The notes beneath the pieces are model-generated. The model was not told the DNA's origin. It did no database searches and saw only the letters and a list, made by a program, of their open reading frames with translations. Both the position numbers and the translations under genes were made by a program. This document shows positions 1 to 61,514 of a stretch of DNA of 61,514 bases, in pieces. The first letter of the stretch is position 1, and each line of letters begins with the position of its first letter. Source of the DNA: an uncultured Candidatus Saccharibacteria bacterium (GTDB lineage: Bacteria > Patescibacteriota > Minisyncoccia > Portnoybacterales > UBA2143); contig CAZJPW010000003.1 of the NCBI GenBank assembly GCA_964548405.1, positions 1 to 61,514 on the forward strand, written 5' to 3'.

Positions 1-2
1 CT

Positions 3-2015
3 TTAACTTTAAATGTTGATACGACTGCGCCTTCAGATATCTTAGATTTATCAGCCAATCAGGGTAATAATCGGGGAGAAATTAGCTTAACTTGGACAGC
101 GCCGGGCGATGATGGGAATAATGGCACGGCTAGTGAATACATATTAAGATATTCTACTTCTTCTGAAATAACTTCTCTTAATTGGGCTTCATCAACAGAT
201 ATTATTAGTGAACCTGCTCCTAGTGTATCTGGCAGTACAGAAAGTTTAACTGTTAGCAATTTAGATACTAGCCAGACATATTATTGGTCAATTAAATCAG
301 AAGATGAAATGGATAATTCTTCTGATATTTCTAATTCTGCTTCCAGCAGCCCTTCAGGTTTAGCTAATAACTTAGTAATCAGCGAGTTACAAGTCAGGGG
401 AGGATCATCTGAAGACGATGAATTTATCGAGATATATAATTCAACGGGTTCAGCTGTTGATTTGAGTAGTTATTCAATTCAATATAGGGGCAGTGAATCA
501 GGTTCTTTTGATAAGGAGAATTTAACTGGATCTATCCCAGTCAACGGATTCTTTCTAATAACTAATGATAGCTATAACGGACATATGCAGGCTGACTTAA
601 GCCATAATTCTTTTCAAATGTCAGCTACGGGTGGCAATGTCTTTTTAGTTAATAATCAAACTATATTAACCGATCCTGAAGATAATTCTATTATTGATAA
701 AGTATCGTACGGCACAGGCGCTTATCTTTTCCCGGAATCTTCGGAATACAGTACGGCGCCCGGCCAAGAACAGAGCTTAGAAAGAAAAAACCGAAGCACT
801 TCCACAGCCGAACTTTTAGCTGTTAACGGAGATAATCATTGGCAGGGTAATAATTGGGACGGGGATAATAATAGTGGTGATTTTGTTTTACAAACAGATC
901 CTAATCCTCAGAGTTCATTAAGCTTGACTGAACCAAGAGGCAGTTTTGCTAGTTTAGCTGATACGGTTTGTCCAATGATTCAGTATGATATTGGTCATTC
1001 GGGCTTGAGTTCTGAGGCTAATAACGCAACTGGTTCGCCTACGAGTACGCCTAAATGGACGGTCAGCTTAGGTTCAAGCAATCCAACCTCGCCTATAATT
1101 AGTTCTGATGGGTCTATTTATGTGGGGGCGGCTAATGGGGATTTATACAAATTAACCACAAATGGTGTTAAAAGTAAGTTTTACGATACTGGAACAGCTG
1201 GAACTGTTAAAACACCGGTTTTAGATTCAGATGGTAATATTTATTTAACAGATAATGCTTATCTTTATGCTGTGAACTCTAGTGGGCAGTTGATTTGGAA
1301 ATATATTGTAGCTAATACATCAGAACCAGTAATTGATTCCAGTGGCAATATATATATTGCTGATGATACTAATTTGTTTGCTTTTACCCCTAATGGGGAA
1401 AAGATCTGGCAGAGCGAACAATTAAGTAATACTCGCTGGATTCGTACCCCAGTCATAGATTCTAGTGGTGTTCTATATACAGTAGGCAGGATTGGTAATA
1501 GCGAATATGTTTATGCTGTAAATCAAAGTGATGGCACTATTAAGTGGCAAACAAGCGCTGGCGGGTATTCAACAGCACCAAGTCTGGATAACCAGGGAAC
1601 TCTTTATATAGGTACTGAATCAGATGGTTTATACGCCCTTAATTCTTCAGATGGCAGCCAGAAATGGGCTAATTCTTTAGGAAATATTAGTAGTCCCATC
1701 CCAGCTATTAATGGGGATAATATATATGTTGGAACTGATAATTATGCTTTTTATGATATTGATAGGACAAACGGCAGCACTAATTGGACCTTTGCTAGTT
1801 TTGATGATAAAGTTTATGCTTCAGCTACGATTGATAGTAATGGAATAATATATATCGGAGGACAGGATAAAATGTTTTATGCTTTGAATACGGATAAATC
1901 AATTAAGTGGCAGGCAGAGTTAAATGATAGGATTAGTTATGGGGCGGTGATCGGTTCTGACGGCACAATTTACGCAGTTTCCATTGACGGTACAGTTTAC
2001 GCCTTTGGGCAGTAG
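3..2015 (+). CDS. 5'-truncated surface protein: FN3 + lamin-tail domain + PQQ-like beta-propeller
   Basis: The frame of ORF 309..2015 is open back to base 3 (LTLNVDTTAPSD...WTAPGDDGNNGTASEYILRYST, FN3-type), so the gene starts before the window. LTD motif LVISELQVRGGSSEDDEFIEIYN. C-terminal W-x-x-(S/T)...SSPxIxxDGxIYVG repeats. Confidence 0.8.
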   Translation, partial: LTLNVDTTAPSDILDLSANQGNNRGEISLTWTAPGDDGNNGTASEYILRYSTSSEITSLNWASSTDIISEPAPSVSGSTESLTVSNLDTSQTYYWSIKSEDEMDNSSDISNSASSSPSGLANNLVISELQVRGGSSEDDEFIEIYNSTGSAVDLSSYSIQYRGSESGSFDKENLTGSIPVNGFFLITNDSYNGHMQADLSHNSFQMSATGGNVFLVNNQTILTDPEDNSIIDKVSYGTGAYLFPESSEYSTAPGQEQSLERKNRSTSTAELLAVNGDNHWQGNNWDGDNNSGDFVLQTDPNPQSSLSLTEPRGSFASLADTVCPMIQYDIGHSGLSSEANNATGSPTSTPKWTVSLGSSNPTSPIISSDGSIYVGAANGDLYKLTTNGVKSKFYDTGTAGTVKTPVLDSDGNIYLTDNAYLYAVNSSGQLIWKYIVANTSEPVIDSSGNIYIADDTNLFAFTPNGEKIWQSEQLSNTRWIRTPVIDSSGVLYTVGRIGNSEYVYAVNQSDGTIKWQTSAGGYSTAPSLDNQGTLYIGTESDGLYALNSSDGSQKWANSLGNISSPIPAINGDNIYVGTDNYAFYDIDRTNGSTNWTFASFDDKVYASATIDSNGIIYIGGQDKMFYALNTDKSIKWQAELNDRISYGAVIGSDGTIYAVSIDGTVYAFGQ

Positions 2016-2081
2016 TTTGTTAACTTTTTTGAAAAACTTTTAAAAAGAGGACCCAACTCAAGGAGATGGATTCTTTTTTTG

Positions 2082-2110
2082 TTGCTCAAAAATCCAAAAT
2101 ATCATATACT
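2082..2110 (+). promoter_or_regulatory. sigma70-type promoter
   Basis: TTGCTC (2082-2087), N17, TATACT (2105-2110); ATG 2120 follows 9 nt later. Confidence 0.55.
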
Positions 2111-2119
2111 TTACTTAAG

Positions 2120-2623
2120 ATGCAAGAGAAGGCATTAGATTTAGTTTTGGCAGTCTACCGAGTGACAAAGTTATTTCCGGAGGGGGAGGTTTTAATTGGG
2201 CAGATGAGAGAGAAAGCCAATCAAATTTTAGCCGAGGTAATTTTAAAACGCAATAAGGGGATAAAAAAACAGATTAAAATCATTTTAGCATATATTGATA
2301 TAGCTCGGGATCAGTCATGGGTTAAGGATATTAATTTTATTATTCTGGAAAAGGAATACAATAACTTATTAGTTAAGAATAACGTTAAGAAAAAGAAAGA
2401 TGAAGATAGCGAAAAGATTGATGATTTGAATAAGCGGCAGTATAAGATTTTAAACTATATCAAAGCTAGAGAATTTGTTAAAATGGGAGAACTGGTTGAA
2501 TTTCTTAATGGGGCTAGTCCAAGGACGATTCGTGGTGATTTAAATGTTATGACTAAGAAAAAGCTCTTAGTTCATCAAGGGAGAGGCAGGGGAAGTATCT
2601 ATAAAATTAATAAGGCAGAATAA
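2120..2623 (+). CDS. Four-helix-bundle protein with C-terminal DeoR-like winged HTH
   Basis: N-terminus LVLAVYRVTKLFPEGEVLIGQMREKAN; C-terminus LNKRQYKILNYI...ASPRTIRGDLNVMTKKKLLVHQGRGRGSIY. Start moved from 2066 to ATG 2120 because a promoter lies between the two. Confidence 0.7.
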   Translation: MQEKALDLVLAVYRVTKLFPEGEVLIGQMREKANQILAEVILKRNKGIKKQIKIILAYIDIARDQSWVKDINFIILEKEYNNLLVKNNVKKKKDEDSEKIDDLNKRQYKILNYIKAREFVKMGELVEFLNGASPRTIRGDLNVMTKKKLLVHQGRGRGSIYKINKAE

Positions 2624-2678
2624 GGCAATAATAAGGCAGAGTGTATTGCCTTATTAATTGCCCTATTATTGCCCTATT
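2609..2678. repeat. 3 x AATAAGGCA followed by 3 reverse-complement copies TGCCYTATT (long hairpin)
   Basis: Units at 2609, 2619, 2630 and at 2647, 2659, 2670. Confidence 0.9.
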
Positions 2679-2680
2679 CT

Positions 2681-3403
2681 ATGAAAGGAATAATTTTAGC
2701 AGGAGGTTCAGCAACTCGTTTAAAACCATTGACTAAGGTGACTAATAAGCACCTTTTGCCGATTTATGATAAGCCGATGATCTATTATCCTATTGAAACC
2801 CTGATTAAGGCAGGAATCAAGGATATTATGATTGTTTCCGGCAAAGGACACGCCGGTCATTTCTTAGAGCTATTAAGATCAGGTAAAGAATTCGGAGCTA
2901 GGTTTTCATACGCTGTTCAAGAAAAACCTGGCGGTATTGCTCAAGCTTTAGCCCTTTGTGAAGATTTTGCTGATAATGATAAAATTGTTGTTATATTAGG
3001 TGATAATATCTTGGAAAATGGCATAACTAAGCCAGTGCGAGACTTTAAAAAGCAAAAAAGAGGAGCTAAAATCATATTAAAACAAGTATCTAATCCTAAG
3101 TCTTTTGGCGTAGCTCAATTAGTAAAAGATAAGATTGTTAAAATAGTAGAAAAACCCAAAAGGCCTAAATCTGATTTAGCTGTGATAGGCGTATATATGT
3201 ATGATAAACAAGTTTGGCAGGTAACAAAAACCTTAAAGCCTTCAGCCCGGGGTGAATTGGAAATAACGGATGTTAATAATTTTTATGTTAAGCAAAAAAC
3301 AATGACTTTTAATATCCTTAAGGGCTGGTGGGGCGATGGAGGCGAATCTTTTGATAGTTTATTGGAAGTAGGTAATTTAGTAGCTAAAAAAAGGCTTAAA
3401 TAA
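2681..3403 (+). CDS. rfbA: Glucose-1-phosphate thymidylyltransferase (short RmlA/SpsI type)
   Basis: MKGIILAGGSATRLKPLT, NKHLLPIYDKPMIYYP, QEKPGGIAQA, PSARGELEITD. ATG 2681 preferred over TTG 2669. Confidence 0.9.
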   Translation: MKGIILAGGSATRLKPLTKVTNKHLLPIYDKPMIYYPIETLIKAGIKDIMIVSGKGHAGHFLELLRSGKEFGARFSYAVQEKPGGIAQALALCEDFADNDKIVVILGDNILENGITKPVRDFKKQKRGAKIILKQVSNPKSFGVAQLVKDKIVKIVEKPKRPKSDLAVIGVYMYDKQVWQVTKTLKPSARGELEITDVNNFYVKQKTMTFNILKGWWGDGGESFDSLLEVGNLVAKKRLK

Positions 3404-3413
3404 GCCAAAAAAC

Positions 3414-3938
3414 GTGAAAAAGCGCCAATTCATTAAATTCTATAACACCAACGCGCCGCGCATTTACCGTTTTGTATTCTTAAAGGTAAATTCGCCCCAT
3501 GATTCTGAAGATTTAACATCAGAGGCGTTTTTTAAGTTTTGGCAGGATTTAGATGGTAAAAGACAAAAAAGAGAGAAAATAGATAATCCTAGAGCCTTAT
3601 TATATAAAATAGCTAATAACCTAGTAATTGATTTTTACCGCAAGAAATCGCGGACAGAACTGTCAATTGACCCTGATGACACTATTTTAGCTAAAATAGA
3701 AGATAGGACAGATACCGATTTAAACAAGAAATTAGCTCTTAATTCAGATATGATTGAGGTAAAAAAAGCCTTAAATCAGCTTAATCACGATTATCAAAAT
3801 ATCATTATCTGGCATTATTTAGACGATTTCTCTGCTAAAGAAATATCGCAGATTTTGGAAAAGCCGGAAAATAACATTAGAGTTTTGATCCATCGGGCTC
3901 TAAAATCGCTTAAAAAAGGCATATCTTTGGATAAATAG
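3414..3938 (+). CDS. ECF RNA polymerase sigma factor
   Basis: Region 2 IYRFVFLKV...SEDLTSEAFFKFW and PRALLYKIANNLVIDFYRK; region 4 SAKEISQILEKPENNIRVLIHRALKSLK; 174 aa. Confidence 0.92.
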   Translation: MKKRQFIKFYNTNAPRIYRFVFLKVNSPHDSEDLTSEAFFKFWQDLDGKRQKREKIDNPRALLYKIANNLVIDFYRKKSRTELSIDPDDTILAKIEDRTDTDLNKKLALNSDMIEVKKALNQLNHDYQNIIIWHYLDDFSAKEISQILEKPENNIRVLIHRALKSLKKGISLDK

Positions 3939-3939
3939 G

Positions 3940-3965
3940 TGTAATAGAATCAAGTTTTATACGTC
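3940..3965 (+). promoter_or_regulatory. ECF-type promoter TGTAAT-N16-CGTC
   Basis: TGTAAT 3940-3945 and CGTC 3962-3965, in the 42-bp gap between the sigma gene and its partner. Confidence 0.65.
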
Positions 3966-3980
3966 ATAATTAGTAAGAAC

Positions 3981-4703
3981 ATGAATCAGGATTTTATTAA
4001 GAAAATCAAACAATTAAAGAAGATAGAGCCATCTCGAGAATGGTTGGATTCTACGCGTAGCAATTTAGTTGCTCAATTTGAACCAGAGATTGGCTTTTTT
4101 CAGTGGTTAAAACAGCCTCAATCCTTTGCTTTGGCTTTTTGCTCTCTCCTTATTATATTAGGCGGTCCTTGGTTAACGCTTCAAGCTTCTAAATCTAGTT
4201 TGCCAGGAGAATTACTTTATTCAGTTAAAAAAGCTAATGAAGGGCTTCAAATGACTGTTGCTTCAGATAATAATAAGACTCAATTAAGAGTTGAATTCGC
4301 CAGTCGTAGGTTGGAAGAATTAAACAAAATAGCTGAAGATTGGCAGAAGAGTGAACAAATTAAGAAAGTAGCCAGTGAATTAAAGGATGATTTGAATGAA
4401 GCTAGTGTTTATGCGGATAAAATCTCTGAAGAGAATATTATTGCAGTAGTTAAGAAAGCTAATAAAATAAAGGAAGAATTGGGCGAAAATAAGGAGAGTA
4501 TGTCTTCGGAAGCGCAAATAGAGTTAGTTGAAGCAGAAAAAGCAGTTGAAGAGATTAATAGGCAGATTTTAACCGCTCTAATAAAGGATAAAGAATCAGG
4601 AGAGGGGTCAGCTACTACTACTGATCAAGAGATTCTAATTTTCTTAGAAGAATTGGATGATGGATCAGTTACTACTACAGATAGGGTTATAAACGGAGAG
4701 TAA
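3981..4703 (+). CDS. DUF5667-like membrane protein, putative anti-sigma partner
   Basis: One TM helix (FALAFCSLLIILGGPWLTL) followed by SLPGELLYSVKKANE...RVEFASRRLEEL; directly downstream of the ECF gene. Confidence 0.65.
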   Translation: MNQDFIKKIKQLKKIEPSREWLDSTRSNLVAQFEPEIGFFQWLKQPQSFALAFCSLLIILGGPWLTLQASKSSLPGELLYSVKKANEGLQMTVASDNNKTQLRVEFASRRLEELNKIAEDWQKSEQIKKVASELKDDLNEASVYADKISEENIIAVVKKANKIKEELGENKESMSSEAQIELVEAEKAVEEINRQILTALIKDKESGEGSATTTDQEILIFLEELDDGSVTTTDRVINGE

Positions 4704-4754
4704 AAAATAATTATAAATATATGGACTAAATGTTGAGAAATGGTCGAATATTTC

Positions 4755-4783
4755 TTGACATTTGGAGGATTTAGTATTAATAT
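4755..4783 (+). promoter_or_regulatory. Strong sigma70 promoter for the S-layer-like gene
   Basis: TTGACA 4755-4760, N17, TAATAT 4778-4783. Confidence 0.7.
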
Positions 4784-4903
4784 AGCCAGTCAGTCGTAAT
4801 ATTAATGTATCAGGTCGATACGGCTGAAGAATTAAAAAAGTCGAATGAGGTTGTCTAATATCATGTGAATTAGATAATCTCAGAGATTAAAACAAATATC
4901 AAA

Positions 4904-7900
4904 ATGATAAAAATGAAAAAAGTTGTCTCAATTGTAACTTCTGTTGCTACAACTGTCTCTCTTTCAGGTGTTGCTTTATTAATGCCTGTAGCCACTATGG
5001 CTGCTGACGTTGTCGATGGCGATTTAATTCGCAATCCAAGCGCCGCAGGATTGGCTTCACTTGACATTTACATTGTCAAGGTTGTGGGTGAAAAGAAGTT
5101 CAAGAGACTAATTTTAAGCCCTCATGTATTTGAGAGCTATGCACACTTTGACAAAAACGGTAATGGTGATAACTGGGATGATGTCATGGATGTTGATCAA
5201 GCAACCATGGACGCCTACACTACTACTGATTTAGTCAGAGAAGATGGTAACGATAAAGTTTATCGTCTATATGCTGCTGACGGATCTGATACTGGTGATA
5301 AGTATTGGCTTAATATGACTGCCAGCGACTTTACAGCAGTCTTTGACGCTGATGCTATTTATACCATTAATAGTACCGACACAGCAGGCTATACAGCCGG
5401 CGCAAACGTTACCGATGCTAGCGCAACTTTCCCACCTGTAGGTGGTGATGTTGTTACTAGTACAGGAACTTTAACAGCTACTTTGGCAGCTGATACTCCA
5501 GCTGCGGGTATTGCTGTTGAGAGCGCAGCTAGAATGCCTTTTACAAAGGTTAATCTAACTGCCACAGGCGGCGATGTTATTGTTGATTCATTGGTGATTG
5601 AAAGAGTTGGTTTAGCTAATGACAGCAACTTCTCTTCAATAGATGTTATTGATGGAGGCACAAATCTGCCTCTTAACGTTACCAGCAAGACATTAAATTC
5701 CTTGCATAAGGCTACCTTTAATGATGACTTTACTGTTGCTAATGGCACAACTAAGTCAATCATTCTTGCTGCCAATATGGTTGCTACTTTGGATGCTTAT
5801 GCTGGTGAAGTGCCTGCTTTGAGTTTAGCGGCAATAACCACTAAAGGCGATGCTACGGTAAGCGGCAGTTTGCCTCTCACTGGTAATGCGCAGACAATCA
5901 ACGCTACTATTGTTATTGGCTCAGCAACAATTCAAAGAGGAGCTTACACTAATGCTACTTCTACAACCATCCAGGTTGGAAAAGAAGATTATACTTACTT
6001 TTCTTTCCAGGTAGCAGCTGGTTCAGCTGAAAAAGTTGAATTCAGCCAGGTTAAGGTTTACCAGGAAGGCAGCGCTAGTTTAGGTTCTGATTTAATTAAT
6101 CTTGAATTACTTCAAGATGGTACCAAGATTGCCGATGGCGTAATTGCCAGCAGCAAATATGCTAACTTCAGCTTTGATAAAATCACTTTGGATAAGGGCG
6201 AGACTGCTCAATTCCAAATAAAAGCTGATGTGGCTGATGGTTCAGCTCGAACCGTTATTCTTGGTATTTACAAGACAACTGACTTGTTAGTTGAAGGTGT
6301 AACCTATGGTTACAATATTACTCCAACTTATAGTGGCACAGGTTCTAGCGCCAGCAGTCCTGTCTTAAGCGACAACTCGTTCACTATTTCTAATGGTACC
6401 TTACAGGTTACTAGAAGTAATACGGTTGCCGCAGGAAATGTTTCAGTAGCCAACGACCAAGTTCTTGGCGCCTTTGAATTTGAAGTTAAAGGTGAAATTA
6501 TTGATATTTCCGCTTTGACTTTGACTGTTACTTCTGGTGGAGGTACTGCTCAGATTGAAGACGCTTTATCAGGTGTAGAGTTAATAGATGCGGCCGGCAA
6601 TGTTGTGGCTGGACCAACTGATATAACTAATGATGCTTTAACAGTTGCTTGGACAGATACCTTTAGCGTGCCAGTTGGTAATACGATTTATAGAGTTAGA
6701 GGTGATTTATCAACTAGTGGTGGTTGGGCGAGTGATGACACAATTTATGTCAGCTTTACCCCAGGAGATATGACCGCTACCGGTGATAACACTGGTAACG
6801 CTATCACTCCAACTCCAAGTTCAGCTATTCAGGCTAATACTCAAACAGTTAAGGCCGCTTCTTTGACCGTAACTAGAAATACCTTACCAGCTTCTGCTAC
6901 CATTATTGTTAATCAGAAGGATCTGGTTCTAAATAGTTGGAACTTTGATGCTACTGATTCTGGAGAAGATGTTAGAATTACTTCAATTCTTGCAGCTGGA
7001 AAAGGTCAAGCTGCTACTAACACTGACGCTTTAACTTTGTTTATTGATGAAGACAAAGATGGCGTTTTTGACAGCAGTGATACAACTCTATCGCCAGTTA
7101 ATGATGCAATCGCATCAGCGGCAGCATCTTCTACCTTTGCCTTAAGCGATCCAATCATTGTTACCAAAGGAACTAATATTCATGTTGCTATTAAGGGTGA
7201 CAAGGATACAGTTGCTTCTAACGATACAGAAACTTGGGGTTTGACTGATACAGCTGCTTCAGTAATTGCTTATGGGGTTAACACCGGTAATTCAGTTACT
7301 GAATCTTTAACAGCTGACGATGGTCCAACCTTAACTTCGGTTGCTAATGGAACATTGGTTATTGAAACAACGGGTAATCCTTCAGCTGCGATTGTCTTAG
7401 CCGGATCAACTGGTAATGTATTTACTAATGTTGGTCTAACAGCTAAGTATGAAGCTCTTGATGTTGATAAGCTAACTGTTTTTGTTGGCGATGGTAGTTA
7501 TGCCTTTAATGCAGCGGCTGGTAACTATCAAGATGTTACCAATGTGTCTATTTATGATGGCACAACTCTATTGGGTAGCGCTTCTGTTCCGTCAACCGGC
7601 AGTTATACCTTTAACTTTGATAAAGGTACCTTAGTTGTGCCTAAGGGTACAAATAATGGTAAGATTATTACTGTTAAGGCGGATATGAGTACAGTTGATC
7701 CAGACACTGATAACGCTCCAGGTACTGCTAATGCTGATGTTAAAATTGGTATTGGTGGCGCGAGTGGTATTAAGACAACTGGTCAAGAATCAAATACCGA
7801 AATTACAACTAGCACCTACGAGACCTATCGTAGTTCAACTAGTTCGGAAATGGTTCTAAAGGTCAGCAAACCAACTGTAACTTTGCCAAGCTCAAGTGAT

Positions 7901-8524
7901 TCCTTGGGCGCAGCCACTACATTAACTGACGGCAGTTTGATTATTTATGCCTTTAAGGTGACAGCTGATGCTTCAGGCAGTGACGTATTATTGTACCGAA
8001 CTACCTTTGCTATCGCTTCATCCGGTTCAGGCATGACTGTTACTAATGTCCGTATTGTTGATGAAGATGGTAATACCATTAAGGCAGCTGCTAACCCAAC
8101 TGACTTAACTAGTGATGGTCAGTTTGACTATTACTACACTGCGACTTTCAATAGTCCAGATGTAGATAATGGAGATGCTTTAGAAGCCATTAAGATTTCA
8201 GCCGGTACTAGCAAGACCTTTAAGGTTTACGCTACTATTGCTGGATCTAGCGCTAATGAAAGTGTGACTACATACTTAATTGGTGATACAGCTTCTACTT
8301 CAGCTCAAGTCAACTCTGCCAACCAGGCTGACTTCTTCCAGGCACCAAACGGTGACTTCGCTTCAGATGTTACCAACTTTGTCTGGTCGGATAACTATAA
8401 GCAGTCTAGTATTACTGGTACGGATGGCAATAACGCTACTGACACGACTCAGTGGTATAACGGCCATTTAATTCCAGGATTAGGTAATGTAGTAAGTACC
8501 ACTTCCTACATTATCAGTCGGTAA
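4904..8524 (+). CDS. Major surface (S-layer-like) protein, 1206 aa
   Basis: Signal peptide MKKVVSIVTS...VATMA (alternative start 4913); N-terminal shared domain; long T/S/A/G-rich beta-type body; GCT/ACT/GGT/GTT-rich codons; its own promoter and terminator. Confidence 0.75.
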   Translation: MIKMKKVVSIVTSVATTVSLSGVALLMPVATMAADVVDGDLIRNPSAAGLASLDIYIVKVVGEKKFKRLILSPHVFESYAHFDKNGNGDNWDDVMDVDQATMDAYTTTDLVREDGNDKVYRLYAADGSDTGDKYWLNMTASDFTAVFDADAIYTINSTDTAGYTAGANVTDASATFPPVGGDVVTSTGTLTATLAADTPAAGIAVESAARMPFTKVNLTATGGDVIVDSLVIERVGLANDSNFSSIDVIDGGTNLPLNVTSKTLNSLHKATFNDDFTVANGTTKSIILAANMVATLDAYAGEVPALSLAAITTKGDATVSGSLPLTGNAQTINATIVIGSATIQRGAYTNATSTTIQVGKEDYTYFSFQVAAGSAEKVEFSQVKVYQEGSASLGSDLINLELLQDGTKIADGVIASSKYANFSFDKITLDKGETAQFQIKADVADGSARTVILGIYKTTDLLVEGVTYGYNITPTYSGTGSSASSPVLSDNSFTISNGTLQVTRSNTVAAGNVSVANDQVLGAFEFEVKGEIIDISALTLTVTSGGGTAQIEDALSGVELIDAAGNVVAGPTDITNDALTVAWTDTFSVPVGNTIYRVRGDLSTSGGWASDDTIYVSFTPGDMTATGDNTGNAITPTPSSAIQANTQTVKAASLTVTRNTLPASATIIVNQKDLVLNSWNFDATDSGEDVRITSILAAGKGQAATNTDALTLFIDEDKDGVFDSSDTTLSPVNDAIASAAASSTFALSDPIIVTKGTNIHVAIKGDKDTVASNDTETWGLTDTAASVIAYGVNTGNSVTESLTADDGPTLTSVANGTLVIETTGNPSAAIVLAGSTGNVFTNVGLTAKYEALDVDKLTVFVGDGSYAFNAAAGNYQDVTNVSIYDGTTLLGSASVPSTGSYTFNFDKGTLVVPKGTNNGKIITVKADMSTVDPDTDNAPGTANADVKIGIGGASGIKTTGQESNTEITTSTYETYRSSTSSEMVLKVSKPTVTLPSSSDSLGAATTLTDGSLIIYAFKVTADASGSDVLLYRTTFAIASSGSGMTVTNVRIVDEDGNTIKAAANPTDLTSDGQFDYYYTATFNSPDVDNGDALEAIKISAGTSKTFKVYATIAGSSANESVTTYLIGDTASTSAQVNSANQADFFQAPNGDFASDVTNFVWSDNYKQSSITGTDGNNATDTTQWYNGHLIPGLGNVVSTTSYIISR

Positions 8525-8557
8525 TCGCTAGCTAATCATAGAATAGATTGAAATGGA

Positions 8558-8587
8558 AAAGCTCCCCGCAGTACTGCGGGGAGCTTT
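8558..8587. terminator. Perfect 30-bp palindrome, putative terminator
   Basis: AAAGCTCCCCGCAGT|ACTGCGGGGAGCTTT, 33 nt after the stop codon. Confidence 0.75.
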
Positions 8588-8590
8588 GAG

Positions 8591-8599
8591 TTATCCACA
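8591..8599 (+). promoter_or_regulatory. DnaA box consensus
   Basis: Exact TTATCCACA; the only perfect copy noticed. Confidence 0.45.
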
Positions 8600-8626
8600 G
8601 TTGACGTTGTTTTGTAATGTTTATTT

Positions 8627-8637
8627 TGTGGTATAAT
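8627..8637 (+). promoter_or_regulatory. Extended -10 promoter
   Basis: TGTG-G-TATAAT upstream of the 8866 and 10119 genes. Confidence 0.65.
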
Positions 8638-8865
8638 TTAAAGTAGTTTAGATAATATTAAAAAAGAGAAGACACATAAAAGGTCGGTTTGTGTTTTTGA
8701 GTTGTTTAAATATAAAAGGTCGAAAAGATTAATTAATTTAGTGTTTCTAATTTGTTATTTACTGATGCATGGTAAATAACGGTTAAGAAAATAAAATGAA
8801 TTATATGAAAAATATAATAGAAAAGCATAAAAATTCTAGCTTCTTTATTAAGTGTTTTTATCTCA

Positions 8866-10095
8866 GTGTTCCTAGTTTCAGTAGCTGTTTACGCAGCGAC
8901 AACCGTCGGTACAAATATTAGCACGGACGGAACAGTAACTATGGAAAGCGCTTCAACCACTAATGACTTTTGGTTGGGAAATGTTATTGCTGATGATGAT
9001 GATTCCCTTTTCTTTGATGCCTCTGGAACAGAGTATATAATGTGGGATGACGATCCCGGAGAATTTGATTTTAGCGATGATCTAAATATAGTTGGCGTAA
9101 CAACTAGCACCTTAGCTTTTTGGGCTGGCGCTGGTGGCACAGTTGATAATATTAATATGACTGGCGGCGATGTCTATGTTCAGAACGACGTAGAAATTGA
9201 TGGCGCCTTATATCTAACTGGCGCAGCAACTGTTACTGGTCTAGCGACTTTTGACAGAGCTACATCTACTTCAGCTACTACCACTGATTATCTATATATT
9301 GGTCCAGACGGCGCTGAAGGTACTTTTGATTTTAGTGGCGGTGATTTGTATGTTGCTGATGATGTAGAAATTGAAGACGTCTTGAATGTTGCTGGTTTAT
9401 CGACTTTTACTGGGTTTATTTCGACAGCTTCATCGACGGTAGACGCGAATCTAAATATTACAGGAAACTCTACTTCAACTAATGCTACTACGACTGGCTC
9501 AATGAATATAGACGGCGATTTACAAGTTGATGGAACAGCAGATATCACTGGCGCAGTAACTGTCACTGGTCTAGCGACTTTTGACAAGGCTACATCTACT
9601 TCGGCTACTACCACTGATTATCTATATATTGGTCCAGACGGCACTGAAGATTTCTTTGATTTTAGTGGCGGTGACTTGTATGTTGCAGATGACGCAGAAG
9701 TAGAGGATGATTTGAATGTAGGTGGTTTTGCTAGTTCGACTGGAGATATGAATACTCAAGCAAACGCGCATGTGGGCGGTACTTTCGATGTTGATGGCAC
9801 TGCTGCTCTTGGTGGTGGTAATGCTATTACTAAGTTCATGTTTGGTACTTGTGATATTGCTACTGTTTCAGTTAGCGCCACAAGCACTGCTTTTATTGAG
9901 TGTACTTCCGCGACTGGGGTGCAATCCGGTGATAATGTATTTGTTACGGCAACCAGCTCCTTACCAGAGAACTTTATTATCCAAGCTGCTTCCTCTACGG
10001 TCTCTGATGAGATTTCTTTAAGGATATTTAATGCTGGCAGCATTGAAGGAACTGATACAGGCGCTCGAACCTTCTTCTGGCAGGCAATGCGGTAA
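8866..10095 (+). CDS. Secreted S/T/D-rich surface protein with internal repeat; true start uncertain
   Basis: ATTVGTNISTDG N-terminus and ATSTSATTT motifs. The frame is open upstream to 8821 and encodes KSIKILASLLSVFISVFLVSVAVYA (signal-peptide-like) with no in-frame ATG. Confidence 0.75.
   Translation: MFLVSVAVYAATTVGTNISTDGTVTMESASTTNDFWLGNVIADDDDSLFFDASGTEYIMWDDDPGEFDFSDDLNIVGVTTSTLAFWAGAGGTVDNINMTGGDVYVQNDVEIDGALYLTGAATVTGLATFDRATSTSATTTDYLYIGPDGAEGTFDFSGGDLYVADDVEIEDVLNVAGLSTFTGFISTASSTVDANLNITGNSTSTNATTTGSMNIDGDLQVDGTADITGAVTVTGLATFDKATSTSATTTDYLYIGPDGTEDFFDFSGGDLYVADDAEVEDDLNVGGFASSTGDMNTQANAHVGGTFDVDGTAALGGGNAITKFMFGTCDIATVSVSATSTAFIECTSATGVQSGDNVFVTATSSLPENFIIQAASSTVSDEISLRIFNAGSIEGTDTGARTFFWQAMR
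9217..9728 (+). repeat. Intragenic direct repeat of ~180 nt, offset 330 nt
   Basis: 9217-~9398 versus 9547-~9728, e.g. ctagcgacttttgaca at 9241 and 9571. Confidence 0.9.
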
Positions 10096-10118
10096 AATAA
10101 ATTTCGAAAGTCAAAATT

Positions 10119-11666
10119 ATGAAAAAAATTGTAATAACAATTTTAGCTTTATTGCTTTTGCCAGTTGGCGTTGGAGCGACGGCTGATGCGCTTACGTTTG
10201 CCCAAAATACTAATATTACAGTTGGAGATAATACTTTTGTAGTTTTAATTAACTCTTTAGTAGATGATATGGTGATTAATTCTACTAGCGTTACTTTTAC
10301 TCTTTCTGCAAATTCAATATTGGTTATCAGGTCAAATGATAGATATCAGATGCCAAATAACGCATCAATAGACTTTACCTGTAATAGTTCTTATTCGGAG
10401 ATGAATATTTCGGGAACCACTTATGGTACCAGCGTAACAATTACTGCTTCTAGCGCTGTTTGTAGCACTAGCAGTGGTAGTAGTACTTCTGTTAGTAGCG
10501 GCGGCGGTGGCGGTGGCGCTACAACAGTTACACCAAGCACACCAAGTGTGCCGACTACTACTACGGGTGAGGTAACAGCGACTGCTTCAGGTGGTGGTAA
10601 GACGACTTTGACAACGAGCGAAAGTACGACAGTTGTTGCTGAATTACCAGCTAATGCAGTTAGCGCTTCAACTGATGTTAAAGTAGAAGAAGCAGGTAAA
10701 AGTGTTGTTACGGCTTCTCGGCCAATTCCTTCTAGTAGAACTATTGTTGGTGACTATGCCTATGATTTTACAGCTACCTCTGGCGGGAGTTCAGTCAGTA
10801 ACTTTGATCAGGCAGTAACTTTGACCTTCACCTATACAGATAGTCAGGTTGCTGGATTAGAAGAATCAACTTTGAGAGTCTTTTATTGGAAGGAATCTAC
10901 TTCTCAATGGGTTGCTTTGCCAACTACGGTGGATGCGAGTAATAATAGTTTGACAGCCGAAACTGATCACTTTACTTATTTTGCTGTTATGGCTGTGGCT
11001 GAAGGCGAAGAAGAAAGTGAAATAGTTGAGGAAATATCATCTACCGGAGTTGTAGAGGGTGATTTAATCCGTAATCCTAATGCCGAAGGCATGGCCCAAT
11101 TTGACATATATATTGTCAAGTTAATTAATAACAAGAAGTTTAAGAGATTGATTCTGTCTCCCCATGTCTTTGAAAGTTATGAGCATTTTGACAAAGATGG
11201 CAATGGCAGTCCCTGGAATGATGTTCTTGATGTAAATCAGCTAACTATGGACGAGTATGCTAATTCTGATTTGGTTAGAGTTGTTGGAGGGACTAAGGTC
11301 TATCAATTAATTCCATCTGGCGATACTGGGACTAAGCAATGGTTGAATATGACAGGTGAGCAATTTGTTTCTCAAGGATATGATGGAGATTCTATCTATG
11401 AGATTAATGCCACTGATCAAGATGCCTATACTACTGGAACGGATGTTGGCGGCGGAACAGCAGATTCAGACACTATTATCATCACAATCTCCACCTTAAG
11501 AGTCAGAAGCTTGCCTTCCACGAATGGAGAAGTGCTTACTAATGTTTCTGAGGGAGAAGTTTATACTCTACTTGATGAACAAGATGGTTGGTATAAGATT
11601 ACAGCTAATGGTGTTACGGGATGGTGTTATGGCGGAGATACTGGTGGTTATGCATCTAAGCAGTAA
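10119..11666 (+). CDS. Secreted surface protein: G/S/T linker, HFT-motif domain, shared anchor-like domain, C-terminal SH3b
   Basis: Signal peptide; SSGGGGGG linker; LRVFYW...SQWVALPTTVD...TDHFTYFAV; GDLIRNP...[16 protein letters not shown]; LRVRSLPSTNGEVL...GWYKI...GW. Confidence 0.8.
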   Translation: MKKIVITILALLLLPVGVGATADALTFAQNTNITVGDNTFVVLINSLVDDMVINSTSVTFTLSANSILVIRSNDRYQMPNNASIDFTCNSSYSEMNISGTTYGTSVTITASSAVCSTSSGSSTSVSSGGGGGGATTVTPSTPSVPTTTTGEVTATASGGGKTTLTTSESTTVVAELPANAVSASTDVKVEEAGKSVVTASRPIPSSRTIVGDYAYDFTATSGGSSVSNFDQAVTLTFTYTDSQVAGLEESTLRVFYWKESTSQWVALPTTVDASNNSLTAETDHFTYFAVMAVAEGEEESEIVEEISSTGVVEGDLIRNPNAEGMAQFDIYIVKLINNKKFKRLILSPHVFESYEHFDKDGNGSPWNDVLDVNQLTMDEYANSDLVRVVGGTKVYQLIPSGDTGTKQWLNMTGEQFVSQGYDGDSIYEINATDQDAYTTGTDVGGGTADSDTIIITISTLRVRSLPSTNGEVLTNVSEGEVYTLLDEQDGWYKITANGVTGWCYGGDTGGYASKQ

Positions 11667-11691
11667 TAAAGCTATTAAAAGTTAAAAGCTT

Positions 11692-11730
11692 AAATAAAAG
11701 ACAAGCCCGTCTTGGGCTTGTCTTTTATTT
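11692..11730. terminator. Intrinsic (bidirectional) terminator
   Basis: 17-bp stem AAATAAAAGACAAGCCC-GTCTT-GGGCTTGTCTTTTATTT. Confidence 0.85.
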
Positions 11731-11733
11731 CTG

Positions 11734-14075
<2,342 letters not shown>

Positions 14076-14079
<4 letters not shown>

Positions 14080-16349
14080 ACTTAGAAAAAACCTTAAAAG
14101 GAATTATTTGGATTGGTTTAGCCGGTATTTGTTTTGTCCCTTTAATAGTCGGTAGTAGTTATTATTTTCCATATATTGTTCCCAAAACACTAGCTTTTAG
14201 GGTTATTGTTGAGGTTATTTTTTTGGCCTTTTTAGGCTTGGCTATTCTTAGGAAAGAATATCGATCAAAATTTAATTTAGTTTTGGTTTTGTTTTTTTTC
14301 TATTTAGTTACGGTTTTTATTTCTTCGGCTTTGTCTGGTTCTTTTAATTTTAGTTTTTGGAGTAATAATGAACGGAGCGAAGGACTCCTTTTATTATTGC
14401 ACCTTTTTATCTATTTAATTGTCTTGAGCGGGTTTTTACGTCGGCTTAAAGATTGGCTGATTGTTTTTGAAATTTCTTTTTTAAGCAGTATTCTAGTCAC
14501 TTTGTATTCAATAGGTCAGCATTTCCATCTTAGCGGCTTCATTGTTTCAGCAGGTGGCGCTCGAATTACAGCTACAATTGGTAATGCTGGTTATGTGGCT
14601 GGTTATTTAATCTTTAATTTACTTTTTGGTCTGTTACTTTTTTATTTTAGAAAGAATAAATTTTTGCGCTGGTACTATATCTTGGGTATTCTTTTACAGA
14701 TATATATTATTTTTAACACTTTGACTCGAGGTGGTATTATTGCTTTAGTTTTTTCATTAGCTCTGTTTATTGGATATTTAGCTTTTTCTTATTTAAAAAA
14801 TAATAAACTGGTTAAAAGAGCGGGTTTAGGATTAATTATTCTCTTTATAATATTTACCAGTTTTGTTTTTGCTAATAAAGAGGCTGATTGGATTAGGAAT
14901 AATAATGTTTTAGAAAGAATTACTAGTATTTCTGTTAGTGCCACCACAGCTCAAAATCGTTTAATGACTTGGGAATCATCTTACAAGGGTTTTAAAGAAA
15001 AGCCGATTCTTGGTTATGGTTACGAAAACTTTTATCAAGTTTTTGATAAGTATTTTAATCCTAGAATTTATCGTCATGCTGGTTCAGTTGTTTGGTTTGA
15101 TCGAGCTCATAATATGATTTTTGATCGTTTGATTACAGGTGGATTAATTGGTTTGTTTTTATATTTAGCTTTGTTAATTTTACCTCTTTTTTATATCTGG
15201 AAGCATTTTTTGAAAAACAAGACATCAAGCGGCTATTATCTGCCAGTGATATTTAGTTTGATAATATTAGCATATTTAATTCAAAATATGTTCATTTTTG
15301 AAGCTTTAGTTACCTATATTCCTCTTTTTATTGTTTTAGCTTTTCTTTCTCAATTTTGTCCTGATTGGGGTAAGAATATTTCCCAATCAAAAAAACCTTA
15401 CTCAATTCTTTTAGTTTTGTGTATTATTATTGCAGTTCCTTTGACCTTTATGTTAAATGTTAAGCCGATTTTGGCTAATAGGGATTTTATTAAGGCCCTA
15501 ATCTATTCTCAGCAAAATATGCCAACCCAGGCCTATGATGGATTTATTGATGTTTTAGATAGGGATACTTTAGGCAATCAAGAATATAGGCAGCATTTTG
15601 GTGAATTTATTGCTACAACAATTAATCTGCCTGATAAAAAAACTGAAGAGAATTGGGAGAAGACGATTACTGTCAGAGGAGAGCAGGAGTTTGAAAATCA
15701 GATGGCAGAAAAGCCGTTAGCTGCTCGAAATTATCTGATGACTATGAGGTTTTTGCTTAAAACTTACCAATACGACATTAGTCGTTTGGAAAAAGCAATA
15801 GAAATAGGTAAACAGGTTGAAAAATTAAGTCCTAATCGTCCTCAAATATTTTATGAGGTTGGCTATAGTAAATATTATTTGGGTAAATATTTTGAGAATG
15901 CTGGGCGAAAAGAAGAGGCAGGAAAACTTTTTGATGAAGCAATAGTTAATATGCAAAAAGCAATTGATTTGCAAGATCAGGTGACCGAATCATATATTAA
16001 TATGATTATGCTTCTCTTGGTTACTAATCGAAGTGATGGCATTCAAGCTTATTTTGATAAAATGGATCAATTTGGCCTAAGTTATCACGATGAAGCTAGC
16101 TTAGTGCGTATGGCTAATTCAGCTATTCAATCTAAAGAATACGAATGGACTAAAAGATTTTACCAGGAATTAGTTAAAACTTCCCCTGATAAACCGAATA
16201 ACTGGGTAAATCTAGCCTTAGCTTATGCTTATTTAGGGCAAAAAGAAAAAGCCATAGAAACGGCTGAAAGAATTAAGGAGTTTGGTGGAGATTATGCTCG
16301 GCAATCCGATTTGTTTATTCAGGATATTTTAAGTGGGGGATTTGATTAG
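14076..16349 (+). CDS. O-antigen-ligase-like (Wzy_C) membrane protein with C-terminal TPRs; candidate oligosaccharyltransferase
   Basis: About 12 TM helices; TIGNAGYVA, TLTRGG, GYGYENF, FDRAHNMIFDRLITGGLIG; TPR-like tail. Confidence 0.85.
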
Positions 16350-17371
16350 TTTTTGGTTTTGTGTGTTTTGTTAAAATTTATACTTATGCCGTAAAAGTCA
16401 GTATTACCTAAGGAGCATTTTTGGCATAGATTGTATTTTTTAAGGAGAGCTGTTCTCCTTTTTTTAATTGTCTCTGGCATAGTAAATGTTTTAATAAAGC
16501 CTTGTTCTTTAATACTGGGAAACTTAACAATACTATCAAAATCTCCACAACAAAGACCAAGTGTCCCGTTCCAATAAACTACAGCTTGTCTTAAAGGAAC
16601 AGTGCAGATCGTTTTTTTAATTTTGGACCTTTCTCTTCTGAGTTTTTTGCTTGGCAATAAATAACTGTATTTGTTTTTCATTTCAGCGGTAGTATAGGTT
16701 CCCATGCTTAATGATTTTAAATTTATTGCATCAACTCCTATATTTTTTGCCCATAAAGTTATTTCTTTTATTTCTTTTTCTGAAAATGAAGTTAAAAGAG
16801 TTTGGATAGTAATGAATGGTTTTTCAGTTTTTAATTGTTTTTTTAAAAATACAAAATTTTCAATATTTTTCTTAACTTCTTCAAACTCAGAGCCGATTCT
16901 ATAAGCTTCGTGAGATTCTTTTGTTGTTCCTTCAATGCATAAATGTATAGAATCTAGCCCATTTTTTATTAATTTTTTTGATAATTCCTTAGTTAATGTT
17001 GTTGCGTTTGTACTTATATATGTTGGACATCCTTTTTGATATGCGTATTTAACTAATTTGTCTATGTTTTTATGTAGAAGAGGTTCTCCTGCAAAGCTCA
17101 TTAAAATTCTGGGCTTTGTTTTTTTATTTTCGAAATCATCAATAATAGATTTAAATAAATCAAGATCAATGAATCCTTTTTTTCTTTTCATCGCAAAATG
17201 TGTTGGACAGACAGGACATCTTAAATTACAAGCATTAGTTGGTTCAATAACAATCTCTGAAGGTATTTTTTTGAATATTTGTTGTGGACAAAACTTGGCT
17301 AATCTAGCAATAATATCCCAAGCTATTTGATATTTTTTTATTTTTGATTTAACTATATTATAGAGAGTCAT
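16346..17371 (-). CDS. Radical SAM protein with SPASM/twitch domain
   Basis: IEPTNACNLRCPVC; FAGEPLL; C-terminal CTVP...GLCC...CQKC. Confidence 0.88.
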   Translation of the reverse strand: MTLYNIVKSKIKKYQIAWDIIARLAKFCPQQIFKKIPSEIVIEPTNACNLRCPVCPTHFAMKRKKGFIDLDLFKSIIDDFENKKTKPRILMSFAGEPLLHKNIDKLVKYAYQKGCPTYISTNATTLTKELSKKLIKNGLDSIHLCIEGTTKESHEAYRIGSEFEEVKKNIENFVFLKKQLKTEKPFITIQTLLTSFSEKEIKEITLWAKNIGVDAINLKSLSMGTYTTAEMKNKYSYLLPSKKLRRERSKIKKTICTVPLRQAVVYWNGTLGLCCGDFDSIVKFPSIKEQGFIKTFTMPETIKKRRTALLKKYNLCQKCSLGNTDFYGISINFNKTHKTKN

Positions 17372-17375
17372 GCAT

Positions 17376-18515
17376 TTAATTATATAATTTTTTGGTTTTG
17401 TTTATCATTCGTTCCAGGTTGAATTCTTGTTCTGCTTTTTGTTTTGCCTGCTCGGCAATTTTTTTTGCTTTTTCTGGATTAGCTATGATTTGTTCTATTT
17501 TTTCTCTAATTAAGTTTGGCTTTTTCGGTTTAATTAAATACCCGGTTTTATTATCTTTAATCATTTCTGGGATGCCGCCTACACCGGTGGTAATAATAGG
17601 TAATTCTGCAACCATCGCTTCAATAATCGTGTAAGGCAATCCTTCTTTAAGTGAAGGAAGGATAAAAATATCAAAAGCTTTGAGATATTTGATTGCCTTA
17701 GGAATAAATTCAATCAATCGGACATTATCCAAATTATATTTTTTATCATAATTATACATTTTTTCTTTGTCTGGATTTTCTCCGCTGCCAATTAAAATCA
17801 AATCAAATTTTTCTTTTTTTAATTTAAGAGTCTGGGTGGCTTTGATTAGATAAATTAATCCTTTGTTTCTGGTCCATTCAGCAATAGTGCCGATCACCAA
17901 AGGAGAAGTATGGCCCAATAATTTTTTTTGAGCTTCTTCTTTAGGAAAAAAAGTAAGTTTTTCAATATCTATTCCATTATGAATAGTGGTTAATTTTTCT
18001 TCTGGAGCTAATTTGTGCTTAATAGCTATTTGTTTATCGTATTCAGAAACACAGATTATCTGGTCATAAAATAGTGATGTTATTTTACTAAAGAGCTTAA
18101 TTAATTTAAGTTGCCATTGAGGTCGGTCTTCATTAATGGCCCAGCCATGGGCGGTAAAAATGAGTTTGACTTTTTTACCTATTAATATTTTATAAATTAA
18201 GCCGGCGACACCAACAAGGCCGCCAGCTTTAGAACTGTTGGCGTGGATAATGCCTGGCTTAATCTGGAAAAGCAGGGAAAGAATCTCAAATCCAGCTAGG
18301 AATTCTTTGAAAATATTAATGTTTCTTTGAAAGTTAGTAATCTTATAATACGGGATATTGGTTTGTTTAATTCTTTGATAGAATTTACCATGACCGCCCG
18401 CAGCTATTGAAACGTTAAAGTCGCCTTGCAGGTTGGTTGCCAGGCTATGAGTGTATACAGCTGCTCCTCCCCAGACAGATTTGGTAATGATGTATAAGAT
18501 TGATTTTTTAGCCAT
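17376..18515 (-). CDS. Glycosyltransferase family 4
   Basis: ITKSVWGGA, IHANSSKAG, LPSLKEGLPYTIIEAM. Confidence 0.9.
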   Translation of the reverse strand: MAKKSILYIITKSVWGGAAVYTHSLATNLQGDFNVSIAAGGHGKFYQRIKQTNIPYYKITNFQRNINIFKEFLAGFEILSLLFQIKPGIIHANSSKAGGLVGVAGLIYKILIGKKVKLIFTAHGWAINEDRPQWQLKLIKLFSKITSLFYDQIICVSEYDKQIAIKHKLAPEEKLTTIHNGIDIEKLTFFPKEEAQKKLLGHTSPLVIGTIAEWTRNKGLIYLIKATQTLKLKKEKFDLILIGSGENPDKEKMYNYDKKYNLDNVRLIEFIPKAIKYLKAFDIFILPSLKEGLPYTIIEAMVAELPIITTGVGGIPEMIKDNKTGYLIKPKKPNLIREKIEQIIANPEKAKKIAEQAKQKAEQEFNLERMINKTKKLYN

Positions 18516-18534
18516 TTTCTAGTATATTAGTATA
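18500..18534. promoter_or_regulatory. Overlapping divergent promoters in a 22-bp gap
   Basis: Plus strand: TTGATT (18500), N17, TATATT (18523). Minus strand: TATACT (agtata 18521-18526), 5 nt before ATG 18515. Confidence 0.5.
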
Positions 18535-18537
18535 TAT

Positions 18538-19671
18538 ATGGCCAATAATCAAGAGCCAAATGTTTTGATTTTCTCCACTGCCTATTTTCCACTAATAGGT
18601 GGGGCAGAAGTGGCTGTTAAAGAAATAACTGACCGAGTCAGTAGTTTTGGGTTTGATTTGGTAACTGCTAAGCTGAAACCAGATTTGCCTGAGTTTGAAA
18701 AGATAGGAAATGTTAATGTTTATAGAGTTGGTTTAGGTTTAGGATTTTTAGATAAGTTTTTATTGCCTCTTTTTGGTTTTGCTAAAGCTTTAAATCTGGA
18801 TAAGCAAAGAAATTATCAGATAATCTGGTCTATTATGGCTAGTCAAGCAGGCGTAGCCGCTGCTTTTTTTAAAATTGCCCGGCCTAATAAAAAATTATTA
18901 CTTACTTTACAGGAAGGCGATCCAGAAAAGCACTTGCAAAGATATGTCGTCGGTCTGAAGTTTTTATACAGAATTTTTATTAAACCTTGGCATTTACTGC
19001 CTTTTAAAAAAGCTGATTATTTAACAGTTATCAGTAAATATTTAAAACAACGAGCTTTAAGGAATAAGGTTAAGGTTCCTATAGAAATTGTACCTAATGG
19101 GGCAAATTTGGAAATGTTTAAGCCAAAGGATAAGAATAATAGGGAAAAGATAATTTTTACTGTTTCGCGGTTGGTTAAAAAAAATGGAGTTGAGGATTTA
19201 ATTAAAGCGGGCCAGTATTTAGATTTTGATTTTAAAATTTTGATTGTTGGTGATGGGCCAGAAGAAAGTAAATTAAAGAGACTAGTTGATAAGTTAAATA
19301 TTAGTGATAAAGTTGTTTTCAATGGTCAGGTTGAATACAGGGATTTAGCTAAATATTATTCCCAGGCTGATATTTTTGTCCGGGCTTCTCTATCTGAAGG
19401 CCAAGGAATTGCTTTTTTAGAAGCTATGGCTTCTGGAGTCCCGGTAATTGGAACGCCAGTAGGCGGTATTCCTGATTTTCTGGAAGATGGCAGAACTGGT
19501 TTGTTTTGTGAGGTAAGCAACCCTGAGAGTATTGCTCAGAAAATTAACGAAATTTTAAAAGATGATAATTTAAGAAAAAATATTATTCATAATGGTCTAG
19601 AGTTAGTTAGAGAAAAATATTCTTGGGATAAGATTAGTTTAAAAATGGAAGAGGTTTTTAATAGATTATGA
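18538..19671 (+). CDS. Glycosyltransferase family 4
   Basis: YFPLIGGAE, SRLVKKNG, ASLSEGQGIAFLEAM. Confidence 0.9.
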   Translation: MANNQEPNVLIFSTAYFPLIGGAEVAVKEITDRVSSFGFDLVTAKLKPDLPEFEKIGNVNVYRVGLGLGFLDKFLLPLFGFAKALNLDKQRNYQIIWSIMASQAGVAAAFFKIARPNKKLLLTLQEGDPEKHLQRYVVGLKFLYRIFIKPWHLLPFKKADYLTVISKYLKQRALRNKVKVPIEIVPNGANLEMFKPKDKNNREKIIFTVSRLVKKNGVEDLIKAGQYLDFDFKILIVGDGPEESKLKRLVDKLNISDKVVFNGQVEYRDLAKYYSQADIFVRASLSEGQGIAFLEAMASGVPVIGTPVGGIPDFLEDGRTGLFCEVSNPESIAQKINEILKDDNLRKNIIHNGLELVREKYSWDKISLKMEEVFNRL

Positions 19672-20825
19672 ATAAAAGAATTTTAATTTTAACAGGTGTT
19701 TTTTTAGAAGAGATAGGCGGACCGCCTACTTTATTAAAAGCGCTCAATTTGGAATTAATTAAGCGTGGTTACCAAGTGACAGTTTTAACTTTTGGTTCTA
19801 AAAAAGAAGCTAAAAAATATCCTTATCCAGTTAAAGTTGTTTCAGATAGGTGGCCATATTTTATCCAATCTCCCTTGTATTTATTAAAAGGGATGCTTTT
19901 GAGTTTGAGAGTAGATGTTTTGTATAATTTGGATTTATATGTGGCTGGATTTGCTGGTCTGTTAATCAAAAAGTTTTTGGGGAAAAAATTGGTAACTAGA
20001 TTTGTGGGTGATCCGGCTTGGGAAATAGCGTTGAATCAAGGAATAACTCAGGATGATATTTTTGATTTCCAGGATAAGAAATATTCTTTTCTAATCGAGC
20101 AAAGAAGAAGAGCCAGAAAAAAGATATTAGGTAATTCAGATAAGGTAATAGTGGTTAGCTATTTTCTTAAAAAGCTGGCTATTAAAATTGGTTTACCTGA
20201 AGAAAAGATTAAAGTAATTTATAATTCTATTGATTTTTTGGACATAAAAGGTGATCCGAAAATAAATCTTAAAAAAGAACTTAATATTTCTGGTAAGGTT
20301 ATTTTAACCAATGCTCGTTTGACCCCATGGAAAGGTGTCGATATGTTGATTAAATTGATGCCTAAATTGATTAAAAAATACGAGGATATTAAGTTTGTTA
20401 TTATCAGTGACGGGCCAGAAAGGAAAAACCTTGAAAAATTAGCTATTGATTTGGATGTTGAAGAATATATTCTTTTTGTTGGACGGGTTAGTCGGAAATT
20501 GGTTGTGGAGTATTTAAAAATATCTGATGTTTTTGTTTTAAATACAAATTATGAAGGAATGTCTTTTTCAATCTTAGAAGCCATCAAAGTCGGTTTGCCT
20601 GTCATTACTACTCCAGCTGGTGGTAATCCAGAAACGATTAAAGACAAAGAGACCGGTTTATTAGTTGAATATCGTAATAAGGAACAATGGTTGGAAGCGA
20701 TTAATTCAGTTTTGGATAATAAAGAATTAGCTGGAAGATTTGTAGCTAATGCCAAAGAAGATTTAAAAAGATTTTCCTGGAATGATTTGGTTGAAAAAAC
20801 AATAAGGGTTTTTGAGAAGTTATAA
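19668..20825 (+). CDS. Glycosyltransferase family 4
   Basis: IGGPPT, ARLTPWKG, NTNYEGMSFSILEA. Confidence 0.9.
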   Translation: MNKRILILTGVFLEEIGGPPTLLKALNLELIKRGYQVTVLTFGSKKEAKKYPYPVKVVSDRWPYFIQSPLYLLKGMLLSLRVDVLYNLDLYVAGFAGLLIKKFLGKKLVTRFVGDPAWEIALNQGITQDDIFDFQDKKYSFLIEQRRRARKKILGNSDKVIVVSYFLKKLAIKIGLPEEKIKVIYNSIDFLDIKGDPKINLKKELNISGKVILTNARLTPWKGVDMLIKLMPKLIKKYEDIKFVIISDGPERKNLEKLAIDLDVEEYILFVGRVSRKLVVEYLKISDVFVLNTNYEGMSFSILEAIKVGLPVITTPAGGNPETIKDKETGLLVEYRNKEQWLEAINSVLDNKELAGRFVANAKEDLKRFSWNDLVEKTIRVFEKL

Positions 20826-22272
20826 TATGTCCAGAGTTTTATTAATCAATCCTCCGTTTAATATTAATAAAGAAAATTATGACAGTTCTATTTCTGTAGG
20901 ACTTTTGAGTATTGCTAGTTATTTAGATTCTCATGATATTAAAGTGGAAATTATTGATGGAGTAAGACAAAAAGATTATTTAAAATTAATTAGAGGAAAA
21001 ATAGGAGATTGCGATTATGCTGGAATTTCAGTAATGACTACTCAAATTCCTGATGCTTTGGAAGTGAGTAGATTAATTAGAGAATTAAATCCAGACTGCA
21101 AGATTGTCTGGGGTGGTCCTCATCCAAGTTTTTTTATAAAACAAACAGCTCAGCATGATTTAGTTGATTTGGTTGGCTATGGTGAAGGCGAGATTACGAT
21201 GACAGAACTTGTTCAGGGAAAATCTTTAACTGATGTTAAAGGGATTGCTTATTCAAAAAATAATCAAATAGTTATTAACGATGCCCAGCCTTTACATGAT
21301 CCAGGACAAACAGGTTTGTTTAATTGGGAGTTAGTCTCAGAGGAAGTTTTAAAAAATCTGCATTTAGTTCCTTCTTTGACTTCGCGCGGCTGTCCTCATC
21401 GCTGTACTTTTTGCATCAACGCTATTTTAAAGAATTGTTGGCGACCAAGGACAACAGAGCAAGTTTTGGAAGATTTGGAAATCATTCAAAGCAAAGATTG
21501 CTTTAAAGGTAAAAAATTGCGCTTTTGGGATGAAAATTTTTTTGTAGATATTAGCCGGGCCAAAGAGGTGATTAATGGCATAATTGAAAAAAGATTAATT
21601 ATTCCCTGGGAGACAACTGTCCGGGCTAATTATTTAAGAGAGGGTATGATAGATGAAAGGTTTATTAAAAAACTTAAAGAGTCTGGTTGCTATTTATTGT
21701 CTTTTGGCGCAGAATCAGGCTGTCCTCGGATTTTAAAAAAGATTAAAAAGGATATTATGCCTCAAGATGTGATTAATTCGGCTAAGATGTGCTTGAAATA
21801 TGACATTATTCCCCAATATTCTTTTATGGCTGGCTTACCGGGCGAAACCAGAGACGATGTTATGGAAACATTAAAATTAATTGATCAATTAGTTAAATTA
21901 AGCGATAAGGTTCAAATTTTAGGGCCACAGGCTTTTCGGCCTTATCCTGGTTCCGAACTTTATCAAGAGTGTTTAGCTGCTGGTTGGCAAGAGCCTAATT
22001 CTTTAGATAAGTGGGAAGAGACTACCAAAAATGAATTAAATTATTTAGATGTTCAGAAATTCCCTTGGCTAGATAATCCTGCTTTTATAGAATCATTAGA
22101 AGCTTATGTTCGCTTTGGCGCTCATTCAATCAAAAGCGCTATGGGTTCAACTGTTAAGGCGACTAAGTGGTTCAAGCTTCCTTTTGTCTTATTAGCTAAA
22201 TTAAGGTGGAAATTAAAGTTTTTCAGTTTTCCCTGGGAGTATAAATTAGCTAAGAAGTTTATTAGTCGATGA
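20812..22272 (+). CDS. B12-binding-domain radical SAM protein (class B type) no. 1
   Basis: WGGPHPS, YGEGE, SRGCPHRCTFC, FGAESG. Confidence 0.9.
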   Translation: MRSYNMSRVLLINPPFNINKENYDSSISVGLLSIASYLDSHDIKVEIIDGVRQKDYLKLIRGKIGDCDYAGISVMTTQIPDALEVSRLIRELNPDCKIVWGGPHPSFFIKQTAQHDLVDLVGYGEGEITMTELVQGKSLTDVKGIAYSKNNQIVINDAQPLHDPGQTGLFNWELVSEEVLKNLHLVPSLTSRGCPHRCTFCINAILKNCWRPRTTEQVLEDLEIIQSKDCFKGKKLRFWDENFFVDISRAKEVINGIIEKRLIIPWETTVRANYLREGMIDERFIKKLKESGCYLLSFGAESGCPRILKKIKKDIMPQDVINSAKMCLKYDIIPQYSFMAGLPGETRDDVMETLKLIDQLVKLSDKVQILGPQAFRPYPGSELYQECLAAGWQEPNSLDKWEETTKNELNYLDVQKFPWLDNPAFIESLEAYVRFGAHSIKSAMGSTVKATKWFKLPFVLLAKLRWKLKFFSFPWEYKLAKKFISR

Positions 22273-23696
22273 TATTTCTAGTTCAAATTAACTATACCAA
22301 AGACCGATCCGAGGCAATTTTGCCTTTGGGTATTTTATCAGTAGGCAGTGTTTTGAAAAAGAACGGTTTTGAAGTAGAGTTAGTTAATATTAATGAAAAA
22401 GAGATCGATCAGGCTGTTGAATATATGATTTCTAAGAATCCGGAATATATTGGCCTTTCGGTAATGACTGGAATTCAAACAGAACACAGCGTGGCCATGT
22501 CTAAAAAAATCAAGCAAAAAAGCAGTATTCCTGTTTTATGGGGTGGGATTCATCCTTCGCTTTTGCCTCAACAATGTCTTGAATCAGAATGTATTGATTA
22601 TCTGGTTTTCGGTGAAGGCGAAGAAACAATCATTGAATTTAATAGAGCTTTAAGAAATGGAGTTTTTAAAGATATTCAGGGATTAGGATATAAAGAGAAT
22701 GGGGAAATTATGATTAATCCCAAAAGATCTTTAATTAAAAATTTAGATCAGTATCGTTTGGACTTTTCATTGGTTGATTTAGAAAAATCCATTTTCAAGT
22801 TAGATAAGTATAAAAGAGTTATTGCCTACAAAACATCTCGAGGATGCCCTTTTAACTGCGCTTTTTGTTATAATAAAGATTTTAACCAGAATCGCTGGCG
22901 CACTTGGTCAGTTGAAGCAGTCTTAGAAGATATTAATTTTTTAAAGGAGAAATATAAGATTGATGCTATTAAGTTTTATGATGATAATTTTTTTGTTAAA
23001 AAAGACAGGGCTTTAGAAATATTAAAGAAGATTGATTTGCCTTCACATACGGAAATTAGGATAGATGCAATTGATGACAATTTAGCTAAAGAATTGAAAA
23101 AATTGAGCAGTTTTGATTTATTGATTGGTATGGAATCGGGCAGTGACCGTTTGTTAAAAATGATTCATAAGAATATTACCACTGATGATATTATTAAAGC
23201 AGCTAGGACACTAGCTAGACACAATTTAAGGGCTAGTTATTCAACTATTGTTGGTTTACCTACAGAAACTAAGAAGGAGTTCAATTCAACTATAGATTTG
23301 ATGTATCAGGTTTACAAGATTCATCCTCAAGCTGGTTTTACTTTAGGCGCTTATTTGCCTTATCCTGGTTCAGAAATGTATCAGTTTAGTATTGAACAAG
23401 GCTTTATTCCTCCTCAAAAAACAGAAGAATGGGGTAAGATAGATAGATTTAGGAATAGATTTACTTCACCCTGGGTTGACGCTAAGTTGGTTTGGCGGAT
23501 TAGAGAATATTTCAAATTCTTGAGCATAAATCTAGGAATTGTTAATAAATGGCTTGAATGGCGTATCAAAAAAAGATTTTTTTCTATTCCCTTGGATATT
23601 TATTTATTAGAATTTTTGTCTGATATAGCTATTAAAGAACAAGGAGTATTCGGTAAATTTTTGAGAAAAATTCATAATTTGGTTAAAAATGTCTAA
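22269..23696 (+). CDS. B12-binding-domain radical SAM protein no. 2
   Basis: WGGIHPS, FGEGE, SRGCPFNCAFC, IGMESG. Confidence 0.9.
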   Translation: MIFLVQINYTKDRSEAILPLGILSVGSVLKKNGFEVELVNINEKEIDQAVEYMISKNPEYIGLSVMTGIQTEHSVAMSKKIKQKSSIPVLWGGIHPSLLPQQCLESECIDYLVFGEGEETIIEFNRALRNGVFKDIQGLGYKENGEIMINPKRSLIKNLDQYRLDFSLVDLEKSIFKLDKYKRVIAYKTSRGCPFNCAFCYNKDFNQNRWRTWSVEAVLEDINFLKEKYKIDAIKFYDDNFFVKKDRALEILKKIDLPSHTEIRIDAIDDNLAKELKKLSSFDLLIGMESGSDRLLKMIHKNITTDDIIKAARTLARHNLRASYSTIVGLPTETKKEFNSTIDLMYQVYKIHPQAGFTLGAYLPYPGSEMYQFSIEQGFIPPQKTEEWGKIDRFRNRFTSPWVDAKLVWRIREYFKFLSINLGIVNKWLEWRIKKRFFSIPLDIYLLEFLSDIAIKEQGVFGKFLRKIHNLVKNV

Positions 23697-24843
23697 GAAA
23701 AATAATTTAAAAATATTAACTATTAATCTGGATTATACTTTAGCTATGGACAAGCCCAATCTGGGCGATGTTCAAGAAAGAAATATTGAATATGGCCAGT
23801 ATGTTGATAAGATAATTTCAGTCACTCATTCTCCTAAAAGAATGATGCTGCGACGAAAGAAACTTTCAGAAAAGGTGGAGATTTATCCAACTTCTTCAAA
23901 AAGCCCTTATTTCTTCATTTTTGACGCCTTAAAAGCTGCTCGTGAAGTATTTCTTGATCATCAGATAGATTTGGTTTTAAGCCAAGATCCTTTTATTACT
24001 GGATTGGTCGCTTATTTAGTCACAAGAAAACGTGATTGTGCTTTTCTAATTCATTTTCATGGGGATTTTTGGGATAACAAGTATTGGCTGAGGGAGTATT
24101 GGCTTAATCCAATTTTTCTCTTATTAAGTAAATATTTAGTTAAGAAAGCTGATGGGATTAGAGTAGTTAGTTCGGGTATTAAGAAAAAGCTGGTTGATTT
24201 TGGCATAGATCAAGAGAAAATTAGAATAATTCCTACGCCAGTTAATCTTGAAAAATTTGAGGATTTTGACCAAAAGGAAGTTGGTAGTTTTCGCAAGAAG
24301 AATAACAATTGGAAAACAGTTATTAATGTCGGACGGAAAGATCCATCCAAAGATTTTAATACTTTAATTAAAGCTATTAGACTAGTCCATCAGAAATACG
24401 GAAATTTGGCTTTTTGGCAATTGGGAGCTGATCTTCGTTTAGATAGGAAAATTAAGCTGAATGATAGTATAAAATTTAGTTCTACTGATAGGCTTAGTTA
24501 CGAAGGAATAGAGGATTATTATTATGCTTCTGATATTTATGTTTCTTCTTCAAAACATGAAAGTTTGGGTAAGGTTCTGATTGAGGCTATGGCTAGCGGG
24601 TTGCCTGTGGTAGCTACAGCCACAACCGGCTCTAAAGATATTGTCGTAGATGGGGAAAACGGATTTTTGGTGCCAGTGGGCGATAGTCAAGTTTTGGCTA
24701 AGAAAATATTGTATCTTTTAAATAATCCGGATAAAGCCAAAGAGATGGGACAAAAAGGTAGAGAAATGGTTAGAAAAAAATTCGGTCGGAAAAGATTAAT
24801 TAGGCAAACTGTTAAATTCTGGGAGGATTTAATTATAAAATAA
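23689..24843 (+). CDS. Glycosyltransferase family 4
   Basis: SSKHESLGKVLIEAMASGLPVV. Confidence 0.9.
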   Translation: MSKKNNLKILTINLDYTLAMDKPNLGDVQERNIEYGQYVDKIISVTHSPKRMMLRRKKLSEKVEIYPTSSKSPYFFIFDALKAAREVFLDHQIDLVLSQDPFITGLVAYLVTRKRDCAFLIHFHGDFWDNKYWLREYWLNPIFLLLSKYLVKKADGIRVVSSGIKKKLVDFGIDQEKIRIIPTPVNLEKFEDFDQKEVGSFRKKNNNWKTVINVGRKDPSKDFNTLIKAIRLVHQKYGNLAFWQLGADLRLDRKIKLNDSIKFSSTDRLSYEGIEDYYYASDIYVSSSKHESLGKVLIEAMASGLPVVATATTGSKDIVVDGENGFLVPVGDSQVLAKKILYLLNNPDKAKEMGQKGREMVRKKFGRKRLIRQTVKFWEDLIIK

Positions 24844-24846
24844 TTT

Positions 24847-26718
24847 ATGTGTGGAATTAATGGGTTTAATTTTAATCAGCCGGATTTAATTGAAAGAATG
24901 AATAAGAGAATTCAGCATCGAGGGCCGGATCAGAAGGATTTTTATTGCACCGGCGGTTTTTCATTGGGTCATACTCGCCTTTCTATTATTGATTTATCAG
25001 ACAATGCTAAACAACCAATGTTTAATGAGGATAAGTCACTGGTTTTGGTTTTTAATGGCGAAATCTATAACTTTCAGGAATTGAGAGAAAAATTAATTAA
25101 AAAAGGTCATCAGTTTATCAGTCAGTCAGATTCAGAAGTAATTTTGCATTTGTACGAAGATTACGGTTTTGAATGCGTCAATTACTTAAACGGCATTTTT
25201 GCTTTTGCTCTTCTTGATTTAAAAAAGAAAGAATTTTTTTTAGCCCGGGACAGAATCGGAGTTAAGCCCCTTTATTATTATTTTAACCCCTCGACAAGTT
25301 CAGGGCAGGCACAGTTCATTTTTTCTTCAGAAATAAAGGCGATTTTGGAACATCCAATTAAGAGAGAGATTGATTTAAATGCTTTTAATCACTATTTCCG
25401 ACTCCATTATGTCCCTCATCCCTTAACAATTTATAAAAATATTTATAAACTTTCACCAGCTAATTATTTAATTTTTAAGAACAATCAGGTTGATCTTAGG
25501 GAGTATTGGCAGATAAATGATTTGGAGAATATCGAATCGGAACAGGAAATTATTGAACAGATTCAATTTTTAATGAAAGATTCAGTCAAGGGTCAATTAA
25601 TTTCTGATAGGCCCGTTGGAGTATTTCTAAGCGGAGGGATTGATTCAACTTCAATTCTGGGGATAGTCAACGAGTTAGGGCACAAAAAAATTAATACTTT
25701 TTCAGTTGGTTTTGATTTTAAAAGCGAGGAAAAAGATTTTAATTTTGATCTGGATATGGCTAAGAAAGTCAGCCAGGATTACCAGACTGATCATCATGAA
25801 CTTTTAATTAGCGGGAAAGATATGCTGGATAATGTTGAAAAAGTAATTTATCACTTGGATGAACCGGTTTCAAACGCAACTCAAATTGCAACTTTTCTCC
25901 TTTCTAAGTTCGCCAAAGAAAAAGTTGCGGTTGCTTTAGGCGGTGATGGCGGAGATGAGCTCTTTGGCGGCTATCCACGGTATAATTATAGTCAGCTGAC
26001 CAGTCAATGGCAAAAACTGCCAAAGTTTTTAAGAAAAAGCATTTTAGCCAATTTATCGCTTAAGGCCTTAGGAAAATATTTTAAAAAAGATAATCTTTTT
26101 GAAAAGCTTAATACTCTGCCCGGCGTGGAAAGATATTTAATATTTATGTCTCAAAAAGATAATGTTTTAGAAAGAGTTCTTAATCCAGAATATTTTAAAA
26201 AGGATTTAACCAAAGATTTCTACCAAGAAAGATATTTTAAAAAATGGTCCCAAAACGATTTTGAAAAACATTTCATGCTGACTGATGTTGAAACCTGGTT
26301 AGTTAATGAATCCTTGATGAGAACGGACAAAATGACGATGGCTTTTGGCTTGGAGGAAAGAGTTCCAATTTTGGACCACAGATTAGTTGAATTATCAGCC
26401 AAGATTTCAAGCAAGTACAAAATTAGAGGACAAGGGAAATATATTTTCAAAAAGGCAATGGAAGAATATTTGCCAGATTATGTCCTAGCTGCTCCAAAAA
26501 GAGGCTGGCTTTCTCCAGTAGCTAAATGGCTAAGAACTGATTTAAAAGATTTTACCTACGATGTTCTGTCAGAAAATTATTCTCCAACAACCGATCAATA
26601 TTTTAATTTTCCGGAAATTAGAAAAATATTAGATGATCATATTAGCGGAGAAAGATACAATCTGACTTGTCTTTGGATTTTAATCACTTTCCAGGTCTGG
26701 GCAAAACAGAATTTATGA
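24847..26718 (+). CDS. asnB: Asparagine synthase (glutamine-hydrolysing)-like amidotransferase
   Basis: MCGI N-terminal nucleophile, HRGPD, FNGEIYN, RDRIGVKPLYY, LSGGIDS, LGGDGGDELFGGY. Confidence 0.92.
   Translation: MCGINGFNFNQPDLIERMNKRIQHRGPDQKDFYCTGGFSLGHTRLSIIDLSDNAKQPMFNEDKSLVLVFNGEIYNFQELREKLIKKGHQFISQSDSEVILHLYEDYGFECVNYLNGIFAFALLDLKKKEFFLARDRIGVKPLYYYFNPSTSSGQAQFIFSSEIKAILEHPIKREIDLNAFNHYFRLHYVPHPLTIYKNIYKLSPANYLIFKNNQVDLREYWQINDLENIESEQEIIEQIQFLMKDSVKGQLISDRPVGVFLSGGIDSTSILGIVNELGHKKINTFSVGFDFKSEEKDFNFDLDMAKKVSQDYQTDHHELLISGKDMLDNVEKVIYHLDEPVSNATQIATFLLSKFAKEKVAVALGGDGGDELFGGYPRYNYSQLTSQWQKLPKFLRKSILANLSLKALGKYFKKDNLFEKLNTLPGVERYLIFMSQKDNVLERVLNPEYFKKDLTKDFYQERYFKKWSQNDFEKHFMLTDVETWLVNESLMRTDKMTMAFGLEERVPILDHRLVELSAKISSKYKIRGQGKYIFKKAMEEYLPDYVLAAPKRGWLSPVAKWLRTDLKDFTYDVLSENYSPTTDQYFNFPEIRKILDDHISGERYNLTCLWILITFQVWAKQNL
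25287..25310 (+). repeat. Small REP-like element inserted in frame in asnB (encodes PSTSSGQA)
   Basis: ccctcgacaagttcagggcaggc with CCCT...AGGG ends, lengthening the KPLYYY...FIFSSEIK loop. Confidence 0.5.
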
Positions 26719-27767
26719 AATTACTAATGATTACAAGAAAATTAGATAGTTTAGACGGCCAAACCGGGTTTGTTTTTAACTGGGTTAGAAAATTAAGTCA
26801 AAAAGTTGATCAGCTTAAAATTATTTGTCTCGAGAAAGGGGATATAAAGGGATTACCAGAAAATGTTGAAATTGTTTCTTTAGGTAAAGAAAGAGGTAAA
26901 AATAGAATTAGGGAATTTATTAATTTTCAAAGAGGCGTTTTAAAATTTATTAATAAAGTTGATGGTGTATTTTGTCATCAGAATCCAGAATACACTATTT
27001 TAGTTGCTCCATACGCAAAATTATTTAGAAAAAAGATTGTTTGTTTTTATGGACATAAAGCAGTTAATTGGAGGGTTCGGCTGATGCATTTTTTTGCCCA
27101 TAAAGTAATTACATCTAGCGAAGAGGGATTCCGAATGGATAGTCCTAAAAGGAAAGTAGTCGGTCAAGGTATTGATGCTGGTCAATTTGTACCTAATTCA
27201 GAAAAAACAAAGTTAAAAAAAGATTGGATAGAAATAATTTCCGTTGGCAGAATCTCTAAAATTAAGAATTACGAAACATTAATAAAAGCGGCTGAAATTT
27301 TGAAGAAAAAAACATTGTCTTTTAAAATTAATATTGTTCATCGAACACCCAAAGGTAAGAAACAAATAGGCTATTTCAATGAATTAAATAAGATGATTGA
27401 AGAAAGAGACTTAAATGATTATGTTAAGTTCATAGGCGAGGTTCCTAATATTGCATTAATTAGAAACTATTGGCTTTCAGATTTCAGTGTTAATCTTTGT
27501 CCAACAGGAGCTCCAGATAAAGCAGTTTTGGAAACTATGGCTTGTGGTATCCCAACTTTAGTCGCTAATGAGACGTTTAGAAAAGACTTTGGCTCTTATG
27601 CTGATCAATTAATCTTTAAGTATGGCAATGCTCGAGATTTGGCTGATAAACTTGATTATTTGATGTGCGGTGATCAATTAGAGGAAATGGGTCAGTATTT
27701 AAGAAAGCAGGTAGTTGAAAATCACAATTTAGATAATTTATTAACTGAGATAATCAAATGTTTTTAA
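26715..27767 (+). CDS. Glycosyltransferase family 4
   Basis: MKLLMITRKLD start overlaps the asnB stop (ATGA); VGRISKIKN, TGAPDKAVLETMACG. Confidence 0.88.
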   Translation: MKLLMITRKLDSLDGQTGFVFNWVRKLSQKVDQLKIICLEKGDIKGLPENVEIVSLGKERGKNRIREFINFQRGVLKFINKVDGVFCHQNPEYTILVAPYAKLFRKKIVCFYGHKAVNWRVRLMHFFAHKVITSSEEGFRMDSPKRKVVGQGIDAGQFVPNSEKTKLKKDWIEIISVGRISKIKNYETLIKAAEILKKKTLSFKINIVHRTPKGKKQIGYFNELNKMIEERDLNDYVKFIGEVPNIALIRNYWLSDFSVNLCPTGAPDKAVLETMACGIPTLVANETFRKDFGSYADQLIFKYGNARDLADKLDYLMCGDQLEEMGQYLRKQVVENHNLDNLLTEIIKCF

Positions 27768-28483
27768 AAAGGATTATTAAAGATATTCTAGCTTTGGTTA
27801 CACCCAGGCAAAAAGGGGTTCCTATTTTGATGTATCATTCTGTTGAACATAACGATACTTTACTTTCAGTTGAATTAGAATCTTTTAAAAAGCAGATGAG
27901 GTATTTAAAAGATAATAATTATCAGGTAATTAAATTATCTGACTTAGTTAATTTTTTAAAATCAGATTCACCTTTGCCTGAAAAAATTGTTGTTTTAACT
28001 TTTGATGATGGATTTAAAGATAATTATTTTAATGCCTTCCCTGTTTTGAAAGAGTACAATTTCCCTGCAACAATATTTTTGACTGTTGGTTCAATTGGAA
28101 AGGAAGTAATGACTTCTCAAGGGATCTTTCCTGCTCTTGGTTGGAATGAAATAGAAGAAATGCATGATTCTGGTTTGATAGATTTTCAACCCCATACTAT
28201 GACTCATCCAAAATTAGATCAGATTACTTTAGAAGAGATTAAATCAGAGGTTATTCAGTCAAAAGAGATTATTGAAGAAAGATTAAATAAAGAATGTTAT
28301 TTTTTTGCTCCTCCTAAAGGAAGGTGTGGCCAGGAGATTAAAGAGATATTAAGAAACGAAGGATTTGAGGCCATCTTGACTATTGAAAGAGGATTTGTTA
28401 AAAAAGGCGATAATCTCCTTGGTTTAAAGAGACGAGCAGTTAATTCAACTACGTCATTTATTCAATTTAAAGCTAATTTATGA
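27758..28483 (+). CDS. Polysaccharide deacetylase (NodB/CE4)
   Basis: ILMYHSV, LTFDDGFKDNY, HTMTH. Confidence 0.9.
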   Translation: MFLKRIIKDILALVTPRQKGVPILMYHSVEHNDTLLSVELESFKKQMRYLKDNNYQVIKLSDLVNFLKSDSPLPEKIVVLTFDDGFKDNYFNAFPVLKEYNFPATIFLTVGSIGKEVMTSQGIFPALGWNEIEEMHDSGLIDFQPHTMTHPKLDQITLEEIKSEVIQSKEIIEERLNKECYFFAPPKGRCGQEIKEILRNEGFEAILTIERGFVKKGDNLLGLKRRAVNSTTSFIQFKANL

Positions 28484-29121
28484 AAACATTTGATTTTATT
28501 AGACAAGTTTTTAAGGGTAAAAGTATTTACCGGATTCTGTTTAACTGGCAGGTTCAAGAACATTGCCAGGATTTAAATGGTAAATGTCTTGATTTAGCTG
28601 GGGGTAAAAACCCGAGTTATCATAGATATTGGTCTTTTAAAAATGATACTGAATTGATTAAAACTGATTTAAATGGTGGTTTAAAGGTGGATTTGAATAA
28701 GGATTTGCCTTTTGATGATAATTCAATGGATAATGTTTTCTTTTTTAACGCTATCTATATTATTAAAGAGCCAGAAAAACTAATCAAAGAAATTCATCGG
28801 GTTCTTAAACCAGAAGGAAATCTATTTATTGCTTCGCCTTTTATTTTTAATGAGGCCAAAGAGCCGAGCGATTACCGACGGCTGACTTCACAGGGTTTAG
28901 AAGAATTACTAAAACAAGGCGGATTTAATGATTTTAAAATTATTCCTTTTGGAGAAAGATTTACGGCTGGTGTCCATTTATGGCACAGTTTCTTTCTTTT
29001 TAACTTTATCCGTCTAATCGCTTTTACCAAAGCAATGGTTTTTGATAAATGGATTCCTAGGAAAATAAAGAAATTTCATCCTTGTCCATTAGGGTATTTT
29101 ATAATTATTAAAAAAACATGA
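28480..29121 (+). CDS. Class I SAM-dependent methyltransferase
   Basis: CLDLAGG, LPFDDNSMD, EIHRVLKPEG, DYRRLT. Confidence 0.85.
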   Translation: MKTFDFIRQVFKGKSIYRILFNWQVQEHCQDLNGKCLDLAGGKNPSYHRYWSFKNDTELIKTDLNGGLKVDLNKDLPFDDNSMDNVFFFNAIYIIKEPEKLIKEIHRVLKPEGNLFIASPFIFNEAKEPSDYRRLTSQGLEELLKQGGFNDFKIIPFGERFTAGVHLWHSFFLFNFIRLIAFTKAMVFDKWIPRKIKKFHPCPLGYFIIIKKT

Positions 29122-30548
29122 AAGTAGTATTAGCCACAGCGCCGAGGGCATTGGGGGAGATTGAGATGGCAGGTTTGCCATTTCTTGGTATTGGCTATGT
29201 TGCTTCATATTTAGAAAAAAAAGGCGGTCATAATGTTATTATAGTTGATGCCCACAGTGAAAACATTTCGGTTGAAGAAACAGTTGATAAAGTTTTGTCT
29301 TTTTTTCCAGAAGTAGTCGGTTTTACCGCCACAACTCATAATCGTCTTCAGGCTATTTCGGTGATTAAACTTTTAAAAAAGAAAAAGCCCGATTTGATGA
29401 TTATGGTTGGCGGACCTCATTTTTCTTTAAGCGATAAAAATACCTTGGAAGTTGTTGATGAAATTGATATTGTTGTTAAAAGAGAGGGAGAAATTACAAC
29501 TGAAGAATTATTAGATGTTTGGCCTAATAGAGGAAAACTAAAAGACGTTTTGGGAATCACTTATCGGGATAATAATGGAGAGGTTATTTCCAACCCAGAC
29601 AGGACTTTTTTAGAAGATTTATCTCAATTACCTTTTCCGGCTTGGCATTTATATGATTTAAGCAAATACCAGAAAAAGATTTACGGAACTGATTTCCGGA
29701 CAATTGGGGTGATTAGCGCTCGGGGTTGTCCGAATCAATGTGTTTTTTGCGATAATGCCGCTTTTTCCAAATCAATGCTTCGTTTGAGAACTCCGGAAAA
29801 CTTTGTTGATGAATTAGAGTTTTTAAATAAAGAATACGGATTTGAGGGTTTTAATTTTTGGGATGATACTTTAACAGTTTTTAAAAATCATGTTTTAGGC
29901 ATTTGTCAGGAGATTCTTAATCGGGGATTAAATATTAAATGGTATGCTCGGGCAAGGGTTAATACGGTTGACAAGGAGGTTATTAATATGATGAGAAAAG
30001 CCGGATGCCGGAGGATTAGTTTTGGTATAGAATCAGGCAGTCCAAGAATCTTGAAAGAAATTAAAAAAAATATTACTTTAGAGCAGGCTAGGAAAGCAGT
30101 CCAAATTTCATCAGAAGCCGATTTAATTGTCAGTTTAAACTTTATTGTTAATTTGCCTAATGAAACAATGGAAGATTTAAAAATGAGCGCTGATTTAATT
30201 AAGGAATTGAGGGGTTATAGGAATGTCGAAGCGAGTTATGGTTTTGCTCTAATTTATCCGGGCACGGCTATGGAAAAATTTGCCAAACAACAAGGTATTT
30301 TAGACAAAGATTTTTCCTGGAATAGTCCTTATCAAGGGAAGAAATCAAGGATTACTGGCGAAGATCCAAGTGTTCCATATATGGAGTGGTCGGGAATGGA
30401 ATTAGAAAGAGTTAAGGCCTTTATGGTTAAGAATACCAGTAGTCGAGAGGATGCTTTTAAAAAAGGTTGGCGTAAGTTGGGGAAAGTTAAAGATTGGAGT
30501 GAGTTAAAAAGTTTAATTAAAGCTGGATTAAATTATCTTAAATCATGA
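29118..30548 (+). CDS. B12-binding-domain radical SAM protein no. 3
   Basis: VGGPHFS, REGE, ARGCPNQCVFC, FGIESG. Confidence 0.9.
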   Translation: MKVVLATAPRALGEIEMAGLPFLGIGYVASYLEKKGGHNVIIVDAHSENISVEETVDKVLSFFPEVVGFTATTHNRLQAISVIKLLKKKKPDLMIMVGGPHFSLSDKNTLEVVDEIDIVVKREGEITTEELLDVWPNRGKLKDVLGITYRDNNGEVISNPDRTFLEDLSQLPFPAWHLYDLSKYQKKIYGTDFRTIGVISARGCPNQCVFCDNAAFSKSMLRLRTPENFVDELEFLNKEYGFEGFNFWDDTLTVFKNHVLGICQEILNRGLNIKWYARARVNTVDKEVINMMRKAGCRRISFGIESGSPRILKEIKKNITLEQARKAVQISSEADLIVSLNFIVNLPNETMEDLKMSADLIKELRGYRNVEASYGFALIYPGTAMEKFAKQQGILDKDFSWNSPYQGKKSRITGEDPSVPYMEWSGMELERVKAFMVKNTSSREDAFKKGWRKLGKVKDWSELKSLIKAGLNYLKS

Positions 30549-31660
30549 AAAAATTAATTTACATTGCCAATGCGCGGATGCCGACAGAAAAGGCGCACGG
30601 GATTCAGATAATGAAAATGTGCGAAGCTTTTGCTTTGTCTGGATTGGAAGTAGAATTGGTTTTGCCCTGGCGATTTAATAAGATTAAGGAGGATGTCTTT
30701 GATTATTATGGAGTCAGGAAGAATTTTAAGATTAAAAAGATATTTTCTTTAGATTTAATCTTTTTAAATATTCCCAGAATTTGTTTTTGGCTTCAAAGTT
30801 TAACTTTTTCTATTTCTGCTTTCTTTTATTTATTATCCAAAAAAACAGATATTTTTTATTCCCGAGATTCTTTTTCTTTGTATTTTTTAAGTTTTTTTAA
30901 GAAAAATCTGGTTTGTGAAGTTCATGCTGTTCCTAATAGTTTCTTTTTGCATAAACGGGTTTTTAAAAAGTCCAGAGCAATTGTTGTTATTACGGAAAAG
31001 ATAAAGGAAGAATTAGTTAAAAAAAGAATTTCAGAGAACAAAGTTCTGGTTGCTCCGGATGGGGTTAATTTGGATGATTTTAACATTAAAGTATCGAAGG
31101 CAGAAGCCAAGAAAAAATTAAATTTGCCCATGGATAAGAAAATTGTTATTTATGCCGGACTCTTTGATAAATGGAAGGGATATTTAACGCTTTTGAAGGC
31201 TTCTAAATTTTTTGAGAAAGAAATCAAATTAGTTATGATTGGCGGAACTGAAAAACAAGTAGAGAAATTAAAGAAAGAATATCCTAATGTTATTTTTCTA
31301 GGGTATTTGCCATATACTGATTTGCCTATAAATCAAAAAGCAGCTGATATATTAGTTATTCCTAATAGTGGGAAAACGTCTATTTCTAAATATTACACTT
31401 CGCCTTTAAAATTATTTAGTTATATGGCTAGTTATCGGCCGATTGTCGCTTCTGATTTACCATCATTAAGAGAAGTTTTAAATGAAAATAATGCTTTTTT
31501 AGTTAGGCCAGATAGTCCCAAAGATTTATTTCAAGGTATTAAACGAGTATTGAAAAACACTGATTTTTCTGCTAAAATTTCGGCACAAGCATATCAAGAT
31601 GTGCAGTTTTATAGTTGGATAAATCGAGTTAAAAAAATCGTACAACATGTCTTTTTTTAA
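30545..31660 (+). CDS. Glycosyltransferase family 4
   Basis: ARMPTEKAHGIQIMKMCEA, TSPLKLFSYMAS. Confidence 0.9.
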   Translation: MKKLIYIANARMPTEKAHGIQIMKMCEAFALSGLEVELVLPWRFNKIKEDVFDYYGVRKNFKIKKIFSLDLIFLNIPRICFWLQSLTFSISAFFYLLSKKTDIFYSRDSFSLYFLSFFKKNLVCEVHAVPNSFFLHKRVFKKSRAIVVITEKIKEELVKKRISENKVLVAPDGVNLDDFNIKVSKAEAKKKLNLPMDKKIVIYAGLFDKWKGYLTLLKASKFFEKEIKLVMIGGTEKQVEKLKKEYPNVIFLGYLPYTDLPINQKAADILVIPNSGKTSISKYYTSPLKLFSYMASYRPIVASDLPSLREVLNENNAFLVRPDSPKDLFQGIKRVLKNTDFSAKISAQAYQDVQFYSWINRVKKIVQHVFF

Positions 31661-33377
31661 AAAAAACTGGATTTTATTTTTAGTGATTACCCTAGGTCTT
31701 TTACTGCGTCTTTTTGGTATTACTTATGATTTGCCATTGAGTTCTCCAGTTGGTGATGAAGTTAGGATAGTTTCTGGGAGCTTAAAGATGCTTAATCAAA
31801 AAAGTTTAATTATAGATTTTGTTCATGGTAGTTATTTTCCATTATTATATTATCTCTACATTCCTGGATTACTAGTTTACGCTTTATTTTTGTTTCTGTT
31901 TTCTGACATTAATAGTTTGCTTGCTATAAAGGATTCGGTAATTTTATCTTTAGGTTCATGGTTAATAGTTGGACGATTAATTTCAGTTATTTTAGGAGTT
32001 GCATCTATTTATCTTTTATATTTAATAACTCAAAGATTATTTAATAGCAAGAATGTTTCTTTAATAGCTGCTTTGTTTTTTGCTTTGAGTCCAATTAATG
32101 TTGCTTTAAGTCATTTTGGTAAAGTTTGGGCGCCGCAACTATTTTTTATTCTTTTAGCCCTGTATTTTTGTTTAAGGTTTTTTATTAATTCGGATAGCAA
32201 AATTACCTATAAAAGATTATTAATAACAGCTGTTTTGATTTTGTTATCTTTTGCGACTAATTTAATTGGTGCTTTGTCTTATGTATTGTTTTTACTAATT
32301 TTATTAATTTTTTATTTTCAATTACAAATTAAATATTTTTTCAGATTTTTAATTTCTAAAAAATCATGGTTTTTTCATTTTTTACTGTTGGGAGGAACTT
32401 TTTTAACATTATTTTTAAGCAAAAGTTCATTAATTACTTATGGTTTGGGATTTCGTCTACTAATATTTCCTGGTTCTGGAAAAACTGGATCTTGGATTGG
32501 TACGATTTGGGATACTAATTTGCTTTATAGAATTGGGCTATCTTTAAGTTTTCTCTGGCAATTTGAAACTGTTGTTTTTTTGTTATTTATACCGGCTTTC
32601 TGGCTGATTTATAAGAGCCATAGAAAATCCTTTTATTTTTTATTGTTTTCTTTTTTAATTTTCTTTATTTCGCTAGGACCGCCACTTTTGCATTCAACGC
32701 GTTTTCGCTACATATCTCCTTCTTTTTCGTTTTTATTCATTCCAGTTGCTTATTTAATAAATGTTTATTTTAAAAAAATAACGAAAAAGAATGTTTTTCT
32801 TGGTTTGTTGTTTATTTTTATTTTAATTTCTCCAGTTCTGTTCATTAATTTAAAGTACGATTATTTATTGTATAAAAATAGTACCAGATTAACACTTTAT
32901 AATTGGATTGAAAATAATTTACAACCAGACGAAAATATTTTATTAGTTGATGCTTATTTTCTACAAGACATTGTTCCTAATGAAGAGGTAATTAAATTAA
33001 TAAAAGAAAATTCTCCCCAATACTATTCAACGCGTTTGTCTTATCTAGAAAATGATTTATTTAATAGATTGAGTCCTCGCAAGTATGGGATTTATTCTTC
33101 TGGATTTATTTGTCAGTGGCCTATTGAAGTAATCAAAAATATTAAATTTGATTATTTGGCTATATCAGGAATACACGATAATATGAATCTTTCAGATATT
33201 TGTGAAAATATTCCCATGCGTCGTTTTTCTAAAAAAAGTCTTATTCTTAAAGAAGATACCGGGCCTTTTTACGGTTATAGTATAGAAGGCGGTAGTCCCC
33301 TGGAGTCTTATCGTCCACTTTATTTTATAGATAAGCTTGGCGCTAAAATTAGCATTTATAAAGTTGAAATGGATTAG
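31647..33377 (+). CDS. GT-C fold membrane glycosyltransferase (ArnT/PMT-like)
   Basis: LLLRLFGI...GDE; GRLISVILG; ALFFALSP; multi-TM N-terminal part plus soluble C-terminal domain. Confidence 0.75.
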   Translation: MSFFKKNWILFLVITLGLLLRLFGITYDLPLSSPVGDEVRIVSGSLKMLNQKSLIIDFVHGSYFPLLYYLYIPGLLVYALFLFLFSDINSLLAIKDSVILSLGSWLIVGRLISVILGVASIYLLYLITQRLFNSKNVSLIAALFFALSPINVALSHFGKVWAPQLFFILLALYFCLRFFINSDSKITYKRLLITAVLILLSFATNLIGALSYVLFLLILLIFYFQLQIKYFFRFLISKKSWFFHFLLLGGTFLTLFLSKSSLITYGLGFRLLIFPGSGKTGSWIGTIWDTNLLYRIGLSLSFLWQFETVVFLLFIPAFWLIYKSHRKSFYFLLFSFLIFFISLGPPLLHSTRFRYISPSFSFLFIPVAYLINVYFKKITKKNVFLGLLFIFILISPVLFINLKYDYLLYKNSTRLTLYNWIENNLQPDENILLVDAYFLQDIVPNEEVIKLIKENSPQYYSTRLSYLENDLFNRLSPRKYGIYSSGFICQWPIEVIKNIKFDYLAISGIHDNMNLSDICENIPMRRFSKKSLILKEDTGPFYGYSIEGGSPLESYRPLYFIDKLGAKISIYKVEMD

Positions 33378-33378
33378 T

Positions 33379-34665
33379 ATGAAAACAAAAATATTAAATC
33401 TCATTCATAAATTTCAGCAATACTTTAAGATTGACCTTTTTTATTTGATTAAAGGAGGATCTTGGCTAACTTTAGGAAGAATAATAAATATTATTACTGC
33501 TTTTTTACTCTCTTTAGCATGGGCTAATTGGATAGACAAAGAAATTTTTGGAAATTATCAATATATTCTTTCTTTGGTGGGTATTATTTCTATATTTTCT
33601 CTTCCAGAAATGGATATAGCAGTAACTCGGGCAGTCGCCCGAAAATTTGAAGGTTCTTTTATTCGTGGATTTAAAACTCAATTAAAATGGGGGGTCTTAG
33701 GTAGTCTTTCGGCATTAGGAATAGCTGGTTATTATTGGATACAAGGCAATCAAAATCTTTCCTTATGTTTTTTAATCGCTGCTTTATTTTTACCTCTTTT
33801 TAATGCCTCGCTAATTTATCTTGGTTTTTTGACAGGAAGAAAATTATTTAATGTCCAAGTTAAATATGATGCAATTGTACAAATAATTGCCACTGCTATA
33901 ATGATTTTAACTTTGTTTTTTATTAAAGGATTTTCATCAGATGTTCCTGTTTATATCATTTTATGTTTACTCGTCTTTGTTTATTTTCTATCTAGGACTC
34001 TCTTGCGCGTTTTTTTCCTCGTCGTTACCAAGTTAAAATTCCAGCCAAATAAAAAAGAAGATGCCAATACTATTAGTTTTGGCAAAAAATTAAGCTTTTC
34101 CGGAGTAATCGATATTTTAACTGGTAATTTAGACAAGATACTCTTATTCCATTATTTGGGCGCTATTGATTTAGCTATCTATTCGTTTGCTAAATTGGTT
34201 CCAGAGCAAATTAGATTCTTTTTAGTAAGGCCTATTAGCACAATGTCTTTGCCTAAATTTTCTACCCGTCCTATAAAAGAATTAGAAAAAAACATTTTTA
34301 AAAAAATATACTACTGGACAGTTTTAATAAGCATCTCCGTCTTAGTCTATATTATTTTAGCTCCATTAATTTTTAATATTTTCTTTCCTAAATATTCAAG
34401 CGCTATTCCTTATTCCCAATTATATGCTTTATCAGTAATTCCATTATCTTTTCCTATAATTGGTAATATTTTTAAAACAAAAATGATGCTTAAGCAGATT
34501 TATCAGATGAAAATTATCTCTCCAATAATTAGGGCTGGTTTGTTTTTTATTTTAATTCCTTTATACGGTATTTGGGGAGCTATTTTAGGTGTTATTTGCG
34601 CTAGAACATTTAATGCTTTCTTAGTGTCAATTCTTTTCAAAAAGGCCAAATTTCCTAATGATTAA
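33379..34665 (+). CDS. wzx: Wzx-type oligosaccharide flippase
   Basis: IKGGSWLTLGR, FGNYQYILS, NLDKILL...LAIYSFA, LYGIWGAILG; ATG 33379 follows the upstream stop. Confidence 0.85.
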   Translation: MKTKILNLIHKFQQYFKIDLFYLIKGGSWLTLGRIINIITAFLLSLAWANWIDKEIFGNYQYILSLVGIISIFSLPEMDIAVTRAVARKFEGSFIRGFKTQLKWGVLGSLSALGIAGYYWIQGNQNLSLCFLIAALFLPLFNASLIYLGFLTGRKLFNVQVKYDAIVQIIATAIMILTLFFIKGFSSDVPVYIILCLLVFVYFLSRTLLRVFFLVVTKLKFQPNKKEDANTISFGKKLSFSGVIDILTGNLDKILLFHYLGAIDLAIYSFAKLVPEQIRFFLVRPISTMSLPKFSTRPIKELEKNIFKKIYYWTVLISISVLVYIILAPLIFNIFFPKYSSAIPYSQLYALSVIPLSFPIIGNIFKTKMMLKQIYQMKIISPIIRAGLFFILIPLYGIWGAILGVICARTFNAFLVSILFKKAKFPND

Positions 34666-35821
34666 ATTTACAAAACAATATTTAGAAAACATATTTTTTG
34701 TTACTGCTGCTTTTGTTTTGTCGCCTTATTTTTACATTGTTTCTTTTTTAAATAAGCTTAAATCTAAAAAGGATTTGAGAATCTTAATTATTCAAACGGC
34801 TAAAATAGGAGATTTGGTTTGTAGCACTCCTGTTTTTAGAGAGATTAAGAAGAAATATCCAGATAGTTATTTGGCTGTGCTTGTTCTTTCATTGACTAAG
34901 GGCGTTATAGAGAACAATCCGTATATTGATGAAGTTATTTTAATTGATTATGAAAAATTCGATGGAATAAGCAATAAGATCGAATTAATAAAAGAAATAA
35001 AAAGTAAGAATTTTAATTGGAGTTTTAGCTTATTGCCTGAAATTTCGAATAATATAGTTCCTTTTTGGGCTGGAATTCCTAATCGAGTGGCAACAACCTC
35101 CAAATATACTACTCAAGGAGTAAAGTTTCTCTCAATTTTTAATACTTGCGTTTTAGAGTATAAAAGGAATACTTTGTCTACGAGGCATTATTTAAATCTT
35201 TTAGGCTTTATTGGAATTAAAAAAACAAGTCAAAAGAAAGAAATTTTCACAACAAAAGAACAGAATAAAAAAGCTTCTAGGTTTTTAAAGAAGCATAGTT
35301 TGGAGAATAACGATTTTTTAATTGGTATTTCTGTGACAGCTGGGAATGAATTTAAAGAATGGCTGCCTGAAAAGTTTACTCAATTAGCCGATAAGCTGGT
35401 TAAAAAATTAGATGCGAAAATAATATTTGTCGGTTCAATCAAGGATAAACAAATTATTAATAAAGTTCAATCTATGATGAATCAAAAAAGCATTAATGCT
35501 AGCGCACTTTTTAATTTATCTGAAGTACCAGCTTTATTTAAGCATTTTAAGGTTTTTATTAGCGTTGATACCGGTTCTTTGTATATAGCTAATGCAATGA
35601 ATGTTCCGGTAGTTGACATTGCTGGGCCTATTAATATTTATGAACAGCCGCCCCTAGGAGATAAATGTGAAATTGTTCAGAAAAAAATATCTTGTTCTCC
35701 GTGTTCTTTTATGATTCCGCCAGCCAGGTTTTGCAAGCAAGGTCATCGCCAATGCATTGAAAAGATTACAGTAGATGATGTTTTTGAGGCTGTGCTTAAT
35801 TTAGTTAATCAAAATGTTTAA
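34658..35821 (+). CDS. Glycosyltransferase family 9 (heptosyltransferase-like)
   Basis: ILIIQTAKIGDLVCSTP, KEWLPEKF, FISVDTGSLYIANAMNVPVV. Confidence 0.88.
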   Translation: MIKFTKQYLENIFFVTAAFVLSPYFYIVSFLNKLKSKKDLRILIIQTAKIGDLVCSTPVFREIKKKYPDSYLAVLVLSLTKGVIENNPYIDEVILIDYEKFDGISNKIELIKEIKSKNFNWSFSLLPEISNNIVPFWAGIPNRVATTSKYTTQGVKFLSIFNTCVLEYKRNTLSTRHYLNLLGFIGIKKTSQKKEIFTTKEQNKKASRFLKKHSLENNDFLIGISVTAGNEFKEWLPEKFTQLADKLVKKLDAKIIFVGSIKDKQIINKVQSMMNQKSINASALFNLSEVPALFKHFKVFISVDTGSLYIANAMNVPVVDIAGPINIYEQPPLGDKCEIVQKKISCSPCSFMIPPARFCKQGHRQCIEKITVDDVFEAVLNLVNQNV

Positions 35822-37046
35822 TAAATCAAATTTGTCTAAACAAGAAATAAGGACTTTTTATTTGAATCAAATTCAAAGCGTTTTTAGAAAATTGTTTAAC
35901 AGTTGTTTTCAATATCCAGAGAGGCAATTTAATCGTTCATATCTTAAAAATCTTATTGAGGAGTATCTTATTTACAGGGGATTTTGTATTTTTGGAGAAA
36001 AAAAGGGACAAGAAGAAAGTTTAGAGCGATTTTCAAGAGAGGCAAAGAAGAGGTTTGTCGATGCTCTTAAGCAAAAGAATATTAATGAATTTTTGCTTAT
36101 TACTGATATATACAATGATCTTTTTAGATTAAAAAAAGAAATCAATCCAAAAATTATTTCTTCTCAAACAAAAGAGATTAAGAAATTCAGACTTAATGAA
36201 TATAAGCATTTAAGCAAAAAATATTTAGACATAGTTTTTGTACAGGAACAAATTAAGGCACAAGCTGATGATTTTATTGATTTTTTTCTAGTTCATGGAA
36301 GTTACGCTAGCAAGGATTTTATAAAAGGATGGAGCGACCTTGATACTATGGTTGTTCTGAATAATAAAGTTTTTAAAGAAGAACAAGCATTTAACAGAGT
36401 TCGTCGCTTTTTTCAAAAACTTTCATTGGTTTGTTATCGTTTTGATTTAACTACCCATCATAGATTTATTTTTTTAACAGATTTTGACTTAAACTATTAC
36501 TCTCAATCTATTTTGCCTTTGGTGGTTTATGAGAATTGTTTTGATTTGTCTTCTAATTCTAACAAATTAAACTTTATGATTAGGGATGATTATTTTGAAA
36601 AGAATCAATCACTTGATGATTTTTTGGAATACTTTGGATACATTGCAAAAAAACCTCAAATTACCTCTTGGCAATTAAAGAAGCAAATATCCATGCTTTT
36701 GTTAATGCCTTCGTTGCTCTTACAGACAAAAAATATTTATGTTTATAAAAAACATTCCTTTGAATTGGCAAAAAAAGAATTTCCTGAACTTGATTTCAGT
36801 ATTATTGATGAGGCTTCTGAAAAAAGAAATAAATGGAAGTTGCCTTGGCATTCTTTTTATTTAAATAAGCGCTTAATTATGTCTTGTCCAATAGGTTTGG
36901 CTGATTTTTTCCACCGATTTATTCTATATCCATATACGCATTTCCCAATAAGAGATCAACAAATTTTATCTTTTTTGAAGCAATCTGAAAGTTTTTGTCA
37001 ACAAGCGATTAAAATCGTTAAAGAAGACAACCATGATAAATTTTGA
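35814..37046 (+). CDS. Pol-beta superfamily nucleotidyltransferase-domain protein
   Basis: FLVHGSYASKDFIKGWSDLDTMVVL (hGS...DxD). Confidence 0.7.
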   Translation: MFNKSNLSKQEIRTFYLNQIQSVFRKLFNSCFQYPERQFNRSYLKNLIEEYLIYRGFCIFGEKKGQEESLERFSREAKKRFVDALKQKNINEFLLITDIYNDLFRLKKEINPKIISSQTKEIKKFRLNEYKHLSKKYLDIVFVQEQIKAQADDFIDFFLVHGSYASKDFIKGWSDLDTMVVLNNKVFKEEQAFNRVRRFFQKLSLVCYRFDLTTHHRFIFLTDFDLNYYSQSILPLVVYENCFDLSSNSNKLNFMIRDDYFEKNQSLDDFLEYFGYIAKKPQITSWQLKKQISMLLLMPSLLLQTKNIYVYKKHSFELAKKEFPELDFSIIDEASEKRNKWKLPWHSFYLNKRLIMSCPIGLADFFHRFILYPYTHFPIRDQQILSFLKQSESFCQQAIKIVKEDNHDKF

Positions 37047-38229
37047 TTTAGATAAAATTGAATTATTTAATTTTCCAAAATATTTAAAAAGAGCTGATTA
37101 TGAAAATCTTTGCAATTTAGTTGTGGCTGATTTGAAATTAAATCCAGATATTGTGGCAGTTTATTTAGCTGGCGGTAATTGGGTGCCTGGCATATCGGAT
37201 TTGGATATTATTGTTGTTTATAAAAATCAAAGACAGAGCCAATATAATATTAAAAGCCCTTGGGCACTTTCAAAAGAGGCAGAATACGTCTTTATGCATG
37301 TTTATGAAAATTATACAGAAGCATCTTTTAGAGATTTGCATTATTTTTCTCCTAAGTTTAATAAAATCAAGCTTTTATATGGTTCTTCTGTTTCTCCGCG
37401 TCTTCCTGAAAAAGAGCTTAATAGTCTTGAATATAATTGGTTGCAGGCTTCGTTTGCTTTTGATTTTCTTATTAATAAATTACTTTTATTTTTTCGACAC
37501 GATCTCGAAAATAAAATAAATGTTCGTGAAGCAATTGTAGTTATTAGTTCTTTGGTTTATACTATTTCTGTGGTTGAGAAAATCACCAACTTAAAAATAG
37601 AAACAAATTTTCCTCAAAAAATTACTTCCCTTCGAAATAATTGGTTTGTAAATTCTCAAGAAAAAAATATTAAATCTTTATTTAATTTACTGGAAGAAGC
37701 AGAATCTTTAATATTAAGGATAGTTCAATTATTAGCAGAATTTTTAGAAAAAGAGATTCCGGACGTTGTCAAAAAGATGAAAGAATCAACATTTTATTTT
37801 AGAAATTCTCATTATGATTTAATTTTTATGCCTAATTGGAATGAGAAAATTTTCTTGTCAGAATTTAAAAAAGGATTAATTGAATTTAACCCTCCATTTT
37901 TTAGGAGAAGAAAAAATATTGATAGTTATCGTTTAGTTCTTCCATCTGTACTTTTCTTTTTTTTAAGAAGTTATACATTAGTAGAGGGGCAATGGAGTGA
38001 TTGGCTGAAGAAAAGTGTTAGAAATAATCAATTATTGATAAAAACTCCGGTCAATAAGGGCATTAAAGAACACGCTCTAGCTACTAATAGATACATAAAC
38101 GAGTGCATAGCATCTGGCGACAAGATTTTAAAATTATGGCTTTCCTATGGCTTTTTCCCTTATCCTCGGTCAATTAAGAGGAAAATAGCTGATTTAATAA
38201 TTTTATTTTTGAGAAAATTAAATTTATGA
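37033..38229 (+). CDS. Pol-beta superfamily nucleotidyltransferase-like protein
   Basis: VAVYLAGGNWVPGISDLDIIVV. Confidence 0.6.
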   Translation: MINFDLDKIELFNFPKYLKRADYENLCNLVVADLKLNPDIVAVYLAGGNWVPGISDLDIIVVYKNQRQSQYNIKSPWALSKEAEYVFMHVYENYTEASFRDLHYFSPKFNKIKLLYGSSVSPRLPEKELNSLEYNWLQASFAFDFLINKLLLFFRHDLENKINVREAIVVISSLVYTISVVEKITNLKIETNFPQKITSLRNNWFVNSQEKNIKSLFNLLEEAESLILRIVQLLAEFLEKEIPDVVKKMKESTFYFRNSHYDLIFMPNWNEKIFLSEFKKGLIEFNPPFFRRRKNIDSYRLVLPSVLFFFLRSYTLVEGQWSDWLKKSVRNNQLLIKTPVNKGIKEHALATNRYINECIASGDKILKLWLSYGFFPYPRSIKRKIADLIILFLRKLNL

Positions 38230-39374
38230 AAATTGGTTTAGATTATATAACTGCTTTTGGTGAAGGTGGAGTTGCTACTTACACGAAGGGGCTTATTAAG
38301 GGTTTAGCTGAAATTGATCAGGAAAATAGTTATTATTTGTATACTTATTTGCATAAGTTATTGCCCTTTTATAAAAATGAAATTATTCATCAGGAAAATT
38401 TTCATTATCAAGCTGGATATTTTTGTTGGCCATATAAATTTTTAAGAAAAAATGTTGATGCTTTTGAACAGCAGTTATTGCTCCGGAAAAGTAAAAAAAA
38501 TAAAATAGATATTTTTCATTTAACTAATCCAATGAAATTTAGTCAGCATTTAGAAAACTTTGTGGTAACTATTCACGATCTTTGTTATCTAAAAGAACCG
38601 AATTTTGTTAAAAGACATTCAATTGTTTTTTTTCAAAAAAATATTCAAAATATTTTGAATAAGTGTCGTGGCATTATTTCTGTTTCAGAGGCTACTAAAA
38701 AAGATATTTTAGATAATTTTAGTATCTCTTCTGAAAAGATATCTGTTATTTATGAAGGAGTTTCAAAGATATTTAAGCGGCAACCAAATAAAAGCTATCT
38801 TAGTAAAAAATTTAACTTAGATAAAGAGTATATATTATATCTTGGTGAAATCCAGCCAAGGAAGAACTTACTTCGTCTTTTTCAAGCTTATAGCCGCCTA
38901 CCTGCTTTTTTAAGGAAAAAACATCATTTAGTTATAGTAGGGCAGTCAAGAAACGAGATTATTATGAAAGAGTTAATGAATCAAATTAAAAAATTGAAAA
39001 TAAGGAACCAGGTTAAATTTTTAGGATATGTAAATACTGATGATTTGCCATATCTTTATAGTTCGGCAAGAGTTTTTGTTTATCCATCTCTATATGAGGG
39101 TTTTGGCTTGCCTGTTTTAGAATCTTTAACTTGTGGCACACCCGTAATTACTTCTAATGTTTCTTCATTACCAGAAGTTCTAGGTCAAGGTGGTTTATTA
39201 ATTGATCCTTATAGCGTTGGAGAAATGAAATTGGCTATAGAAAAGATTTTAACAGAAAATAATTTAAGGGATAATTTAGCTAAAAAAGGCCTAGAGCATA
39301 GTCGTCATTTTACCTGGCAGAATACTGCTCAACAAACATTAAATTTTTATAAAAAGATTTATGAAAAATACTAA
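38226..39374 (+). CDS. Glycosyltransferase family 4 (mannosyltransferase-like subgroup)
   Basis: VVTIHDL, GEIQPRKN, YPSLYEGFGLPVLE, SSLPEV. Confidence 0.92.
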   Translation: MKIGLDYITAFGEGGVATYTKGLIKGLAEIDQENSYYLYTYLHKLLPFYKNEIIHQENFHYQAGYFCWPYKFLRKNVDAFEQQLLLRKSKKNKIDIFHLTNPMKFSQHLENFVVTIHDLCYLKEPNFVKRHSIVFFQKNIQNILNKCRGIISVSEATKKDILDNFSISSEKISVIYEGVSKIFKRQPNKSYLSKKFNLDKEYILYLGEIQPRKNLLRLFQAYSRLPAFLRKKHHLVIVGQSRNEIIMKELMNQIKKLKIRNQVKFLGYVNTDDLPYLYSSARVFVYPSLYEGFGLPVLESLTCGTPVITSNVSSLPEVLGQGGLLIDPYSVGEMKLAIEKILTENNLRDNLAKKGLEHSRHFTWQNTAQQTLNFYKKIYEKY

Positions 39375-41064
39375 AAACAACTTTTTATTTATCAGTATAT
39401 TTTTATTACTCGTGTTTATTTTAGCGGTTATTGTTTGGTATTCTCCAATTCTATTTAAAGGATATTCAACTCATTCTTTAAATATTAATGCATTAATGGC
39501 GCGTAATATTCATTTAACCGGTCTTTGTTCGACAGAAAATGACCTTAATGTTCTTTTGTCTTCAAGTTTAATTCAAGAGCAGGGACATATCTCTGCTTGT
39601 GGTAATAAATTAGCCCCTTTGCTTTATAGTAAAATATTCGATGTTATTGGCTTGCCTGAAATTAACAGCTTAATTTTTTTCTCTATTCTTATTTGTGCTT
39701 TAACTTTAATAATTTTTACTGGCCTTATTCTTTATTTATTTGATTTTAAAATTGCTTTAGTTTTTTCTTTAATTTATATATTTTTACCATTTAATTGGCA
39801 TTTACCTCATAGTTTGAGAGATTATGAATTTGCTTTGTTCTTTTTGTCTTTGTTCTTTTTGCTATTTTTTTACGGACTAAAACATAAATATAGTTATATT
39901 TATTTGCCTACTTCAGGTATTTTTTTAGTATTGGCTTGCTTATTTAAAGAAGCGTTATTTTTAATTGCTCCTTTTCTCTTGTTATTTTTGTGGTTTAAAA
40001 AACAGAAAAAATCTCTCTTTTACGTTTTTATCCCATTTTTAATTATTCTTGCTATTTTTTGGTTGCCCAATATTTCTCATAATTCTTATTTGCAAATGTT
40101 TACTACGCAAGTTTCAGAAAAAGACAAAGGGGCAAATTTTGCTATTTATATTCATGTTTATCCTGATCCATATACTTACCGTTTTGAGCAAGAAGAATAT
40201 TTAAACAAAACCAGAGAACTGATAAATAATAACCAATTGGTCTTAATGAAAGAAATAGATATAATAAGAGAATTTAAAAATTTGGGAGTTTGGGATATAA
40301 GTTTATTTGATAGAATTAGGGCTGGACTAATGCTTGGTTCAAGGCATATTTTTAGATTTGTTTCTTTGGAAGATATTGGAGGACCTTTTATTTTTCTTTT
40401 AATTCTTTTAGGTTTTTATAGCTTGAGACAAAAAAATAGATACTTATATCAATTTTTTTCCTATTGGGTTTTTTCAGCTATGTTTTTAATGTCTTTTATT
40501 ATTTTGGCGAGCCGAAGTCATCTTATGGATTTTAATTGGGCGATTGCTTTATTAATTTCTTTAGGGATAATATTTTTATTTGAACTAATCAGCGATTATT
40601 TTGATCTAAAAAAGAAAAACCGGGTTTTTCTTTATGTGGCGCTTTTATTTATTGTTGTATATCATCTTATTTTAGTTAATCATGTTGTCTGGAGTAATAT
40701 TTATGATAATAGCAACAATTTAATGATTCAAGCTTACAGTCGAGAAATTAAGAAGTTAGACATTGCTGATAGTGATGTTATTGCTCTTGATTTAACTTCT
40801 AGTGCTATGTATAATTTAAATTATACAACTGATAAATCAGTTATTTTATTTAGGTCAGAAACAATTAAAGATTTATTAGAAGAAAATAAATTAGATTGGG
40901 CTTTTAGGCAATTTGGGGTAAAGTATATTTTGGGATATTCGGATGAATTAAGTCAAAAAATTATTAATCAAACAGATATTGTTAATATTGCTTCTAATTC
41001 TTTAGAACCAGTTGCCATAGAAACGTCTCGTAATAAGGGTTGGCTGATGAATTTAGTTAAATAG
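39361..41064 (+). CDS. Multi-pass membrane protein, probable GT-C fold glycosyltransferase
   Basis: About 11 TM helices with an extracytoplasmic loop; layout resembles PMT_2/ArnT; no diagnostic motif recognised. Confidence 0.55.
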   Translation: MKNTKNNFLFISIFLLLVFILAVIVWYSPILFKGYSTHSLNINALMARNIHLTGLCSTENDLNVLLSSSLIQEQGHISACGNKLAPLLYSKIFDVIGLPEINSLIFFSILICALTLIIFTGLILYLFDFKIALVFSLIYIFLPFNWHLPHSLRDYEFALFFLSLFFLLFFYGLKHKYSYIYLPTSGIFLVLACLFKEALFLIAPFLLLFLWFKKQKKSLFYVFIPFLIILAIFWLPNISHNSYLQMFTTQVSEKDKGANFAIYIHVYPDPYTYRFEQEEYLNKTRELINNNQLVLMKEIDIIREFKNLGVWDISLFDRIRAGLMLGSRHIFRFVSLEDIGGPFIFLLILLGFYSLRQKNRYLYQFFSYWVFSAMFLMSFIILASRSHLMDFNWAIALLISLGIIFLFELISDYFDLKKKNRVFLYVALLFIVVYHLILVNHVVWSNIYDNSNNLMIQAYSREIKKLDIADSDVIALDLTSSAMYNLNYTTDKSVILFRSETIKDLLEENKLDWAFRQFGVKYILGYSDELSQKIINQTDIVNIASNSLEPVAIETSRNKGWLMNLVK

Positions 41065-41091
41065 GTTAGAATGTAATAATTAGAAAATCTA

Positions 41092-42039
41092 ATGTTAGAA
41101 AATAAAAAAATAGCAGTTGTTGTTCCTGCTTACAATGAAGAAAAATCTATATATAAGGTCATTGAAACAATACCCAGCTTTGTGGATTTGATTGTTGTTG
41201 TTGATGATTTTAGTGCTGATAAGACGGTTCAAATAGCCAATTCCCACAAAGAAGAAATGAAAGAGCGATTAGAAATAGTAATCCATTCTAAAAATCAGGG
41301 AGTGGGAGCTTCTATGATGACTGGTTATAAAATGGCTCTAGACAGAGGAATGGATATAACGGCAATAATGGCCGGAGATGCCCAAATGGATCCGAATGAA
41401 CTGGAAAGCATAGTTCTTCCTGTTATTAAAGGCGAAACAGACTATGTTAAAGGTAATAGATTTTTTAGCGGAGATGCCTGGAAAGTAATTCCTAAAATTC
41501 GTTATTTTGCGGGCATTCTTTTATCTTTTTTGACAAAAATAGTTTCGGGATATTGGCATCTTGCTGATTCCCAGTGCGGCTTTACTGCTATTTCCTCAAA
41601 TGCTTTAAGGGTTCTTGAATTTGATAATATCTATAAAAGATATGGAGTTCCTAATGATATATTAACTAAGTTAAATGTTAATAATTTTAGAGTCAAGGAT
41701 GTTTCTATAAAGCCAATTTATAACGCAGGCGGAGTTTCTGGCATTAAATACAAAAAAATAATTTTCACACTGACGTTTTTACTGTGTCGACTTTTTTGCT
41801 ACAGGATGTGGCATAAATATGTAATACGTGATTTTCATCCGTTAATTCTTTTTTATCTGTTTGGTGGCGTTTTCGTTATCTCGGGAATAATTCTTGGAGG
41901 AATAATATATTTTATAGAAGGGTATCTAGGGATAACTTTAGTGGTTTTTTGCGCTATTCTTCTTGTATCTGGCATTCAATTTCTTCTTTTTGCCATGTGG
42001 TTTGACATGGAATATAATAAATCTTTTTGCGTTAAATAA
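41092..42039 (+). CDS. Glycosyltransferase family 2 (polyprenol-phosphate sugar synthase type)
   Basis: VVPAYNEE, VVDDFSAD, NQGVG, MAGDAQMDP, DSQCGF; two C-terminal TM helices. Confidence 0.9.
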   Translation: MLENKKIAVVVPAYNEEKSIYKVIETIPSFVDLIVVVDDFSADKTVQIANSHKEEMKERLEIVIHSKNQGVGASMMTGYKMALDRGMDITAIMAGDAQMDPNELESIVLPVIKGETDYVKGNRFFSGDAWKVIPKIRYFAGILLSFLTKIVSGYWHLADSQCGFTAISSNALRVLEFDNIYKRYGVPNDILTKLNVNNFRVKDVSIKPIYNAGGVSGIKYKKIIFTLTFLLCRLFCYRMWHKYVIRDFHPLILFYLFGGVFVISGIILGGIIYFIEGYLGITLVVFCAILLVSGIQFLLFAMWFDMEYNKSFCVK

Positions 42040-42042
42040 TTT

Positions 42043-43470
42043 ATGTCTACTAAAGTCTGTTTAATAAATGTTTCTTGGGAAAAATCTATCAGGGCTAATT
42101 ATGCAGATATTATAGAAAAGGGAATAGGTTTTTATCAGCCATTAGGATTGCAGTATCTTTCTTCTGCCTGTAGAGATAAAGATTACGAGACGATGATTAT
42201 TGACTGTGATCCGGAAGAATTAAATTACGAACAGGCAATTAATAAGATTAAATTATATGGTCCACAAGTAATAGGGATTACTTGTATGACTTTTAATTTA
42301 TTTGAAGCAGTGATTTTTCTTAAAAAATTAAGATTATCGTTTCCGAATATTCCGGTAGTGGTTGGAGGTCCGCATGCCAGTATTTTTCCCGAAGAAACTT
42401 TGCGAATACCTTCAGTTGACGTGGTTGTAGTCGGAGAAGGAGAGGAAATTTTTCCAGAAATAATTCATAGATTAACAAATAATATTCCGCTTAATGGATT
42501 GAAAGGAGTTAGTTATAAAAAAGAAAATAAATTATATTTTAATTCGGAGATAGCTGTTATTCAGGATTTAAGTTCTTTGTCTTTTCCTGATAGAACTTCG
42601 TTGTCTATTGATAATTATTTCACTCCGATAAGCCCGAGCGGAAAAAGTGCGATTATGATGACTAGCCGAGGATGTCCGTATAATTGTACTTATTGCGACA
42701 GGCCGGCTATGGGGAAAAAGTTTAGGGCCAGATCTCCTCAAAGTGTAATTACCGAAATAAAAGATTGTTTGAAAATCGGAGTTGAGGATATTATGTTTTT
42801 TGACGACACTTTTACAGTGGACAGAAGCAGGGTAATTGAAATATGTAAATTAATTAATAAAGAGAAATTGAAATTTAGATGGTCTGCTCGAGCCAGAGTT
42901 AATACTATTGATGAAGATTTACTATTGGCCATGAAAAAGGCTGGCTGTTGTAGAATATCTTATGGTATAGAGTCAGGCAATATTCAAACTCTTAAAATTT
43001 TAAAGAAAGGTATTTCTTTGGATCAGGCAAAGAAAGCGGTTGAAATTACAAAGAAAGTGGGTATAGAAGTGTTAGCTGATTTTATTCTTGGATGTCCTAA
43101 TGAAAATAGACAAGATGTTTTGAATACGATAAATTTCGCGGTTTCCTTGAATCCTGATTACGCCCAATTTACAATTTTAAGTTTGTATCCAGGAACAGAA
43201 ATTTATCAAATGGCTCTTGAACAAAAGATTATTAAATCTGATGTATGGAGGGAATTTGCTATAGACCCCCGATTAGATTTTAATACGCCAATTTGGTTGG
43301 CAGAACTATCTCAAAAAGAATTAGAAGAATTACTTATTTTTGCCTATAAAAAGTTTTACGGGCGTTTGGGATATATTGTTAAAAAAATGCTGAGAATTAG
43401 AAGTCTTAGCGAATTGGCGCTCAAAGCAAAAGTCGGTTTTAGAATGCTAACTATGGGAAAATCCAGATGA
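42043..43470 (+). CDS. B12-binding-domain radical SAM protein no. 4
   Basis: PLGLQYL, VGGPHAS, VGEGE, SRGCPYNCTYC, YGIESG. Confidence 0.9.
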   Translation: MSTKVCLINVSWEKSIRANYADIIEKGIGFYQPLGLQYLSSACRDKDYETMIIDCDPEELNYEQAINKIKLYGPQVIGITCMTFNLFEAVIFLKKLRLSFPNIPVVVGGPHASIFPEETLRIPSVDVVVVGEGEEIFPEIIHRLTNNIPLNGLKGVSYKKENKLYFNSEIAVIQDLSSLSFPDRTSLSIDNYFTPISPSGKSAIMMTSRGCPYNCTYCDRPAMGKKFRARSPQSVITEIKDCLKIGVEDIMFFDDTFTVDRSRVIEICKLINKEKLKFRWSARARVNTIDEDLLLAMKKAGCCRISYGIESGNIQTLKILKKGISLDQAKKAVEITKKVGIEVLADFILGCPNENRQDVLNTINFAVSLNPDYAQFTILSLYPGTEIYQMALEQKIIKSDVWREFAIDPRLDFNTPIWLAELSQKELEELLIFAYKKFYGRLGYIVKKMLRIRSLSELALKAKVGFRMLTMGKSR

Positions 43471-44891
43471 ATATTACATTAATAAATCCATGTTTTAATA
43501 GGTATGCTGGTATTAAGGGACATGGCGGACTCTCGGCTCCTTTGAATTTGGCCTGCCTAGCTGCTTATATCCGCCTAAAACGGCCTAATGATAAAATTTC
43601 CATTATAGACGCAGAAGCTCTTAATTATACTTATCAGAATATTGTTGAGAAAACTCTTGCCAATAATCCTGATTTAATAGGAATAACAACTACCACGCCT
43701 AGTTTCGGCATAATTTCCAATTTGGTGGGCAAACTTCACCAGGCTATTCCTTCTGCGCCGATTATTTTAGGCGGACCCCATGCTACCGGTTCGCCGGAAA
43801 CAACTGTATCGGTTCGAGGAGTGGCAGCAGCGGTAATCGGAGAAGGGGAGCTAACCTTTCTAGATATTGTTAATAAGGTCAAAAATAATATATCTTTTCC
43901 AGAGATAAAAGGAATAGCTTATCAGGATGTCAATGGGAAGTGTATAAAAACAGAACCAAGAGAACTTATTTATGATTTAGATGCTCTGCCTTTGCCTGCT
44001 AGAGATTTGTTGCCGATGGATATATATTATTCACCTCCGACTAAAAGTTTAGGAGGAACAAGGATTGCCAATATTCTTTCTTCAAGAGGATGTCCGTTTC
44101 ATTGTTCTTTTTGTTTATCTGATATGATGTGGGGGAAGAGGTATAGGCAGCGTTCTATTAATAAAATTATTGAAGAAATGGAAGATTGTGCTAATAATTA
44201 TGGCTGTGATGAATTTAATTTTAATGATGATTTGTTTACAGCTGATAAAAATAGAGTAAAAGGATTTTGTGATAAGATTGTTGAGAAAAAGATTAATATT
44301 AGCTGGGTGGCTATGAGTAGGGCAGATTACGTTGATATGGATTTATTGAAGACAATGAAAAAAGCAGGATGCAAGAAAATTGCTATGGGACTTGAATCCG
44401 GTTCAGAAAAAGTTTTGAAATATATGAATAAAAGAATGAATTTAGATAAATCTATTGAAGCGGTAAAAATGATTAAAAAAGCTGGTATTGCTACAGGTGC
44501 TTCTTTTGTTCTTGGCCATATTGGAGAAACGAGAGAGACTATAAAACAGACAATAGCATTTGCAAAAAAACTTAATCCTGATACGGTTGCTTTTTTTCAA
44601 GCCAGTCCCTACCCCGGTACGGAATTTTATAGAATGGCCAAAGAGGCGGGATATATAAGAGAAAATGCTCAATGGGTTGATTATGCTATTGTTTCGGATA
44701 GGTCGTCAGTTATTGACTTACCGGGACTACCGGCCCAAGAAATTCATAAATGGGTGAAAAGAGCCTATAGTTCTTTTTATTTTAGTCCAAGATATATATT
44801 TTCTAGAATAAAAAAAATTAATTCATGGAAATCGTTTATAGATAATTTAAAAGGACTGAAAATTTTATTTTCAATAGTTAAAAGCGATTAG
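43467..44891 (+). CDS. B12-binding-domain radical SAM protein no. 5
   Basis: LGGPHAT, IGEGE, SRGCPFHCSFC, MGLESG. Confidence 0.9.
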   Translation: MNITLINPCFNRYAGIKGHGGLSAPLNLACLAAYIRLKRPNDKISIIDAEALNYTYQNIVEKTLANNPDLIGITTTTPSFGIISNLVGKLHQAIPSAPIILGGPHATGSPETTVSVRGVAAAVIGEGELTFLDIVNKVKNNISFPEIKGIAYQDVNGKCIKTEPRELIYDLDALPLPARDLLPMDIYYSPPTKSLGGTRIANILSSRGCPFHCSFCLSDMMWGKRYRQRSINKIIEEMEDCANNYGCDEFNFNDDLFTADKNRVKGFCDKIVEKKINISWVAMSRADYVDMDLLKTMKKAGCKKIAMGLESGSEKVLKYMNKRMNLDKSIEAVKMIKKAGIATGASFVLGHIGETRETIKQTIAFAKKLNPDTVAFFQASPYPGTEFYRMAKEAGYIRENAQWVDYAIVSDRSSVIDLPGLPAQEIHKWVKRAYSSFYFSPRYIFSRIKKINSWKSFIDNLKGLKILFSIVKSD

Positions 44892-44911
44892 TTTAAAAGA
44901 GGAATAAAACA

Positions 44912-45979
44912 ATGGTAGACGATGAAGAGATAAAAGAATGGATGTCTTTGAATTTATCTTTGATTTTATCGGTAGATAAAAAACAAATATCTCGCTATAT
45001 TAGCCAGAAAGAGATTAAAATCTTCAAAAATAAATTTCTTTTGTCGGACAATAATTTTGTGGAAAAGTGGGGACGGATTTGTCTCCAAAATATTTTAGGC
45101 AGAATGTCTCCCAAAAAGAAATGGTATTTTACCAGTTATTTGAAAAGCTTAAGAAAAATTTATCAGAGAAAACCGCTAAGGCCTTCTTTGTGTCTCGGAA
45201 CAAAAACGATTTTAGCCATCGCTCAAAGAATGAATGTCTCTTTTAGAGATTGGCGGGGCAAACAGGCAGTGGTTTGTTTGACTCATGATGTAGACACTTC
45301 TGATGGATATAATTTTATTCCGCAATTAGTTGAGGTTGAAAGTAAATTCAAAATTAAAACTTCTTTTAACTTTTTAACAGAAGGAGAATATAGGTTAAAA
45401 GAAAATATTTTTCTGCTTTTAAGAGAAAATGGTTTTGAGATCGGACTACACGGGGCGGCTCATGATATTTCTTTTGGTTACCGGAAAAAAGAGAAAATTG
45501 AAAAAACGATTTCAACAATAACTAATCAGAAAAATTTTTCTCAATGCGGATTTCGTTCTCCAGCGCTTTCTATTAGCAAGAGGCTAATTCAGATACTTGA
45601 TAAATACGAAGTAGGTTATGATTCCAGTGTTAGCATGTATTATAAAAAGTCAGCCGGATGTTATCCGTACTTTTTTCCAAAAACAAAAATTTGGGAATTA
45701 CCTCTTTGTTTGCAGGATGATGTTCTTTTTCGGGATCTTAAGTTAACCCAAAACCAGGCATTTCTTTTAGTTAAGGAATTTATTGAAGATGTCAAAAAGA
45801 TTAACGGGGTTTGTGTATTGAATTTCCATCCAATTTTGATAGAAAGGAATCTTAACTGTTATAAAAAAATACTGGAATTTTTGAATGAACAAACGGATAT
45901 TTTAATCACTACAGGTGGAAAATTAGTTAGCCTGATGAATGAAAGGAGATTAGAAGCGGATAATATCAAGAGTTATTAA
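44912..45979 (+). CDS. Polysaccharide deacetylase-like (CE4 fold) protein
   Basis: LTHDVD, IGLHG, GFRSPAL, YDSSV, WELPL, NFHP. Confidence 0.8.
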   Translation: MVDDEEIKEWMSLNLSLILSVDKKQISRYISQKEIKIFKNKFLLSDNNFVEKWGRICLQNILGRMSPKKKWYFTSYLKSLRKIYQRKPLRPSLCLGTKTILAIAQRMNVSFRDWRGKQAVVCLTHDVDTSDGYNFIPQLVEVESKFKIKTSFNFLTEGEYRLKENIFLLLRENGFEIGLHGAAHDISFGYRKKEKIEKTISTITNQKNFSQCGFRSPALSISKRLIQILDKYEVGYDSSVSMYYKKSAGCYPYFFPKTKIWELPLCLQDDVLFRDLKLTQNQAFLLVKEFIEDVKKINGVCVLNFHPILIERNLNCYKKILEFLNEQTDILITTGGKLVSLMNERRLEADNIKSY

Positions 45980-46009
45980 ACTTCTTTAAAAAATGAATAG
46001 GGGGTAAGG

Positions 46010-47470
46010 ATGAAAAAAATAGCAATTGTTGGTGTTGGTTACTGGGGTAAGAATTTAGTGAGAAATTTTCACCAGCTTGGTCGGTTGGATATGGTATGTG
46101 ATTCTGATACGGAAATTTTAAAAAAAATTTGTAATGATTATTCAAATGTTACAGTAACAAGTGATCTGGAAACTGTCATAGATAGTGCTGATGCAGTGAT
46201 TATTGCTACACCGGCTGCTACGCATTATGAACTAACTAAAAAAGCCTTGGAGGCGGGCAAAGATGTGTTTGTTGAAAAGCCTCTTGCTTTGACAGTTAGA
46301 GAAGGCGAGGAATTAGTAGGTTTGGCTGAAGAAAAAAATGTCATTTTGATGGTTGGTCATCTTTTGGAGTATCATCCTGCGGTAGCTAAGTTAAAAGATT
46401 TGATTAACCAAGGCATATTGGGAAAAATTTACTATATCTACTCTAATCGGCTTAATCTTGGTAAAATTCGTCAAGAGGAAAATATTCTTTGGTCATTTGC
46501 TCCGCACGATATTTCGGTGATTCTAAGATTCTTAGAAGATATGCCTAGAGAGGTCTATTGTAATGGCAATAGCTATCTTACTCAAGGAATTCCAGATGTG
46601 ACGGTGAGCAATTTGATTTTTCCTAACGGTGTCCAGGCGCATATTTTTGTCAATTGGCTCAATCCATTTAAAGAGCAAAAATTGGTAGTGATGGGCAGTA
46701 AGCAAATGGCCGTTTTTGACGACACAATAAACCAGAAGCTCACTTTGTATCCTCATCAGATTAATTGGACTAAAGGATCTCTGCCTGTGGCTAACAAAAA
46801 AGAGGGGCAGAGCGTTGAAATAGACAAATCAGAGCCATTAAAGATTGAGGTTCAACACTTTCTTGAATGTATTGATCAACTTAAAAAGCCCCTAACTGAT
46901 GGTTGGAGCGCTCTTAATGTTTTGAGGGTTTTAGAAGCTTGTCAGATGTCTTTAGAAAAAGCCGAAAGAGTTTCTTTTTCTACCAAAGAACATCTTATTG
47001 CTCCGACTGCTATTATTGAACAAGGGTCAGAAATCGGTCGAGGAACTAAGATTTGGCATTTTTCGCATATAATGGAAGGGGCTCAAATTGGTAAAAACTG
47101 CACTATCGGTAAATATGTTTCTATTGAGTCGGATGTTGTAATTGGTAATGGGGTTAAAATCCAGAATGACGTTTCAATTTTTTCTGGGGTTACGCTCCAT
47201 GATAGTGTTTTTATCGGACCAGGAGTTAAATTTACAAACGTTAAAAGACCTCGATCTGAATTTCCAGTTAAAAAATATAAAGAAACATTGGTTAAAAGAA
47301 GTGTAACTATTGGTGCTAATGCCACGATACTCTCCGGTATAACAATAGGTGAATATGCTTTTGTTGGCGCTGGTTCAGTTGTAACGAAAGATATTCCGCC
47401 TTATACCTTGGTGACTGGTAATCCGGCTAAAATAGTCAGTAAAGTGAACGAAAGGGGGGAAAGAGAATAA
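46010..47470 (+). CDS. Gfo/Idh/MocA oxidoreductase fused to a hexapeptide-repeat N-acetyltransferase (WbpB-WbpD-like)
   Basis: IVGVGYWGKN, VFVEKP, WSFAPHD; C-terminal IWHFSHI, IGANATI, VGAGSVVTKD, GNPA. Confidence 0.85.
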   Translation: MKKIAIVGVGYWGKNLVRNFHQLGRLDMVCDSDTEILKKICNDYSNVTVTSDLETVIDSADAVIIATPAATHYELTKKALEAGKDVFVEKPLALTVREGEELVGLAEEKNVILMVGHLLEYHPAVAKLKDLINQGILGKIYYIYSNRLNLGKIRQEENILWSFAPHDISVILRFLEDMPREVYCNGNSYLTQGIPDVTVSNLIFPNGVQAHIFVNWLNPFKEQKLVVMGSKQMAVFDDTINQKLTLYPHQINWTKGSLPVANKKEGQSVEIDKSEPLKIEVQHFLECIDQLKKPLTDGWSALNVLRVLEACQMSLEKAERVSFSTKEHLIAPTAIIEQGSEIGRGTKIWHFSHIMEGAQIGKNCTIGKYVSIESDVVIGNGVKIQNDVSIFSGVTLHDSVFIGPGVKFTNVKRPRSEFPVKKYKETLVKRSVTIGANATILSGITIGEYAFVGAGSVVTKDIPPYTLVTGNPAKIVSKVNERGERE

Positions 47471-47472
47471 AT

Positions 47473-47502
47473 TAGGGGCTGTCTCAATAGAGATAGCCCC
47501 TA
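47473..47502. terminator. Bidirectional terminator between convergent genes
   Basis: TAGGGGCTGTCTC-AATA-GAGATAGCCCCTA. Confidence 0.8.
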
Positions 47503-48465
47503 TTTGTTTCTGTAAAAAGAAATAGGTTTTTTAAGCCAGCAGATTAATCCAATAAAGGTATGGAATAAATAGATTAAAAGCATCAAGGATGAAAAGACAA
47601 TTATTTGTTCTTTAGGGATTAAGAAAGGTGTCAGGAAAAAAATTAAAGCTGCGTCACGAGTGCCGATTCCTGCAATGGAAATAGGGATTAAAGCGATAAG
47701 GCCAACTATGGTTAGGATAATTGAAAGATCTAAGAGTGGGATATTAGTGATGTTGGCGCTTTGAGCAACAATATACATTTGGATGTAGTAAAAGAGCCAA
47801 GAAAAGGCAGTTATTAGGAAGATAATTAAATAGTTCTTAAAACTATAAATTTTAATATCTTTAATGAAATCTTGGAAATTAACTTTCCAGGATTTTTGAT
47901 ATTTAATGGGAATAAAAAAGTAGAATAGCTTTTTAAAAAGAGTTTGAGATAGTTTTGATTTTAAAAGTCCAAAGATTAATATAATTAGAAATGTGATAGT
48001 TACTAAGAAAATAAGGATTTGTTTGTTAATAAGGTCGAGAAAGAATGGTAAGCAGAAGAAGAGAAATATTAGTAAAAAGACGAAATCGGAAATTTTGTCT
48101 AGAATTAAGCTAACTAGCGACTTTCCAAAAGAATGACCATCTTTTTTTAGATAAATGATTCTGCTTATCTCTCCTATTTTACCAGGAGTAACACTGCCAA
48201 TATACAATCCAGATCCATACATAAGGAATGAGTCTTTTTGAGTATAATTTATACCCTGTTTTTTTTTAAGGTAATTCCAGCAAAAGCTTTTGGCTAATAA
48301 GACTGGAAAGCTGAATAAAAGAGCAAGAAACAGGTAAGAAAGTTTAACATTTTTAATGTCTGTTAAGATGACAGTAAGGTTTATTTGAGTCAGAATTATA
48401 ATAAATAAGAAAATTCCAAGTAAATAGGAATATTTTTTGAGATAAAAAAATATTGGTTTTGACAT
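47500..48465 (-). CDS. Lysylphosphatidylglycerol-synthase-TM / flippase-like membrane protein
   Basis: YIGSVTPGKIGEISR, LILDKISD, IPISIAGIGTRDA. Confidence 0.85.
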   Translation of the reverse strand: MSKPIFFYLKKYSYLLGIFLFIIILTQINLTVILTDIKNVKLSYLFLALLFSFPVLLAKSFCWNYLKKKQGINYTQKDSFLMYGSGLYIGSVTPGKIGEISRIIYLKKDGHSFGKSLVSLILDKISDFVFLLIFLFFCLPFFLDLINKQILIFLVTITFLIILIFGLLKSKLSQTLFKKLFYFFIPIKYQKSWKVNFQDFIKDIKIYSFKNYLIIFLITAFSWLFYYIQMYIVAQSANITNIPLLDLSIILTIVGLIALIPISIAGIGTRDAALIFFLTPFLIPKEQIIVFSSLMLLIYLFHTFIGLICWLKKPISFYRNK

Positions 48466-48473
48466 TATTGGTT

Positions 48474-49034
48474 TCAGGCTTTTTTAAAAATGTATAAATT
48501 ATTTAATTTCAAAACAAATCTTTTTCTTGCTTTAAGAGAAAATCCTTCATTTTGAATCATTGTGATAAGCGATTTATGCCAAATATCTTTGTGTTGCTCT
48601 GTGTCCCACCAGGCTAATTTGTGCCTGAAATATCCAGCAATTGGATTTATCATAGTAATTAGTAATAATCCATTCTTTTTAAGAACTCTGTGAGCTTCTT
48701 TTAAAGCTCCTTTTTGGTTTGAAATATAGTTTAAAGTACCCACAATTGAAACAGTGTCAAACTCCTGGTCCTTGAATGGTAAATTAGCTGAATCTTTAAC
48801 AACTAAGACATCTTCTCCGTTATCTTGTATATCTATTCCTATGCTGTTCTGGCCATATTTTTTAACAAGTTGATTATCACCACAACCGATATCTAATAAT
48901 CTACCCTGAGAATGCTTTATAACAATATCATAGCGTTCATCTTTAAGAGAACGAAGTCCTAATTTATTTAACCTTTTATGTGATAAAAAAAGTCTAATTG
49001 GTAAACAAATTGTATTTATAAATTTTGATTTCAT
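48474..49034 (-). CDS. Class I SAM-dependent methyltransferase
   Basis: LLDIGCG, LPFKDQEFD, EAHRVLKKNG. Confidence 0.88.
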   Translation of the reverse strand: MKSKFINTICLPIRLFLSHKRLNKLGLRSLKDERYDIVIKHSQGRLLDIGCGDNQLVKKYGQNSIGIDIQDNGEDVLVVKDSANLPFKDQEFDTVSIVGTLNYISNQKGALKEAHRVLKKNGLLLITMINPIAGYFRHKLAWWDTEQHKDIWHKSLITMIQNEGFSLKARKRFVLKLNNLYIFKKA

Positions 49035-49783
49035 TTTATATTTTTACAGATATAGAATTGCCTAATGCCTAATTCGCTGATAGGTGTATTTTGTAATCCG
49101 TTAATTATTTTTTCTCCTAATACTTTTAACCATTTTGGTCCGACTGGCATAAGTAGAGTCCCTTTATGAAGGATGAGTTTGAAGCTAGCTAATTTTAAAA
49201 GCTTTTTGACTTTTCTTGAAGATAGGAATTTATGGGGGCCTTCTCCGTGATTGGAAAAGAAAAGTTCATATATTTTTAATGGTAATTCAGCTGTAGCTGG
49301 AGGTAAGCTCATTACTAATAAGCCATTTGGTTTTAGGGTGCGGTGCAGTTCTTTTAAAAATGTTAGCGGACTGGGTGCATGTTCAAGCGTTTCTAAGGAA
49401 AGAATTCTATCAAAGGAATTATCAGCAAAAGAAAGGTTGTCTAAATCAGTTTGCCCAAACTTCTCATTCGGGAATTTTTCTTGAGCAATTTTAATAAATT
49501 CAGGTGAGACTTCGCAATTAACTATTTCAAGTTGAGGGCAATTCTGACGGAGATAGAAAATGGCCGATCCGGTCCGGGACCAGATATTTAAAACCCTTTG
49601 GCCGGGCCTTAAATCCAAGTGCCTAATTGCTTCCTGGAATCTTTGATGATGAGTCTCTTTAACCTTGCTATTACAATTTTCGTATATCGGAGCGGTTTTA
49701 TTCCAAAAATCTCTGACCTGTTCAATAGTAAAGCTGTTATCTAAATTGTTAATTTCTAAATTTTTTGACAAAGTTTTTATCAA
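49031..49783 (-). CDS. Class I SAM-dependent methyltransferase (atypical motif I)
   Basis: VLNIWSRTG in place of DxGxGxG; FADNSFDRILSLETLEH; LHRTLKPNG. Confidence 0.8.
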   Translation of the reverse strand: MIKTLSKNLEINNLDNSFTIEQVRDFWNKTAPIYENCNSKVKETHHQRFQEAIRHLDLRPGQRVLNIWSRTGSAIFYLRQNCPQLEIVNCEVSPEFIKIAQEKFPNEKFGQTDLDNLSFADNSFDRILSLETLEHAPSPLTFLKELHRTLKPNGLLVMSLPPATAELPLKIYELFFSNHGEGPHKFLSSRKVKKLLKLASFKLILHKGTLLMPVGPKWLKVLGEKIINGLQNTPISELGIRQFYICKNIK

Positions 49784-50405
49784 GATATTGATTGAGCCAC
49801 TTTCTTTTAATAAAGACAGGCATTAGACGGTAAATTTTTGTCAATATCTTTTTGATTAATAGGTTGGATTGTTTTATATTTTCGATATTAATATTCGGAG
49901 AGAATTCATTAAATCCCACTATTTCATTTATCCCATGTTTTCGGGGCATCTCGGCTGGTTCATTCTTTTTATGACCCAGAGTAATATAAGCTATAGGTGA
50001 CATGGTACTAGGAATATTAAAAATTTTTCTTAATTGTTTTTTAGAGGGGAGATGACAAGTCCAACAAGCGCCTAGTCCTAAATGATGGATGGTTAAAAGT
50101 ATGTTTTGGATGGCGGCAGCGGCGCTCTGAATATTATCTTTATATTCCGTATTTTTAGTTCGGTTATCATAGAGGACTAGAATACCTAAAGGAGCATTTT
50201 TAATATTAATGGATCCGCCATGGTCAACAATTTCTTGTTTTTTAGTTTGATTATCAACTACAATAAACCTCCATCCTTGAACATTACAAGCGGATGGAGC
50301 ATAGGTTGCCATTTTTATAATTTTTTTGGCAGTTTTCCGGTCAATCTTTTTATCATGAAAAAGACGAACACTTCTTCTGGTTTTAAGTAGGGAGATAAAG
50401 TCCAT
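49749..50405 (-). CDS. Nitroreductase family protein
   Basis: TRRSVRLF, APSACNVQGWRFIVV, AIQNILL...GLGACW. Confidence 0.9.
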   Translation of the reverse strand: MDFISLLKTRRSVRLFHDKKIDRKTAKKIIKMATYAPSACNVQGWRFIVVDNQTKKQEIVDHGGSINIKNAPLGILVLYDNRTKNTEYKDNIQSAAAAIQNILLTIHHLGLGACWTCHLPSKKQLRKIFNIPSTMSPIAYITLGHKKNEPAEMPRKHGINEIVGFNEFSPNINIENIKQSNLLIKKILTKIYRLMPVFIKRKWLNQYLDKNFVKKFRN

Positions 50406-50408
50406 AAT

Positions 50409-51287
50409 TTATTTCGTATTTATTTCTCTTCTAATAGCTGAAATTTGATCGGCTAACAAGCCAAAGAAAAATAAGAATAAGGAGAAGACAAAAAATAGTA
50501 TGGTTGTATCGCTAATATTGAATACCTGTGTGGAAATATATTGAAGAGTAAAAACAATTAACGACAAAACAAAGAAAATAAAGCTGACTGGCAGAAATAT
50601 CCTTAAAGGGGAAAACAGGGTTATAATTCTAAAGATGAGGACAATTGCTTTAAATCCATCATTAATCGTAACAGAACTCTTGCCCCTTCTTTTTTTAATA
50701 GTAATAGGGGTGTATTTAACACTAAATCCTTGTTTAAAAAAGGCCAAGGTAGTTGTTGTGGAAATAGAAAAACTATTAGGGAAAAGGTGGATAAATTTAT
50801 TGAATTTTGATTTTCTGATTAAACGGAATCCGGAATTTAAGTCAGGAATTTTATGCTGGATTAAATATTGGGCTAAATAGCGCATAAACTTTTTACCCGG
50901 TTGACGCATTATTGGTCCTTTGTATCCTTGTCTAGCTCCAATAACCATATCATATTTTTTTCTATATTTTATTAGTTCTTCAATATATTTTGGTTGATGC
51001 TGTCCATCACTGTCATACCAGATAATCCAATTATGTTTTGTATTTTTTACACCCGTTTTAATGGCTGCTCCGTATCCTTTGTTATAGGGATGATTAATTA
51101 ATTTAATACCCTGAATCTCTTTGAGTATTTTACCGGTCTGATCTGTTGAACCATCATTAACGACAATAATCTCGACCTGGTATTTCTTTTCTTTGAGATA
51201 ATTCTTTAACTCTTTTAAGACATTTTTTATTGCCTTTTCTTCATTGTAAGCAGGCATAATAATGGAAAAATTGATTTTTGAATTCAT
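50409..51287 (-). CDS. Glycosyltransferase family 2 (polyprenol-phosphate sugar synthase type)
   Basis: IMPAYNEE, VNDGSTD, NKGYGAA, DSDGQH, DLNSGFR; two C-terminal TM helices. Confidence 0.9.
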   Translation of the reverse strand: MNSKINFSIIMPAYNEEKAIKNVLKELKNYLKEKKYQVEIIVVNDGSTDQTGKILKEIQGIKLINHPYNKGYGAAIKTGVKNTKHNWIIWYDSDGQHQPKYIEELIKYRKKYDMVIGARQGYKGPIMRQPGKKFMRYLAQYLIQHKIPDLNSGFRLIRKSKFNKFIHLFPNSFSISTTTTLAFFKQGFSVKYTPITIKKRRGKSSVTINDGFKAIVLIFRIITLFSPLRIFLPVSFIFFVLSLIVFTLQYISTQVFNISDTTILFFVFSLFLFFFGLLADQISAIRREINTK

Positions 51288-51291
51288 ATTA

Positions 51292-51320
51292 TTGTAAAAT
51301 TAGTGTAAATTAAGTATTAT
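51292..51320 (+). promoter_or_regulatory. sigma70 promoter, leaderless spacing
   Basis: TTGTAA, N17, TATTAT, N6, ATG 51327. Confidence 0.6.
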
Positions 51321-51326
51321 TTATAT

Positions 51327-52784
51327 ATGATTAATAAAAAAATAATTCTTTTAATCCCACCGCAAGAAAAATTTTCAAAAGATTATATTCCTTCTTTAGG
51401 TGTTGGCTATGTTGCAGCAAATTTAGAAAAAAATGGTTATAAAGTAAAAATAATTGATAGTCATACTGAACACTATGATAATAGTATAACAATTAAAAGG
51501 ATTTTGGAAGAGGATCCTTCAGCTGTTGGAGTTACTGGCGTAACTCAAAATCGTTTTAACGCTATTGAGATTATAAGGGAATTAAAAAAACAGCGAAAAG
51601 ACCTGTTTATTTTTGTTGGTGGAAGACATTTTCATCATACGTCTAAATCTACTCTTTCTTTGGTTCCTGAAATTGATGTTATCGTCAAGGGAGAAGGCGA
51701 AATAACAGCAGTTGAATTATTAGATAACTATTTTAACAAAGGTGATTTTAGTAAAGTTTTGGGCATTGTTTATTGTAAAGACAGAGAAATAATCAGCACA
51801 CCAGAGAGACCTTTAATTAAAAATTTAGATGAATTACCTGTTCATGCATGGCATTTATTTGATCTATCTAAATACGATGCTACATTAGAAGGAGAATATA
51901 AAACACGTTCTATTGGAGTAATTAGTTCTCGTGGTTGTCCAAATCAATGTACTTTTTGCGCTAATGCTTCTTTTTGGAATACTTTAAGACTGCGCAGTCC
52001 GAAAAATTTTGTTGATGAAGTAGAATTTTTGTATAAAAACTATAATTATCAAGGTTTTGACTTTTGGGACGATACAATAACTCTAAATAGAAACCATATA
52101 TTTGGGATCTGTCAGGAAATTATAAATAGAGGATTAGATATTATTTGGTATGCCAGAGCTAGGGTTAATACTATTGATGAAGAAATGTTAAGAATTATGA
52201 GAAAAGCTGGATGTAGAATTATTAGCTTTGGAGTGGAATCCGGCAGTGAAAATATTTTAAAGAATATTAAAAAAAATATTACTTTAGAACAAATTAAAAA
52301 AGCTTTTGAATTATCAGCTAAGCTTGGTTTTATTACTAAGGCCTTTTTTATGTTTAGTTTGCCCGGTGAAAAATTAATTGATATAAAAGAAACCAACAAA
52401 TTAATTTATAGATTATTAAGCTACGGAAGAAAATATAGAGTATCAGTCTATATTGAAAAAGCCTATACTTTAATTTATCCGGGAACCGAGATTGAGAAAG
52501 AGGCAATTAAAGAAGGATGTTTAGATAAAAATTTTAATTGGAATAAGAAACAGAAAATTAAACGTTCTGTAGAATTAAACCTTAATCCCCATATTCCCGT
52601 TTATGAAAATAAGGATTTACCAATCGAAAAAATAAAAGAATTCAACAGAAAATTAGATTTAAAGCCAATTAATATTCTTAGAAAAACTTTTTATCATTTA
52701 AGTCAAATAAAGAAACTTTCTGATTTGAGGCGTGTTTATAAACTAATTAAATTATTTATAAAAAAATTATTGACTCATATCTGA
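51327..52784 (+). CDS. B12-binding-domain radical SAM protein no. 6
   Basis: VGGRHF, KGEGE, SRGCPNQCTFC, FGVESG. Confidence 0.9.
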   Translation: MINKKIILLIPPQEKFSKDYIPSLGVGYVAANLEKNGYKVKIIDSHTEHYDNSITIKRILEEDPSAVGVTGVTQNRFNAIEIIRELKKQRKDLFIFVGGRHFHHTSKSTLSLVPEIDVIVKGEGEITAVELLDNYFNKGDFSKVLGIVYCKDREIISTPERPLIKNLDELPVHAWHLFDLSKYDATLEGEYKTRSIGVISSRGCPNQCTFCANASFWNTLRLRSPKNFVDEVEFLYKNYNYQGFDFWDDTITLNRNHIFGICQEIINRGLDIIWYARARVNTIDEEMLRIMRKAGCRIISFGVESGSENILKNIKKNITLEQIKKAFELSAKLGFITKAFFMFSLPGEKLIDIKETNKLIYRLLSYGRKYRVSVYIEKAYTLIYPGTEIEKEAIKEGCLDKNFNWNKKQKIKRSVELNLNPHIPVYENKDLPIEKIKEFNRKLDLKPINILRKTFYHLSQIKKLSDLRRVYKLIKLFIKKLLTHI

Positions 52785-52805
52785 TTGAGGTATACTCATT
52801 GATTT

Positions 52806-54158
52806 TTACCGGCCGCTTCTCATTAGGACAATCTTAATGGTTCTTAGAAGAATACTTAGGTCTAAAACAAAAGATCGGCGTTTGATATAGTAAAGTTCGT
52901 ATTGTAGTTTTTCAATACTGTCTTCAATACAAGCTCCGTAGCGGAAATTAACCTGGGCCCAGCCTGTTAAACCAGGCTTAACAATGTGGCGGATCTGATA
53001 ATAAGGGGTTGTCTTTTCGCATTCTTGAACAAATTCAATTCTTTCTGGTCTTGGTCCAATAAAACTCATTTGTCCGGAAAAAACATTCCAAAGCTGGGGG
53101 AATTCATCTAATCTGCTACGTCTTAGAAAGTTTCCTACTTTGGTGATTCGGGGGTCATTCTTCTGAGCATATATTGGTTTACCGTCTGGTTCACTGCTTC
53201 CATCTTTGGCTGTGGCATACATGGTTCTGTATTTGTATATCATAAAAATCTGACCGTCTTGACCAATCCTTCTTTGTTTGATGAATATTGGACCAGGACT
53301 ACTTATTTTTATGGATAATGCGATAAAAGGAAAGAGAATTAGACTGGTGACGCCGAGAATGAAGGCGCCCGTCATATCTAGTACTCTTTTTATTGCTTCA
53401 TAAAAATTCTTCTGACTTTCAGTTAGGTTTTCTAAAAACCAGATTTCTCCGATGCTGGAGATAGGGACTTTGCCTAAAATTCTTTCATAAAAAGAGGGTA
53501 GGTCACTAAAGCTGATTTTTAAAGGTAGGCATTGGTATAGACTTTGAACTAATCTAGTATCTTGATAAGGATTAATAGCTGTGACAATTGTTTTAATATT
53601 TATCTGAGTGACCATTTCTAATAAGTCAAAAGGAGTTTTAATATCTTCTGGCTCAATTTTTTTAAGTATTCTGTAACCAAATTGGGGATTGTTCTTAATG
53701 ATTTTATCTATCTGTTCAATTTCTTTGCTTTTTCCAATAATTAAAACATTATTAAGTAAGGCAGAAGATCTAATTAATCGGTTGTAAAAATTTCGCCAGA
53801 CTGAGAAAAGAACAGCGAAAACACCCAGGTTTAAGAAAAGGTTGGTTTTAGGTGTAATGCCGAAATACGGAATAAAATAGAAGAAGGCAATAGCCAAACT
53901 AATGTTTATTATCAAGCTGCGTAAAAGGGTGTTGTAAAACCCAATATTATTCCTGGCCAAGCTTAATTCATAAAGGCCGGCGATGAAGAAAATAATCAGC
54001 CAAAAAAAGTAGATAATGGTGAATGGCAAAAAATGTTGCTGCCAGCGGTTGAAATTAAAACTTTCCCCGTAGCGCATTAGTAGAGCTACCCAGAGAGATA
54101 AATATAAGACAACCAAATCGCCTATTAATAAAGTGATTCTTTTTATTCTTTTAGGCAT
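52806..54158 (-). CDS. Priming polyprenyl glycosylphosphotransferase (WcaJ/WbaP-like sugar transferase)
   Basis: N-terminal TMs; KRVLD, KYRTM, DPRITKVGNFLRRSRLDEFPQLWNV, MSFIGPRPE, KPGLTGWAQV. Confidence 0.92.
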   Translation of the reverse strand: MPKRIKRITLLIGDLVVLYLSLWVALLMRYGESFNFNRWQQHFLPFTIIYFFWLIIFFIAGLYELSLARNNIGFYNTLLRSLIINISLAIAFFYFIPYFGITPKTNLFLNLGVFAVLFSVWRNFYNRLIRSSALLNNVLIIGKSKEIEQIDKIIKNNPQFGYRILKKIEPEDIKTPFDLLEMVTQINIKTIVTAINPYQDTRLVQSLYQCLPLKISFSDLPSFYERILGKVPISSIGEIWFLENLTESQKNFYEAIKRVLDMTGAFILGVTSLILFPFIALSIKISSPGPIFIKQRRIGQDGQIFMIYKYRTMYATAKDGSSEPDGKPIYAQKNDPRITKVGNFLRRSRLDEFPQLWNVFSGQMSFIGPRPERIEFVQECEKTTPYYQIRHIVKPGLTGWAQVNFRYGACIEDSIEKLQYELYYIKRRSFVLDLSILLRTIKIVLMRSGR

Positions 54159-54165
54159 TAATTCT

Positions 54166-54210
54166 ATTCTACCATTTCAATTTGATAAATCAAGCCAAAT
54201 AAGGTAAAAT
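54166..54210. promoter_or_regulatory. Divergent promoter pair, both with leaderless spacing
   Basis: Plus strand: TTGATA (54182), N17, TAAAAT, N7, ATG 54218. Minus strand: TTGATT, N16, then TAGAAT (54171-54166) preceded by TGG, N7, ATG 54158. Confidence 0.65.
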
Positions 54211-54217
54211 ATTTATT

Positions 54218-55969
54218 ATGAAGAAGTATTTAATATTATTCTGTCTAAGTTTTTTACTGTTCGTTTTTAACGTTGAAGCGGCTTCTTTGGGTGAGGAAGT
54301 TGATTTTTTTGTTGATTCTGGTTATGACAGTGATAACCGTAGTCAGCTAACAGCTACTTTAAAAGTTATGGGCGACAATATCTATTTTTATGTTGATAAT
54401 TATTACCATGATAATCTTAATGGCACTCTAAAAAATGGTTTAAGGGAAAGATTAGAAAATTTAGCTGATGAATTTGACAATGTTATTTATCCCAAGTTAA
54501 GAGCAGTTTATGGTTCTGAATGGAATCCAGGTATTGATAATGATTCCAGAATTACTGTTTTGATCAGTCAGTTGATTAACACGGCTGGTGGCTATATTAA
54601 TGTTTATGACTCTTTTTCCAAAGAAAATATTGCCAGCTCTAATCAAAGAGAAATGATTTATTTGAATGCCTTAAATATTTTTAGTAAAAATAATAAGGCC
54701 TTTTTAGCTCATGAATTTCAGCATTTAATCACTCTTTACCAAAAAAGCATTGTTCATGGAAAAGAAGAAGAAGTTTGGTTAAATGAGGCCCGTTCTGAAT
54801 ATGCCCCGACCATTTGTGGGTATAATGATGTTTATGGAGGTAGTTATTTAGCTGATCGGGTTGATACTTTTTTGGATACTCCTTCTGATTCTTTGACTGA
54901 GTGGAAGAATAAAATAGCTGATTATGGAGTAGTTAATCTTTTTCTTCATTATTTAGTTGACTATTATGGCACTGAAATTTTAACTCGGATGATGATGAGT
55001 AATCAGGTTGGTATAGCTAGTATTACTTATGCTTTGGCAGATCTGGGCTATTCTGAAACTTTTTCTGACGTTTTTACTAATTGGGCTTTAGCTAATTATT
55101 TAAATGATTGTCAAATAGGCGACAATTATTGTTATTTGAATGATAATTTGACTTATTTTCGTTTAAATGTTGATTATTCAGCCAGCTATAGCGGTTTTCC
55201 TAATTTGATTGTTAATCGAAGCAGCTCAATCAAGGATTGGGCGCCTTATTGGTACCGTTTTAGACAGGGTGGAACTGTTTCCACAGATAGGGATATTCTT
55301 AAATTGGAATTTGAAGGCCTAGGCGACAGAACTGATTTCAAAGTGCCATATATTGTTTCAGGCTATAACACACCAACTACAGTCAAGTTTATTCCTCTAG
55401 AAGATAAAAAAGGAACCGTCTATATCCCTGAATTTACCAGTTTGGATAAGTCGGTTATTCTTGTTCCTATTAATCAATACAAACAAAGCGATTTTGGCAC
55501 AGACGAACCATCAAGTACATTTACCTTTACTGCTACTAGCGTCGTCACAGCTCCGATTGTAGAAGACATTGCCGAAGACAATGAAGAAGACATTAATGAG
55601 CCGATTGTTAATTATCCGGAAGGAAGCCTGCTCAGAGCTGAAGGCGATTATAGAGTTTATATTATTAAGGGAAGTTACAAGCGTTGGATTCAAACAGCTG
55701 AGATATTTAATAACTATGGGCATTTAACTTGGGATGATATTATTGATGTAAAGCCAAGTGAGTTAGCCCAATATCAGGAAGCTTGGATGATTAGGGCTGA
55801 TGGTGATAAAAAAGTTTATGAGTTGAATGCTGATGCCACTAAACATTGGATTAATATGACGGCTGAGCAGTTTACCTTAACCGGTCACAACTGGGATATG
55901 GTCTTTATTGTTAATGACTGGGAAAGAGATTTTTATACTATCGGAGCTGATGTGATGTTTGTAGAATAA
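54218..55969 (+). CDS. Secreted zinc metallopeptidase-like protein with C-terminal shared anchor-like domain
   Basis: Signal peptide; LAHEFQHLI (HExxH) and WLNEARSE; C-terminal GSLLRAEGDYRVYII...KHWINMTAEQF. Confidence 0.75.
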   Translation: MKKYLILFCLSFLLFVFNVEAASLGEEVDFFVDSGYDSDNRSQLTATLKVMGDNIYFYVDNYYHDNLNGTLKNGLRERLENLADEFDNVIYPKLRAVYGSEWNPGIDNDSRITVLISQLINTAGGYINVYDSFSKENIASSNQREMIYLNALNIFSKNNKAFLAHEFQHLITLYQKSIVHGKEEEVWLNEARSEYAPTICGYNDVYGGSYLADRVDTFLDTPSDSLTEWKNKIADYGVVNLFLHYLVDYYGTEILTRMMMSNQVGIASITYALADLGYSETFSDVFTNWALANYLNDCQIGDNYCYLNDNLTYFRLNVDYSASYSGFPNLIVNRSSSIKDWAPYWYRFRQGGTVSTDRDILKLEFEGLGDRTDFKVPYIVSGYNTPTTVKFIPLEDKKGTVYIPEFTSLDKSVILVPINQYKQSDFGTDEPSSTFTFTATSVVTAPIVEDIAEDNEEDINEPIVNYPEGSLLRAEGDYRVYIIKGSYKRWIQTAEIFNNYGHLTWDDIIDVKPSELAQYQEAWMIRADGDKKVYELNADATKHWINMTAEQFTLTGHNWDMVFIVNDWERDFYTIGADVMFVE

Positions 55970-55970
55970 T

Positions 55971-56753
55971 ATGAATAAGATTCAAAAAAATGTTTCTCTA
56001 GCGGAGTATACGACTTTTAAAATTGGGGGACCAGCTAAATATTTTTGTAAAGTTGAAAATAAGGAAGAATTGATTAAGGCAATAGATTTTGCTAAAAGCA
56101 AAGATTTGCCTTTTTTTGTTTTAGGCGGAGGCAGTAATCTTTTAGTTAGCGATCAAGGTTTTAATGGGCTGGCAATAAAAATACAAAATACCAAATACCA
56201 GATACTAGATACAAAAATCATAGCTGGGGCTGGAACAAAATTAAGTAATTTAGTTGGGTTTTCTATAAAGAATGGATTAACCGGCCTAGAATGGGCTATT
56301 GGTATTCCGGGAACCGTAGGCGGGGCTGTTAAAGTAAATGCTCATGCTTTTAATTCTGATATGTCTCAATTAGTTAAGAAAATAGAAAAAATAGATGAGA
56401 CTATTTTTTCAGTTGAATTAGAGTTTAAAAAAGGCAATCAGCAAAGGAGTAAGGAATTAATAAAAGAATATGCTAAAAAAAGAATAAGCACTCAGCCATT
56501 AAAATATCCGTCAGCTGGTTGTATTTTTAGAAATGTTCCTGGTCATGGCGCTGGTCGGTTAATTGATCAAGCTGGATTAAAAGGAGAAAGGATCGGGGAT
56601 GCCATGATTTCAGACAAGCATGCTAATTTCATTATTAACTTAGGCGAAGCCAAAGCTGAAGATGTAGTTAAACTAATTAATTTAATTAAGCAAAAAGTCA
56701 AAGAAAAATTCAAGGTTGATTTAGAAGAAGAAATTGATTATTTGGGATTTTAA
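55971..56753 (+). CDS. murB: UDP-N-acetylenolpyruvoylglucosamine reductase (shortened)
   Basis: TTFKIGGPA, LGGGSNLL, GIPGTVGGA, SAGCIFRN, KHANFIIN, LEEEI. Confidence 0.92.
   Translation: MNKIQKNVSLAEYTTFKIGGPAKYFCKVENKEELIKAIDFAKSKDLPFFVLGGGSNLLVSDQGFNGLAIKIQNTKYQILDTKIIAGAGTKLSNLVGFSIKNGLTGLEWAIGIPGTVGGAVKVNAHAFNSDMSQLVKKIEKIDETIFSVELEFKKGNQQRSKELIKEYAKKRISTQPLKYPSAGCIFRNVPGHGAGRLIDQAGLKGERIGDAMISDKHANFIINLGEAKAEDVVKLINLIKQKVKEKFKVDLEEEIDYLGF
56179..56213 (+). repeat. Five tandem heptamers A(A/G)ATAC(A/C/T) inside murB
   Basis: aaataca aaatacc aaatacc agatact agataca. Confidence 0.8.
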
Positions 56754-56761
56754 TAATAGTA

Positions 56762-56770
56762 TGATAAAAT
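56762..56770 (+). promoter_or_regulatory. Extended -10 promoter of hpf
   Basis: TG-A-TAAAAT, 9 nt before ATG 56780. Confidence 0.55.
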
Positions 56771-56779
56771 GAAGATGAT

Positions 56780-57190
56780 ATGAAAATAATTATAAAAACT
56801 ACCAATATAGAATTATCTCCAAGTATTAACCAATATATTGAAGAAAAGATTGGTGGTTTAGAGAGATTTTTAAAGGGATTTGATCCTAACTTGGTTGAAG
56901 CTCGGGTAGAAGTGGGTAGGATAACACGAGGCCAGCGCCATGGGGAAATTTATAGGGCAGAAGTTAATTTAAGTTTTGACGGTAATTTTATCAGAGCTGA
57001 AGAAACAGAAGAATCTTTACAAGCAGCTATTGATTTAGTTAAAGACTATTTACAGAGAGAAATAAGGCAGCAGAAGAATAAGAAAATGACTAAGTTTATG
57101 AGGGGGGCAAGGTCCTGGAAGAAATTCTGGCGGATTAGTCCATTAGCTAGATTTCGCAAGCCTAAATCTGGCAGGATAATCAAAGATTGA
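56780..57190 (+). CDS. hpf: Ribosome hibernation promoting factor (HPF/RaiA)
   Basis: IELSPSINQYIEEKI, AEVNL, AEETEESLQAAID. Confidence 0.88.
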   Translation: MKIIIKTTNIELSPSINQYIEEKIGGLERFLKGFDPNLVEARVEVGRITRGQRHGEIYRAEVNLSFDGNFIRAEETEESLQAAIDLVKDYLQREIRQQKNKKMTKFMRGARSWKKFWRISPLARFRKPKSGRIIKD

Positions 57191-57237
57191 TTTTTTAGTA
57201 ATCTGTGCTAGAATAAAAACAGCTTTAAGCTGTTTTT
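57187..57237 (+). promoter_or_regulatory. secA promoter followed by a palindrome
   Basis: TTGATT (57187), TGC-TAGAAT (57206-57214), then AAAAACAGCT-TTA-AGCTGTTTTT. Confidence 0.55.
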
Positions 57238-57248
57238 GCTTTTAATCT

Positions 57249-59729
57249 ATGGGTATTTTAGATAAATTTTTAGGCGACGCTAACGAAAAAGAATTAAAGA
57301 AGTTGGAGTCGTCAGTTGAGGAAATTAATAGGCTCGAACCGGAGTTCGAGTCTTTTTCTAATGAACAACTAAAGGATAAAACTAAAGAATTTAAGGAAAG
57401 ATTAGATTCATCAACTGGCCGAAAAGAAACTTTGGATGACATTTTGCCTGAAGCTTTTGCTTTAGTAAGGGAGGCCGCTAAACGAACTCTAGGCCAGCGT
57501 CATTATGATTCCCAGTTGATTGGCGGAATCGTTTTACATCAAGGTAAGATTACTGAAATGAAAACAGGCGAGGGCAAGACTTTAGCTGCAACTCTGGCTG
57601 TATATCTTAATGCTCTATCAGGGCAGGATGTTCATGTTATTACAGTTAATGATTACTTGTCTCGGCGTGATCTTAATTGGATGGGTCCGGTATATAATAT
57701 ATTAGGTTTGTCTTGTGCTTGTTTAAATCATGAAAAGGCATATATCTTTGATCCAGAAGAATTGAAAGAAGTTTCTAGGAAAGAAGCATATCAGGTAGAT
57801 ATTACCTATGGGACTAATAATGAATTCGGCTTTGATTATTTAAGGGATAATATGGCTCAAAGTTTAGAAATGATGGCTCAGCGTGGTCATAATTTTGCCA
57901 TAATTGACGAGGTGGACAGTATTCTGATTGATGAAGCTAGGACTCCTTTGATAATTTCTATGCCCGATGCAGATTCAACTAAGCTTTATGATCAATTTAG
58001 TCAGATCGTCCCCCGACTAAAAGAGAATGCTGATTATAATATTGATGAAAAGGCTCGGGCCGTAACCTTAACTGAACAAGGTATTGCTAAAGTAGAGAAA
58101 ATCCTGGGCATGGATAATATTTATCAAGAGGGCGGCATTCGCTATGTTCATCATCTAGAACAAGCCCTAAGGGCTGATGTTTTGTTTAAAAAAGATACTC
58201 ATTATGTAGTTAAGGATGGACAGGTAATTATTGTTGATGATTTTACAGGAAGGTTAATGCCTGGACGTCGTTATTCTGAAGGTTTACATCAAGCTTTGGA
58301 AGCTAAGGAAAAAGTTCAGGTTCAGCAAGAGAGCAGGACTTTGGCTTCAGTTACTTTTCAAAACTATTTTAGGATGTATTCAAAATTAGCCGGTATGACT
58401 GGAACGGCTGTTACCTCAGCCGAGGAATTCCATAAGGTTTATGGTTTAGAAGCTATAATTGTTCCGACTAACAAGCCTATGATTAGGGAAGATTTGCCGG
58501 ATAATGTCTATAAGAGTGAGCAAGGTAAAATTAAGGCTATTGTTCGGGAAATCAAAGAAAGAAATGAAAAAGGTCAACCTGTTCTGGTAGGAACAGTTTC
58601 TATTGAAAAGAATGAATTACTTTCAGCTTATTTAAAAAAGGCTGGCCTTGTTCATCAAGTTTTAAATGCTAAGAATCATGAACAGGAAGCGAAGATCATT
58701 GCTCAGGCTGGTGAAAAAGGATCAGTAACCGTGGCAACTAATATGGCTGGTAGGGGTGTTGATATTGTTTTAGGTGAAGGCGTAGTCGGATTAGGAGGCC
58801 TTCACGTTCTTGGTACAGAACGACATGAAGCCAGAAGAATTGATGATCAGTTGAGAGGTAGGGCTGGGCGTCAGGGTGATCCGGGTTCTAGTCGATTTTT
58901 TGTTTCTTTAGAAGATGACTTGATGCGGATTTTCGGCGGAGATAAGGTTAAATCAATGTTGGAAATGATGAAGATTCCTGATGATCAACCCATAACTAAT
59001 AAGATGGTTTCTAGAGCAATTGAATCGGCCCAAGGCAAGATTGAAGGATTTAATTTTGATATTAGGAAACATGTTTTGGAATATGACGATGTCATGAATA
59101 AACAGAGAGAAACTATTTATAAGAAGCGAAGAGATATTTTAACTAAGAAGAATCTTAAAAAAGAAGCTTTAGAAATAATCAGGGAAGAAATTGAAAAGTT
59201 TGTTCAATTTCATTCTCAAGATCAAATTAATTACAAAGAAATATCAGAGATAGCTAAAAGTATTTTCCCAGTCCCTGATAGGGAAAATCTAGAAGATAAA
59301 TTAAAAAGCTTGAGAGCTCCAGAAAAAATCTCTGAACATTTGATTAAAATAGCTGAAGAAAATTATAAGAAGAAAGAGAAGGAAGTGGAGAAGAAAAATA
59401 TGCGCCAGATTGAAAAATTCGTCATGTTAAGAAGCATTGATACTTTATGGATGGATCATTTGGATAATATGGATCATTTAAGAGATAGTGTTCGTTTAAG
59501 GGCCTATGGACAAAAGGATCCCTTGGTAGAATACAAGAATGAGGGCATCAGGATGTTTAAAAGCTTATTAGGAGCTATTAAAGCTACCGTAGTTAATACG
59601 ATTTACAAAGTTGCCTTAGCGCCGGCTGATAAAGTAGCACAAATGACAGGAAATAAGGGTAAGGTTGGTAGGAATGATCCATGTCCTTGCGGAAGCGGCA
59701 AAAAATTTAAAAAGTGCCATGGGAAATAA
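57249..59729 (+). CDS. secA: Preprotein translocase ATPase SecA
   Basis: EMKTGEGKT, DEVDSILIDEARTPLIIS, TNMAGRGVDI, QLRGRAGRQGDPG, GRNDPCPCGSGKKFKKCHG. Confidence 0.98.
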   Translation: MGILDKFLGDANEKELKKLESSVEEINRLEPEFESFSNEQLKDKTKEFKERLDSSTGRKETLDDILPEAFALVREAAKRTLGQRHYDSQLIGGIVLHQGKITEMKTGEGKTLAATLAVYLNALSGQDVHVITVNDYLSRRDLNWMGPVYNILGLSCACLNHEKAYIFDPEELKEVSRKEAYQVDITYGTNNEFGFDYLRDNMAQSLEMMAQRGHNFAIIDEVDSILIDEARTPLIISMPDADSTKLYDQFSQIVPRLKENADYNIDEKARAVTLTEQGIAKVEKILGMDNIYQEGGIRYVHHLEQALRADVLFKKDTHYVVKDGQVIIVDDFTGRLMPGRRYSEGLHQALEAKEKVQVQQESRTLASVTFQNYFRMYSKLAGMTGTAVTSAEEFHKVYGLEAIIVPTNKPMIREDLPDNVYKSEQGKIKAIVREIKERNEKGQPVLVGTVSIEKNELLSAYLKKAGLVHQVLNAKNHEQEAKIIAQAGEKGSVTVATNMAGRGVDIVLGEGVVGLGGLHVLGTERHEARRIDDQLRGRAGRQGDPGSSRFFVSLEDDLMRIFGGDKVKSMLEMMKIPDDQPITNKMVSRAIESAQGKIEGFNFDIRKHVLEYDDVMNKQRETIYKKRRDILTKKNLKKEALEIIREEIEKFVQFHSQDQINYKEISEIAKSIFPVPDRENLEDKLKSLRAPEKISEHLIKIAEENYKKKEKEVEKKNMRQIEKFVMLRSIDTLWMDHLDNMDHLRDSVRLRAYGQKDPLVEYKNEGIRMFKSLLGAIKATVVNTIYKVALAPADKVAQMTGNKGKVGRNDPCPCGSGKKFKKCHGK

Positions 59730-60567
59730 AAATTCATTAAGAAATCGTTCTATAGGTGTTTTTGACTCTGGTTTTGGTGGTTTAGATATTCTTAAGGATA
59801 TAGTTAAAAAATTACCTCAGTATAACTATATTTACTTTGGTGATACAGCTAGAACACCTTACGGCACTCGTTCTCAAGAAGTAATCTATAACTTCACTGA
59901 ACAAGCAGTTGATCATCTTTTTAAGAGAAATTGTCAATTGATAATTTTGGCTTGTAATACAGCTTCCAGTGAGGCGCTTTTTAGACTCCAGCAGAGATAT
60001 TTATCCAATTATTATCCTCAAAGAAGAATTTTAGGGATAATTATACCAGCCGCTGAAGCAGCCGGTGAAAAAACTATTAGTAATCGAGTTGGGGTTATTG
60101 CCACTGAGGCAACAGTTGATTCAAGAGCTTTTATAGAAGAATTAGAGAAAGTTAATTTTAAGATGAGGATTTTTCAAAAGGCCTGTCCTTTATTAGTCCC
60201 TATTATTGAAACCGGAGAAAAAAATCCAGAAGTTATTGAATTAGTTCTTAAAGATTATCTTACTCCTTTGATTAAAAAACAAATTGATACTTTAATTTTT
60301 GGCTGTACTCATTATGGCATTTTAGAAAATAGGATTAGAAAGATTATTGGGAATAATATTAATATTATTAATGAAGGGAAAATAGTGGCTGATAAATTAA
60401 AAGATTATTTAATTCGTCATCCAGAAATAGAAACCAGGCTTTTAAAAGATTCAAAGATTGATTTTTTGACCACGGATTTAACCAATAGGTTTAAAACCTT
60501 AGGCACAAAATATTTTAAGAGGAATATTGAGCCAGAAAAAGTTTGTTTAGAGAAAATATGTTTTTAA
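59719..60567 (+). CDS. murI: Glutamate racemase
   Basis: GVFDSGFGG, GDTARTPYG, LACNTAS, GCTHY; ATG 59719 overlaps the end of secA. Confidence 0.95.
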   Translation: MGNKNSLRNRSIGVFDSGFGGLDILKDIVKKLPQYNYIYFGDTARTPYGTRSQEVIYNFTEQAVDHLFKRNCQLIILACNTASSEALFRLQQRYLSNYYPQRRILGIIIPAAEAAGEKTISNRVGVIATEATVDSRAFIEELEKVNFKMRIFQKACPLLVPIIETGEKNPEVIELVLKDYLTPLIKKQIDTLIFGCTHYGILENRIRKIIGNNINIINEGKIVADKLKDYLIRHPEIETRLLKDSKIDFLTTDLTNRFKTLGTKYFKRNIEPEKVCLEKICF

Positions 60568-60893
60568 AAGAGCCCAAGGATACAAAAGAGATATATTGGA
60601 CTCGGCATGTTAAGGAAAAGATGCGTTATTATGGTTTGGGTGAAGGAAGGTTAAGAAGAATTTTAAGAACTCCCAAAAGAAGAGAAGAAGGAATCGCCTT
60701 TAATACAATTGCCCTAATGCAGCCAGCAGGAACAAAAAAACCAACCGAGATTTGGTTGATGTATCAATTAGTTAGCAAGAGAAAGAAAATGATTTCTGCT
60801 TGGCGCTATCCAGGTATTAGTCCTCAAGGCAAGCAGATTCCAATCCCAGAGGATATTATAGAAGAATTAAGGAAGGATAGGGTTATAAAATAG
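60558..60893 (+). CDS. Small basic hypothetical protein (possible RelE/BrnT/DUF4258-like fold)
   Basis: YWTRHVKEKM...EIWLMY...KKMISAWRY; coupled to murI. Confidence 0.6.
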   Translation: MFLKEPKDTKEIYWTRHVKEKMRYYGLGEGRLRRILRTPKRREEGIAFNTIALMQPAGTKKPTEIWLMYQLVSKRKKMISAWRYPGISPQGKQIPIPEDIIEELRKDRVIK

Positions 60894-60895
60894 TA

Positions 60896-60920
60896 CGACC
60901 CACTCGTTGAGAGCGGGTCG
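60896..60920. terminator. Hairpin between convergent genes
   Basis: CGACCC-A-CTC...GAG-C-GGGTCG followed by ATTTGTTTT. Confidence 0.65.
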
Positions 60921-60942
60921 ATTTGTTTTAAGTGGCAGCCGG

Positions 60943-61428
60943 TTATTGTTTTGAAGCTGACGTGTCCTTTTTTGCTTTAAAAACAGACCACGTCTTTTTG
61001 GCAATGTCCACTTTTGTCAAAAATTTGGCGTTCTCGGACAGGGTTTTGTAAAAAATTGTTCCCTCTTCGGCCACGAAATGTGCAACCCCTTTGTTTTTTG
61101 CGAAGTCCATTAGGGCGTCAAACATTTTTGTTTCATTGACATGACCCGTGAATGTGTGGGTTGTATCTCCGAAGTTAATCTGGAGATGTGAAGCTTGTTT
61201 ATTGATATAGATCTCGCCCCAAGCCGGGGATTTCGCAAACTCCTGCAAGAGCGCCTGAGATGATTCTTTTTCCTTCCAGTCCCAGCTGGTGTATGAACCA
61301 AATCCTTGTGTAGCCAGGTAGATCGGGGCCTTTGAGATATCGGCTGCGACAGGAGGAATGGTTGGAGGAATGACAGTTCCGATAGCCAGAATAAATAGTA
61401 CAGCTATTACGGTTAAAAATTTCTGCAT
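60943..61428 (-). CDS. Hypothetical secreted or membrane-anchored protein
   Basis: Signal-like N-terminus; AAGGAG-N6-ATG Shine-Dalgarno; upstream TTGACA (61506-61501), N17, TATAAA. Confidence 0.7.
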   Translation of the reverse strand: MQKFLTVIAVLFILAIGTVIPPTIPPVAADISKAPIYLATQGFGSYTSWDWKEKESSQALLQEFAKSPAWGEIYINKQASHLQINFGDTTHTFTGHVNETKMFDALMDFAKNKGVAHFVAEEGTIFYKTLSENAKFLTKVDIAKKTWSVFKAKKDTSASKQ

Positions 61429-61514
61429 GATAATCTCCTTCTTTTTGGGGTTAAGTTAAAATACGATGGTTAATATATTTATATCATATATTTATCGTAT
61501 TGTCAAGGAAATTA

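Follow-up and report, generated by a model that had tools for sequence, protein, structure and literature searches.

The question raised by this locus is why four secreted proteins with otherwise unrelated passengers, one of them S-layer-like, should carry the same module of 106–126 aa. The stretch of DNA that was analysed, referred to below as the window, is 61.5 kb long and comes from an ultra-small member of the Patescibacteria (CPR), a group that accounts for a large part of bacterial diversity, is nearly all uncultured and lives by surface contact with other cells. To our knowledge, no mode of attachment of S-layer or other surface proteins has been established for these bacteria. With a probability of roughly 0.55, we propose that the module is a Patescibacteria-specific tag that holds exported proteins non-covalently on the cell envelope.

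An HMM of the four copies recognised exactly these four modules in the six-frame translation of the window (E 1e-63 to 3e-48), while the next-best match had an E-value of 0.6. All four lie on the plus strand: copy 1 at 5018–5395 (residues 39–164 of a 1206-aa protein; E 5e-57), copy 2 at 11058–11432 (residues 314–438 of a 515-aa protein; E 4e-63), copy 3 at 13056–13409 (residues 430–547, the C-terminus of a 547-aa protein; E 1e-63) and the divergent copy 4 at 55622–55939 (residues 469–574 of a 583-aa protein; E 3e-48). The sequence-only reading of this DNA had located four copies in these intervals; the translations, those of copies 1 and 3 among them, reproduce the sequences it quoted, and the HMM envelopes agree with its coordinates, apart from the end of copy 4 (55939 instead of 55945). 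Copy 4 is 36–39% identical to copies 1–3 and was recovered with an HMM made from these three alone (E 1e-16). Among copies 1–3, the motif DIYIVK and a second motif of 16 aa are invariant, and the DNA coding for the latter differs at 7–12 of its 48 nucleotides, in agreement with the claim that the motifs stayed identical despite synonymous changes. The pairwise dS between the copies is saturated (1.8–3.0) and dN/dS is 0.12–0.27, as expected from the strong purifying selection that had been suggested. Both the existence of the module and the purifying selection on it are thus confirmed. Its description as a single domain of 115–125 aa needs revision: the module is an internal duplication, a tandem of two homologous units of ~55–65 aa each (plus strand; 5018–5230 and 5231–5395 in copy 1, 11058–11270 and 11271–11432 in copy 2).

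At their N-termini, the four host proteins, all encoded on the plus strand, have basic and hydrophobic stretches and a signal peptide of the AxA type, as read from the sequence. In the 1206-aa protein (4904–8524), the module directly follows the signal peptide (~residues 1–34) and is joined by a 25-aa linker (5396–5470) to a body that begins at a conserved LTATLAADTPAAG motif. This protein contains no Cys, 13% Thr, 11.5% Ala, 9.7% Ser and 8.5% Asp, and has no match in Pfam; its size, composition and conservation indicate that it is probably an S-layer protein. The 515-aa protein (10119–11666), with orthologues P0046, P0036 and P0128, bears an N-terminal region, an acidic linker (10995–11057), the module and then an SH3b domain (11490–11636; PF08239 SH3_3, E 9e-14), which is a separate domain at residues 458–506, outside the module. 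The 547-aa protein (11769–13412) consists of seven ~50-aa repeats, an (EP)15 linker (12945–13034) and the C-terminal module. The repeats, marked by [FY]GS[EK] at residues 36, 87, 138, 190, 241, 293 and 344, probably form a 7-bladed propeller; no match was found for this protein in Pfam or the PDB. In the 583-aa protein (54218–55969), the module follows an acidic linker (55559–55621), and the upstream part bears HEFQH...WLNE (54710–54724), which reads as a gluzincin-type metallopeptidase signature. Since this protein matched nothing in Pfam or the PDB, the motif is the sole basis of its “peptidase” label. The earlier description of a terminal or near-terminal module behind linkers on unrelated secreted passengers therefore stands, all four proteins having signal peptides.

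The module has no match in Pfam, NCBIfam or PHROG, and no relative in the PDB when searched by sequence (single sequence and three profiles). Nevertheless, it has thousands of members: in metagenomes the family counts 2,574 cluster representatives, and the matches in genomes, for which a comparison of CPR and non-CPR had been recommended, are consistent with Patescibacteria only. The module belongs to a large, undescribed and unannotated CPR-wide family. Non-CPR labels at seven loci (Nanoarchaeota, Gammaproteobacteria, Omnitrophota, Bathyarchaeota) were rejected as signs of a wider range, because the genes around them are 40–81% identical to their matches in CPR-labelled loci or in the window. 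The only signal in the PDB sequence searches, a calmodulin match (E 0.1), was rejected as a family feature, since it stems from a 7-aa DK(D/N)GNG insertion that only copies 1 and 2 contain. A 13-aa motif of the module is extremely conserved across many lineages, with 99 stretches confirmed by tblastn in the genomes of GTDB species representatives. Among the best 150 of the 2,574 representatives, the module is terminal in 136, being C-terminal in 84, N-terminal in 45 and the whole protein in 7, and is internal in the other 14. A crude hydropathy test found a hydrophobic N-terminal segment in 128 of 144 family representatives. According to profile HMMs, the passengers of family members include peptidases (trypsin-like, S8, M23), as well as SH3b, cohesin, Kelch, CAP, fn3, Ig-like, beta-helix, TIG and PKD domains, and every passenger domain found is of an extracellular type. 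Hence neither of the two findings named beforehand as fatal to the anchoring idea, a characterised Pfam family with another function or a mainly cytoplasmic occurrence, was encountered. Stand-alone proteins of ~170 aa, comprising a signal peptide and the module, also exist (P0015–P0017, P0020).

The 1206-aa protein has at least 586 orthologues in Patescibacteria, all labelled hypothetical. Those with at least ~57% identity in the body all bear the module at residues ~40–165, and distant orthologues have remote homologues of the module in the corresponding position (hhalign 97.6%, E 4.5e-12; 89%, E 2e-6). Such a sister module is also found on other secreted proteins, e.g., cupredoxins (1,117 matches). 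Judging by these profile comparisons, the window module belongs, as one subtype, to a larger superfamily of repeats found at the head of the S-layer-like orthologues throughout Patescibacteria. The trio of the S-layer gene and two module-bearing accessory genes recurs in loci L001, L008 and L009. As to whether the subtype co-varies between the S-layer protein and the accessory proteins of one genome, 105 window-type ORFs were counted vs. 7 of groups A/B in ~700 kb of loci that were chosen for the window type, both occurring together in 4 loci. The S-layer loci with other module subtypes (L082, L083, L084) have no adjacent accessory genes. Two phage contigs encode proteins with a signal peptide and a sister module that adjoin SLT-type lytic transglycosylases, and in one of them (L086) the sister-module gene overlaps the transglycosylase gene; with the strict patterns used, no phage copies of the window subtype or of group B were found.

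Predicted Patescibacteria S-layer proteins are listed in the SymProFold survey (bioRxiv 10.1101/2024.05.28.596244), for example the Doudnabacteria protein A0A1F5NRV7 of 1264 aa. As far as the entries consulted go, the 1206-aa protein shares with them the phylum and the size class (1131–1274 aa), and none is an exact match to it by accession. Its Doudnabacteria orthologues A0A1F5P3U2 and A0A1F5QBV1 are UniProt entries neighbouring those listed in the survey. The parts of its main text on the anchoring domain and Patescibacteria, and of the supplement on the listed Patescibacteria proteins, do not describe the module.

The AlphaFold2 model of copy 2 (pLDDT 91.3, pTM 0.81) predicts units of β-β-β-α-β-α topology, present twice (DSSP). 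Foldseek, also recommended by the sequence-only reading, gave a divided answer. For the window-type model nothing significant was found (best PDB E 0.46; best viral match, in BFVD, E 0.076), whereas the model of the sister module, with three β-β-β-α-β-α units (pLDDT 94; DSSP), matched the periplasmic repeats of EccB in 10 PDB entries (E 9e-4 to 1e-2, probability up to 0.99). The global TM-score was only 0.25–0.29, so that the similarity lies in the units and not in the way they are arranged. The models thus suggest that the module has structural relatives in the EccB repeats, and the link is indirect, via the sister subtype. The closest known structure is that of EccB R1–R4 (a core component of type VII/ESX secretion; PF05108; PDB 4KK7, 5EBC, 3X3M, 5CYU, 7NPS). 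The EccB repeat has a four-stranded sheet and two helices and bears a weak likeness to the wall-binding lysin subunit PlyCB (PMC4769845); both of our models conform to its secondary-structure definition, with β-β-β-α-β-α in each unit. Like the module, the EccB repeats are ~50–60 residues long, tandem and extracytoplasmic, and in both cases the bacterium lacks a classical outer membrane. Unlike EccB, the module shows no detectable sequence similarity (no PF05108 match, and EccB was absent from the PDB profile searches) and has no central core domain, obligatory TM helix or T7SS context; no ecc genes were found in the window. PlyCB itself (the wall-binding subunit of the streptococcal phage lysin PlyC; PDB 4F87) appeared in no Foldseek list for either model, so that the PlyCB link runs through two weak steps.

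SLH domains, ~55-aa motifs with a TRAE-type signature, usually occur three in tandem. Like SLH (PF00395; Bacillus, Clostridia, Thermoanaerobacter), the module is N-terminal on a probable S-layer protein and N- or C-terminal on secreted enzymes, consists of tandem ~55-aa repeats and, as we propose by analogy, is retained non-covalently at the wall. In contrast to the helical three-prong spindle of three SLH repeats, its predicted fold is α/β with two repeats, and the window showed no gene for a pyruvyl-transferase (CsaB). The SLH profile matched neither the four window proteins nor the isolated module (E ≤ 1), nor any of 130 family members (E ≤ 1e-4), and SLH structures were absent from the Foldseek PDB matches of the window-type model. 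With CWB2 (PF04122; Clostridioides difficile SlpA and the Cwp family), the module shares its presence both on the S-layer protein and on paralogues with varied passengers, and many CWB2 paralogue genes likewise adjoin the S-layer gene and a glycan locus. CWB2, however, is a ~90-aa toprim-like unit in triplicate with PSII as its ligand, whereas the module unit is ~55–65 aa and present twice. The CW_binding_2 profile matched neither the window proteins nor the family members, and no LysM, SH3b, PG_binding_1, SPOR, choline-binding, SLAP or GW profile matched within the module. Accordingly, the remark that the module resembles neither SLH nor CWB2 is confirmed by the profile HMMs of both; it appears analogous to them in logic, has an unrelated predicted fold and belongs to neither.

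How might such a tag work? Most probably, the tagged proteins would be exported by Sec and then held non-covalently in the wall zone of the envelope by the two-repeat module. In the S-layer protein, the module at the mature N-terminus would form the cell-proximal end, while accessory proteins here (propeller, metallopeptidase-like, SH3b) would have this tag at one terminus, set off by a flexible linker, and so would those elsewhere (peptidases, Ig-like/fn3, beta-helices and others); carrying the tag of the S-layer protein, they would be displayed on the same surface. The binding partner would most likely be peptidoglycan or a wall-associated polymer, and a candidate binding site is the conserved Lys/Arg/aromatic cluster K21, K26, F28, K29, R30, F38, Y41, H43, W53 and R74. 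We argue for anchoring because four paralogous copies sit on signal-peptide proteins with unrelated passengers within 61.5 kb. As in known anchor classes, the module occurs on exported proteins (signal peptides in 4/4 window proteins, a hydrophobic N-terminal segment in 128 of 144 representatives by the crude hydropathy test, and extracellular types among all passenger domains found) and is terminal and linker-separated on varied passengers, in several paralogues that include an S-layer-like protein. Further points in favour are the extracytoplasmic location of the EccB repeats in a monoderm-type envelope and their weak likeness to PlyCB, the sister-module proteins beside phage lytic transglycosylases, and the synthesis of peptidoglycan by the organism, as indicated by MurB and a Glu-racemase-family gene in the window. 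On the other hand, EccB is not known to bind peptidoglycan (PMC4769845), which counts against this reading, as do the non-significant Foldseek result of the window-type model, the failure of the sequence searches to link the module to EccB, the acidity of the module and the negative search for phage copies of the window subtype.

Several other modes of attachment or sorting were considered and rejected. Bulk electrostatic binding to anionic polymers, as by Lactobacillus SLAP domains, was rejected because the module is acidic (pI 4.3–4.9 in the window copies; family median 5.5). A sorting signal of the LPXTG, PEP-CTERM or T9SS-CTD type does not fit a module that is N- as well as C-terminal and is predicted to fold as a 125-aa domain. 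A dockerin was rejected on fold and length, though two family members carry cohesin domains.

Protein–protein docking, in which the module would self-oligomerise and the accessory proteins would plug into the S-layer base through its N-terminal module, in a cohesin/dockerin-like or SlpX-like manner, seems unlikely to us. In its favour, the EccB periplasmic domain, the closest structural relative, makes protein–protein assemblies in ESX complexes, as the PDB titles indicate, and this counts against wall anchoring. Moreover, in the window as well as in L001, L008 and L009 the S-layer and accessory proteins have one subtype in common, the module occurs as a stand-alone secreted protein, and it is acidic, as are its passengers. 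Against docking, members of the superfamily sit on unrelated small proteins by the hundred, e.g., cupredoxins, and in phage proteins beside wall-lytic enzymes; these occurrences fit a wall or envelope ligand better than docking into a lattice.

The sequence-only reading had suggested that the ligand could be the glycan encoded next door. This polysaccharide would then be a secondary cell-wall polymer, as pyruvylated SCWP is for SLH, and we find this rather improbable. A large Wzx/Wzy-type glycan cluster of ~40 kb is indeed contiguous with the genes of the S-layer protein and the tagged proteins, and in L082 and L083, too, the S-layer gene is followed by glycosyltransferase genes. The window also encodes a WbpB/WbpD-like fusion and an Asn-synthase-like amidotransferase, which presumably hint at uronic-acid-type sugars. 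However, a TPR protein (13405–14079) and a Wzy_C/O-antigen-ligase-like membrane protein with TPR (14076–16349; both plus strand, Pfam) follow the tagged genes, and this pair also follows the S-layer orthologue in L082, L083 and L084 regardless of the module subtype. A Wzy_C partner of the O-oligosaccharyltransferase type is a signature of S-layer O-glycosylation clusters, as with Geobacillus WsaB and PglL-type enzymes. A PMT-like gene in the window and in L084, together with the 13% Thr of the S-layer-like protein, points the same way; no TagF, LtaS or CsaB-type genes were found in the window, and copy 4, a neighbour of murB, is located at the distant end of the cluster. The cluster may instead glycosylate the S-layer protein, since the Wzy_C/TPR pair and the PMT-like gene fit S-layer O-glycosylation at least as well as a glycan ligand. 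Upstream, the S-layer-like gene is immediately preceded by a DUF5667 gene (3981–4703) and, before it, an ECF-type sigma-70 gene (3414–3938; both plus strand, Pfam), a pairing that is conserved in L082 and in the L083/L084 context.

A host-attachment adhesin, by which the tag would bind the surface of a host cell and deliver peptidases or other effectors to it, is highly improbable. Patescibacteria are often episymbionts, and a life on other cells has been inferred for this lineage; the passengers include peptidases, the M23 wall endopeptidase among them, and CAP domains; and the subtype diverges rapidly relative to the S-layer body, which could reflect host specificity. Nonetheless, the module heads the cell's own conserved S-layer-like protein, its relatives are found on housekeeping-type extracytoplasmic proteins (cupredoxins) that need retention on the producer, and the extreme conservation of the 13-aa motif in many lineages argues for a conserved self ligand. 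That the module is non-functional, a product of chance similarity, of a recent duplication of a DNA segment or of a mobile repeat, found no supporting points and is already refuted by saturated synonymous sites in a conserved protein, homologues in the thousands and a confidently predicted fold.

Returning to the envelope tag, a broader proposal can be offered only tentatively, and we regard it as rather doubtful: the β-β-β-α-β-α repeat may be an ancient wall-zone binding unit of bacteria lacking an outer membrane, common to actinobacterial EccB and to fast-diversifying tags found throughout Patescibacteria, with which each lineage would anchor its S-layer and all its displayed proteins to a wall ligand of its own through a subtype of its own, and CPR phages may have captured the tag to direct their receptor-binding proteins or lytic enzymes. 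If confirmed, the structural link to EccB would suggest a role for its periplasmic repeats in the core of mycobacterial type VII secretion. If the S-layer protein and the proteins co-displayed with it do bear such a tag, it would provide a handle for pull-downs, labelling, cell sorting and the prediction of phage–host links, and the surface proteomes of CPR bacteria would become readable directly from metagenome sequence.

The four copies of the module are present as the sequence-only reading had described them: the intervals 5018-5395, 11058-11432, 13056-13409 and 55622-55939 (copies 1 to 4, the last ending six nucleotides earlier than first given) translate to the sequences it quoted, and a profile built from the four copies gave exactly four matches in the six reading frames of the window (E 1e-63 to 3e-48), the next-best match having an E-value of 0.6. 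Copy 4 was recovered even by a profile built without it (E 1e-16). Protein identity is 61-67% among copies 1-3 and 37-39% between these and copy 4. Synonymous sites are saturated (dS 1.8-3.0), dN/dS is 0.12-0.27, and a 16-residue motif is the same in copies 1-3, yet 7-12 of its 48 nucleotides differ, which upholds the earlier suggestion of purifying selection. The host genes are four long ORFs, all on the + strand, each encoding a typical signal peptide at the start of the protein. The module lies directly behind the signal peptide in the 1206-aa S-layer-like protein (copy 1), between an acidic linker and an SH3b domain in the 515-aa protein (copy 2), and at the C-terminus of both the 547-aa seven-repeat protein, behind an (EP)15 linker (copy 3), and the 583-aa HExxH protein, behind an acidic linker (copy 4).

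The window-type module, i.e., the subtype of copies 1-4, had no match in Pfam, NCBIfam or PHROGs and none in the PDB by sequence. Its N- and C-terminal halves are homologous (hhalign E 1e-5), and a confident AlphaFold2 model (pLDDT 91.3, pTM 0.81) contains a beta-beta-beta-alpha-beta-alpha unit twice. Hence, the shared unit of about 115-125 aa is real, but it is a tandem of two repeats of ~55-65 aa rather than a single domain. Half-module matches of 45-60 aa stand ahead of full modules at three homologous loci (L034, L044 and L049), and ORFs of ~884-903 codons, delimited as stop-to-stop six-frame pieces, adjoin window-type module genes at three others (L040 6567-9218, L047 3396-6047, L032 4530-7238) and contain several weak, internal repeats of the superfamily; the ~55-aa unit therefore varies in copy number. 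A 7-aa insertion, DK(N/D)GNG(D/S) (5150-5170 and 11190-11210), is found in copies 1 and 2, as in the orthologues of these two, and is missing from copies 3 and 4; it resembles an EF-hand or DxDxDG calcium loop, accounts for a weak calmodulin match (E 0.1) and a local dip in pLDDT, and could bind calcium.

Cys is absent from the 1206-aa protein, in which Thr, Ala, Ser and Asp are abundant. A search with its body alone, the module left off, gave at least 586 relatives ~1,150-1,300 aa long, all labelled hypothetical, from Portnoy-, Falkow-, Buchanan-, Doudnabacteria and others. We infer that it is an S-layer protein, likened by size class to the predicted Patescibacteria S-layer proteins in a published survey (bioRxiv 10.1101/2024.05.28.596244); a comparison by accession gave no exact match to the entries of that survey. 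The module occupies residues ~40-165 in all orthologues with a body identity of at least ~57%; more distant orthologues bear different-looking N-terminal modules, neither type of which is in Pfam. Group A (GDLIK..AVYY.G.DGKRYVFP) aligned with the window type over the full length (hhalign probability 97.6%, E 4.5e-12) and also in registers one repeat apart, and group B, the Doudnabacteria type, aligned with a probability of 89% (E 2e-6). Judged from these alignments, the N-terminal modules of the distant orthologues are remote homologues of the window type, and the superfamily diverges faster than the attached S-layer body. Group A is also found on many secreted non-S-layer proteins, in particular ~265-aa cupredoxin proteins (1,117 matches), so that the whole superfamily behaves as a shared tag.

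A word-indexed search returned only 25 relatives of the module, and an exhaustive profile search returned 2,574 representatives, one per 50%-identity cluster, at E <= 1e-3 (1,858 at E <= 1e-10 and 660 at E <= 1e-30). Among the best 150 of the 2,574, the module forms the C-terminus in 84 and the N-terminus in 45, makes up the whole protein in 7 and lies internally in 14; thus 136 agree with the terminal placement noted in the window. An N-terminal hydrophobic segment is present in 128 of the 144 complete proteins, which speaks against a mainly cytoplasmic family. Most of 130 members lack any known domain, and the passengers that were recognized are extracellular types throughout, including trypsin-like, S8 and M23 peptidases, SH3b, cohesin, Kelch, CAP, fn3, Ig-like, TIG, PKD and beta-helix domains. 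Scanning GTDB species-representative genomes with one strict peptide pattern, which distant non-CPR members could escape, yielded 78 loci, nearly all titled as Patescibacteria lineages (Portnoy-, Paceibacterota, Specht-, Terry-, Moranii-, Parcubacteria); the closest named relatives of the window are Candidatus Portnoybacteria. Seven loci (L001, L043, L038, L040, L042, L025 and L063) come from GenBank MAGs titled Nanoarchaeota, Gammaproteobacteria, Omnitrophota or Bathyarchaeota. Since their neighbouring genes are 40-81% identical to CPR-labelled loci or the window, these labels look like binning errors, and the contigs are probably mis-binned or misclassified. The sequence evidence as a whole makes the window type a single subtype within a superfamily that spans the CPR.

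The module is best read as a non-covalent envelope-anchoring tag, a reading to which we give a probability of about 0.55. It would hold the S-layer protein at its cell-proximal end and be reused by accessory proteins behind flexible linkers, with SLH and CWB2 as functional analogues. The module is acidic overall, which makes bulk charge attraction unlikely; the candidate binding site would be a Lys/Arg/aromatic cluster conserved in repeat 1, to which K26, K29, R30, F38, Y41 and H43 belong.

Foldseek with the window-type model found no significant analogue in the PDB (best E 0.46) or BFVD (best E 0.076), but the group A model (pLDDT 94, pTM 0.86), with three beta-beta-beta-alpha-beta-alpha units, matched EccB in its top eleven PDB hits, ten of them between E 9e-4 and 1e-2. 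Probabilities reached 0.99 and TM-scores only 0.25-0.29, a combination that matching units in a different arrangement would produce. EccB, a periplasmic component of the type VII secretion core of mycobacteria, has a repeat unit resembling that predicted for group A; by sequence, no relationship to EccB was detectable for the module. Through its sister group A, the module thus has a structural relative in the EccB repeats. In EccB1, a repeat of ~50-57 residues, built as a four-stranded sheet with two helices, occurs four times; the paper on its structure reports a weak similarity to PlyCB, a wall-binding lysin subunit, and notes that experiments have given no evidence of peptidoglycan binding (PMC4769845). 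The EccB analogy would also fit the main rival, in which the module docks by protein-protein contact at the base of the S-layer; we regard this as unlikely. Circumstantial support for an envelope target comes from two IMG/VR contigs, probably of Patescibacteria phages, where signal-peptide proteins with a module, group A in both cases, are encoded beside lytic transglycosylases. L086 (3357-4813) encodes a terminase small subunit (PHROG E 1e-22), and its module gene is overlapped at the start by an SLT_3-like gene, the two together being reminiscent of two-component lysins; on L085 (584-4973), the module gene adjoins one for an SLT/transglycosylase protein with matches to endolysin and lytic-tail-protein PHROGs.

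The neighbours of the S-layer-like gene are constant whatever the module subtype, both in the window and on three contigs of distant Patescibacteria (L082, L083 and L084): an ECF sigma factor and a DUF5667 protein upstream (3414-4703), and a TPR protein of ~225 aa and a Wzy_C/TPR membrane protein of ~760 aa downstream (13405-16349), followed by GT4 glycosyltransferases. From this order, the S-layer-like protein would seem to have its own regulation and to be tied to a step of O-glycosylation or ligation. The 40-kb glycan cluster encodes an initiating sugar transferase, about ten glycosyltransferases, a Wzx-like flippase, a PMT-like transferase, deacetylases, methyltransferases, an Asn-synthase-like amidotransferase and an oxidoreductase-acetyltransferase fusion; no TagF, LtaS or CsaB hallmarks were found in it. 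That the glycan of this cluster is the ligand, as first suggested, appears improbable. Wzy_C-type enzymes comprise, among others, O-oligosaccharyltransferases acting on S-layer proteins and pilins, so the cluster may serve to glycosylate the Thr-rich S-layer protein instead of making the ligand of its anchor.

The cluster also shows an unusual density of B12-binding radical SAM genes, six in all (20812-22272, 22269-23696, 29118-30548, 42043-43470, 43467-44891 and 51327-52784), whose products might modify the sugar units, for instance as C-methyltransferases; an rSAM/SPASM gene lies at 16346-17371 on the - strand. Between the S-layer-like and 515-aa genes, a 409-aa ORF (8866-10095), conserved in position at two homologous loci (L079 and L080), has an internal duplication (ATSTSATTTDYLYIGPDG...FDFSGGDLYVADD) and a weak bactofilin-like match; it lacks the module and, read from the GTG start listed for it, shows no clear signal peptide. 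A large secreted protein encoded at 309-2015, close before the S-layer locus, and running on upstream (1190 aa in L080), with a lamin-tail domain, a PQQ/BamB-like propeller and lectin-like segments and without the module, is a probable further surface protein.

A role in host adhesion is very improbable, because the tag is borne by cupredoxins and by the S-layer protein of the cell itself. The central idea of an envelope anchor survives every test run, including those that the sequence-only reading had set for its refutation. The module would represent a new family of anchoring modules, relevant to CPR cell biology and S-layer research.
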